Shown here: piece by piece, positions 1 through 41,120 of the stretch | How positions within the stretch are numbered: the stretch's first letter is position 1 | Layout: each line of letters begins with the position of its first letter | DNA from: a virus | Virus record (IMG/VR): IMGVR_UViG_2788500025_000001 | Span: 100,163 to 141,282 of that record | DNA: 41,120 nt | Strand: one strand, 5' to 3' | Position numbers and translations under genes: made by a program | Notes under the pieces: model-generated | Seen by the model: only the letters and a program-made list of their open reading frames with translations | Database searches by the model: none | Told to the model about the DNA's origin: nothing

Positions 1-1
1 G

Positions 2-1093
2 GTAGTAGACGACCCCGGACAAGTACCGGGTCACGGTCTGGCCTACAGTTTCTCCAATGGAGGTGAGCCCCCCGATGGAGGGTGTCGTCGGGTTCGCGTC
101 GATGAACACGTCGCTCTGCGTGTAGGTGTACGGCCCCGTGCCATCGGTCACGGTGTCTGGGGTCATGGAGGCTTCGATGTGGTAGCGACCTCCTTGTAGC
201 CCCAGCCCTGTGAGGATGTCGTTGGCGAACACGGTGATGGACATCCGTGCTTTTTGGCGGGCCGGGTAGTTGGGATCATCGACCCCGTAGTTAGAAATCG
301 TGAAGACGATGAACCCTGACGGAGACGTGTGAGTGGCGTCTCCGGTCAATGCGGGGGTCGTGTAGGTGTCAAGGACCGTGACCCCATCGGCGTCATAGAC
401 CGTGGCTGTGGCCGTGGCGTCCCCGCCGTAACCAGTGGTGTCCCCAGCGGTTGACAGGAGAGCCGCAGCCGCCAGCGTGGTGCTCTGGTTACTTCCAGCC
501 CAGCCGCCCGTCTTGAAGGGCGTTCCCTCTCCCCCGGACGGCGTGGAGATGCGCGTGGTAGACCGGGAGATGCCGTCAGACACGGCCTGGTTACCGGTGT
601 CTCCGTCGCTGGTGTTCCAGTGGGAGGCGTAGGTGGGCGGTGGCGGTGGTGGGAGTGGTGGAATGTAGACGGTAGCCACACCGCCCACATCGAGAACTTC
701 GACATCGGCTCCGACGAAGTTGACGACGGTGAAGGTGCCGAGTGACACCCCCTCGTCCTGGATCTCGATAGCACCACTCCCAGAATCAAAAGGGTCAACC
801 TCCTGCTCGACCACGATGTCCATGCCGGTCGCTGGATCAACGCCGGTCATGACTCCGTAGATCTGGTCCGCTGGGGTCAGGGCTCCGGGGATGGTGAACG
901 TGTAGGCGTACCTGCCTGGATCACCGCCCACGGCAGACATAGCGGTGCCTGCCACAGCAAGGGTCTGCTTTGCCCCTGTGCTGTCGAAGTAGAAGACCTC
1001 GATGGTGGACGAGGTCGGGGTGATGGGATCACCGTTCGCGTCCACATAGAGAACTGTGAACGTGAACGGCTGCCCGATGATGCCTTTGGCCAT
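2..1093 (-). CDS. Putative virion structural protein, runs off window start (>364 aa)
   Basis: Not in ORF track. ATG at 1093 opens a frame to the window edge: MAKGIIGQPFTFTVLYVDANGDP...IEIQDEGVSLGTFTVVNFVG...IPPLPPPPPPTYASHWN... Thr/Gly-rich, beta-strand-like, with a poly-Pro linker; lies 3 nt after the stop of 1097-1258. Confidence 0.75.
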   Translation of the reverse strand, partial: MAKGIIGQPFTFTVLYVDANGDPITPTSSTIEVFYFDSTGAKQTLAVAGTAMSAVGGDPGRYAYTFTIPGALTPADQIYGVMTGVDPATGMDIVVEQEVDPFDSGSGAIEIQDEGVSLGTFTVVNFVGADVEVLDVGGVATVYIPPLPPPPPPTYASHWNTSDGDTGNQAVSDGISRSTTRISTPSGGEGTPFKTGGWAGSNQSTTLAAAALLSTAGDTTGYGGDATATATVYDADGVTVLDTYTTPALTGDATHTSPSGFIVFTISNYGVDDPNYPARQKARMSITVFANDILTGLGLQGGRYHIEASMTPDTVTDGTGPYTYTQSDVFIDANPTTPSIGGLTSIGETVGQTVTRYLSGVVYY

Positions 1094-1096
1094 CGG

Positions 1097-1258
1097 CTAC
1101 CCCTCCTTCATGCGCTGGGCTTTCCACTCGTCTTCGGTCACCCACTTCTCCCCGTCCCACACCTTGTCATCCTTCATGTCCCCGACTTCGGGGGACAAGG
1201 GGGGTGGGGTAACGGTTTGGGGCCGGGTCAAGCCGAGACTGGTCTTTGAGAACGCCAT
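1097..1258 (-). CDS. Small hypothetical protein (53 aa, MAFSKTSLG...KVWDGEKWV...)
   Basis: Strong SD (GGAGGTGA) just upstream of ATG 1258; promoter-like motif at 1285-1299 (-). Confidence 0.7.
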   Translation of the reverse strand: MAFSKTSLGLTRPQTVTPPPLSPEVGDMKDDKVWDGEKWVTEDEWKAQRMKEG

Positions 1259-1284
1259 GGTCACCTCCGTACTACAGGGCGGCG

Positions 1285-1334
1285 ATAGGGGGGCCACCGA
1301 AAAAACTCCTTCCGGTGGCCGGTGGTGTGTCTAT
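1285..1334. promoter_or_regulatory. Divergent pair of putative late promoter motifs (CGGT-N7-CTAT)
   Basis: CGGTGGCCCCCCTAT on - (1285-1299) and CGGTGGTGTGTCTAT on + (1320-1334), between divergent genes. Confidence 0.7.
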
Positions 1335-1462
1335 TCCGCCTCCATAGGAACGAGAGGTTGTCCTGTCTGTAGGGCCACCGTTCGTCCGGGCTTGTTTCCT
1401 TCGCTTAACGGGGCCTCTGTGCCCGCCGTGCTTTCACACACCTTCGTACAGGAGCCTCTACC

Positions 1463-4138
1463 ATGGCACTTCAAGACAATAACCTCATGCTGCTGGACCT
1501 CTCTGATGGGTTCCCGCGCACCATCGACAACGCCAACGACACCATCGGTATCGGCGTTGACACCTCCTTCGCTCAGGACGTTTCGGTCGGCGGAACCCTG
1601 ACAGTCACGGGAGACATTATCTCCGGTGGCACGATGGACGTCGTCGTCACCGACAACTTCATCGACCTCTCCAACGGCCAGGTCAACGGCTCGAACAAGG
1701 CTGGTGGTCTGACGGTCAACGTCCAGTCCTCCATCGCTCGCGTCGGCGCACAGAACGCTGTGTTCCAGAGCCAGGCTCAGGCCACTGGTGCATTCGCTAC
1801 TCTCAGCATCCCCGGCTTTGACCCCTCGACCGGTGGTGTCGGTGGTGCTTCCCTCGCAGACGGCGACGTCATCGAAATCTCTGGCGCTGCTGACCTCGCA
1901 GGCAACAACGGCCTGTTCATCATCGAAGCCATCACCGCTGGTGCTGGTGGTCTGATCGAGATCAAGAACGCCCCCCAGACCCAGTCCCCCTGGGCGCAGA
2001 CCAACTTTGAGGGCGGCACCGAGACGGCTGCTGGAGCCTCGTTCGCTCCCGCTGTGGACCTCGGCGTCTTCTGTATCTCCGATGGCAATCTGCTCGACAT
2101 CGGCGGCAACACGATCCCTGTCGGCCAGTTCGTGTCGGCCTTCAAGGACGAAGCCAAGTTGAGCACCCTCGTCTACGAGGCTGCTGCCAACGTGTCCCTC
2201 CAGGAAGCGTACAACGTCGGACAGCAGATCCTTCTGGCCGATGCTTCGGGCAACCTGGACATCCGCACGGACGACACTGGCCCTCGTGCAGACTTCCTGC
2301 TCCAGAACCAGGCGGCTGCTGCGTCCTACCTCGCTACCTCCAGCGGCAGCCTCAAGGTTGGTGACGGCTCGACCATCAAGGTCAACATGGCCGGTCAGGT
2401 CAGCAGCGACGTCGTCTTCGACGGTGTTGGTGCTCGGACCATCAGCCAGGCTGGTCAGAACCTCACCATGTCTGTTTCGGGCGCGGCGAACCTGTCCCTC
2501 GCTTCGGCTGCCGGTCAGGTCAACCTCGACAGTGCTGATGCCAGCCGTTTCGCCATGGCTGCCAACGACGCCAACAACAAGGCTCTCGCGCTCATCGCTC
2601 AGAACGGTGGCGGTGGTGAAGGCAACCTGGCTCTCCAGGCTGACGACATCATCTCCTCTGCTTGTACGAACCTCAACCTCGGTGCGAGCGCCAAGATTGA
2701 TCTCAACTCGCAGGGCGCTGCTGCTGATGCCCTCGTGCTCCAGGCCCCCAACGGCTCCGCGCAGTTGAACGCTGCCAACGGCATCAACGTGACGGCGACC
2801 GGCGCTGCTGCTGCGGTGCAGATCGCCTCGCAGCAGGCTGGTGTGAGCATCACGTCCAACAACGCCGACGTGGACGTTGCGTCGTCGGGTACGGGCAAGG
2901 TGGACATCGACGGTGCGAACGGTGTGACCGTGAACGCCGCCGCTGGCGGTTTCCAGATCGAAGGCGCGGGTGCTCAGTGTGATGTTCAGGCTGATTCTCA
3001 GAACCTCCGGGTTCGGACGTTCAACTCGGGCAACCTGCTCCTTGACGCTGCTGGCAACGTGGCCTCGACGGCTGCTACCAACTGGGGCGCTACCGCCACT
3101 GCTGGTGACATGACCCTCGGTGCCGGTGCTGCTGGTTCGTTTACGGCTGCCACCACCATGACCGTTCAGGGCGGCGGCAAGTTGACGCTGACCTCGACCG
3201 CTACCGATGTTGACATCAACGCGGGCACCAGCCTCACCATGGATTCCGCCACCTCGATGGGCATCACCGCAGGCAACGGCCTGACGGCGACCGCTACCAC
3301 TGGTGACGCCCAGGTGATCGCCTCGGCTGCTGCGGCCAAGGCTGTCCTCCAGGCGAGTCAGGGTGAAGCGGAAGTCCTGGCCGCACAGGCTGTTCAGATC
3401 GGTTGTTCCGGGGGATCGATTGATCTCGTGGCGCAGAACGCTGCCAGCAAGATCATCCTCACCTCAAGCGGTACGGCTGCCGATGCGATCCACCTCAACG
3501 CCTCCGCTGGTGGTCTGGACATGGAGGCCAACAACGCGGTGTCGCTTGTGTCCGCTACGGGCAGCATCAACCTGGCTGCTTCTGCTGCCGGGCAGGATGT
3601 CGAGATCGACGCCAACGGCTCGTCGCACTTCAAGTTGGCGGGCGCTGCTGCGGTCCTGACTCTGGAGTCCACCAACGGTGGGCTGGCACTGAAGTCGGCG
3701 GCCAACGGCAAGATCGGGATCGACGGCTTCGTCGAAGTGGTCAACACCGAGTACGGTGCTGGCTACGAAGGTGTCGCCAAGATCACCATCCCCGCTGGCT
3801 CGGTCGTCATGGCCGAGGTTGGTGGTGCTGACCTTGAGGTCAACCTCGCGGCTCGCACCAGTGCTGGTATCCCGGTCGGCTTCTCCGCTGCCGGTGCTGC
3901 CAACCCCAACGACCCGATCATGATCCACACGCTCCAGGGATACCCGGTCAAGACCGGCCTGGCTGTGAACGCGGGCGACGTCGGCAAGTTCCTGTACCTG
4001 GACGCCGCTGGTGCCATGACGCTCACCGTGCCTGTGGCTTCCGGTGACTACGTCTGGCGCATGGGTGCCATCGTTGGTCGCGCTGGCGGAAACGCTGTGC
4101 TCCTGTGGGCACCGCAGTTCATCGCCAAGCGTCCGTAG
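1463..4138 (+). CDS. Putative head/virion fibre (891 aa): long Ala/Gly/Thr beta-repeat shaft with C-terminal capsid-cement (DUF2190-like) domain
   Basis: SD AGGAG; short beta-repeats throughout; C-terminal ~120 aa (GIPVGF...GKFLYLDAAGAMTLTVPVASGDYVWRMG...KRP) resembles the 138-aa protein at 5445-5861; followed by a terminator. Confidence 0.65.
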   Translation: MALQDNNLMLLDLSDGFPRTIDNANDTIGIGVDTSFAQDVSVGGTLTVTGDIISGGTMDVVVTDNFIDLSNGQVNGSNKAGGLTVNVQSSIARVGAQNAVFQSQAQATGAFATLSIPGFDPSTGGVGGASLADGDVIEISGAADLAGNNGLFIIEAITAGAGGLIEIKNAPQTQSPWAQTNFEGGTETAAGASFAPAVDLGVFCISDGNLLDIGGNTIPVGQFVSAFKDEAKLSTLVYEAAANVSLQEAYNVGQQILLADASGNLDIRTDDTGPRADFLLQNQAAAASYLATSSGSLKVGDGSTIKVNMAGQVSSDVVFDGVGARTISQAGQNLTMSVSGAANLSLASAAGQVNLDSADASRFAMAANDANNKALALIAQNGGGGEGNLALQADDIISSACTNLNLGASAKIDLNSQGAAADALVLQAPNGSAQLNAANGINVTATGAAAAVQIASQQAGVSITSNNADVDVASSGTGKVDIDGANGVTVNAAAGGFQIEGAGAQCDVQADSQNLRVRTFNSGNLLLDAAGNVASTAATNWGATATAGDMTLGAGAAGSFTAATTMTVQGGGKLTLTSTATDVDINAGTSLTMDSATSMGITAGNGLTATATTGDAQVIASAAAAKAVLQASQGEAEVLAAQAVQIGCSGGSIDLVAQNAASKIILTSSGTAADAIHLNASAGGLDMEANNAVSLVSATGSINLAASAAGQDVEIDANGSSHFKLAGAAAVLTLESTNGGLALKSAANGKIGIDGFVEVVNTEYGAGYEGVAKITIPAGSVVMAEVGGADLEVNLAARTSAGIPVGFSAAGAANPNDPIMIHTLQGYPVKTGLAVNAGDVGKFLYLDAAGAMTLTVPVASGDYVWRMGAIVGRAGGNAVLLWAPQFIAKRP

Positions 4139-4167
4139 TGATCTGAGGGTCTGACCCTCACTGTCAC

Positions 4168-4209
4168 GATGGCCTCCACCAGAATCCTGGTGGAGGCCAT
4201 CTTCGTTTT
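4168..4209 (+). terminator. Rho-independent terminator
   Basis: Perfect 15-bp stem GATGGCCTCCACCAG / CTGGTGGAGGCCATC, 4-nt loop, then TTCGTTTT. Confidence 0.9.
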
Positions 4210-4210
4210 G

Positions 4211-4225
4211 CGGTCATTTCTCTAT
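4211..4225 (+). promoter_or_regulatory. Putative late promoter motif
   Basis: CGGTCATTTCTCTAT directly after the terminator, about 32 nt before ATG 4257. Confidence 0.7.
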
Positions 4226-4256
4226 GCGGCGGGTAGGGTACGAACGGAGCAAAAAC

Positions 4257-4844
4257 ATGGCACGAAAGCAAGAAGCCCTACAGGATCAGACCACCACTGT
4301 TGAGCGGCGTGTGTTCCTGGGCATCGGTGACGCCGTGCTTCGGCTGATCCACGTTGAGCGCATGTACGCGGACGGCGTGGATCCCACACCTGAGTTGATC
4401 GCGGAGCGTAATCTCATCGTCCAGGCCCTGAACCAGCAGTACCAGTTGGACCTCGGTATGGACTGCGACATGGATGGCGTCCCAGACGTCATCGACCAGG
4501 ATGTCTCGATGATCACCCATGCAGCGCAGACCTCCTGCTGCCGTATCCTTCCCGATGGGGACAAGGGAGGATCACGCAAGGCTCCTGAGTCACGGGTCGA
4601 ACCGCTCCCTGAACCCACACCCCGGAAGAAGTCCCCCTCCCGCTCTGCGGCGGCGAAGAAGAAGCGGGCGGCGAAGAAGCCTGTCGAGGACCCCCCGAAG
4701 GCAAAGACCACCTCACGCAAGAAAACCACCTCACGCAAGAAAACCACCTCACGCAAGGCGGCCACGCCTACAAAGACCTCCACGAAGAAGGGGGGCGGGT
4801 TCCTGTCTTCCATCTTCGGATCTGACGAGGAGAGTTCAGAATGA
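4257..4844 (+). CDS. Hypothetical protein with Lys/Thr/Ser-rich (histone H1-like) tail
   Basis: ATG 4257 has SD GGAG; the track start 4224 overlaps the promoter motif. Contains DCDMDGVPD, KTTSRK x3 and C-terminal GGGFLSSIFG. Confidence 0.75.
   Translation: MARKQEALQDQTTTVERRVFLGIGDAVLRLIHVERMYADGVDPTPELIAERNLIVQALNQQYQLDLGMDCDMDGVPDVIDQDVSMITHAAQTSCCRILPDGDKGGSRKAPESRVEPLPEPTPRKKSPSRSAAAKKKRAAKKPVEDPPKAKTTSRKKTTSRKKTTSRKAATPTKTSTKKGGGFLSSIFGSDEESSE
4704..4757 (+). repeat. 3 x 18-bp in-frame tandem repeat (KTTSRK)
   Basis: AA[G/A]ACCACCTCACGCAAG three times. Confidence 0.95.
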
Positions 4845-5164
4845 CCATGATCCTACTGCTGGCTGCCTACGGCATCACCTTCGGCCTCATGAATGACAAA
4901 GCGAAGGTCCTCACCGACCTCGCAAAGCGCCTCCCCGTGCTACGGGACGAGGACGATGACAACCTCTTTGCCCGGATGCTTGCCTGCGCGTACTGCACAG
5001 GATTCCATGCAGGGTGGCTTGTGTGGTGCGTTGCGGTGCTACCTGAACATGTGGTGGCGGGTACGGTAGAGCCGTCCCTCGTAGGAGGCGTTGTCGCCTT
5101 CGCGTTCGCCTCCAGTGCTTTCTGCTACGGAGTGGACACCCTCATCCAATGGTTTGAGCGATAG
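4841..5164 (+). CDS. Membrane protein, DUF1360-like
   Basis: Hydrophobic helices plus the CxxCTGFxxG motif (CAYCTGFHAGW); ATGA overlap with the previous stop. Confidence 0.65.
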   Translation: MTMILLLAAYGITFGLMNDKAKVLTDLAKRLPVLRDEDDDNLFARMLACAYCTGFHAGWLVWCVAVLPEHVVAGTVEPSLVGGVVAFAFASSAFCYGVDTLIQWFER

Positions 5165-5166
5165 CG

Positions 5167-5445
5167 ATGTCATCAACAAAGAATGTGTCGTGCCCAGTGG
5201 ACACCCAAGGCGACTTTGGTTCCTATGCCAACGCCTTCCGCATCATGCAGGACGGCAACGACATCCTTCTGGACTTCTGTGTCTACTCGGAGCAGGACAA
5301 CGCGGCGAAGATCGTGTCCCGCGTTCGGGTGCCACCGACATTCCTCGGGGTGATCCTATCCAGGCTCCAGGAAGCCTTGAACATCGACCACAGCCCCGAC
5401 CAAGGCCGCCTCTATGTCATGCCTGAGATCAAGGGGATGAACTGA
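5167..5445 (+). CDS. DUF3467-like protein
   Basis: YANAFRI...ILLDF...KIVSRVRVPP pattern matches the DUF3467 signature as I recall it; tightly packed in the operon. Confidence 0.65.
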   Translation: MSSTKNVSCPVDTQGDFGSYANAFRIMQDGNDILLDFCVYSEQDNAAKIVSRVRVPPTFLGVILSRLQEALNIDHSPDQGRLYVMPEIKGMN

Positions 5446-5861
5446 TGCCGATTGGCCGCCGCCCATCCGTGACCTCATCAGGAGGGGTCTTCGTGTTCCC
5501 CAACACGACGGCGAGCGGTGCCGTCCGAGCCGGTGCTGCGGTAGCCCTCATAGATCTGGCGGGTGCTGCTCGCCTGGTCGAGTGCAGTGCCACCTCCAAC
5601 CCTGGTGGGTTCCAGGGGTTCGCCGTCGCGACGGTGGCTGACGGTGATCCTGTGGGGGTCATCACCCTACGAGGGTCGCTCGTGACCCCCATCCTTGAAG
5701 GAGGGGGAGCCTTGACGACGGGGCAGGCTCTGTTTTTGTCGGCTACTGCGGGAGAGGTCACCCACTCACCCCCGGCATCTGGGTATGTCCTCCGTGTAGG
5801 GGATTCATTCTCCACTACACAGATGTTCCTGAACACCGATGTCCGGGTCATTCGTCCGTAG
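5445..5861 (+). CDS. Capsid cement/decoration-like protein (DUF2190-like, 138 aa)
   Basis: GFAVATVADGDPVGVITLRG...LTTGQALFLSATAGEVTHSPPASGYVLRVG; TGATG coupling to the previous gene. Confidence 0.6.
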   Translation: MPIGRRPSVTSSGGVFVFPNTTASGAVRAGAAVALIDLAGAARLVECSATSNPGGFQGFAVATVADGDPVGVITLRGSLVTPILEGGGALTTGQALFLSATAGEVTHSPPASGYVLRVGDSFSTTQMFLNTDVRVIRP

Positions 5862-5903
5862 TGGCGAGGCGCGGGTACAGTCTCCCCCTACGGAGGAAGC
5901 AGT

Positions 5904-6824
5904 ATGACTTACGCGAAAGGCCAGTTTCAGTCCTATCGGGCTATCACCAAGATCCACCTCGGGGCGATCTCCGACAATCTCTCGGAAGGTGAGGAGATCG
6001 AATACGACGGGCATGTACTGAAGCGTGGAAGCGATGAACACTCTCTCCACAGCCTCCGTGCCGCCATCAAGGTGGGCTGGCTCGTGCCGGTCGAGGACAC
6101 CAGTAGCGCCTACGTCCCCCAGCCTGCTGGGGTCAAGGTCCACAAGGCCGATGGAACGGACGACCGCCAAGAGATCGACCTGGACACCGTGTTTGAGACC
6201 GATGTGAACGTCGGCACCCTCGACGAGGTGCGTCCTGATGCCGCACCGAAGACCCACAAGGCCACGGCTGCCGGTCAGCAGAACTCCAGTGAAGGCAAGG
6301 TGGTGTCCCGAATCAAGACCTCCGCGAAGTCGGACACGGTCCAGATCGGCAAGGACGACCGCCAGGTGGTCGCCTCCCTGGACAACAAGAGCGGGATCGA
6401 GGTGGAGCGCGTGGCTGTGGCCACGGGCGATGTCCAGGAAGCCATCGGCGGGGAGGACCTCACCGAACTTCTCCCTGACGCGGAGTCCGCAGGAATCCCG
6501 AATCCCGGCCCTTCCGGTGAAGGCGCTGGTGACCAGTCCGAGAGCCGTGCTCGCAGCGCGGCAGGGTCCACTGTTGGCGGTGCTGATGATGGTGTCGTCG
6601 TGGCCCGCATCGGGGAGACCAGCCCGGATCCCAGTGGTCTGACCCTCATTCAGCAGTTCATCCCCGACTTTGAGTGGGACATGAGCATCCAGTGGGCGAA
6701 GCGCGTCAAGATCGCTTGCGAGAAGTACGGCGACATCCCGGCGGTGCTTGACTACATCAACTCCGTCGAGACCGAGACAGTCAAGAAGCACCTCGCCAAA
6801 CGCCTCGCTGAGTCAAAGCGGTAG
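5904..6824 (+). CDS. Hypothetical protein (306 aa)
   Basis: SD GGAGG; host-like codon pattern; folded ends with an acidic/flexible middle. Confidence 0.8.
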   Translation: MTYAKGQFQSYRAITKIHLGAISDNLSEGEEIEYDGHVLKRGSDEHSLHSLRAAIKVGWLVPVEDTSSAYVPQPAGVKVHKADGTDDRQEIDLDTVFETDVNVGTLDEVRPDAAPKTHKATAAGQQNSSEGKVVSRIKTSAKSDTVQIGKDDRQVVASLDNKSGIEVERVAVATGDVQEAIGGEDLTELLPDAESAGIPNPGPSGEGAGDQSESRARSAAGSTVGGADDGVVVARIGETSPDPSGLTLIQQFIPDFEWDMSIQWAKRVKIACEKYGDIPAVLDYINSVETETVKKHLAKRLAESKR

Positions 6825-6833
6825 ACAGCCTAT
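6819..6833 (+). promoter_or_regulatory. Putative late promoter motif
   Basis: CGGTAGACAGCCTAT overlapping the upstream stop, about 30 nt before ATG 6863. Confidence 0.7.
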
Positions 6834-6862
6834 CCGTCAGCAGGGGGCAGGAGGAACATTTT

Positions 6863-7363
6863 ATGCGATACGTTCTACTTGCCTTTGCTCTGCTCTTTTC
6901 TGTCCCCGTGGCGATGGCCCAGGACGAGGCCCCGGCCCCGTCCGAAGAAGTGGCGGCCCCGGCTGAAGAGGCCCCGGCAAAGGTTGACGCCCCCGCCGAG
7001 GCCGAAACCCCATCCGCCGAGTCTGTTGAAGAAGCGGTTGAGGCTGTCTCGGACGAGGCCAGTGTCCTCGTAGACGCGATTCAGAGCAAAAACTGGGCAC
7101 TCGTGCTCGGCATGTTGCTCTCCCTGCTGGTGGCCGTGGCGAACAAGTTTGGCCTGAAAGACAAGGTCGGCGGCAAGGCCGTCCCCTGGGTCACCTCTGC
7201 TGTCGCGGTCGCGGGTGCCATTGGCGCATCCCTCATGGCTGGGATTTCCGTCATGGAGGCTGTCTCACAAGGGCTCGTCGCTGGCGTAGCCGCTATCGGT
7301 GGGTGGGAGATGGTGCTGAAGCACATCCTGGCCCCCAAGTCTGACCCTGCTCCCGCAGAGTAG
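6863..7363 (+). CDS. Membrane protein with signal peptide, acidic Ala/Glu/Pro linker and about 3 TM helices (possible holin-like)
   Basis: MRYVLLAFALLFSVPVAMA|QDE (AxA cleavage site); SD AGGAGG; hydrophobic C-terminal half. Confidence 0.6.
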   Translation: MRYVLLAFALLFSVPVAMAQDEAPAPSEEVAAPAEEAPAKVDAPAEAETPSAESVEEAVEAVSDEASVLVDAIQSKNWALVLGMLLSLLVAVANKFGLKDKVGGKAVPWVTSAVAVAGAIGASLMAGISVMEAVSQGLVAGVAAIGGWEMVLKHILAPKSDPAPAE

Positions 7364-7378
7364 GTCACAGGAGAAACC

Positions 7379-8014
7379 ATGAGCATTCAGCGTGATTCAG
7401 TCAAGCGGTTGGGAGAGGAGGCCACCATCGGTCTCGCTCTGGCCCATTCAACCGACCTCACTTCCTTGAAGGGAGAGGTGTTCATCGAGATGGTGGACGC
7501 CGAGTCGGGCGAGGTGCTGCACAAGGAGCACCGGCAGAATGTCATCACGCTTGATGCCGGTATCCTGGTAGCCATCCTGCTCCGTGATCCTGACTCCAGG
7601 GCTCACGGTTTCAACATGCTGTCCGTAGGTACTGGTGCTTCGGGGGCGTTGCTGTCCCCGAATGCTCCTGACCCCAGGCAGCGGAAACTCAATGCAGAGA
7701 TCGCCCGGAAGCCCTGGTCGAGCACCACGTTCCGTGATGCCAGTGGGGACGCGGTAGCGATCCCGACGAACATCGTGGACTACACCTGCACCTTCGACGA
7801 GGGTGAGGCTGTGGGGCCACTCAACGAGATGGGCATCCAGAGCACCATCTCAGCCAACCCGGCGATCACCAACCCCAACCCCAACGTGTTCCCCAACCGG
7901 GACGTGACACTCGATCTCACGTTGTACGACATCCTCGGCAACTACCTGACCTTCAGCGTGATCTCAAAGCCCAACACGGCGCGGCTCACGATCACCTGGC
8001 GGATCACCTGCTGA
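7379..8014 (+). CDS. Baseplate / tail-collar-like structural protein
   Basis: GEVFIEMVD...NVIT...VGTG...TFDEGEAVGPLNEMGI...ISKP...LTITWRI pattern typical of phage tail-fibre-anchoring baseplate proteins. Confidence 0.65.
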   Translation: MSIQRDSVKRLGEEATIGLALAHSTDLTSLKGEVFIEMVDAESGEVLHKEHRQNVITLDAGILVAILLRDPDSRAHGFNMLSVGTGASGALLSPNAPDPRQRKLNAEIARKPWSSTTFRDASGDAVAIPTNIVDYTCTFDEGEAVGPLNEMGIQSTISANPAITNPNPNVFPNRDVTLDLTLYDILGNYLTFSVISKPNTARLTITWRITC

Positions 8015-8028
8015 TGAAGGACTGAACA

Positions 8029-8057
8029 AGCCCCGCCAGGAGAATCCTGACGGGGCT
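8029..8057. terminator. Bidirectional terminator hairpin
   Basis: AGCCCCGCCAGGA-GAA-TCCTGACGGGGCT between convergent genes. Confidence 0.75.
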
Positions 8058-8076
8058 GTTCGTACCTCAGCGGTGG

Positions 8077-8217
8077 TCACTCAGCGGCGCTGTCCCCGGA
8101 GTCTCCGCTGTCAGCGGGCGCGGACGTGTCCTCGGAACCGGAGTCCTCAGAGTCCTTGTCGCCACAGCCGAAGGCAAAGGCCGCCATGAGAGGCAGAAGG
8201 TAGGTGTACTTGAACAT
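8077..8217 (-). CDS. Micro-lipoprotein (46 aa)
   Basis: Not in track. MFKYTYLLPLMAAFAFG|CGDKDSEDSGSEDTSAPADSGDSGDSAAE; SD GAGGAG; lipobox-like AFG-C at Cys18. Confidence 0.75.
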   Translation of the reverse strand: MFKYTYLLPLMAAFAFGCGDKDSEDSGSEDTSAPADSGDSGDSAAE

Positions 8218-8265
8218 GGTGTCTCCTCGTGGGCGGGTAAGAGATGCCCACGGCCCTCCCGACCT

Positions 8266-8293
8266 ATTGGAAGGCTACCGGTAGTGCTTCTAT
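8266..8293. promoter_or_regulatory. Overlapping divergent promoter motifs
   Basis: + CGGTAGTGCTTCTAT (8279-8293); - variant CGGTAGCCTTCCAAT (8266-8280); they share the palindrome CTACCGGTAG. Confidence 0.65.
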
Positions 8294-8326
8294 GGCCCTA
8301 CCAGGGGTGAGTCCTTTGGAGATCCT

Positions 8327-10117
8327 GTGGCTGCCAACCTCGTCCAACTCGTTGCTCGGTACTTGAAGCAGGCTGACCTGAACCCCGCGCTGGGGCATCC
8401 GGGTGGCTCTTGCTACCTCCAACGACGTGTCCGTGAGACGGTTCGGAACCAGAAGGTCCAAAACTACCTGATGCGGCAGTACCAGGACGGCCAGAAGTGG
8501 AAACGTAAGGAAGAGGAGGCCATCTACAAGGACGACTACTCCATCGGAAAGGTTGGGACTTCCTTCCCTGAGATCCTGCTCAGAAGCCACGCACAGCACC
8601 GCATGGACTTGCGCGGGGTCACCGTCAAGGACATCAAGAAAGCCTTCCACGGCTGGAACCAGGAGATGGCGAACGCCCGTTCCGATGGGTACACCACCGG
8701 GTTCCAACGGAGGCTCATGGACTCCAAGGGGTCTCCTGGCGGCACCTGGTTCGATGCGAAGAACGGCTTGAGGTTGTCCCTGAGGCTTCTCAGGGAAGGC
8801 GTGGTCCGCAAAGGCAAGCGGCAGATCCCCACGTTCAAGGTGCGTGTTGAGACTGCTGTGTGGCCTGGATTGAGGACCCCCGACGTGGTTCCCGAGTCCC
8901 AGTGTTCGCACGCGGCAGGGCTGCCCGAGCCAGAGTGGTCTCGTGAGTACCCGGAGCATGGCCTGGACCGCATTCTGCCGAAGCGTGTTGCTGCAAGATA
9001 CGCGGCGCTCCGACAAGACCCCATCCCCGGCTACCAGACCTATGTGTCCCAGAAGTCCTGGGAGGGTCAATCCAATGATGCTGGGGACACGAACCCCACG
9101 GCACTTCCTCTCCCTGGATCCGCTACTCCTGGAGGGGCAGGCCGGGTGATCCCGCAGTTTTCCTACAACGGCCCTGGCCCGGACTCGGACATCAAGCCCC
9201 GGACACTGGGACTGCCCGGCGAGCAGTACGGGAACCCGTCGAACAACACCTACCAGACAGTGGACCGCAGGATCATCGAGAGCAGCGAGGCTGACTCCGA
9301 GGGTGATCTCGACGAGCCGATGGACAAGCAGGCGTACCGCCCGAAGTGGCGGCCTGGCAAGTACCAACGCAAGAGCCGTGGGCGCACGAAGCACAAGCGC
9401 CAGATGTACTACCGCCGAAACAAGGCGAAGAACAAGATGAAGGCGAAGCGGTGGCGGGTACGAAACTCGCGGAAGCCTGCCTACAAGCAGTGGCAAAAGA
9501 GGAGGCGCAGCATGAACCGCAAGCGCAGAGTGGCGAGTACGTTGCGGGTGGTGAATGCCTACATGCAGCGCATGGGGTCAGTGTTGACTGTCCCGGACAT
9601 CGCGTTCCAGATCGGACCTGAGATGCTGGGCGGCTACGTCCACTCTGTCTCCCCCATGAGCGGGATGGTGACCATCGAGTTGGACGAGACGAACGTGAGC
9701 CAGTTGGACTCGTTGCCGGTCGAGTTGTTTCTCCGCATGGCTGTTTTCTCGTCCGACGAGGACATCGACGCCTTCTTCAACCTGGTGGACGTGGAGATCG
9801 GACCCGAAGCCTACGAAGACCTTGACGAGAGCCTGGTGCGTGAGTGCGCCCAGCGGTACGACCGTGATCCCGACTCGGATTCCTTCAAGGAGGACTGCTT
9901 CGGTGTGTCGGGTGAGTACGACCTGGGCTCCATGGGCGCGGACCAGATGGAGTCCGTCGTCAAGATGGTCCTGGACGGCTACATGCAGAGCGGCGATGCC
10001 AGGGACTTCACGATGGGCCTGGACGGTGACGAGAGGTCCCAGAAAGACGCCGACAACCCCGAAATCCCCGAAGACTACGACCCCGGTCTGTACTACGGTG
10101 AGGTCAAGCGTGGCTGA
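8327..10117 (+). CDS. Modular protein (596 aa): DUF4258/RelE-like segment, Pro/Gly linker, very basic segment, acidic C-domain; candidate internal head protein
   Basis: GTG start with SD GGAG; SHAQHRMDLRGVTVKDI motif; Arg/Lys-rich block at about 9335-9530; RVAxRY-like motifs at segment borders. Confidence 0.7.
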   Translation: MAANLVQLVARYLKQADLNPALGHPGGSCYLQRRVRETVRNQKVQNYLMRQYQDGQKWKRKEEEAIYKDDYSIGKVGTSFPEILLRSHAQHRMDLRGVTVKDIKKAFHGWNQEMANARSDGYTTGFQRRLMDSKGSPGGTWFDAKNGLRLSLRLLREGVVRKGKRQIPTFKVRVETAVWPGLRTPDVVPESQCSHAAGLPEPEWSREYPEHGLDRILPKRVAARYAALRQDPIPGYQTYVSQKSWEGQSNDAGDTNPTALPLPGSATPGGAGRVIPQFSYNGPGPDSDIKPRTLGLPGEQYGNPSNNTYQTVDRRIIESSEADSEGDLDEPMDKQAYRPKWRPGKYQRKSRGRTKHKRQMYYRRNKAKNKMKAKRWRVRNSRKPAYKQWQKRRRSMNRKRRVASTLRVVNAYMQRMGSVLTVPDIAFQIGPEMLGGYVHSVSPMSGMVTIELDETNVSQLDSLPVELFLRMAVFSSDEDIDAFFNLVDVEIGPEAYEDLDESLVRECAQRYDRDPDSDSFKEDCFGVSGEYDLGSMGADQMESVVKMVLDGYMQSGDARDFTMGLDGDERSQKDADNPEIPEDYDPGLYYGEVKRG

Positions 10118-11216
10118 TGAGGCCCCCTCGGCAACCCGCGTGGCTGCCTTGTTTCTGGCCTACGGGAGAGGTGACTTCAGACCACCGTCTCAACCGGGAG
10201 GTCAGAACAACCGTCCCCAACGACAGCAGATACCTGAGTTGCGGAAGAAGCGGCAGAAGGAGCATCGTCGGAACAGGGCCAGGGACAACCGTGCCGCCAG
10301 GAAGCGATACCACGCTATCTACAAACGCAGACCGCAGATGAAGAAGCGGCAGGTGCTGTACCGGAAGAACCCTAACAAGTACAACCGCAAGGGTCCTCGC
10401 AGGTACGAACGCCCCGACGCCAAGAGGGTCATGGCTCGGTTTCTGGAGGCCGGGGCGGTGATGTTGTACGACCAGCAGAACCCGGCCAACAACGAGATCA
10501 AGAACCCAGGCAAGGACGTCAACTACCGTGCTGTGGGGCCAACTACCTGGACCATGTCTCCTGATGAGCGGGGCGGGGTCGAGCCTGGCGCTGGGATCAA
10601 CGACCAGACTAAGGACGCACCGCCCGCTTCGTCGAGGGTGATCCCCGACCAGATGAAGCAGACGCTCCAGGACAACCTCACCTACGTCCGGGCCTCCCGT
10701 ACCGCAGCCGCCAAGATCGATGAGATCATGGGCAAGTGCGGGCCGTTGATCGTTCAGCGGTCTGGGTCCATTCAGTTTCGTCGCAAGAGGATCCTCCCGA
10801 AGCATGGGATGTTGATCTACGAGGTCCAGGGCTCAGTGGGTGGTGTTTCAGACGGCAAGACCTACACAGTCAGGATCAAGGCCGACCGCCGCGACAAGCG
10901 CGTCAAGGCGTTGGCGAAGATGCCCGTCAAGGTGTCCTGCTCGTGCCCCTACTTCCGTTGGCAGGGTCCTGAGCACTGGGCGAAGACCAACGGCTATCTC
11001 TATGGCAGACCTGTGGGCACAGCCTCAAAGCCGGTCATCAAGGATCCGAAGGGCAAGCATTGGGTGTGCAAGCATGTCTATGCCATCCTCAACGCGAAGA
11101 AGCGGCTGCGCTTTGCGAGCGAGGGAGGCACTCTTGACCCAATCGACACGCTTGACCTCAGCCCGTTGTCTGACCCCGTGCGTGTGGCGTACCGCTACGC
11201 CAGGAAGACCTCGTGA
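10110..11216 (+). CDS. Modular protein (368 aa): basic segment plus SWIM-type zinc finger
   Basis: GTG 10110 with SD GAGGT overlaps the previous stop (track start 9822 is an unlikely extension); VSCSCPYF...WVCKHVYAIL fits CxC...CxH. Confidence 0.75.
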   Translation: MADEAPSATRVAALFLAYGRGDFRPPSQPGGQNNRPQRQQIPELRKKRQKEHRRNRARDNRAARKRYHAIYKRRPQMKKRQVLYRKNPNKYNRKGPRRYERPDAKRVMARFLEAGAVMLYDQQNPANNEIKNPGKDVNYRAVGPTTWTMSPDERGGVEPGAGINDQTKDAPPASSRVIPDQMKQTLQDNLTYVRASRTAAAKIDEIMGKCGPLIVQRSGSIQFRRKRILPKHGMLIYEVQGSVGGVSDGKTYTVRIKADRRDKRVKALAKMPVKVSCSCPYFRWQGPEHWAKTNGYLYGRPVGTASKPVIKDPKGKHWVCKHVYAILNAKKRLRFASEGGTLDPIDTLDLSPLSDPVRVAYRYARKTS

Positions 11217-11219
11217 CCT

Positions 11220-11423
11220 ATGGGCTCTCGGTGCCAACACTGTGGAGGGTACGGCTACTGCCAGGTCTATGTGGGCCGCGTGATCCGCGTCTTCTGCGAC
11301 TGCGAGGCGGGCGACGACCGAGTGGAGTCTCACCAGGAAGCCTTGCGGGAAGCAGGGCTCGATCCGAGAGCGCCTTGTTACACCTGGACCAGGAGGTCTC
11401 AGTGCCTTCCTCGGTACGGTTGA
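11220..11423 (+). CDS. Small zinc-finger protein (67 aa)
   Basis: CQHCGGYG...FCDCEAG; starts 3 nt after the previous stop. Confidence 0.65.
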   Translation: MGSRCQHCGGYGYCQVYVGRVIRVFCDCEAGDDRVESHQEALREAGLDPRAPCYTWTRRSQCLPRYG

Positions 11424-11524
11424 TGCCCCCAGCCACCCCTACTTCGGAGCCTTGTCCGGTTTGCGAGTGTGATCCTTGCGACTGCGACTGGGGGTGCTCC
11501 ACTCGTCCCACACAGGCAGTGTGA
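11423..11524 (+). CDS. Cys-rich micropeptide (33 aa)
   Basis: TGATG coupling; MPPATPTSEPCPVCECDPCDCDWGCSTRPTQAV. Confidence 0.45.
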   Translation: MPPATPTSEPCPVCECDPCDCDWGCSTRPTQAV

Positions 11525-11593
11525 ACTCACCGCACACCTTCTCCTTGCCGGGGGGTCGAGGTTTCTCAGTCGGTCGGCCCCATTCGTCGCGCC

Positions 11594-11920
11594 TCATTCG
11601 CTTTCCTCCAGCATCTTCTTCGCCGCCCCCTCGTGTGGCAGCCGTGGTGTGGCGGCATCCAACAGCGAGACGCCTTTGAGGGCTGCTTTCATCTCGTTGA
11701 AGGCTCGCTTGTAGTCCGGCTCGTAGCGCAACTCGGTCTTCCCGCTGTGGCCGTGGATCGCCTGCACTTCGCCCACGCTGTCGTAGACCGTGACGCTGGG
11801 GTGCTCGGACAACCAAAACAACGCTGCCTTGCCGTTGTCCGCGACGAATCCCTGTGCGACACGTCCCGTCCCGCTGATGCCGGACTCGTCTTCGATCCGG
11901 TAGAGGTAGAACGACTTCAT
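11594..11920 (-). CDS. Conserved phage hypothetical protein
   Basis: ATG 11920 with SD GGAG; EDESGISGTGRVAQG...IHGHSGKT resembles a widespread small phage protein family (from recall). Confidence 0.75.
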   Translation of the reverse strand: MKSFYLYRIEDESGISGTGRVAQGFVADNGKAALFWLSEHPSVTVYDSVGEVQAIHGHSGKTELRYEPDYKRAFNEMKAALKGVSLLDAATPRLPHEGAAKKMLEESE

Positions 11921-11959
11921 ACTGTCTCCCTGGTGGGGTTTCACTCACCAACAGGGTTT

Positions 11960-11974
11960 ATAGTCAGAGCAACG
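11960..11974 (-). promoter_or_regulatory. Putative late promoter motif
   Basis: CGTTGCTCTGACTAT on -, about 40 nt before ATG 11920. Confidence 0.55.
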
Positions 11975-12386
11975 TGCTCGTGAACGGGTACTCCTCGGCG
12001 TCCTGTGCGGTCCAGGGGAAATCCGGTAGGAACTCGTAACCTTCATCGGAGAGGACGATGGTGGCGTTGGTGAGGGCGTCTGCGGAGTTCGGGAAGGGTC
12101 CGACCTCCGAGCCGTCTGCCAGGGTCACCCACCAACCATCGCTGGAGTGGAACACTTCCGCAAGGGGATCAACCTGGGCGTCCGGCTTGATCTTCTCGGT
12201 CGGGAACCGTTGGTACTCCCGCATCGAGAGGATCACGAAACCACCCCCTGTCCGGGGGATGGGGGGTGGCACGAGACCTCGGTTGAAGGGTTTTTGACGC
12301 CGCGCCAACTCACGCTCCGCGATGGCCCGGTTCAACGGATCGTCCAACACCGCAGCCATCGTGATGTAGCGTTCACTGGGAGGCAT
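11964..12386 (-). CDS. Hypothetical protein (140 aa)
   Basis: SD AGGAGG; in tandem with neighbours on -. Confidence 0.7.
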   Translation of the reverse strand: MPPSERYITMAAVLDDPLNRAIAERELARRQKPFNRGLVPPPIPRTGGGFVILSMREYQRFPTEKIKPDAQVDPLAEVFHSSDGWWVTLADGSEVGPFPNSADALTNATIVLSDEGYEFLPDFPWTAQDAEEYPFTSTLL

Positions 12387-12394
12387 CGCCCCTC

Positions 12395-12661
12395 CTACCG
12401 ATTGGAGACGAAGACGTTGAGTTCCTTCGCCGTCGAGATCACGTCTGCGACGGTGTAGGAGCCCGGCACGAAGCCATCCAGGTTGCCGTCGTTGGTGGCC
12501 GCATGGCCTTCTCGGGCGAGGTGGATGTTCATCTCCAGGATGTCCTTTGCCAGGTGCAGCAGGTCAAAGCGCAACTGAAAAGGGTTGGACCGCTTGCTGA
12601 GTGCGGCGGCGACTTCTGCGTTAATCGCAGCAGTCTGGTCGTTGGGGGTCTGAGAAGCCAT
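12395..12661 (-). CDS. Phage hypothetical protein (88 aa)
   Basis: ATG 12661 with SD AGGAGG; NPFQLRFDLLHLAKDIL...DVISTAKELNVFV resembles a small protein seen in large myoviruses. Confidence 0.75.
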   Translation of the reverse strand: MASQTPNDQTAAINAEVAAALSKRSNPFQLRFDLLHLAKDILEMNIHLAREGHAATNDGNLDGFVPGSYTVADVISTAKELNVFVSNR

Positions 12662-12722
12662 GGCTTCCTCCTGTGTTGTGTGTGTACGCCGACCGGATGG
12701 CCGACGCTTCACCCTACCCCTT

Positions 12723-12881
12723 CTACGCCGCCTTCTCCTCGTCGGGAACGGAGATACTGGTGCCATCCGTAGCCTCAATGCGCTGCACCGAGTGTCCTGC
12801 TTCGCGCAGAACCTCGACGGCCCGCTCCAGGGTCCATCCTTCGGGGAGAGGGACCTTGCCTATGTTCGTGTAGATGACCAT
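12723..12881 (-). CDS. Small hypothetical protein (52 aa)
   Basis: Not in track. SD GGAGG; MVIYTNIGKVPLPEGWTLERAVEVLREAGHSVQRIEATDGTSISVPDEEKAA. Confidence 0.65.
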   Translation of the reverse strand: MVIYTNIGKVPLPEGWTLERAVEVLREAGHSVQRIEATDGTSISVPDEEKAA

Positions 12882-12945
12882 ACAACCTCCGTGTCCTGTA
12901 GTACGCGATTGGAGAGGATCACTACCGGCCTGAGGCCCTTTGTTC

Positions 12946-12960
12946 CGGTGGCTCTCCTAT
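12946..12960 (+). promoter_or_regulatory. Putative late promoter motif
   Basis: CGGTGGCTCTCCTAT about 41 nt before ATG 13001. Confidence 0.7.
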
Positions 12961-13000
12961 ACCCATCTGGGGGTAGGGTCGATCATCGAGGAGACACGGC

Positions 13001-13852
13001 ATGGCAGCAGAAATCCGCAGCGAGGTGATTGCTCCCGTCGTCAAAGCGGCGGTTGACAACGCGAGTCGGAATGACCTCGCCGTCAATGATGTCGTGCAAC
13101 TCACTGCCATCGGTGGAGGCACCACCTTCCAGTGGACGTTGGTGTTCGTCCCCGAAGGCAGCACCGCAGTCTTGACCCCAGCAGCCGCAGCGACGACGGC
13201 TGGTCCGGCCACATTCACCGTGGACAAGGTTGGACCGTACCTGGTTCGCCTGGTGGTGGATGCTGGCCTGGCGACCGAAAGCACGCAGTACGTTCGGCTC
13301 CGGGCGTTGACCACGACCCTGGGTTTGCACCTGGTCGCCGCAGGTGAGCGCCGGGACAGCAGCGGCGTGATCCCGGTCGATGTGGACATCGAAGGTTGGG
13401 CGAACGAACAGAACGCCAATCTGCTTGCCCTGGAAAACTCCAGCACATCGCGGGACTACCACATCAAGTGGTTGGGGACTCTCAACACTGCCGGAAGCAC
13501 CCCAGCCACCGCTGTCACCGGGGAGAAGCAGGCAGACAACACAGTCTACTACCGGGGCTGGTGTCCAGACGCCGCCACCCTACTGGGAGTCACGGTCTAC
13601 ATGGGAAGCCTCAACACTCAAGGCAACTACAGCCTCGACATCACCAACGTCGCCACGGCGGCCAGTTGCTTGAATGCGGTCGAAGACATGAACGCCCTGG
13701 TGGCCTCAACAGTCACAGACGTTTCGCTCACAGGGGTTCCCGCAGACCTCTCATTCGCCTCCAACGGTGTCTGGGAGATCACCCTTACGTCCGACGACGC
13801 CGGGTTCGACGGGGCTGAGGTCTACATCAACTTGCGCTTCGGGGTGTCCTGA
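13001..13852 (+). CDS. Short virion appendage protein: PKD/Ig-like N-terminal anchor plus small beta-sandwich
   Basis: N-terminal ~145 aa is paralogous to that of the next gene (PEGSTAV, TFTVD..GPYL.RL, VRLRALT, LVAAGER, GWA.EQN.NL). Confidence 0.7.
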   Translation: MAAEIRSEVIAPVVKAAVDNASRNDLAVNDVVQLTAIGGGTTFQWTLVFVPEGSTAVLTPAAAATTAGPATFTVDKVGPYLVRLVVDAGLATESTQYVRLRALTTTLGLHLVAAGERRDSSGVIPVDVDIEGWANEQNANLLALENSSTSRDYHIKWLGTLNTAGSTPATAVTGEKQADNTVYYRGWCPDAATLLGVTVYMGSLNTQGNYSLDITNVATAASCLNAVEDMNALVASTVTDVSLTGVPADLSFASNGVWEITLTSDDAGFDGAEVYINLRFGVS

Positions 13853-16800
13853 TGGCTATTGCAGAAATCCGAAGTCTCCGAAACGGCGTTGATCCCGAAG
13901 ATGGGGTGAGCCGTGATGATCTCGTCATCGGTGACGTAGTCGAAGTCCAGTCCATCAACACAGGGATCCAGTACGCCTGGAGTATCGCCTTCAAGCCCGA
14001 AGGCTCGACGGCAGTCTTCTCTACGACGGGGACGGAGCAGGCGGTATCTCAGAACCCCGGCACGTTCACTGTGGACGTGGACGGGCCGTACTTGATCCGG
14101 CTCGCATTCATGGATGCGACGGGAACCACCGAGCAGTTTGTCCGGCTCCGGGCGCTCACGGCGTTCGGTGATCTCAAGTTGGTCGCTGCTGGGGAACGCT
14201 ACGACACAATGAGTGTCCCCGTGGACCTTGCCTTCGACGGGTGGGCGGACGAGCAAAACTTCAACCTCAACACGCTCCTGAGCCTGGTGAAGACAACGAC
14301 CACCTCCGGGCGAGTGGTTTACGTTGACCCCGACGCAGGGGACTACACCACCATCCAGGCGGCCATCGGCTACGCGGTGAGTCAGGGGCCTACCTCTGCC
14401 CAGCAGTGGGTCGTCCTGGTCCGCCCCGGCACTTACACGGAAGACCTGACCTTTGCCCCCTACGTCCATGTCTTTGGCTGGCCAGGCGGGCGTGAGACCG
14501 AGATCGTGAAGGTGCGGAATGCCACCAACGCGGGGCACACCATCAACCTTCCGGGTGCGGGAGAGAATGTCGCACTGGCTGACATTTCCTTTCAGCAGCC
14601 CATCACATCCCCCAACGCCGCGTTCATCCAGACGGGTGCGGGGGCCGTTCGCGTGTTTCGTTGTACGCTGGAAGCACAGGGGAACACAGGCGAGGTGTGG
14701 TCTACTCAGGGGCCGACGTACTTCACGGAGTGCATCGTCAACGGAAACGGGGTCAACCCCACGGACTATGCCCTCCGCACGACGAGCCTTCTGGTCCTCA
14801 ACCATTCATTCGTGAACGGGATGTCCTGTGTCCTCGCAGACACCGGCACCGTCTATGCGAAGGACACCCGCTTCACCCCTACCGGCACCTACGCGATCAA
14901 CACCAACGCCTCCCTTGTTCGCCTTCAATGGTGTCGGGTCAGTGGTCTGATTGCGGCCAACCCCAGTGGGGCAGGGGCTGGGGGAGACCTGACCGTCGAG
15001 GCTGAGTGGTCTACTCTCCAGGACATCACCATCGACGGCAACGCGGTGGGAGGGACGGCCCAGATTCTGCTCGGCTCGGCTTCGCACGGCACTGTGACTC
15101 CCATCAACGGGGCCACGGTCGCAGCGACGGTTCCGTCAGACACCAACTTCTACGACAACACGACGACTGGCCTGACTGCCGAGAATGTGCAGGCGGCTCT
15201 CGATGAGATCTACGCCTACGCGGAGGCTGTCCGCACCCTTGATGACGCCTATGATGGGGGATTGCCCGGCAGCGGCTCCGGTCGCACCATCGTCGCTGAC
15301 GCGGGTGCCGTCCAGATCACAGACGGACCCGCACCTTCGGACCCGCCTCCACCCAGCAACACGAACGGCAACCTGAACGTAGTCGGCGCAGTGAATCTCG
15401 GAGCCATCGACAAGCCTGAGATCAACCTCAACCCCAACCCCTTCGACAACGGCCCCATGGTCCTTTTGGGCCATGAGGTCTGGGCCAACGACGCACCCTA
15501 CGGCGGCACGGCCTGGATCATGGGCAACGCTACGGGCCTTCCACAGGACCACAACTACAACCTGGTCCTCGGAACCATGTCCGCCCAGCAGGGCACCACT
15601 ACCGGGCGTGTGATCCTGATGGGTGGGGACGCGGTGTCTGCCGTGGACGCTGCAACCGTGTTCATCCAGGGCGGTACGGCGCAGAACGGAGGTGGCGGTG
15701 CCGCAGGGGACATCTACCTGGCCCCCGGACAGTCCGCCGCCGGTGCAGCCGGTCAGGTGATCCTCGTGGACCAGTCCACAGGCACAGGTGCGACCCTCAC
15801 TGCTGCTGGGGCCTTTGTGAACCCCATGGTCGCAAGCACCGTGACCTTCGGGACCAATGAGGGGGCTATCCAAGTCACCTTCGCAGGCGGTGAGAACCTG
15901 GCTGCGGTACAAGCACTGTTCGATGCCACGGGCGTCGTCACGGCAGCCGGTGATCCCATCGTCCTGACCACAGCGGCGAAGGGGCCAACCGCAGAGATCT
16001 ACTTCCTGGGCGAGAGCGTGGCTGGGGCAGACACCGCCCTCGGCGGGTTCAACGGACAGGCCATGGTGCCTGGAACCTGGCCCAGCGCGATGGGCATCGC
16101 ACTCACTGGACCCGACGAGATCACGTTCGGAGTGGGTGACCCCAACCCGATGATCTACGATTCCGGCACCGGCAAACTCACCGTGCCTGGTCTGATTGAC
16201 CCCACGGGAATGATCTTCGACGAGGCAGTCAAGCCTCCGACCGGCGCAAACAAGGGTGCCTTCTTCGTGTCGAACACCACGGGTGGCGGCCTGACCCGGA
16301 ACAAGCCCTACTACGTCGATGAAAACGGCGTGACCACAGAACTCGGCGGTGGCGGCGGTGGCGGTGGCGATGTGGTGGGTCCTGGTGCGGCTACCGACGA
16401 GGCTCTTGTTCGCTTCGACGGGGCTACGGGCAAGTTGGTTCAGAACAGCAACGCTTTGCTGGATGACATAGGCAATCTCACCCTTGCCGCTGACCTTTCA
16501 GTAATCAAAACTGTTACCGGGTCTCCCGCTGGGGATGCTTTCGTTCGGCTGGGTCGTGTGGATGATACGTCGGACTGCTCTATCCTCTTCCAATCCGGTG
16601 GTGGGACGCAGTGGGTGACGGGTCTTCGGGCTTCAAGCGATGACTACACTATCAGTTCAAACTCCGGTAGTAACCAGCGTCTGAAGGTTGACACCACGGG
16701 AGTGGTGACGTTCAACGACGCCTTTTCCTTCCCCAGCGCGGACGGAGGGGCCAACCAGGTCCTCCAGACAGATGGTGCCGGGAGCATCACATGGGCGGCT

Positions 16801-18219
16801 GTAGGGACGGGCGATGTCACCGGACCTGGTGCCTCCACCGACAATGCTCTGGTCCGCTTCAACCTTGCCACGGGCAAGGTGCTCCAGAACAGCAACGCCA
16901 TCCTGGAGGATTCGGGAGACCTCACCCTGGCAGGCAGCCTGACAGTGGATCCCCCTATCGCTGGGAATGATGCCTACGGCATCTTCGACCGGGTAGACAA
17001 CACGTCGTCCTCGGCCATCATCCACATGACCGGCGCTGCGCCTGACTGGATCACAGGAACGACGGTAGGGAACAGCAACTACACGATTGCCGATGGCGGC
17101 GGCACAGAACGCCTCCGGGTGACCCCGACAGGCGACGTCAGAATCAACAATGCGTTCACGCTGCCCAGCACGGACGGTATCGCCAACCAGGTGCTCCAGA
17201 CGGACGGTGCTGGAGGGGTTACCTGGGCCTCTCCCTCATCTTCGGGATGGCCCACCTCTACCGGCACCGATGCCTTGGGCATCGACTACGAAATGGCTGA
17301 GTTGACCGTAGGCAACGCCTACATCGTGCTCCAGCCTGGCGCTGCTGGACCCATCCAGACCTCCGTGTCTGACGGGGCTATTGCTGGAGGCAGCAACCGA
17401 GCACCCTACGCGACGGACTGGCAGAGATTCAGGACCGCTGCCACTCAAGTTGCTTCTGGATCGTACTCCGTCATCGGAGGCGGGCGGCAGAACGAGGCCA
17501 GCGGTACAGATGCCACGGTCAGTGGCGGCCAAGCCAACCAGGCCAACGGCGACCAGAGCACGGTCAGTGGTGGTCAGTTGAATGATGCGGACGCCATCCA
17601 CAGCACCATCACTGGAGGACTCCAGAACGAGATCCTCGCAGCAGCAACCTACGCAACCATCCCCGGAGGCCGTGAGAACGCCCTCCTGGGTCAAGGCAGC
17701 GTGGCTATGGGCGTCCGTTCCCGCACCTACAGGACCGCCCAGATGGTTCATGCGAGTGGTTCCTTCGCTGGTGCTGCACCCTTCGGTGATGCCCAGCACG
17801 GACGCATGGTGTTGCGGACGACCACGAACAATAACCTGGTTGAAATGAACTCCAGCCTGGGCCTCGGAGGAGTGATCACGGCCAGCGACTTCCTCACCCT
17901 TGAGAACAACTCAGGCCACTTCTTTACCTTGCATGTGATCGCACGGGCCGCAGCCACTTCCCCATCCCCCCAAGAGGATGCGTGGTGGTCGGTGGAGGGG
18001 TGCATCATCAAAGAGAACAACAACGCCTCAACCGTCTTGATTGGTCCCGCCCTTCCGACAGCGCCCGATGGAACCCGAGGGCTCAACTCGGTGAACTGGA
18101 GGCTTGATGTAGCCGCCGACACCACGAACGGTAGGCTCAGAATCGCAGGGGACAGCGCCGGTTTCGTTGGTGATGTTCGCTGGGTAGCCACTCTCCAGAC
18201 TACACAGGTGGGCCTCTGA
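13852..18219 (+). CDS. Long mosaic tail fibre/spike (1455 aa)
   Basis: Shared anchor; pectin-lyase-like start (GDYTTIQAAI...VRPGTYTE); NVQAALDEI; poly-Gly hinge; 148-aa tandem duplication; YadA-head-like SxxxGGxxN repeats. Confidence 0.8.
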   Translation: MAIAEIRSLRNGVDPEDGVSRDDLVIGDVVEVQSINTGIQYAWSIAFKPEGSTAVFSTTGTEQAVSQNPGTFTVDVDGPYLIRLAFMDATGTTEQFVRLRALTAFGDLKLVAAGERYDTMSVPVDLAFDGWADEQNFNLNTLLSLVKTTTTSGRVVYVDPDAGDYTTIQAAIGYAVSQGPTSAQQWVVLVRPGTYTEDLTFAPYVHVFGWPGGRETEIVKVRNATNAGHTINLPGAGENVALADISFQQPITSPNAAFIQTGAGAVRVFRCTLEAQGNTGEVWSTQGPTYFTECIVNGNGVNPTDYALRTTSLLVLNHSFVNGMSCVLADTGTVYAKDTRFTPTGTYAINTNASLVRLQWCRVSGLIAANPSGAGAGGDLTVEAEWSTLQDITIDGNAVGGTAQILLGSASHGTVTPINGATVAATVPSDTNFYDNTTTGLTAENVQAALDEIYAYAEAVRTLDDAYDGGLPGSGSGRTIVADAGAVQITDGPAPSDPPPPSNTNGNLNVVGAVNLGAIDKPEINLNPNPFDNGPMVLLGHEVWANDAPYGGTAWIMGNATGLPQDHNYNLVLGTMSAQQGTTTGRVILMGGDAVSAVDAATVFIQGGTAQNGGGGAAGDIYLAPGQSAAGAAGQVILVDQSTGTGATLTAAGAFVNPMVASTVTFGTNEGAIQVTFAGGENLAAVQALFDATGVVTAAGDPIVLTTAAKGPTAEIYFLGESVAGADTALGGFNGQAMVPGTWPSAMGIALTGPDEITFGVGDPNPMIYDSGTGKLTVPGLIDPTGMIFDEAVKPPTGANKGAFFVSNTTGGGLTRNKPYYVDENGVTTELGGGGGGGGDVVGPGAATDEALVRFDGATGKLVQNSNALLDDIGNLTLAADLSVIKTVTGSPAGDAFVRLGRVDDTSDCSILFQSGGGTQWVTGLRASSDDYTISSNSGSNQRLKVDTTGVVTFNDAFSFPSADGGANQVLQTDGAGSITWAAVGTGDVTGPGASTDNALVRFNLATGKVLQNSNAILEDSGDLTLAGSLTVDPPIAGNDAYGIFDRVDNTSSSAIIHMTGAAPDWITGTTVGNSNYTIADGGGTERLRVTPTGDVRINNAFTLPSTDGIANQVLQTDGAGGVTWASPSSSGWPTSTGTDALGIDYEMAELTVGNAYIVLQPGAAGPIQTSVSDGAIAGGSNRAPYATDWQRFRTAATQVASGSYSVIGGGRQNEASGTDATVSGGQANQANGDQSTVSGGQLNDADAIHSTITGGLQNEILAAATYATIPGGRENALLGQGSVAMGVRSRTYRTAQMVHASGSFAGAAPFGDAQHGRMVLRTTTNNNLVEMNSSLGLGGVITASDFLTLENNSGHFFTLHVIARAAATSPSPQEDAWWSVEGCIIKENNNASTVLIGPALPTAPDGTRGLNSVNWRLDVAADTTNGRLRIAGDSAGFVGDVRWVATLQTTQVGL
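16366..17232 (+). repeat. Diverged tandem duplication (444-bp period) within the fibre gene
   Basis: GDVxGPGA.TD.ALVRF..ATGK..QNSNA.L.D.G.LTLA ... F..PS.DG.ANQVLQTDGAG..TWA, starting at 16366 and 16810. Confidence 0.85.
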
Positions 18220-21200
18220 TGCCAGTCTATCTCCCCGGTCTAACCTTCGGGGGCCTCGGATATGGTGGGGCATCCTATGGGTACTCCCCCTACGGTTCGG
18301 GAATCTTCCCTCGCCTGCCGGTCCCGGTAGACGGGGGGTACGGCGGCGCTCCTTACGGCCTCGCCTCCTACGGCTCCGTAGACATCACGCCGCCGAGGGT
18401 GACCGGAGCCACGTCCCTTGACGGCTACCGGGTCGAGATATTCTTCAACGAGGACATGGCCAACAACGCGGCGTTGGTTGATCCGGCCAACTACACCTTC
18501 GCAGAGACGGTCAGTGGAGCCTCGACGTTCGGTGCAGCACTCACGTCGGTGTCAGTGGCGGTGGGAACGCCTTCGGGACTCGGCTACTCCTCCATCATCG
18601 TGACCCACACAGGGTCTACGTTGGGGGGTCAGTACACCGTCACCGTCAACGGGCCGACAGACGTGGCGGGGAACCCGGTCGGACCTCCTCCGACGAACAG
18701 CGCGGTTTTCTACGCTCTCGGTGACACCACGACCGCAGAGGCAACTCTCCCCTCGCCAGATGACGGGCGCACGGTCCTTCTGGACTTCCGTTCGGGAACG
18801 GTAGGCAGCCAACTCCAGCCGATGCTCCCTGAGGCGGACTTCAGCCCAGGCGTTGACAGCACCACGTCCTATGGGATCACGACGACCTACCCGGTGACCC
18901 CAACGCTCGGCTCGGCCACGCAAGATGCCGTGACACCTTCGCGGGTTGCACTCGACGTGCATCCAATGACCAGCGCGGTCTACAACCTCACGGTCGGACC
19001 CAGTGAGGCGTTTGCCTACTCGGGATCCCTGCTCCCGGACGATGATCCAAACTTCACCGGAGCCGAGATTGGCACCGGCTCCAGCGCCGCGAGCAATACC
19101 GGCCTGGTCATGTCGAAGGCGGCAGGGAACCAGTACGGCTGGTCCTTTGGTGACTCCACGGGCCGCATGGCTCCCGGCACCACCTACCGAGCCGAGGTTC
19201 GGTACGACTTGTCCTCGACGACCATCACTCCGGCGGTGTTCAACTCCACGTTGGCGACCTTCTCGGTGTCGGACGGGGCGATCCAGGTAGACATCGCGCT
19301 GGCTGATGTGGCTGGGGTCAAGGTCCTCCAGATCGTTTCGGGGGCCTACACGTCCACGGCGCTCGCCAACTGGGACACCACTACCGCCCCTCACCGCCTC
19401 ACCTTGATCCGCAACCAGAAGGGCGACTTCTACACGGTCGTGTTCGACGGGGTTCCCGTCAACACCTTCCCTGTGGCTTCGGCTACTGGCGCAGCGGTCT
19501 ACGGCGCAGGCACGGCCTTCGTTTTCTCGACCACCCACGAAGTCACCCTGTTCCGCCTGTCGAACATGGGCTTGTCGTCCAGCCTGACCCTGTTCACATC
19601 GGCGTGGAACTTCATCCACGGCCTTCCGGTGTCGTTCACGGGGTCTTCCGTCCTCACCAACGACAAGATCACCACTCGCTATGGACCCCTCGTCCGAGGT
19701 TGGGGTGACGCCACCCCGGCTACGAAGCAAGACGTCACGGTTCGGCTCGATGGTGGTGAGATCGACATCGCTGGGGTCAATCCCTACGTCGGAGAAATCT
19801 ACCCGACCTTGCCCATCCCGCTCGCTGCTGCCGGGACGTTCACGGTGGACGTGGACTACATCTGGTTCGCCAACCCGGCGATGGAGATGGCGGGCCTCAA
19901 CACCCGTGGCTTGACCCTCTCAACCTGGGACCGGGCTGTCGGTCACGACGCAGAATCCGTAGCCCCCCTCCCTACAGGCAGCACAGGGGCGACACGGACC
20001 AACCGTTTTCCGATGGGTGTGGCTCTCGGCCCTTACCAGCGCCCCTCTCCGAAGCGCATCGGACACAAGTACATCGGTTGGCAGAAGGACTACAGTGCCC
20101 TCACCAACACACCCACCACGCTGCTTTTGAATCAGGACCCTCATGCCATCTCGGTGGGGGGCCTAAGCGCAGATGCTTTGTCCGGCGGTGGGGTCTTTGA
20201 TGGGGTTGGTCCCCCTCCGCAAGCCCCGACTCCGTGGATCCTGGACGGCAGCGATACGGGTTCGGCGGGGCAGGCCGTCTACACGTTGGTGGACGCCTCT
20301 TCCGGCCCCTACGGCATCGGCACCGCTGCTTTCTACAAGAGGTTTGAGGACCTCGCCCTGGCTACCCATGTCACGGAGAGCGCACGGTTCCGCATCGCGG
20401 AGCACGTCGCGGATGGGGTCTTCACCGGAGTGGGTCTCGGCCTCCACGATGGTGCCCACCTGGCCTTTGTGGGCGCTCTGGTCGTAGATGGGGTCTCGCA
20501 TGTAGGCATCCTGGCTGATGCCACCATCCCCCATCTGGAGGAAGGTTGGATCATCGGGCCTTCCGCCCTGGCGACCGGGGTTACTCAATCAGTAATCCGC
20601 ATCGCCTACGAGGACTTCCCCACGGGCCTCGGAGCAGGATCACGGTTCCGCATCGCGCAGGGCAACCAGGCCGGGGTGTACACCATCGCCGACTGCGGTG
20701 TTGATCTGGACGTTGACGGCAACGTCCTCCTCACACTCGACAGCCCACTACCCGCCGACATTCAGGGCCTCGGTGACCTGACCTTCGCCATTCTCTTTGA
20801 GGTCAAGTGGGTAGACGAGTTCATCTCGCTGCGGCTCTCCAGTGTCTTCCCCGCCGGAAGCATGAACGTCTTCCTGGGTGGGGCTTTGTCAGGCACCGTG
20901 GGGGAGATTCCTGAAGTCGCCCCCTTCCCCGCCCAGACTTCACTGTTGCTCCCAGCCTCCGAAAAGGGAGTCGTCTTCTGGGGTAGCCTCAGTCGCCGGG
21001 CAACCTCGACCTCGATCTGGGACCTGGCGCAGTACTCCTCGACCCCACAACTGTTGACCCAGACGGCGCAGGGCATCACGGCGCTGACTGAGATGAATGT
21101 GATCCCACAGGAGGATCCCAATGACCCCTGGTTCGTCGTCGGTGGGTTCGGCACGGGGATCATCGACGCGACCGGAGATCAACTGCTCCTACGGTCCACC

Positions 21201-23660
21201 TCGGACGAAAGCCCGATTGACACGCAGTTCTACTACGAGCGCGTCGAGCCGTTCATCAACCCGAAGGTCCGGGTCGATTCCGAGGCTACATTCAGTCTGG
21301 ACTCAGCGGTCCTGGGCGTGGGGTCTGCTGCTCTGCGCGTGCGGGACACGGAACGGGAAGCCGTTGTCGAGACCCTCTGGATCGCCACCGATAACCTGGG
21401 ACAGCACGCCCTCATCCCCCGTCGCCCACAAGCCTCGCTTTCAGGTCTGCGTTCGCCACCGGATGCTGGGTGGACACCAACCTCTCCATCCCCGCCACCT
21501 GCCAGTGTTTTCGTCCGAGGACAGACCCTGGAGTTGACCAAAACCCGTGATGATGAAGGGGCCTGGACAAAGGGCGCTCAGGAGGCTGCCGCCGCTGAGG
21601 ACATTGGGGTGATCCTCAATGCTCGCTTGTCCGTTCAAGAGGCTGCCGTGGGGCTAAAGGGCATCGGCATCGGCTGGGGGGCGGAGGGACGCCTCCCCTC
21701 ATCCAACTTTGAGAGGACCATCTGGGTCTCTCTGGACCAAACGCTCGCCACGAAGGAGGTGGTCCTCCTCGACCGGCTTGAAAACAAAAGAGCCGCCTTC
21801 CCGTTTGACTGGTCAGACGGGAAGTATCACGACTACCGGGTGCTCTGTGATCCTGTCGCAGACCTCGTGGTCGTGGTCGTGGATGATGTAGTGCTCGGAA
21901 GCGTGGCCTTTTCGGACTTCTCGTCCGCGATGGTCAGCGACTTCGGCACCTACCTGACAGGCAAGATCGGGTACGTCGGCAAAGGGTCCTGTAAAGCAAC
22001 ACTCGACTCCCTTTCTGTTGTCCCTCTACGAACCGAAGCCCTCCCCTTCCTACCGGCGCTCATCAAGACCTTCGGCGTCCGTCTGCGTCTGGGGGTTGAT
22101 GGGGACATCGACTCCTACCGCCTTCCTCGGACAGACGGGACGGAGGTTCCCAACAGCCACCCCACGGCCACCTTCAAGGAGATGGACTGGACGGCTCAGT
22201 GCCGGGTGCGGATGTTCCTTGACCCCACCTGGGGCGTCTCGGTCTACCGCCCGGACCTACCTCTCCCCCCAACGGCCACAGAGGACTTCGCCACTGAGAC
22301 CACGGACCCGTCAGCGGCCTGGATCAACGTCGAGTACCGGGACCTGCCTACCTATAGCGTCCATCACGGCTCGGTCTCCTTCGGTGCGATCAACGAGGAA
22401 GCCATCAGCCAGCAACGGTGGGACTCGGTGCGCTACCGCGTCCGGGGCGGGCCAGAAGGCTTCGGCATCGCGCCACAAGGCATGGTGCTCAACCGTGCCT
22501 TCACGCTGACCAGCGGCGAGTACAACCTCGACGTCACACCCGAGACAGCGACCATCACCTCTCGGACACCCTTCCTGGTCTATGTCCCCGACAGCGACAT
22601 CTACGCGGATCGTGTGTTCGTGGTTCAGGTGGACGGCGCGGTGATCCCACCAGCCGACTACACCTTTGACAAGACCACACAGAACCTCCAGTTCACTTCG
22701 TTGGCCCCGCTCCCCTCAAGCCAGCACGAAGTCACGGTCACATTCGCGGTCGGCAAGCCGGTCACTCAGACCTATCTGTGCGGGCAGCCCATCGACGAGA
22801 CTGTCACGGTCCTCAACGAGGGCACGCCTCCCATCCCGACAGACCTGGACCAGCCTGCTGACCGAGAAATCGAGAACGGTGGGATCATCAACGACCCCGC
22901 AGATGTGCTCGACGAAGCCGAGAGCCTGGTGCTCAATGATCCCTACCGGGTCGTCACCTTCACGGACACTGCCGAGAGCATCTACGCGGACCTCCAGTTT
23001 TGCACGACGGAGGACGGGGATTCCGTTCACATCACACCCGTCTGCGACGGACCTGGACCTGGTCTGGGCCTCTCGCATCTTGAGGTAGACGGCCACTTCA
23101 CGACCAACGCCTTCACGGTCCCAGAAGGTCCTGGAGGACCCTGGAAGGGGTCGCCCGCCATCAAGGGTTCCGCCACCCACTTCAACCCCGCTACGGTGCT
23201 CACAGCGAGCGGTGGGAACATTCTGGGAGGCAACCTCGGTCCAGGCACCGCGATTCTGTACCCCAACCAACGGGGACCTTCCGGCAAGCCGCCCGAAGGC
23301 GGGATGGGGATCAACCAGGACTTCGCCCTCCGTCTGGAGGACGTGACCCCACGCACGGAAGACCTGAGCATCGACACCACGATGGGGGACAACGTGCCCC
23401 CGACCTTTGCGGACCCGGTGCCCAGCAACCCGGACGGTGTCCCTACGCCAAACGGCAACGGGGCAGTCGCCTACAAGATGGTGGACTACGCCACGGTTAC
23501 AGCATCACGGCTCGGTCCCTGGGGCGGCTTGACTGCACTGGAGACCCGGTCCCTGCTGGCCGGGGGCGCACCCCTCAACGGCTCCGAGTTCATCCTTGAA
23601 GGAGGCACCCAGATCCCTGGCCCGGTTGTGACCGAGGGCTACATCCGTGCGGCCAACTGA
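18219..23660 (+). CDS. Very large virion structural protein (1813 aa), Ig-like/lectin-like domains; possible baseplate component
   Basis: TGATG coupling; N-terminal GYGGxxYGxxxYG repeats; Ig-like DITPPRVTGATS...EIFFNEDM; beta-rich composition. Confidence 0.7.
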   Translation: MPVYLPGLTFGGLGYGGASYGYSPYGSGIFPRLPVPVDGGYGGAPYGLASYGSVDITPPRVTGATSLDGYRVEIFFNEDMANNAALVDPANYTFAETVSGASTFGAALTSVSVAVGTPSGLGYSSIIVTHTGSTLGGQYTVTVNGPTDVAGNPVGPPPTNSAVFYALGDTTTAEATLPSPDDGRTVLLDFRSGTVGSQLQPMLPEADFSPGVDSTTSYGITTTYPVTPTLGSATQDAVTPSRVALDVHPMTSAVYNLTVGPSEAFAYSGSLLPDDDPNFTGAEIGTGSSAASNTGLVMSKAAGNQYGWSFGDSTGRMAPGTTYRAEVRYDLSSTTITPAVFNSTLATFSVSDGAIQVDIALADVAGVKVLQIVSGAYTSTALANWDTTTAPHRLTLIRNQKGDFYTVVFDGVPVNTFPVASATGAAVYGAGTAFVFSTTHEVTLFRLSNMGLSSSLTLFTSAWNFIHGLPVSFTGSSVLTNDKITTRYGPLVRGWGDATPATKQDVTVRLDGGEIDIAGVNPYVGEIYPTLPIPLAAAGTFTVDVDYIWFANPAMEMAGLNTRGLTLSTWDRAVGHDAESVAPLPTGSTGATRTNRFPMGVALGPYQRPSPKRIGHKYIGWQKDYSALTNTPTTLLLNQDPHAISVGGLSADALSGGGVFDGVGPPPQAPTPWILDGSDTGSAGQAVYTLVDASSGPYGIGTAAFYKRFEDLALATHVTESARFRIAEHVADGVFTGVGLGLHDGAHLAFVGALVVDGVSHVGILADATIPHLEEGWIIGPSALATGVTQSVIRIAYEDFPTGLGAGSRFRIAQGNQAGVYTIADCGVDLDVDGNVLLTLDSPLPADIQGLGDLTFAILFEVKWVDEFISLRLSSVFPAGSMNVFLGGALSGTVGEIPEVAPFPAQTSLLLPASEKGVVFWGSLSRRATSTSIWDLAQYSSTPQLLTQTAQGITALTEMNVIPQEDPNDPWFVVGGFGTGIIDATGDQLLLRSTSDESPIDTQFYYERVEPFINPKVRVDSEATFSLDSAVLGVGSAALRVRDTEREAVVETLWIATDNLGQHALIPRRPQASLSGLRSPPDAGWTPTSPSPPPASVFVRGQTLELTKTRDDEGAWTKGAQEAAAAEDIGVILNARLSVQEAAVGLKGIGIGWGAEGRLPSSNFERTIWVSLDQTLATKEVVLLDRLENKRAAFPFDWSDGKYHDYRVLCDPVADLVVVVVDDVVLGSVAFSDFSSAMVSDFGTYLTGKIGYVGKGSCKATLDSLSVVPLRTEALPFLPALIKTFGVRLRLGVDGDIDSYRLPRTDGTEVPNSHPTATFKEMDWTAQCRVRMFLDPTWGVSVYRPDLPLPPTATEDFATETTDPSAAWINVEYRDLPTYSVHHGSVSFGAINEEAISQQRWDSVRYRVRGGPEGFGIAPQGMVLNRAFTLTSGEYNLDVTPETATITSRTPFLVYVPDSDIYADRVFVVQVDGAVIPPADYTFDKTTQNLQFTSLAPLPSSQHEVTVTFAVGKPVTQTYLCGQPIDETVTVLNEGTPPIPTDLDQPADREIENGGIINDPADVLDEAESLVLNDPYRVVTFTDTAESIYADLQFCTTEDGDSVHITPVCDGPGPGLGLSHLEVDGHFTTNAFTVPEGPGGPWKGSPAIKGSATHFNPATVLTASGGNILGGNLGPGTAILYPNQRGPSGKPPEGGMGINQDFALRLEDVTPRTEDLSIDTTMGDNVPPTFADPVPSNPDGVPTPNGNGAVAYKMVDYATVTASRLGPWGGLTALETRSLLAGGAPLNGSEFILEGGTQIPGPVVTEGYIRAAN

Positions 23661-23675
23661 CAATACCGCCTCTAT
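23661..23675 (+). promoter_or_regulatory. Putative late promoter motif (variant)
   Basis: CAATACCGCCTCTAT about 36 nt before ATG 23711. Confidence 0.55.
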
Positions 23676-23710
23676 CTCCGTGATCCTGTGAAGAGAGCGG
23701 AGACTTTCAC

Positions 23711-24556
23711 ATGGCCTGGGTAGAACAGTATTGGTGGAAGATCCGCTGCCGGGTATCGACCCTATGGGGGCGCTGCATAGAGGTCGTGATTACCTTTTTC
23801 AACTTCATCCGCACAGACAAGGTAGGGCTCGTCGCCCCTACGATTCTGTTCATGGCCATCAGCCATGGATTCTTCTGGTCCACAGTCGTATTCCTCAATG
23901 ACTGGACGACCTCGTGGTATGCCGAGCGGCACCCGTCTCTCACCACGTCGATCAGCGTGTGCATTGAAAGCCTGCCTCAGGGCGTCTGCGCCAGGCTCGT
24001 GGAGCATCTGACCCTGGTGCAGAGTCGGGCAGAGCACCACTACGAGATCAGCCGGACCTTCCAGTCCTACCAGTTCGGGTTCCTGAGCACATCCTTTTGG
24101 GCGGGCACCCTGCTGGCTCTGGGCATCTTCACGGTGGTCCGCAAGGGTTTCGATGACCTCGGATCATGGGGCAAAGGAATGCTGATGGGCTTGCTATGTG
24201 CGGCGGCTTTCTTTGGCGGCTTCCCGGCGCTCGTGAGCATCGACGACAACATCAAGGACAACCTCGACGGCTACAACGCCTACGACGGCATCGCCGCCGA
24301 GATCAGGACGTACATGCGGACAGGTGAGAGTGTCACCGGCAACCATGTGGACGGGGCCTCGTTCCTCCACAAGATCGACATGATGATCTCGGACCTCGAT
24401 GCTCCCCGGATCCAACTCGATGCGACCCAGATGGACCTCGGCAAGAGCAGATTTTTGGAGTTGAGCCAGGAGATGGAGAGTGGGGTCGCCGCCCCCGACA
24501 CGCCTCGCGTTATTTCGCCTATTCCTCCTGGAGAGGTAGAAGAGAGTACTCCATGA
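23711..24556 (+). CDS. Membrane protein (281 aa, about 3 TM; SLATT-like 2TM-plus-helix topology in the C-half)
   Basis: SD GGAG; hydrophobic segments at about aa 38-62, 120-142 and 154-177, followed by a helical soluble domain. Confidence 0.65.
   Translation: MAWVEQYWWKIRCRVSTLWGRCIEVVITFFNFIRTDKVGLVAPTILFMAISHGFFWSTVVFLNDWTTSWYAERHPSLTTSISVCIESLPQGVCARLVEHLTLVQSRAEHHYEISRTFQSYQFGFLSTSFWAGTLLALGIFTVVRKGFDDLGSWGKGMLMGLLCAAAFFGGFPALVSIDDNIKDNLDGYNAYDGIAAEIRTYMRTGESVTGNHVDGASFLHKIDMMISDLDAPRIQLDATQMDLGKSRFLELSQEMESGVAAPDTPRVISPIPPGEVEESTP
24508..24522 (+). promoter_or_regulatory. Putative late promoter motif inside the 3' end of the upstream CDS
   Basis: CGTTATTTCGCCTAT about 31 nt before ATG 24553. 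Confidence 0.6.
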
Positions 24557-24684
24557 AAAACGTGATCCCTTTCCCCACCCGTGCCACCGTCTTCACAGAC
24601 GACGACGTGTGCCGGGTGTTCGGCACTCACCTGCCCGTTGAGATCACCGACGAGGACTCGACCGCATTCTGGAGCGCATCATGA
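24553..24684 (+). CDS. Small hypothetical protein (43 aa)
   Basis: Not in track. ATGA overlaps at both ends; MKNVIPFPTRATVFTDDDVCRVFGTHLPVEITDEDSTAFWSAS. Confidence 0.6.
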   Translation: MKNVIPFPTRATVFTDDDVCRVFGTHLPVEITDEDSTAFWSAS

Positions 24685-25970
24685 CCATCTCTACTCGACA
24701 GATCCGTGAGATCCTTGCCGCCGAAGGACTCGTGGCTGCCTTTCCTTCCTTTCAGGTGACCCCCAAGCCGCGAAGCCCTGAGGTCAATGACTTCTACCAA
24801 AAGGCCGCACGCAACTGGAGCCGCATGGGCGTAGTGCCATGGACGGTTCGGTTCGACGGTGACAAGGCCGAGATTCGCTTCAAGTCTCGGACGGCAGAGG
24901 CATCTTACGACTTCTCGGCCCTCATTGGCACAGGCGACAGAGGGGCTTTCCTGACCCTCAGCAGCAACCCCCGCAAGGAGTACGCAAACCCCCGGCAGGC
25001 AGCGCAGGCGATCAACGGCAGGATCATCCTTGAGAAGGAGTTGGCCTCAGGCCGGATCGCCGCTCGGTACGCCGCCCGCAATCAGGGTGCGGCCAACGCG
25101 GCCTACCTCGGCAGCCTTGATGACCGGATGACGAACAAGATCCTCACAGGCATCGCCAAGCACTACGGTGTCTCGACCCAGGCGATCTACAAGGAACTGA
25201 TCGACCGGGACGCGGAGGCTCTGTACGAGTACATCACCGATGGCTCCCGGATGCGGGTGTACGAGGACATGAAGAAGGGGCGGTACGCCAGCACCCGCAG
25301 GGTTGCTCACCGTCCGCACTTCGTGACCCCGAAGGAACTCCGCGACGGCCATGCGTTCATGACCTACAAGATCGACGCCGGGAAGAACAACAGCAAGTTT
25401 TACGAAGGCAAGATCACACCAGCCGACGACGGCTCGTGGTCTTTCCTGAAGCGTTGGGGTGCTCTGACTGACAAGGGTGCCCGCCACTCGCGGGTGGACG
25501 GTGCGAAGTACGACAAGCACGGACTCACTGAGGCCCAGGCACAGCGGATGCTCGACAAGGAGCGGAAGAAGCGCCTCGGACCCCGTGGCTACACCGACGC
25601 CATGAAGTCGCGCCCTGTGGGCCAGTACCCGGTCGGCCTCCAGCGCGACGTCGGCTTCGGTTGGGGCACACAGGAGATCACCAACTGTGTCCCGGCGCTG
25701 CGGAACATGTCGGACCTCATCGTCACCGCTCTGGCAGAAGTCCAGCAGGATGATCCCGGCGACCTTCTCCGTGCCCTTGAGGGCCTCGCCGTACTCGTGG
25801 GTGACCTTCCCACGAGCAGCATGGCGAAGGAGATCGCGAAGAAGATGCGGCCTCCCGTCCAGCGCATGAAGAAAAACCCACGCTTCATCAGTGATCCCAA
25901 CCGCACGACGAAGGAGTTGATGACCCTCAAGCGGTACATCGACCGCCAGACCAAAGAGTGCAACGTCTAA
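24681..25970 (+). CDS. Modular protein (429 aa) with WGR-like domain
   Basis: KIDAGKNNSKFYEG...SFLKRWGAL...AQRMLDKERKKRLGPRGY (about 25356-25597) matches the WGR pattern; segments are separated by RIAARYAA and RYASTRRVA. Confidence 0.75.
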   Translation: MTISTRQIREILAAEGLVAAFPSFQVTPKPRSPEVNDFYQKAARNWSRMGVVPWTVRFDGDKAEIRFKSRTAEASYDFSALIGTGDRGAFLTLSSNPRKEYANPRQAAQAINGRIILEKELASGRIAARYAARNQGAANAAYLGSLDDRMTNKILTGIAKHYGVSTQAIYKELIDRDAEALYEYITDGSRMRVYEDMKKGRYASTRRVAHRPHFVTPKELRDGHAFMTYKIDAGKNNSKFYEGKITPADDGSWSFLKRWGALTDKGARHSRVDGAKYDKHGLTEAQAQRMLDKERKKRLGPRGYTDAMKSRPVGQYPVGLQRDVGFGWGTQEITNCVPALRNMSDLIVTALAEVQQDDPGDLLRALEGLAVLVGDLPTSSMAKEIAKKMRPPVQRMKKNPRFISDPNRTTKELMTLKRYIDRQTKECNV

Positions 25971-25979
25971 GGAGACCCC

Positions 25980-26423
25980 ATGAAGAACCTACGCACAATC
26001 ATGGCCGAAGAAGGCTTCAAGATCGCCCGACGCCCCTACCGTTCGGAGAGGGATGACATTGACGAGCAGTACGGCGACGTTCCGAGGAACGAGCGGGGCG
26101 ATCTGCTTCCCGCGATGGGTGATCTCAAGAAGGTCAAGATGGTCGTGATCGGCCCCAGGGGCCGCTATGCTGCCCCGGAACTCAATCGGGAAGGTAAGCG
26201 GATCTTCAAGGAGATCACGGGGAGTGACTACGACTCCTACGGAGGGAAGCGCGGCACCCCGCGACACCACCCCGCATTGGTGTGGATCGCCCAGACCTAC
26301 CCCGGCTTGTTCGCAGGTGGGTTTGAGTTGGTGCCTGTCCCTGGTGGGGTCTACAAGATCCGCGAGTACGACGGATCAGAATGGCTTGAGACCCCGCAGT
26401 CCGTCGAGTGGACCAAGATCTGA
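25980..26423 (+). CDS. Phage hypothetical protein (147 aa)
   Basis: SD AAGGAG; RHHPALV...YKIREYDGSEW motif; N-terminus resembles that of the 429-aa protein. Confidence 0.75.
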   Translation: MKNLRTIMAEEGFKIARRPYRSERDDIDEQYGDVPRNERGDLLPAMGDLKKVKMVVIGPRGRYAAPELNREGKRIFKEITGSDYDSYGGKRGTPRHHPALVWIAQTYPGLFAGGFELVPVPGGVYKIREYDGSEWLETPQSVEWTKI

Positions 26424-26442
26424 TTTCTCAGCGCCTGAGACG

Positions 26443-26492
26443 AAAAAAGCGCCCCCGCCGACCCGAAGGTCAGTGGGGGCGCGTTCGCGTTT
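26443..26492. terminator. Bidirectional terminator
   Basis: A6-GCGCCCCCGCCGACC-CGAA-GGTCAGTGGGGGCGC hairpin between convergent genes. Confidence 0.8.
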
Positions 26493-26646
26493 AGGCGTTT
26501 CGGAAGCGTCGTCGGTCTTCGCGGCGAAGGCGACGGCGAGCAAGGCGTCGGGTGACACGTTTGCTGGGGTGTTCGGGAATGAGGATGCAGTAGTGTCCAC
26601 GTTCACCGTAGGTGTCGCGGACGTTGAGCCGTTTGAATCGGTCCAT
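26491..26646 (-). CDS. Small Arg-rich protein (51 aa)
   Basis: Not in track. SD GGAG; MDRFKRLNVRDTYGERGHYCILIPEHPSKRVTRRLARRRLRREDRRRFRNA. Confidence 0.6.
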   Translation of the reverse strand: MDRFKRLNVRDTYGERGHYCILIPEHPSKRVTRRLARRRLRREDRRRFRNA

Positions 26647-26663
26647 GTCTCTCCGGGTTGGGG

Positions 26664-26864
26664 TTAGCGGCCAGTCTCGTCCACGCCAGCCTCGACGAGC
26701 GAGGTAGCGAGGAGCATCTCGGTGGGGGTGAGGACGAGGTCGTTGCCGTCCTCGTCAAGGATGTGGGTGGGGAACCACTGTCCCCCTCGCTGGGCGAAGG
26801 CGACAGTGATGTCAATGATCCCGCCCGGCGTGGTGCGCTGGACGGTCACGGTAGCGTCGGCCAT
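26664..26864 (-). CDS. Small hypothetical protein (66 aa)
   Basis: ATG 26864 with SD AGGAGG; MADATVTVQRTTPGG... Confidence 0.7.
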   Translation of the reverse strand: MADATVTVQRTTPGGIIDITVAFAQRGGQWFPTHILDEDGNDLVLTPTEMLLATSLVEAGVDETGR

Positions 26865-26893
26865 GGGGGCCTCCTGTGATGGGGTTGAAGGGA

Positions 26894-27463
26894 TCATGCG
26901 ACAGTGGCCCACTGGTTCCAGTAGTCCACGCCGCGCTGGTACTCGGCGGGGTCGAGGGGCTTGCCGTTGCCACCAGCCTCGATGCCCATCGCGTTCCGCA
27001 TCTGTGATGCAGGACCGAGGGGGGCGATCTCGTTGGTGGGGCCAGCGTTGATGGAGACGATGCCCCACTCAGCCCACTCGGAGAGGGTCACGCCTTCCTT
27101 CGCGCACTGTTCCGCCGTGTAGAGGACCAGGTGAAGCCACTCGGCCTCCTGGCGCTCGACGGAGCCAGCGGGGAAGTGCCGGGTCAGCACAGCCAACTCG
27201 CCTTCGCGGCGAGCCTTGTACTCACTCACCAGCAGGTGAGCGTTGTCCTCGGTGATCTCGGCAACGCCCGACAAGGCATCGGTGAAGTTGCGGACCAGGA
27301 CGTGCCGGACGAAACCTTCGTCCTTGACGACGACGATCTCGCGGTCAGCGTCACGGAGGGCAAGGTCGAAGCCTTCGGCGTGGTGGCTACCAATCTTGGT
27401 GCCAGCAACCATGTCGTCGCCGAAGTGGCGGCGGGATGCGAAAGAGGGGGTCTGAATAAGCAA
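26894..27463 (-). CDS. DUF3228-like protein (189 aa)
   Basis: TTG start after SD AAGGAG; NFTDA...ITEDNAHLL.S.Y.AR...ELAVLTR.F...LVLY..EQ...WGIVSI...MRNAMGIEAGGNG.PLD...Y...V.YW matches DUF3228 as I recall it. Confidence 0.8.
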   Translation of the reverse strand: MLIQTPSFASRRHFGDDMVAGTKIGSHHAEGFDLALRDADREIVVVKDEGFVRHVLVRNFTDALSGVAEITEDNAHLLVSEYKARREGELAVLTRHFPAGSVERQEAEWLHLVLYTAEQCAKEGVTLSEWAEWGIVSINAGPTNEIAPLGPASQMRNAMGIEAGGNGKPLDPAEYQRGVDYWNQWATVA

Positions 27464-27513
27464 GGGGTCTCCTTTGGCCCTGTAGGGCACTGGGGGTGGG
27501 TGAGGGTCGCTGC

Positions 27514-27609
27514 CCTCACCTACTTACGGGAGCAGGGGGAAGTTTTAACGGCGACCCCCGAAAAAAATCCCCCGTTAAAACCGTCTGCTGCTTCCGTAAG
27601 TAGGTGAGG
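27514..27609. promoter_or_regulatory. 38-bp inverted repeat, probably back-to-back promoters of a second class
   Basis: Arms 27514-27551 and 27572-27609 are 32/38 identical: CCGTTAAAAC-N12-CCGTAAGTAGGTGAGG, each pointing into a divergent operon. Confidence 0.75.
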
Positions 27610-27659
27610 ACCCGCACCTTCGCGCCCTCAAACCCCCAGAGCCCCATAGGAGGCTGACC

Positions 27660-28058
27660 ATGACCATCGTATCGTTCGACTTCGACGACACGCTGGCCTG
27701 GACGCGAGTGATCCGAGACGCTGACGGCGACATCGAGGACACCGTCCCTGCTGGCGTCAACCCTCACATCATGCCGCTGCTCCATGCAGCCCTCGACCGT
27801 GGCGACGAGGTTCACATCGTCACGACCCGCCACGCCTCTCGCTGGCGCGACATCACCCTGGCCGAACTTCGTGCCTGGGGTGTGCTCGACCGGCTCGCAG
27901 GAGTCCACTTCACCGATGGTGAGTGGAAGGCGGAAACTTTGTCCACGCTTCGGGTAGAGGTACATCACGATGACGACCAGGATGAACTGGATCGTCTGCC
28001 GCCCGGATGCAGTGGTGTCCTGGCACCTCTACACCCGTCCTGGGGAGGTGTGCGATGA
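27660..28058 (+). CDS. HAD-superfamily hydrolase/phosphatase (minimal, cap-less)
   Basis: Motif I SFDFDDTL, II IVTTR, III K (WKAE), IV HHDDD; SD AGGAGG. Confidence 0.85.
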   Translation: MTIVSFDFDDTLAWTRVIRDADGDIEDTVPAGVNPHIMPLLHAALDRGDEVHIVTTRHASRWRDITLAELRAWGVLDRLAGVHFTDGEWKAETLSTLRVEVHHDDDQDELDRLPPGCSGVLAPLHPSWGGVR

Positions 28059-28735
28059 CTGAGGAAGAGGCCAAAGCCAGACTGCTCCCCCCTGTGCAGA
28101 AGGGTGCTTTGGTTGTGGTCGTCCGTGGACGCAAGGTGCCACGCGGCACTATGGGCGTCGTGAGGTGGGAAGGTGACGGTGACTACGGCCCCCGTGTGGG
28201 CCTCGCTGTCGAAGGCGAGGACAAACTCGTCTACACCGCCTACAAGAACGTCGATGCTGTGTACCCTGGCCTGATGCCTGGCCAGGATCCCGAAGGCGGT
28301 TGGGTCGAACTCTACGAGCGTGTGCAGCGGGAGCAACGGCTTCCGATGAAAGGGCACCGAATCGAGCACCGAGACTCAGGCATGAAAGGCAAGGTCTTCT
28401 GGGCGCAGGGGAGCCGTATCGGATTCAAGTCCGACAAGGGGGTCACCAACTGGTCCGACGCCCACGAGGTCTGGATGTTGTCAGGACCCATGGAGTGCCG
28501 TTTGGATTACGTCACCGAGGTTCCCGCCGTGCCTGCATTACGGGTCCTCCTTGAAGTAGACGCCCGGTCGCTTCCGGCCCCTTTCAATGAGATCCAGTAC
28601 CTGGACGCCCTTCCCCAGGGCGGCTACCGAGGTTTGAATGGTCGTCGAGAGTACGTCGCGACGTTGCCCGAAGAGGTGGCCCAGCAACACCTTATGGTTG
28701 TGGGTCACCTCCAGGATTCCGGGCGTCCTCGGTAG
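28055..28735 (+). CDS. Hypothetical protein with two SH3/KOW-like beta-barrels
   Basis: ATGA overlap at 28055 with SD GGAGG; KG..V.VVRGRKVPRGTMGVVRW...RVGL and KG.RI....GMKGKVFW...RIGF. Confidence 0.7.
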   Translation: MTEEEAKARLLPPVQKGALVVVVRGRKVPRGTMGVVRWEGDGDYGPRVGLAVEGEDKLVYTAYKNVDAVYPGLMPGQDPEGGWVELYERVQREQRLPMKGHRIEHRDSGMKGKVFWAQGSRIGFKSDKGVTNWSDAHEVWMLSGPMECRLDYVTEVPAVPALRVLLEVDARSLPAPFNEIQYLDALPQGGYRGLNGRREYVATLPEEVAQQHLMVVGHLQDSGRPR

Positions 28736-28744
28736 CCCGCCTAT
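28730..28744 (+). promoter_or_regulatory. Putative late promoter motif
   Basis: CGGTAGCCCGCCTAT about 26 nt before ATG 28770. Confidence 0.7.
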
Positions 28745-28769
28745 CGCCCCTCCACAGTCGGAGGCTTTC

Positions 28770-28913
28770 ATGGGCTGTGGCTGTCGCAAGAAGAACGGGG
28801 CGAAAAACCCAACGGCAATCAAGAAATCTGCTCCCCAGATTCGTGTTGCCCGTGCGATCCCTCGTGAGCCTGTGACGAAGCGACTCCCCCGAGGGACGCG
28901 GGTGCGCCGATGA
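28770..28913 (+). CDS. Small basic protein (47 aa, MGCGCRKK...)
   Basis: SD GGAGG; own promoter motif. Confidence 0.65.
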   Translation: MGCGCRKKNGAKNPTAIKKSAPQIRVARAIPREPVTKRLPRGTRVRR

Positions 28914-28922
28914 CGTGCCTAT
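28908..28922 (+). promoter_or_regulatory. Putative late promoter motif
   Basis: CGATGACGTGCCTAT about 36 nt before ATG 28958. Confidence 0.65.
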
Positions 28923-28957
28923 GCAACCGGGTACTGTGGCCCTTGATGGAGACTTGA

Positions 28958-31900
28958 ATGGCAATCCGCGACAAGTACTTTCCTGGCTCAACCGTCAGTC
29001 GATACCTTCCACCGGGAGAACACTCCTGGTCTGAGGCTATCTACCAGTCCGGTAAGCCAGTCCTCGACGCTGAACTGAATCTCTCCCAGGAAGTAGGGAA
29101 GGAGATCCGGCGTCTGATCCAGCACCATGAGACCCCGTCTGGGTGGCTGCGCGGACCCGTTCCGCCCTCCCTGACAGATTTCTCGTTCGGCAACCCCGCT
29201 GGGGGCTACCCCGCTGACTCCTTCTACATGGTGAACCGCACCGCCATCGTGGCTCAGATGCCCGTCACCGTGGCCTACACGGAGAACACGGAACCTCAGA
29301 ACCTCATTCAGTTGTCGCCTGCGACTCTGGACAACGGCACCCCCGCCAACGTCAAGCGCACCGACTTCGTGTTCCTGGAAGTCTTCCGTGCCCTGGTGAG
29401 CCCTTCACCACACGCCTCTGGGTCCATCACCGTCCTGACATTCCCGACCACAGGCTCCATCACCATTAACGGTGTGGCACTGACCCCCGCTGGCGGGCCT
29501 CGTGGCGTCGGCATCGGAGCCGACAACTACGACAACACGTTGGCGTCAGCAGCGGCCATCGCGGCTGACATCCGGGACGCCATCAACGATTCATCCAACT
29601 CCTGGGCTGGGGTCGTCACCGCAGAGATCGACATTTCGGTCGCAGAGCAGGTGAACATCAAGGCCACGGATGCGTTCGCCGGTGCAGCCGGTAATGCCAT
29701 CGGATTCATTGAGTCCACAGGTGGTGCCGAGTTTACCCTCGACCCTCTCGTTGGGAACCTCACAGGCGGTGTAGACACCCCGAACAAGCCGACCCAGGCC
29801 ACTATCTACAGGAACGGAAACATCCTGGCTCCTGCTGGGGTGAACCTGCCCGACCGCATCGCTGATCCCACCATCGGGACCGAGAGCACGAAGCGGGTGC
29901 AGATCCAGTACAACATCCGCAAGACCAACCAGACCGAAGCCGTCAACTTTCAGGTCACCAACGGCTTCATCGGTGCCAACTGGATCGCGGCCACTACGGT
30001 CCCCTCTACAGCGGACTCAGAAGTCCGGGCTCAGGCCACCCAGGTCGCCCCTGTAGGGCGCTACCGGTTCGTCCCTGCTGATGGGGTCACAGTCCTTGCC
30101 TACATTGAAGTCACAGGTGTCGGAGCCATCGCACTTGGCGACACCATCGACGTGAACGGCGTGACGCTGACCGCAGCGAACCCTGCCGTGAACCCTGACG
30201 AGTTTGACCCCACAGGTGCTCCTGGAGCCATCGCCACCAACATCGTCACAGCCATCACGGCCTCGGTGGGAACCGTTGCGGCTTCCGCTTCGGGATCACT
30301 CATCGCCATCGTGCCCGCCGTAAGCGGCGACAACGTGACCCTGAGCAGTGTCTTGACGACAAGCACCTCGGTCATCACGGCGGTCAACTCGGCTGTGTCG
30401 TACCAGACGGTAGACAATGGCCTCTACATCTCTGGCGACGGCACACAGAAGGCAGCGACTGATCTCGGCACTGTGGACGGCTACTCCTATGCCATCCCCA
30501 TGTGCTTCGTCTTCCGCCGCAACGATGCCAGCACAACTGGCGGCTTCGACCCGGCAAACAACACCAACGGTGCGCTGGCGCATGACCATGCCCCCTTCAA
30601 CAACACCCACCTCACAGGCGGGGCGACTGCGATCCCGGCGTCTACGTCTGACAGGCCCGACCAGCGGTTCCACGATGTCATTGTCTCAGGGGATGTCCTG
30701 GACCTTCGACGCCAGGTGTCCCCTGGCGGTGTTGATCTCAAGGCAGAACTTGAATCGCAGATGACCGCCCTTCTCGATGGTTCCATGCACACATGGGCCA
30801 TCGACACCGAGGACATCACTGAACTGGGCAACTCCTCAGGGGACGTCTCGTCGGTGTACCTGGTGTGCAACGAGATCGGTGACCAGGACAACGTCAACGG
30901 CGAAACCATCGGCAAGTGGGATCACATCCGACGCCGGTTCGCTGATCAGCCTGTCGTTGAACGCCGCATCTTCCCCATCACGTCTGACGCCCCTTCCGGG
31001 ACAAACCCCGGCCTGTTCATGGACCCCACGAGGGCTGGATGGGAGGCAGGCCAGGTCATCAACATCAACCTCGGCCAACTTGACGCCTCGGGTCTGGGGG
31101 ACTGGGTTCCCACGGCCTCTCCGGTGGTGGTGACGAACCAGTGGCCTGCCGGAACCACCATCACCAACGTCCTCCGAGTCGTTCACGACGACGGCAACTA
31201 CGCTGCGCCCATCGACCAGAACGTAGAAGTGGACCTGATCTCTGGTGTTGGTACGGACCACGTCCAGATCACCCTGGCCCCGAACAACGCGCAGGCCAAT
31301 GGAGGTGTGAACGGCGACCCTGACTATGATGTCGTCCCCACCGTCGCCGGTACATCGGCTCGCCGCATCTTCGTCGAGTTGGAGATTTCGTACCCTGCCG
31401 GGGTAGGCATCTCGGCGACCCCGGATGAGATCATCGGCGGCTCCCCGACTGTGACCCCGTACCATGGCTCGGCCCTGGAGTACGACACCAGCAAACGCCC
31501 GACAGACTTTGAAGACCTCCAGCCCCCGGCCTACCGGCCCGGCTACCGTGAGGTCATGATGGAGTACATCTGCAACGATGGTCTCACAGTCCCCGTGTCG
31601 GGATCACCCATCACTGAGGAAGTGGTGAGTGGCAGTGGTATCGACCTGATCATGTCCCGCCGCTTCTACGGCATCAAGGGTGGTGCTCCTGCCCTCATGT
31701 CCGTGACGGACATCGGTGGAGGACTCGGCGCTGTGCCGATTGACGACGCAGCCACGACATGGGGCAACTCCGCACGCAAGATCGTCCTCTCAGGGGCGGG
31801 TGTGGCTCCCGGTGTCCAGAGCAAGTGCTCCGTGGAGTACTTCGCGCAAGACCCCATCCCTGATTTCTCCAGCCCCGGCGACCGCTACCAGATTGCGGTC

Positions 31901-32548
31901 TACTTCCGTAGCAACGCGCCCCAGACGGTTGGGGTCATGGGCGGGTTCCCGGCGACTTCCCCGTTGCCGGACAACCTGAACCTTGAGCCGTTGGTCATGT
32001 CCCGCAACCTGTGGACGAACACCACCTCCGTGGGATCGCTGGACCTGGCGTTCCCCTACAGCAACCCGTCTGACCAGATCGCCGTCAACGCTGACCAGCA
32101 GATCGGCGTCAATCCGCCGTTCCCCGGTGAGTGGGCTCTCATGTCCCTGGCCAAGATCAGCGTCGGTGACTTCGACGCCGAGACGGGCCTGCTCAACCTG
32201 CACCAGATGGTCCCGGTTGACCCCAACTCGGACTTCTCCTTCTCCAGCCGTGCGTGGGATCACGAGTTCCGAGGCCACTACCGGATTGCCGATGTGAACG
32301 CCTACCGGCCTACAGCGATGGCCCAGCCCCTCTCTGGGGTCGCGACCCACAAGGTCTTCTTCCCCTTCCTGGCTCAGACCTCCGCAGACAACGTCTACTT
32401 CCGCAAGGGGGAGGTCGTGCTCGTGGTAGTCAGTCGATACGCACTTCTTGATGGAGACAACGTGGTTCGGTTCACTGATAGCGGCACAGACACCTGCGCT
32501 GCTGTGTACCGGACTCGCGGGCTACTCCTTTTGGCCTCGGAGCGATAA
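28958..32548 (+). CDS. Large virion structural protein (1196 aa), probable baseplate/tail component
   Basis: N-terminal YQSGKPVLDAELNLSQE (DUF4815/DUF6519-like start); two inserted Ala-rich modules; paralog at 40855. Confidence 0.7.
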   Translation: MAIRDKYFPGSTVSRYLPPGEHSWSEAIYQSGKPVLDAELNLSQEVGKEIRRLIQHHETPSGWLRGPVPPSLTDFSFGNPAGGYPADSFYMVNRTAIVAQMPVTVAYTENTEPQNLIQLSPATLDNGTPANVKRTDFVFLEVFRALVSPSPHASGSITVLTFPTTGSITINGVALTPAGGPRGVGIGADNYDNTLASAAAIAADIRDAINDSSNSWAGVVTAEIDISVAEQVNIKATDAFAGAAGNAIGFIESTGGAEFTLDPLVGNLTGGVDTPNKPTQATIYRNGNILAPAGVNLPDRIADPTIGTESTKRVQIQYNIRKTNQTEAVNFQVTNGFIGANWIAATTVPSTADSEVRAQATQVAPVGRYRFVPADGVTVLAYIEVTGVGAIALGDTIDVNGVTLTAANPAVNPDEFDPTGAPGAIATNIVTAITASVGTVAASASGSLIAIVPAVSGDNVTLSSVLTTSTSVITAVNSAVSYQTVDNGLYISGDGTQKAATDLGTVDGYSYAIPMCFVFRRNDASTTGGFDPANNTNGALAHDHAPFNNTHLTGGATAIPASTSDRPDQRFHDVIVSGDVLDLRRQVSPGGVDLKAELESQMTALLDGSMHTWAIDTEDITELGNSSGDVSSVYLVCNEIGDQDNVNGETIGKWDHIRRRFADQPVVERRIFPITSDAPSGTNPGLFMDPTRAGWEAGQVININLGQLDASGLGDWVPTASPVVVTNQWPAGTTITNVLRVVHDDGNYAAPIDQNVEVDLISGVGTDHVQITLAPNNAQANGGVNGDPDYDVVPTVAGTSARRIFVELEISYPAGVGISATPDEIIGGSPTVTPYHGSALEYDTSKRPTDFEDLQPPAYRPGYREVMMEYICNDGLTVPVSGSPITEEVVSGSGIDLIMSRRFYGIKGGAPALMSVTDIGGGLGAVPIDDAATTWGNSARKIVLSGAGVAPGVQSKCSVEYFAQDPIPDFSSPGDRYQIAVYFRSNAPQTVGVMGGFPATSPLPDNLNLEPLVMSRNLWTNTTSVGSLDLAFPYSNPSDQIAVNADQQIGVNPPFPGEWALMSLAKISVGDFDAETGLLNLHQMVPVDPNSDFSFSSRAWDHEFRGHYRIADVNAYRPTAMAQPLSGVATHKVFFPFLAQTSADNVYFRKGEVVLVVVSRYALLDGDNVVRFTDSGTDTCAAVYRTRGLLLLASER

Positions 32549-32551
32549 ACC

Positions 32552-35500
32552 ATGCCTCGTAATGTAGATCCTGGAACTATCCGAGTTGGCAAGGGACTCG
32601 CCCCCGAGGGGACGGTCGAAGACAACTCGCTGCGCTACCCGGAGCGGGATGCTGATCCCCTTCGTGTTCACATCCATGACCCCAGCCGCGCCCACATGGC
32701 GTCGAGCATCGGTATCGTAGATGAACTCGACTGCTACGTCTCTGACGAGGTCGAGGGTGCCCTCCAGGAACTCTGCGGCAACTCCGCTGCGGGTCGCCTC
32801 AACGGCCTGATCGCAGGCGGTACATTCAGCGAGTTGGGGTGTCTCCCCAACGGCACAGCGGGCGGTGTCCACGCCACGTTGACCCTGTGCTCTCCTACAG
32901 AAATCCTGATGAACGGCACGGTCCTGGACGCCACGGGCCTCACTGTGTCCGTCCCTGCGGCCAACACCGTCTACTTCATCTACCTGGACACCCAGGTCAG
33001 CAGCCCGACTTACCGAGAACTGGTCGCGACCACGGGAACCCCTCCCCAGGTCGAAGTCGGTGATCCCGACACCACCACCGGTCCCGGCAGCATCGAGAAC
33101 GTCATGCTCGCCAAGGTCACGATGGACGCAGGCGGCAACGTCGTGTCCTGGCAGGACGCACGCTTCTTCGTGCGGAACCTCGACCGCAAGGTCACTTACA
33201 GCAGCCGCCAGGGCGAGAACGTGGACGCCTGGTCCGAAGGTTGCTTCGCCAACCTTCAAGCCTTCTTCTTCTGGGCTGAGTACTACGGAGACGGTGCGCT
33301 CCCCTCCAGCAACGAGGAAGAGAAGGGCATGGTGCTGATCCGAGGGAAGCACACGATTCTCTCGACGCTCAATGTGCCCACCGACCACCTCCAGTTTGTC
33401 GGTGACGGCGAAGCCATCATTGAGTTGACCGGCAACGCCGCCTTTGACGGGGTCATGGTCGATGACAAGAAGGACATCACCTTCCGCAACATCACCTTCC
33501 TGTGCAACGTGGCGAGCACGGGGAGCAAGGGCATCCGTAGTGCTGGAGACTTCACCGATCTCACCGTCGAGGACTGTCGTTTCCTTAGTGGGACGCAAAA
33601 CTTCAGCACAGCCCTTCACCTGGACGCAGGCGGCGCATCCAACGAGCGGATCACAGTCCGTGACTGCGCGATTGAGGCTGTCGATTGCGGTGTCAATGTC
33701 GATGGTTTTGGGAGCACGTCCTCCTGGGGGGCGTTGATCGAGAACTGTTCCGTCGATGCTCAGGCGGTCGCTGTCGGCTCTGTGGGCATCCAGTTGGGTG
33801 ACAACCAGACCAACGGCTACGGCACCGTCCGGGGGTGCTTTGTTTCGTCCTTTGAGGTCGGGATCATGGTCAAGGATACCGGCGTCACCCTGATCGAAGG
33901 GAACACCATCCGCGACACCCTCAGCGGGATCATCTACCCCAGCGACAGTGCCGTTGGCCATACGGTGGCGAACAACCACATCACGCTCGGCGACAACCTC
34001 ACCCTCCATGGCATCTTCTTTGGGATCGGTCACCAGAGCATCGTGATCTCGGGCAACTACATCCGCAGCCTCATTGACGGAGGTCACCCTTCGGAGCCTT
34101 ACGGCATCTCCGTCCAGGGTCGCACGGCGAGTGAGAAGGTGAACGCCCGCATTGAGAACAACCACGTCATTGGCTTCTATGACGCCACCGCGACTATCGG
34201 ACACGGCATCTGGGTCGTGGGGACTGACGGTGTCTGTGAGGGTGTGACCATCACAGGGAACACCCTTTCCCGGAACAACATCGCCGTTGAGTCCTGGATG
34301 AACGGAACCATCACGGGGAACACCGTTGAGGCAAACACACCCGGTATGCCTCCGGGACCTACAGTAGGCGGGGCGATTGATCTCACCAACGCTCGCTCCT
34401 TCACGGTGAGTGGAAACACGGTCAATGCGCGGGATGTCATCCGCCATGGGGTGTACGCCCGTGTCGGCAAGGACCTGACGGTCACGGGGAACACTGTGAC
34501 GCAGCCTTTCGTCACCGGAGTCCTGCTCGACTCCGGTCCCAACTTTGGTGCAATAGCGGGGATGGAGAACTTCACCGTGAGTGGAAACACGGTCGATGCC
34601 CTTCCTGATCCGGCCAACCCCTCCCTGCCTACGGCAGACGGGATCGTCATCAGCAGCACTACGGACGACGGATCCCCCGAAATCGGTGTTGTCGATGGCA
34701 ACTCCGTTCGGCGTTGTCGCCACGGAATCTTGCTGACCGGCTTCGCCATCAACGTCCCGATCCGGGACGTCACGGTGTCAAACAACATCGTCTCCGAGTG
34801 CGCGAAGGACCAGGACACCTGGGACATCTTTGACTTCCAGGACGCGGGCACCTACGGAATCGGCTGCCTCTATGCGAAAAACATCATCCTCTCAGGGAAC
34901 AACATCGGCAGCGTCGGTCAGGTCACGCTCGACACGGGCGCACCACTCGTCCCTGCGAACAACGTCTTTGTCCAGGCACTGTTCGCCCTCAACTGCTCGG
35001 GTGTGACGGCTCAGGGGAACACCATCCGCAACTCGCTCCCTTATGGGACGGGTCGGGCCAACGACATCGCCCTGCTTGTGGGCCGCCTTCCCAGTAATGT
35101 GGAGTGCATCAACACTAAGGTCGAAGGCAACAGCATCATCATCAACGACAGTGTGGACCCCGGTAGCCACCAGGGCATCCTGGCCTGGGCGGACGGTACG
35201 CCTGCCGCTGCCACGGCTTCCTTCCTGGACCTGTCCATCTCGGACAACACGATCCACACAGTGAACGGAGCCAGCGGTTCCGGCGTCGGCACCGGGATTC
35301 ACATCGTCGCTCAGGATGAGGGTGCTATCGAAGGTGCCCGCATTGAGGGCAACCAGGTTGGAAACTACCTGTCCACCGGGATCTACGTCCAAACGGGTGA
35401 TGCGAGCCCTCAGGGCGACAGCAGCATGTATCGCGTGGGCGTCCGGCACAACACGCTCAGGTCCATGGGTGCAGCCGGACCTACGGCGGCTATCTACGTC

Positions 35501-38464
35501 ACAGCCTTCACCGACGACGACCACATCAAGCGCATCTACATGCTCACCATCGAAGGCAACACCATCTCTAACTCGTGGGGTCAGGGGATCTACTTCACCT
35601 GTGCAGCATCGGACACGACCACGACCGGCCTTATCGGTATGGACGCCATCACCGTAGCGGACAACGAGATCGACAGGCTTCTCTGGAACCAGGCTCAGGG
35701 CGCAGTCGGAATCGGCTTTGTCCTCGACGGAGGCACGAATGAGAGGATGAATACTGGATACCCAGCGTTCACCACTCCGGGCCTTCAGAACTTCTCGGTG
35801 CTCAGGAACCGTATCAGCCAGGTGGGTCGGGGCTTTGACCTGGGTGGTGACGACATCCTGTCCTGGGCCAACTTCACCATCGAGGACAACAACTGGTCTG
35901 GGAACGGATCTGCTCACCTCACCCCGACCACCGACTACCTCAACCGGGTGGCCCTCACCCTCAGCGATAACGCCAAGGAGATGACCCTTGAGAACTGGTC
36001 TATCTCCGGGAACAACTGCGCTATCGACCCTCAGAACCGGCAGTTGGATAACTGGCAGTTCCTGACGGAGAACGCCAATGTCTCGGTCCTTCGGGTCCAA
36101 GGCAACCAGATCAACGGGTCCGGGCTCGATGCCTCACCCAACGACCATGGGCGTGCTTTCTACTACCTCGGAAACAACCAGAAGAATGGGTTGGTGTCCA
36201 CCGACCACAAGGAGATCCACATCTCCGGGAACACCTTTGGAGGGGGGCTCTACTGGGAGGCCAGAAACTCCAGCCTCTACAGGATGGACATCCACGGGAA
36301 CCAGATCTCGGTTCCTGCCGCAGATGCCGACACCCCCACCCTGTCTCCCCTGGTCCTGTGGAACAACGGCTACGACGTTGATGGCCTCAACCTCCAGACA
36401 GTCCACGTCCGGGAGAATGCCCTGACGGGAGGGACACACAGTCTTCTCTTCATGGTTGACGACACCCAGGAGATCGAGGAGATCGCGATCTGCGGGAACG
36501 CCTTTCAGGACGCCCGTCTTCACGCGGTGTGGTTCGGCGTAGACCAGTCATCCGGGGTGTCGTACCACTCAGACGTCGTCAGGAACCTCCTGATCGACGG
36601 CAACATCATCGGCAACCACGGCGCAAACTCAACCAACCAAGCCACCGGCATCCGCTTCGCAGCGGGGCAGGCGGCCACACAGACGCTCGGGATCACGAAC
36701 AACCAGGTGTACAACCAGGACCTCCAGGCGATCACTTGCTTCTTCGGCGGCTCGGTTCCGGCCTTTGGGGGAGCCTACGACAGGAACATCACCATCGAGG
36801 ACAACAAGATAGACCTGTGTGGGTACACCGACGCCGCTCTCCCCTTGATCTCCCTGGAGGTGGACCCTGCGGCCAGCCTCGGGGCCAACGACGACATCAG
36901 TTCGGTCTCTGTCAGCGGCAACCAGATCAGCAACTGCGGGTGGTCCGATGGCAGCGTTGGCATCTACGCTGACTTCGCTGACTACGGAATCTGCTACGAC
37001 ATGCGAGTGGACGACAACACCCTGACCCAACCCTCGGGCAGCATCATCAACCCGAGTCGTTTCGGCTCGGGTGTCGAGTTGGACCTCCCCTCCGCACAGC
37101 GGCTCTCCGTGTCCCGCAACCAACTGCGGTGCAGCGGGTTCGCCGGGGGTGTGACTAAGGGCTTTGGGATCTTCCTCCAGTTTTACCGGGGCGTGGATCC
37201 GGGATCCACTGAACCTGGCATCTCTGGGATCGCCCTGGACGACAACATCATCAGCCTTGACGACGATTCTGATGGGGGCATCAACTGGGCGGTACTGGCG
37301 ACCGAGGACATGCAGATTCGGGACTTCAGCGTCTGCCGCAACCAGATCCGCGCCAGGACCGCCAACATAGTCAGCACCGGGATTCGGTTCGTCGGTGAGG
37401 ACGGAGCAGGGGACTACTCAGGCTACTTGCAGAACCTCCACATCAACGACAACCTCATCTCAAACTTGCGGACGGCGGTGGAGTTGCGCCAGTCCGAGTT
37501 GGACATGCTCCATGACGGACTTCTTCTACGGAACTGCGGGATGGACGGCAACAACGTCTATGAGTGCTCCATCCAGGGACTCGTCTGGAAGACAGGGGAT
37601 GTGAACGCCAACTCGGGCAACATTCATGGTTTCTCGGCAAGCCGGAACCAGGTGACGACGACTCGCCGTGGAGACCAGTCCGTCGCAGCAAACCCCCTGC
37701 TCGGCGTTTTCTTCGGTCGAGGGCTTTTGTCCGGCACCGGCTCGGTCAACATGCACTCGATCTCTGTCGATGAAAACCAGATTTACCTGGCCAACCCCGA
37801 CGACCAAGGCACTGAATGGACGGGCATTCATCTGCGACTGTCTGCGGTTAACAATGACGGCGGGGGGCCTGTCCCCAGCGGCATGACCACCATCAGTTGT
37901 GACAGGAACCACATCCGAAACACAGGCTACAACGCCATTGACTTTGAGATGCTGGGCTATACCGAGCAGAACGCTCAGGGTGACCTGACCAATGTCACCA
38001 AGGTCAAGAATGCCTCCTGCTCGGGCAACCTGATCATTGGCGGGACGGAGATGGTAACCAGCGTTCACCGGGGCCTTCTCCGAATCGATCTGGAGAACGC
38101 CGTCCTTCAACAGTTCACCCTCCAGGGGAACAACGTCGAAACCGTCTTTGTAGACGGTCTGGGCGAGGCTTTGGTGGTCGCCACCAACTACCTCCCCCCC
38201 AACCCTCCCGTGAACAATAACGACGACAACCAGTACTGGTCAGTGCAAAGCAACGTCATCACCCACGCACAGGACGGCAACGAGCATGTCATCGCAGTCA
38301 TGGACGCTGGAGGTGCTACGGGCTGGCACTACGGACCTCCAGTGCAGGGAATCGTCACGGGGAACCTCAACACCTCCGACACGAATGCTAACGACGACTT
38401 CAATGGTGCGTACTGGGCCTTCGGGGGGACCAGCATCCAGTCCAACAACCTCGTGATCCCGTAG
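32552..38464 (+). CDS. Giant right-handed parallel beta-helix protein (1970 aa); tailspike/depolymerase-like
   Basis: Dozens of [IV]xGNx[IV]/xxNNxI repeats from about aa 270 to the C-terminus; N-terminal anchor with VEGALQEL. Confidence 0.85.
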   Translation: MPRNVDPGTIRVGKGLAPEGTVEDNSLRYPERDADPLRVHIHDPSRAHMASSIGIVDELDCYVSDEVEGALQELCGNSAAGRLNGLIAGGTFSELGCLPNGTAGGVHATLTLCSPTEILMNGTVLDATGLTVSVPAANTVYFIYLDTQVSSPTYRELVATTGTPPQVEVGDPDTTTGPGSIENVMLAKVTMDAGGNVVSWQDARFFVRNLDRKVTYSSRQGENVDAWSEGCFANLQAFFFWAEYYGDGALPSSNEEEKGMVLIRGKHTILSTLNVPTDHLQFVGDGEAIIELTGNAAFDGVMVDDKKDITFRNITFLCNVASTGSKGIRSAGDFTDLTVEDCRFLSGTQNFSTALHLDAGGASNERITVRDCAIEAVDCGVNVDGFGSTSSWGALIENCSVDAQAVAVGSVGIQLGDNQTNGYGTVRGCFVSSFEVGIMVKDTGVTLIEGNTIRDTLSGIIYPSDSAVGHTVANNHITLGDNLTLHGIFFGIGHQSIVISGNYIRSLIDGGHPSEPYGISVQGRTASEKVNARIENNHVIGFYDATATIGHGIWVVGTDGVCEGVTITGNTLSRNNIAVESWMNGTITGNTVEANTPGMPPGPTVGGAIDLTNARSFTVSGNTVNARDVIRHGVYARVGKDLTVTGNTVTQPFVTGVLLDSGPNFGAIAGMENFTVSGNTVDALPDPANPSLPTADGIVISSTTDDGSPEIGVVDGNSVRRCRHGILLTGFAINVPIRDVTVSNNIVSECAKDQDTWDIFDFQDAGTYGIGCLYAKNIILSGNNIGSVGQVTLDTGAPLVPANNVFVQALFALNCSGVTAQGNTIRNSLPYGTGRANDIALLVGRLPSNVECINTKVEGNSIIINDSVDPGSHQGILAWADGTPAAATASFLDLSISDNTIHTVNGASGSGVGTGIHIVAQDEGAIEGARIEGNQVGNYLSTGIYVQTGDASPQGDSSMYRVGVRHNTLRSMGAAGPTAAIYVTAFTDDDHIKRIYMLTIEGNTISNSWGQGIYFTCAASDTTTTGLIGMDAITVADNEIDRLLWNQAQGAVGIGFVLDGGTNERMNTGYPAFTTPGLQNFSVLRNRISQVGRGFDLGGDDILSWANFTIEDNNWSGNGSAHLTPTTDYLNRVALTLSDNAKEMTLENWSISGNNCAIDPQNRQLDNWQFLTENANVSVLRVQGNQINGSGLDASPNDHGRAFYYLGNNQKNGLVSTDHKEIHISGNTFGGGLYWEARNSSLYRMDIHGNQISVPAADADTPTLSPLVLWNNGYDVDGLNLQTVHVRENALTGGTHSLLFMVDDTQEIEEIAICGNAFQDARLHAVWFGVDQSSGVSYHSDVVRNLLIDGNIIGNHGANSTNQATGIRFAAGQAATQTLGITNNQVYNQDLQAITCFFGGSVPAFGGAYDRNITIEDNKIDLCGYTDAALPLISLEVDPAASLGANDDISSVSVSGNQISNCGWSDGSVGIYADFADYGICYDMRVDDNTLTQPSGSIINPSRFGSGVELDLPSAQRLSVSRNQLRCSGFAGGVTKGFGIFLQFYRGVDPGSTEPGISGIALDDNIISLDDDSDGGINWAVLATEDMQIRDFSVCRNQIRARTANIVSTGIRFVGEDGAGDYSGYLQNLHINDNLISNLRTAVELRQSELDMLHDGLLLRNCGMDGNNVYECSIQGLVWKTGDVNANSGNIHGFSASRNQVTTTRRGDQSVAANPLLGVFFGRGLLSGTGSVNMHSISVDENQIYLANPDDQGTEWTGIHLRLSAVNNDGGGPVPSGMTTISCDRNHIRNTGYNAIDFEMLGYTEQNAQGDLTNVTKVKNASCSGNLIIGGTEMVTSVHRGLLRIDLENAVLQQFTLQGNNVETVFVDGLGEALVVATNYLPPNPPVNNNDDNQYWSVQSNVITHAQDGNEHVIAVMDAGGATGWHYGPPVQGIVTGNLNTSDTNANDDFNGAYWAFGGTSIQSNNLVIP

Positions 38465-38472
38465 GAGGACCC

Positions 38473-39435
38473 ATGCTGAACACACCCATCATCACATACG
38501 TTGGCAGATACGAGGATGCCGCTTCCATGGCGGCCCCAGCATCTGTGCTGTCCGCCCAGGGGTGGTTGTCCCACCGTGCGGGACTGGAAGCAGATGAGGA
38601 GATCACCCCCGCCGAGGCCCTGAGCCGCCGGAGCGCGGTGCTTGCTGCCATCGTGGCGAAGATCCCCGCTGGGATCACGCGAGTGCTGGACATTGGTTGC
38701 GGCAACGGTGACTTCGCCGCTGCCCTTCACGCGACCCGTCCTGAGGTGAACTACCGGGGCATAGACATCTCCATGGAGGCCATCGCCGCAGCCAACACAA
38801 ACCTGGAGACCTCCCCCGGAAACCTTCCTGCAAACGTCGAGTTGCAGACGGCAAACCTCACGGAGTACCTGCTTGCAGGGGTGGATGACTGGGACTTCAT
38901 CGTCTCCTCTCGCTGCGTCTTTCGGGAGACTCGCAGATCTGGCGACCGCGCCCTTCTCCGACTCATCGACAGCAAGGCTCCCAAGGGGTGGTTCATCTAC
39001 GGAACCCACTGGCGCATGCTCCGTCCCGATCTTCAGTACGTCATGCAGGAAGCGTTGACCAACAGCACCGACCCCACCGAGCACTACTTCAAGGGCGCTC
39101 AATCCTTTCTGAATGTCGATGCGGCGTTCGTCGGGTACGAGAAAGAGCACCCGGCCTACATCATCAGGGGGGCCTCCGTGGCTCCTGCGCTTGATCCCGG
39201 CAAGTACCAGAAGTTCGATGTGATGAAGAACGGCAAGTTTGAGGAGGCCCGCGCACAGGGGACCCTCAAGTACGACTCAGGCATGACGGAGTACAAGAGT
39301 GCTACGTTCGACGCCCAGGGGCAGTTCACGGGAGAGGTGGTCGTCGCCAAAGCCGGTGCTCCCGCGAAGGCCGAACTCGCGACCCTGGAGTCACAGAAGA
39401 CCAACCTTCAGAACCTCAAACAGATCGCGGGGTAG
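38473..39435 (+). CDS. Class I SAM-dependent methyltransferase domain protein
   Basis: VLDIGCGNG (motif I), YRGIDIS, WDFIVSS; SD AGGAGG. Confidence 0.8.
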   Translation: MLNTPIITYVGRYEDAASMAAPASVLSAQGWLSHRAGLEADEEITPAEALSRRSAVLAAIVAKIPAGITRVLDIGCGNGDFAAALHATRPEVNYRGIDISMEAIAAANTNLETSPGNLPANVELQTANLTEYLLAGVDDWDFIVSSRCVFRETRRSGDRALLRLIDSKAPKGWFIYGTHWRMLRPDLQYVMQEALTNSTDPTEHYFKGAQSFLNVDAAFVGYEKEHPAYIIRGASVAPALDPGKYQKFDVMKNGKFEEARAQGTLKYDSGMTEYKSATFDAQGQFTGEVVVAKAGAPAKAELATLESQKTNLQNLKQIAG

Positions 39436-39444
39436 GACATCAAC

Positions 39445-40620
39445 ATGAGAATCTTCACCGACATCGCCAGCCATGACACGACAGGGGTCGCTCCGGGCGG
39501 GCGTATCGTTCGTACCGACTCCACCCCCGTGCAAGGGGAGGAGACCCCGATCAACGGTCAGTGGGTCTTCCCCGTCCCCGAAGGCGCAGCACTGACGGTG
39601 GACTCGACCTCCTTCTGGTTCCCTCAGGAGGACCTCGACTCGATCCCCTCACGAACGGCATCCGAGTTGCTGATCCGCTACCCGATGTACGACCACATCA
39701 TCTACAACTTCTACCTCGACAACGGGGACACGGACGCCTTCGATCTGTCGAGCCCCACCCCGCAGCCAACAGTTGCGACCACGACCCCGCCGATGCCTAC
39801 CATCCTGGGGGCCAACGCGGTGCCGCGCTGCCAGTTGGGAGGCCCTACAGGCGCTCCCTCAGTCGGCATGGTTCCCAACTCCCTGGGTGTCCTGCCTCGG
39901 ACGGAAGGCCGCCCGAACAACCTTTTCGGCTCGCTCGTAACGGCGATGATTGACCTGTGGTACTTCAACCCCTGCTACATCGAGGTCAATGATCCGGTCA
40001 CCCTCAACCCCGGTGACATTGTATCCCTCGACGCCCTCCCTCTTGAGGCGATAGCAGGTGTTCGCGTTTCCGGCGCTGACAACTTCTCTCTGAGCAGCGG
40101 AACCGCTGCGGGCATCGCAGCGGACATCGTGGCTGCGATCAACGACCCGATCAACTCCTTCTCGACACTGGTGCTGGCGACGATTGACCCCACGGTCCCG
40201 AGCCGCATCCAACTGCGTCCCGTGCCTCCGACCAACACTCAGGTCACCGTCGTTGCTGCTGGTGGGGTCACCGGGTTCACCCTCGTCGAGTCCCACCCTG
40301 GCACCGACGAGGTGATGATGTGGTGGAAGGTCAACCGCATGACGGTGACCGAGGACCAGGGCAACACTCAGGCTACGACCCCGATTGGCAACACCCCAGC
40401 CATCAAGAGCCTTGTCGAGATCAATGAGGAAGACCCCGACCTGCTGGTTTACGCCAGCGTGGATGACGGAAACTCCTGGTATCGCATCCCCTACCTTGAG
40501 CCGATTGACTTGATCAACGCGGGCACCGAGTTGCGGGTAGCATTCATCAACCTCGGCACTGACAAGATCTATGTCGAGGGCTTCTGCGTCCTGTTCCCTG
40601 ACCTCTTGCCTCCGCTGTAG
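39445..40620 (+). CDS. Putative virion structural protein (391 aa)
   Basis: In the operon; carries the GADNF...AAGIAADIVAAIND..NS module shared with the 1196-aa protein. Confidence 0.7.
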   Translation: MRIFTDIASHDTTGVAPGGRIVRTDSTPVQGEETPINGQWVFPVPEGAALTVDSTSFWFPQEDLDSIPSRTASELLIRYPMYDHIIYNFYLDNGDTDAFDLSSPTPQPTVATTTPPMPTILGANAVPRCQLGGPTGAPSVGMVPNSLGVLPRTEGRPNNLFGSLVTAMIDLWYFNPCYIEVNDPVTLNPGDIVSLDALPLEAIAGVRVSGADNFSLSSGTAAGIAADIVAAINDPINSFSTLVLATIDPTVPSRIQLRPVPPTNTQVTVVAAGGVTGFTLVESHPGTDEVMMWWKVNRMTVTEDQGNTQATTPIGNTPAIKSLVEINEEDPDLLVYASVDDGNSWYRIPYLEPIDLINAGTELRVAFINLGTDKIYVEGFCVLFPDLLPPL

Positions 40621-40622
40621 TC

Positions 40623-40787
40623 ATGCACCACATCTCTATCCACGACCTGAAAGGCGATGAGCGCCGCCGCTGGGCAGAGGCTCGCAAGGCCGCCTATCGC
40701 AAGGTATTGCGGGATCGGGGGGCGTCTGAGCAGCAGCGCAGGGAAGCCCGAGCCAAGTTGAACGCCATCGACCGCCCTTCCCGGTAG
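40623..40787 (+). CDS. Small basic helical protein (54 aa)
   Basis: Not in track. MHHISIHDLKGDERRRWAEARKAAYRKVLRDRGASEQQRREARAKLNAIDRPSR; fills the gap after the previous stop. Confidence 0.55.
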   Translation: MHHISIHDLKGDERRRWAEARKAAYRKVLRDRGASEQQRREARAKLNAIDRPSR

Positions 40788-40796
40788 TCCGGCTAT
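40782..40796 (+). promoter_or_regulatory. Putative late promoter motif
   Basis: CGGTAGTCCGGCTAT upstream of ATG 40855. Confidence 0.65.
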
Positions 40797-40854
40797 CAGG
40801 TCCACCGGGGTAAGGGTGAGGCTTGCCTGATCCATCGCTTACGGAGACATAGAC

Positions 40855-41120
40855 ATGGCCCAAGACTTCGGAAACGGCGTGAGCCGCACACTGTCGGCCA
40901 TCCAGCGTCAGTTTCAGACGGTGGTTTGGCAGGCATCAAAGCCCCCGCTCGACTCCGAACTGAACCTGATGTCGCAGATGGAGATGAACCGCCTGGCCGA
41001 GGTGGTGCGTTCCCAGATGCACTCAGGGTTCCTGTTGGACCCGATGAACGCGGATGCGGACTTCGTGACCGGCAAGGACTGGTCAAACTGGTTCAAGTTG
41101 GGGCGTCCCTCCACCAACGA
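40855..41120 (+). CDS. Structural protein, partial; paralog of 28958-32548
   Basis: Not in track. SD GGAG; MAQDFGNGVSRTL...VVWQASKPPLDSELNLMSQ...HSGFL versus VSRYL...IYQSGKPVLDAELNLSQE...PSGWL. Confidence 0.8.
   Translation, partial: MAQDFGNGVSRTLSAIQRQFQTVVWQASKPPLDSELNLMSQMEMNRLAEVVRSQMHSGFLLDPMNADADFVTGKDWSNWFKLGRPSTN

Follow-up and report, generated by a model that had tools for sequence, protein, structure and literature searches.

The proteins described here appear to consist of shuffled modules strung together, with [K/R]-x-A sites and short helical tags that can replace one another as markers. We read this arrangement as a load-and-cut code resembling the capsid-targeting sequence (CTS) of T4 but using new tags, shuffled polyproteins and a head protease predicted to be specific for Ala, and we put the probability of this reading, which comes from sequence analysis, at roughly 0.68. 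The tags would bring the polyproteins into the assembling phage head, where the inner face of the coat, the scaffold or the portal are candidate docking partners; the phage's own head protease would cut after Ala and free the modules, some of which would enter the host along with the DNA. We consider cleavage after Ala likely and loading driven by the tags probable, and give delivery into the host about even odds. The interpretation offered by the first-pass annotation of this DNA is partly supported: the sequence predictions that it named were borne out, with three corrections.

The window is a stretch of 41,120 nucleotides; feature coordinates are window positions, and motif counts refer to the whole 141-kb phage contig. 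Judging from its capsid, portal and protease homologies, which are all present, the source is an uncultured relative of phage G that belongs to the phage G-like large myophages with a gp27-type capsid. The contig encodes a portal, a terminase and a head maturation protease. Its capsid protein (C1:94462-95334) shares 41% identity with phage G gp27, 50% with that of Tunturi_5 and 86% with that of LR745208, and matches PDB 6WKK (E 8e-71); identity to phage G is 27% for the portal and 39% over 110 aa for the protease. The protease gene (C1:90613-92052; phrog_18299, E 9e-13) adjoins the scaffold and capsid genes. Residues H129 and S180 of the predicted protease are invariant across 9 homologues, those in Tunturi_5 and phage G are annotated as head maturation proteases, and its sequence has no match in the PDB. 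Matches of the phage to MAGs carry five unrelated taxon labels.

Tagged polyproteins in the window

Four tag patterns can be told apart: A, RVAxRY; B, LRxILAxEGL; C, DRxxLIRLASxLPxGSxERxAIL; and D, LRSxLIRLAHxNP. They are about 6-35 residues long, and richer genomes have about 20-35 tagged proteins each. The RVA motif, which had been proposed as the tag, is a real one, but it is one of at least four interchangeable tags, three of them in this contig. The enrichment of the motif stood, but the tag and the [K/R]-x-A site are distinct signals, and several of the instances first cited for the motif belong to the second. The first unit has the following features.

8279..8293, plus strand: predicted late promoter CGGTR-N6-CTAT, 48 nt 5' of the 596-aa gene
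8327..10117, plus strand: 596-aa polyprotein with DUF4258-like (weak), low-complexity, basic and acidic modules
8345..8374, plus strand: degenerate tag A, QLVARYL, then K-Q-A, with the first module after it; fails the tag profile (-1.7 bits)
8984..9001, plus strand: internal tag A, RVAARY, at the fusion joint (25.9 bits; homology breakpoint)
9326..9334, plus strand: K-Q-A site ahead of the basic module; KEA or KQA precedes the matching segment in G001 gene 028 and G002 gene 500
9527..9565, plus strand: R-V-A site and degenerate helix RVVNAYM ahead of the acidic module; fails the tag profile
10110..11216, plus strand: 368-aa polyprotein (tag, basic helical module, tag, flexible module, R-T-A joint, SWIM-type zinc module, tag)
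10137..10154, plus strand: N-terminal tag A, RVAALF (17.9 bits); helix 8-19 flanked by low-confidence segments (low pLDDT near the tags is partly due to thin alignments)
10425..10442, plus strand: internal tag A, RVMARF (14.5 bits); helix 104-113; several homologues start with a tag here
10698..10706, plus strand: R-T-A joint ahead of the SWIM module, an insertion hotspot
11181..11198, plus strand: C-terminal tag A, RVAYRY (15.2 bits); helix 356-367 behind a low-confidence linker

The 596-aa protein as a whole has no match in Pfam, PHROG or NCBIfam. Its residues 6-246 match gene 027 of the relative G001 and its residues 220-594 match gene 028, the latter match beginning at RVAARY in both proteins. 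In G001 the counterpart of the peptide LVARYL is a degenerate tag with K-x-A behind it, and the first module begins after KVA, KTA or RQA in G001 (two copies) and G002. Where the 596-aa protein has R-V-A and RVVNAYM, G001 gene 028 has RTA...RTA.

The 368-aa protein starts with GTG at 10110, and residues 201-340 of its model have pLDDT values mostly of 85-97. A tag A is present in 71 of its 113 homologues. All 27 insertions of at least 45 aa found in 112 homologues lie at residues 187-199, the RTA joint, and [KR]x[AS] stands ahead of the SWIM module in 84/96 homologues (10.7 at random places). The remaining features include the fibre genes and the second unit.

13001..23660, plus strand: three fibre/baseplate-like genes (assigned by composition and synteny), an internal negative control outside the system
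23661..23675, plus strand: variant late-promoter motif CAATA-N6-CTAT heading the 429-aa/147-aa unit; matches only the loosened pattern
24681..25970, plus strand: 429-aa polyprotein (tag B, module 1, tag A, helical module 2, R-V-A, WGR and helical module 3)
24702..24731, plus strand: tag B, IREILAAEGL (helix 5-14)
25053..25073, plus strand: tag A, RIAARY, with R-Y-A, ahead of module 2 (14.4 bits; pLDDT <50 for residues 117-131)
25281..25307, plus strand: R-Y-A and R-V-A sites; the WGR module begins after RVA (HRP...; pLDDT <50 for residues 201-207)
25980..26423, plus strand: 147-aa protein with tag B (25989-26018) and K-I-A (26019-26027)

Tag B, which the first-pass annotation had overlooked, begins both the 429-aa and the 147-aa protein; in the former no [K/R]-x-A site follows it immediately. 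Homologues of the 429-aa protein fall mostly into coverage classes of 100%, about 69% and about 52%, and at the position of RIAARY the homologues P0002-P0009 have tag B and K-T-A instead. A related contig (run X5) joins 25968 to 26444 and lacks both module 1 and the whole 147-aa gene, with the fibre genes colinear.

The module names proposed earlier fared unequally. SWIM holds (PF04434, E 3.3e-5, above the Pfam cut-off), and WGR lies just below the cut-off (E 2e-4) but is backed by Foldseek matches to PARP WGR domains, themselves with weak E-values. DUF4258 is a weak lead, since PF14076 scores below gathering in the 596-aa protein (E 0.2; 12.4 bits vs 25); a G001 copy reaches E 0.018, and Atlas matches fall below its bar. 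The 'protamine-like' label has no family match.

Enrichment and exchange of tags

All peptides quoted in the first-pass annotation were found where it had placed them, and the recurrence of the motif is real. R[VI]AxR[YF] has 5 matches in the whole contig against 0.10 expected (300 per-protein shuffles, maximum 2); for the relaxed R[VI][AM]xx[YFW], 18 matches compare with 2.7 expected. Because the pattern was derived from the quoted examples, its enrichment is fairly tested in other genomes: G001 has 19 matches against 0.4, G002 11 against 0.37 and LR745208 3 against 0.23 (first 400 kb), with none in Tunturi_5 or in the first 80 kb of phage G. In a de novo word search of G001, RVAxR ranks top. 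A profile from five relatives, which include orthologues of some of the tested sites, finds 12 sites of at least 12 bits in the contig against 0.5 (mean of 2 shuffles), few sites in G004 (3 against 1.0) and none in Tunturi_5. The RVA helix is amphipathic, as had been proposed (hydrophobic moment 0.55 vs 0.36 shuffled); tags B and C show no amphipathic excess in 11-residue windows (0.30 vs 0.35 and 0.34 vs 0.39).

The nine sites taken earlier for one motif divide into two sets. Five pass the 12-bit profile (residue 220 of the 596-aa protein, residues 10, 106 and 358 of the 368-aa protein, and residue 125 of the 429-aa protein), and four fail it (LVARYL, -1.7; RRVASTL, -2.7; RVVNAY, -5.9; RVAHR, 5.9 bits) and are, from their alignments, degenerate tags or [K/R]-x-A sites. 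RVA-STL and RVA-HRP are such sites because homologues have RTA, KTA or KVA there.

Could the motif be a compositional accident of Arg/Ala-rich, high-GC proteins, or an in-frame DNA repeat? The contig has about 62% G+C, and loose patterns match the capsid protein and two replication or regulatory proteins. For the strict motif, this explanation is refuted by shuffles (0.1-0.4 vs 5-19 observed), by profile counts and by synonymous differences: each DNA copy differs at synonymous positions, the tag A copies in three genomes (12, 36 and 28) all differ, and 58% of same-residue codon pairs of tag C differ. Moreover, Tunturi_5 has no matches at 58% G+C. We regard chance or a DNA repeat as hardly credible.

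The tag swap has been done by evolution. In different homologues, tag A, B, C or D stands ahead of the same WGR module and is followed by [KR]x[AS], which lies immediately ahead of the module start in 75/77 scorable homologues. Loose patterns applied to the N-terminal 60 aa of 83 WGR homologues gave B in 33, D in 15, C in 5, A in 5, mixed tags in 2 and none in 23. The tag B pattern LRxILAxEG[LMF] has 8 matches in the contig, all N-terminal, against 0 in 300 shuffles, and tag C occurs in 1,592 clusters at 50% identity, the best 150 of which represent 96 families. Such natural swaps lend indirect support to packaging by tag.

An alternative code would need cutting only: RVAxRY would be an extended head-protease site, with R-V-A as P3-P1 and no targeting role, and it would be charge, or an interaction with core proteins, that brings the proteins into the head. 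R-V-A, like the R-L-A of tags C and D, does conform to [K/R]-x-A, the most frequent triplet ahead of the WGR module is RVA (21/77), and the scaffold is rich in RLA and RIA triplets. However, tag A replaces B, C and D before a separate KVA or KIA (P0040, P0043, P0049-51, P0080 and P0083), tag B needs no internal [K/R]-x-A, RVM variants lack the Ala, and the 35-residue tag C far exceeds the length of a protease site. The location of the 113 A tags (36 N-terminal, 61 internal, 16 C-terminal) also argues against it, as a cut at the C-terminal ones would release about ten residues. We consider cutting without targeting unlikely. Under the load-and-cut reading, tag A may dock first and be cut later because the R-V-A within it fits the cut motif.

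The [K/R]-x-A site, predicted late expression and cargo

The [KR]xA motif is common to scaffold, protease and cargo, being 2.0-2.3-fold enriched in head-core classes and placed at a fixed position behind tags. The observed/expected ratio is 2.3 for the scaffold plus its neighbour, 2.0 for the protease, 2.05 for other head proteins and 1.5 for the portal, against 0.82 for tail, 0.99 for replication and 0.62 for the capsid protein, which has neither an excess nor a propeptide. The top gapped pairs of the scaffolds include KxA and RxA. The site follows tag C in 84/131 cases (49 at a single fixed offset; 18.5 at random), tag B in 7/10 (1.1) and tag A in 26/95 (13.5; 1 of 500 random draws reached 26), and precedes tag A in 26/87 (7.9). 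Over their whole length, tagged proteins show a small excess (733 vs 655). The triplet kept at module starts is [K/R]-x-[A/S] and does not end in Glu.

Tagged genes belong to a predicted late, non-fibre, non-replication set, as the first-pass annotation had anticipated. CGGTR-N6-CTAT occurs 31 times in the contig against 2.0 in shuffles, mostly 40-55 nt before structural or tagged gene starts, a place which suggests a late promoter; the loosened pattern has 38 matches against 7.3. Predicted late units, headed by this motif, contain every one of the 23 tagged genes, compared with 54/121 untagged genes (P 2e-7), the late class being a loose one of 77/144 genes. At 17/50 tag-C loci the motif lies within 120 nt upstream, compared with none downstream and 2 loci on the opposite strand; its enrichment is weak or absent in LR745208, G004 and G006. 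The claim that both operons begin with the late motif holds for the 596-aa gene, but the second operon has only the variant, two genes upstream of the 429-aa gene. Orthologues score as tagged in 0/87 replication and 2/69 tail cases. The fibre/baseplate-like genes of the window have no family match and no tag A site of at least 12 bits, in agreement with the earlier claim of absence, which needs qualifying for a borderline RIGHKY (residue 613 of the 1813-aa fibre-like protein, 11.3 bits) and for the two passing tail orthologues in relatives.

These data also bear on the idea that the destination encoded by the tags is not the head but some other late machine, for example a chaperone, a tail-tube loading ATPase or a host protease. 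A tail-tube loading ATPase has a precedent in contractile injection systems. Every tagged gene is predicted late, which does not point to the head specifically, two tail orthologues score as tagged, and T4 propeptides also recruit chaperonins, according to the sections consulted of PMC10052503. Against this, scaffold, protease, portal and head-operon proteins have the [K/R]-x-A excess and tail proteins do not, which would put the tagged proteins within reach of the head protease; we think another machine very improbable.

The predicted position of the motif at module borders and the shuffling of modules between relatives were both confirmed. Internal A tags fall at homology breakpoints in 26/49 cases against 10.4, breakpoints having been scored with tags unmasked, which can draw alignment ends toward tags; 119 tagged proteins represent 75 families, and whole tagged genes are gained or lost between close relatives. 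Enzymes in other tagged proteins include topoisomerase IB, CCA/poly(A) polymerase, PAP2, HAD, 2H, GNAT, ART-PolyVal and C39 peptidase; a 2475-aa protein of G002 combines 2H, PolyA_pol, Topoisom_I and GNAT, and a 1247-aa protein of G001 has ART-PolyVal. The three window proteins contain SWIM and a borderline WGR only. The description of the cargo as injected nucleic-acid effectors goes further than the sequences do, as the majority of modules lack a family.

Part of the cargo may be structural material of the core because the SWIM module is also widespread in other large phages. Taken further, the tags would be assembly or DNA-binding helices of prohead core or DNA-organising material, the pieces of which would be degraded or kept in the head and would do nothing in the host. 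Conserved head-operon genes (g093 and g063 families) are tagged, many modules are very basic, and 111 of 119 scanned tag-C proteins lack a Pfam family, with three having a fusellovirus VP2 domain. Tagged enzymes such as topoisomerase IB and C39 peptidase fit action in the host better, tagged genes vary as whole units between close relatives, and a test of scaffold mimicry was not convincing. This explanation, which we find improbable, is compatible with loading and cutting and differs on delivery only.

Known systems and implications

By analogy, the load-and-cut logic is that known from T4, which caps the novelty of the finding. T4 has a 10-residue CTS and the prohead protease gp21, and its cargo IPI is injected, as described in the sections consulted of PMC9958956; the same 2023 review calls protein placement in the T4 core 'mysterious'. 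Like the CTS, which is removable in T4, the tags are short and sit on otherwise unrelated, predicted late proteins, and in both systems a short motif is common to scaffold, protease and cargo. T4 has a single, roughly 10-residue N-terminal tag on few proteins, whereas here at least 4 distinct, exchangeable tags occur, also internally and C-terminally; unlike in T4, the capsid is of the phage G-like family without a propeptide, and the predicted cut falls after Ala, gp21 of T4 being specific for Glu. Encapsulin cargo-loading peptides are short and terminal and bring cargo into an HK97-fold shell, and are not cut off; herpesvirus assemblin is a serine protease that cuts after Ala, often before Ser, at sites without a basic P3. 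The present system would resemble the former in its loading peptide and the latter in its cut, and Ser is also the commonest residue after scaffold [K/R]-x-A sites (32/106).

The three-residue motif recalls SPN3US and phiKZ. SPN3US gp245 cleaves at A-X-E, a motif repeated in the propeptides of the head and ejection proteins that this prohead protease cuts (PMC10052503, sections consulted). That motif ends in Glu, N-terminal propeptides of nine proteins are removed, and the same sections describe neither a shared targeting tag nor module-by-module release from polyproteins. Polyvalent proteins are likewise large late proteins of many domains for which packaging and injection have been proposed; ART-PolyVal, 2H, GNAT and Nudix domains, and the presence of several enzymatic domains in one late polypeptide, are common to both groups. 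For polyvalent proteins the proposed carriers are MuF or portal fusions, with processing ascribed to built-in metallopeptidases, and the parts consulted of this literature (Iyer et al. 2017, 2022) do not mention a short linker code. Neither a MuF/portal fusion nor a built-in metallopeptidase gave a Pfam match among the tagged proteins scanned, which included 28 from relatives and 119 tag-C proteins. A literature search found no paper describing K-x-A cargo tags.

Phage G, Tunturi_5 and mycobacteriophage I3 are cultured relatives with homologous capsid protein and head protease, without tags A-D at the levels found here. [K/R]-x-A is dense in the Tunturi_5 scaffold and gp328, about twofold enriched in I3 gp94, gp102 and gp103, and weak per protein in phage G (best log10 P about -2). 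A short N-terminal leader, MKRLxKKA or SRLLKKA, occurs 8 times in phage G against 0.34 and 6 times in Tunturi_5 against 0.3, the pattern having been written after examples were seen; the phage G literature, in the parts consulted, mentions neither a cleavage motif nor the leader. Because cultured phage G and Tunturi_5 show this related leader, the load-and-cut code is testable.

If our reading is right, it gives the first predicted cleavage specificity of a phage G-type head protease, which can be checked in existing cultures, and a key with which to search a large phage group for packaged cargo (2,062 capsid clusters at E 1e-20 or better; tag C alone marks the 1,592 clusters given above). It would also describe a mechanism by which large phages assemble multidomain polyproteins, and the cargo would be a reservoir of candidates for anti-defence or takeover functions because most of it has no known family. 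More tentatively, and at somewhat less than even odds, the whole phage G-like supergroup may combine an Ala-specific head protease with unrelated plug-in address helices that dock at one conserved prohead site, the tags and cut sites acting as universal joints. Any domain placed behind such a joint would then become a packaged, processed and injected protein, the tags would mark well over a thousand unstudied families of early-acting phage proteins, and very large capsids would have a portable loading signal that can be tested in phage G.

Short peptide tags and their carriers

The first-pass annotation had described an RVAxRY-type peptide (tag A) recurring on otherwise dissimilar proteins, and every peptide that it quoted was found where it had been placed. 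The proteins of the window that concern us are the following.

Window 8327-10117: 596-aa protein
Window 10110-11216: 368-aa protein, holding a SWIM module
Window 24681-25970: 429-aa protein, holding a WGR module
Window 25980-26423: 147-aa protein

Tag A exceeds the expectation for Arg/Ala-rich proteins: its strict form, R[VI]AxR[YF], has 5 matches in the contig against a mean of 0.10 in shuffled sequences. In genomes new to the annotation there were 19, 11, and 3 matches (0.4, 0.37, and 0.23 shuffled), and there was no match in Tunturi_5 or in the initial 80 kb of phage G. A profile built from five relatives identified 12 sites in the contig (0.5 shuffled) and was weak in the related genome G004 (3 against 1.0). 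Five of the nine sites proposed originally pass this profile; each of the remaining four is a degenerate tag or an example of a second signal, [K/R]-x-A, the predicted cut site of the head protease. Selection acts on the peptide, because every DNA copy of tag A differs from every other. The feature as such is real. The peptide RIGHKY (window 20055-20072), in a 1813-aa baseplate-like protein, scores 11.3 bits, and its orthologue in the relative G001 is also above threshold; it is either a false positive or a sign that a tail protein shares the signal.

Tag A had been proposed to form an amphipathic helix, and it is measurably amphipathic; the other tags tested gave no such signal. Its suggested location at domain borders is borne out insofar as AlphaFold models the tags as short helices flanked by low-confidence linkers and lying apart from the confidently predicted modules, with thin alignments lowering the confidence there.

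Three further tags mark the same class of proteins. Tag B, LRxILAxEG[LMF] (8 matches against 0 shuffled, all N-terminal), heads the 429-aa and 147-aa proteins, tag C, DRxxLIRLASxLPxGSxERxAIL, occurs 6 times in the contig, and tag D, LRSKLIRLAHxNP...LLPLL, is used by the relative LR745208 and ends in KEA, KTA, RQA, or RTA. We found no convincing support for the idea that tags C and D mimic the scaffold, a likeness to its helices seen by eye for which the best profile score was 7.2 bits, with P<0.05 in 4 of 24 tests. The 119 tagged proteins of six genomes fall into 75 families after tag masking; tag C alone occurs in 1,592 clusters at 50% identity, the best 150 of which form 96 families.

Pfam gave no match for 111 of the 119 tag-C proteins scanned, the window proteins have no PHROG or NCBIfam match, and whole-chain Foldseek searches of the PDB with the AlphaFold models of the 429-aa and 368-aa proteins returned nothing at E 0.001 or better. 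Recognizable cargo domains include topoisomerase IB, CCA/poly(A) polymerase, PAP2, C39 peptidase, HAD, 2H, GNAT, ART-PolyVal, and fusellovirus VP2. Among the module names suggested earlier, SWIM passes Pfam (and the module is present in other large phages, too), WGR is a borderline case that Foldseek supports, and DUF4258 amounts to a weak lead. In the head operon, a topoisomerase IB domain forms the core of polyproteins whose other domains (PAP2, HAD, 2H, CCA polymerase, GNAT) are exchangeable, at whole-contig positions C1:85330-89487 and, in the relative G002, C1:9266-16693. A 1140-aa SNF2-type helicase (C1:53774-57196) is encoded amid the predicted late cargo genes, none of its sites reaching the tag threshold, and the gene upstream of it has a ferritin/Dps-like start (phrog_3636).

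The phage and its predicted late genes

The window is the final 41 kb of a contig of 141,282 bases, and upstream of it lie genes for the terminase, portal, tail sheath, and head maturation protease, as well as an acidic scaffold-like gene, labeled from its position and composition. The capsid protein shares 41% identity with phage G gp27, 50% with its counterpart in Tunturi_5, and 86% with that of LR745208 (485 kb), and 6WKK is its sole relative of solved structure. Relatives in IMG/VR reach 436 kb, and the source datasets are marine metagenomes. Genes of the contig and seven relatives were called with a simple codon-usage caller, which leaves some starts off, and coverage was partial for G004 (400 of 402 kb), the relative G006 (180 of 222 kb), and phage G (480 of 497 kb). 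As far as the accessible text of PMC12619734 goes, the group is distinct from the moraphages, whose marker is a family B polymerase.

The capsid protein (gene at C1:94462-95334) shows unusual conservation, with 87-99% identity in the best 120 of 2,062 clusters; in the same relatives, portal identity falls to 65-82% and protease identity to 41-67%. A shell subject to many binding constraints could account for this. Capsid genes of the clade (81-89% identical) also occur in metagenome-assembled genomes labeled Actinomycetota, Altiarchaeales, Legionellales, Lysinibacter, and Nitrospirae, and labels so unrelated suggest misbinned phage contigs.

The late-promoter-like motif CGGTR-N6-CTAT, a single block, has 31 matches across the contig (2.0 shuffled) and lies about 40-55 nt upstream of the starts of structural and tagged genes.

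Promoter-like sites in the window (CGGTR-N6-CTAT search)
1299 (minus strand)
1320
4211
6819
8279
12946
23661 (variant CAATA-N6-CTAT)
28730
28908
40782

Sigma-70 region 4 proteins encoded at C1:49763-50335 and C1:5895-6128 could read this motif. Units headed by it hold all 23 tagged genes against 54 of 121 others, taken as a loose class. In other contigs, the motif stands upstream at 17 of 50 tag-C loci (56 loci minus 5 from G001 and 1 short locus), with 0 and 2 in the controls; before tagged genes, it is enriched in G001 and G002, with little or no enrichment in three further relatives. Of 87 replication orthologues none is tagged, and of 69 tail orthologues two are.

A 281-aa predicted membrane protein (window 23711-24556; no family above the cutoff) heads the unit that holds the 429-aa and 147-aa cargo genes. 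The C-terminal half of the protein at window 4257-4844 is repetitive, rich in Lys, Thr, and Ser, and by eye resembles histone H1; the protein's PHROG match, "tail assembly chaperone," covers the low-complexity part and may be spurious. A class I SAM-dependent methyltransferase (window 38473-39435) sits between fiber or baseplate genes.

Exchange of modules and the predicted cut site

Homologues of the 429-aa protein span all, ∼69%, or ∼52% of its length, and the shorter ones open with a tag joined straight to module 2 or 3, namely, tag A (P0040, P0049, and P0080), B (P0011 and P0013), C (P0014 and P0016), or D (P0078). The WGR module start is preceded by [K/R]-x-[A/S], the middle residue being free, in 75 of 77 scorable homologues (6 of 83 had no locatable start; 7 non-WGR matches were excluded). 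Such a site also precedes the SWIM module in 84 of 96 homologues against 10.7 at random (17 of 113 excluded), and all 27 large insertions among SWIM homologues fall at residues 187-199, the RTA joint. The 596-aa protein is the front of one G001 gene and the back of the next, joined at RVAARY. The domain shuffling anticipated by the first-pass annotation extends across the clade, in that 26 of 49 internal A tags lie at homology breakpoints against 10.4 at random, with tags unmasked and 12 of 61 internal tags excluded. A related contig (run X5) has module 1 replaced and lacks the 147-aa gene but keeps the fiber genes.

[K/R]-x-A is overrepresented in the scaffold and its neighbor (observed/expected, 2.3), other head proteins (2.05), the protease (2.0), and the portal (1.5), compared with replication (0.99), tail (0.82), and capsid (0.62) proteins. 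Of 131 tag-C proteins, 84 have the site after the tag, 49 of them at one offset (18.5 random; 19 of 150 proteins, too short or without an N-terminal tag, were left out), as do 7 of 10 for tag B (1.1); for tag A, it comes after the tag in 26 of 95 (13.5) and before it in 26 of 87 (7.9). Whole tagged proteins have a small excess (733 against 655). Bulk density per protein classifies poorly; the signal is carried by position. Encoded at C1:90613-92052 and corresponding to gp19 of phage G, the head protease has His and Ser (Ser180) residues that are invariant across the clade, Tunturi_5, phage G, and mycobacteriophage I3, and a PDB sequence search with it gave no match.

The R-V-A of tag A itself fits [K/R]-x-A, and tag A could thus work as a protease site alone. 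We regard this as improbable, since it leaves unexplained both the exchange of tag A with tags B to D and its C-terminal copies.

Cultured relatives and a proposed route

Cultured phages also have [K/R]-x-A-rich proteins, namely, the scaffold and gp328 of Tunturi_5 and gp94, gp102, and gp103 of I3. A short leader, MKRLxKKA or SRLLKKA, a pattern written after examples had been seen, has 8 matches in phage G (0.34 expected) and 6 in Tunturi_5 (0.3); under a looser pattern, the carriers are gp13, gp20, gp38, gp56, gp233, gp251, gp284, and others.

MKRLxKKA-type leader proteins, about a dozen, in phage G (NC_023719.1)
11937
17765
28218
38447
163172-163849
178671-179204
207449
255160
255911-256453
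258975
382868
383204
435497

Proteomics of phage G has reportedly been done (Gonzalez et al. 2020). Two of its leader proteins belong to the "gp336 multigene family" in the accessible text of PMC12484599, and gp336 of Tunturi_5 matches the window SWIM module weakly. A 1489-aa Tunturi_5 protein (PP885688.1, 225802-230271) starts with MAKSRLLKKA and has Nudix, ART-PolyVal, and GNAT domains, which makes it a convenient case of a polyprotein with a leader in a cultured phage. I3 gp102 (L190:11224-15024) is [K/R]-x-A-rich, has a Cys/His pattern that by eye resembles the window SWIM module, and adjoins gp103, a protease-scaffold fusion.

As far as the accessible parts of the sources go, the capsid-targeting sequence and gp21 of T4 (PMC9958956) and SPN3US proteolysis (PMC10052503) are what the present system resembles in its working, but it falls outside them by the sequences of its tags, by where these stand, and by the residue at the predicted cut. 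The cargo overlaps that of polyvalent proteins, as described in the available portions of PMC5512222 and PMC9503650, here with no MuF match in the tagged proteins scanned. The accessible parts of PMC7824862, PMC13282480, PMC8570332, PMC11924767, PMC12474303, PMC12484599, and PMC12619734 hold no description of the tags or the [K/R]-x-A site. A search of the openly accessible literature, bioRxiv supplements excepted, gave none either; RVAARY, RVASRY, LIRLAST, and RILASEGL occur nowhere in the papers that it listed, and it yielded no paper joining "KxA" to phage, protease, and capsid.

We hypothesize that tagged precursors are made late, and would dock via the helix into the assembling prohead, where the head protease would cleave them, together with the scaffold, on the C-terminal side of Ala; the freed modules would remain with the DNA, and some may reach the host. 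This scheme is the most likely one, and we put the probability that tagged proteins are loaded and cut at roughly two in three. Tag distribution, tag exchange, and site placement are read directly from the sequences; cleavage would be the surest of the steps built on them, followed by loading and then delivery. An account of the cargo as core material parts ways with loading and cutting on delivery only and may hold for some of these proteins. To the known head-processing systems our work adds the exchange of tags on one module, an insertion hotspot, and leaders in cultured phages.
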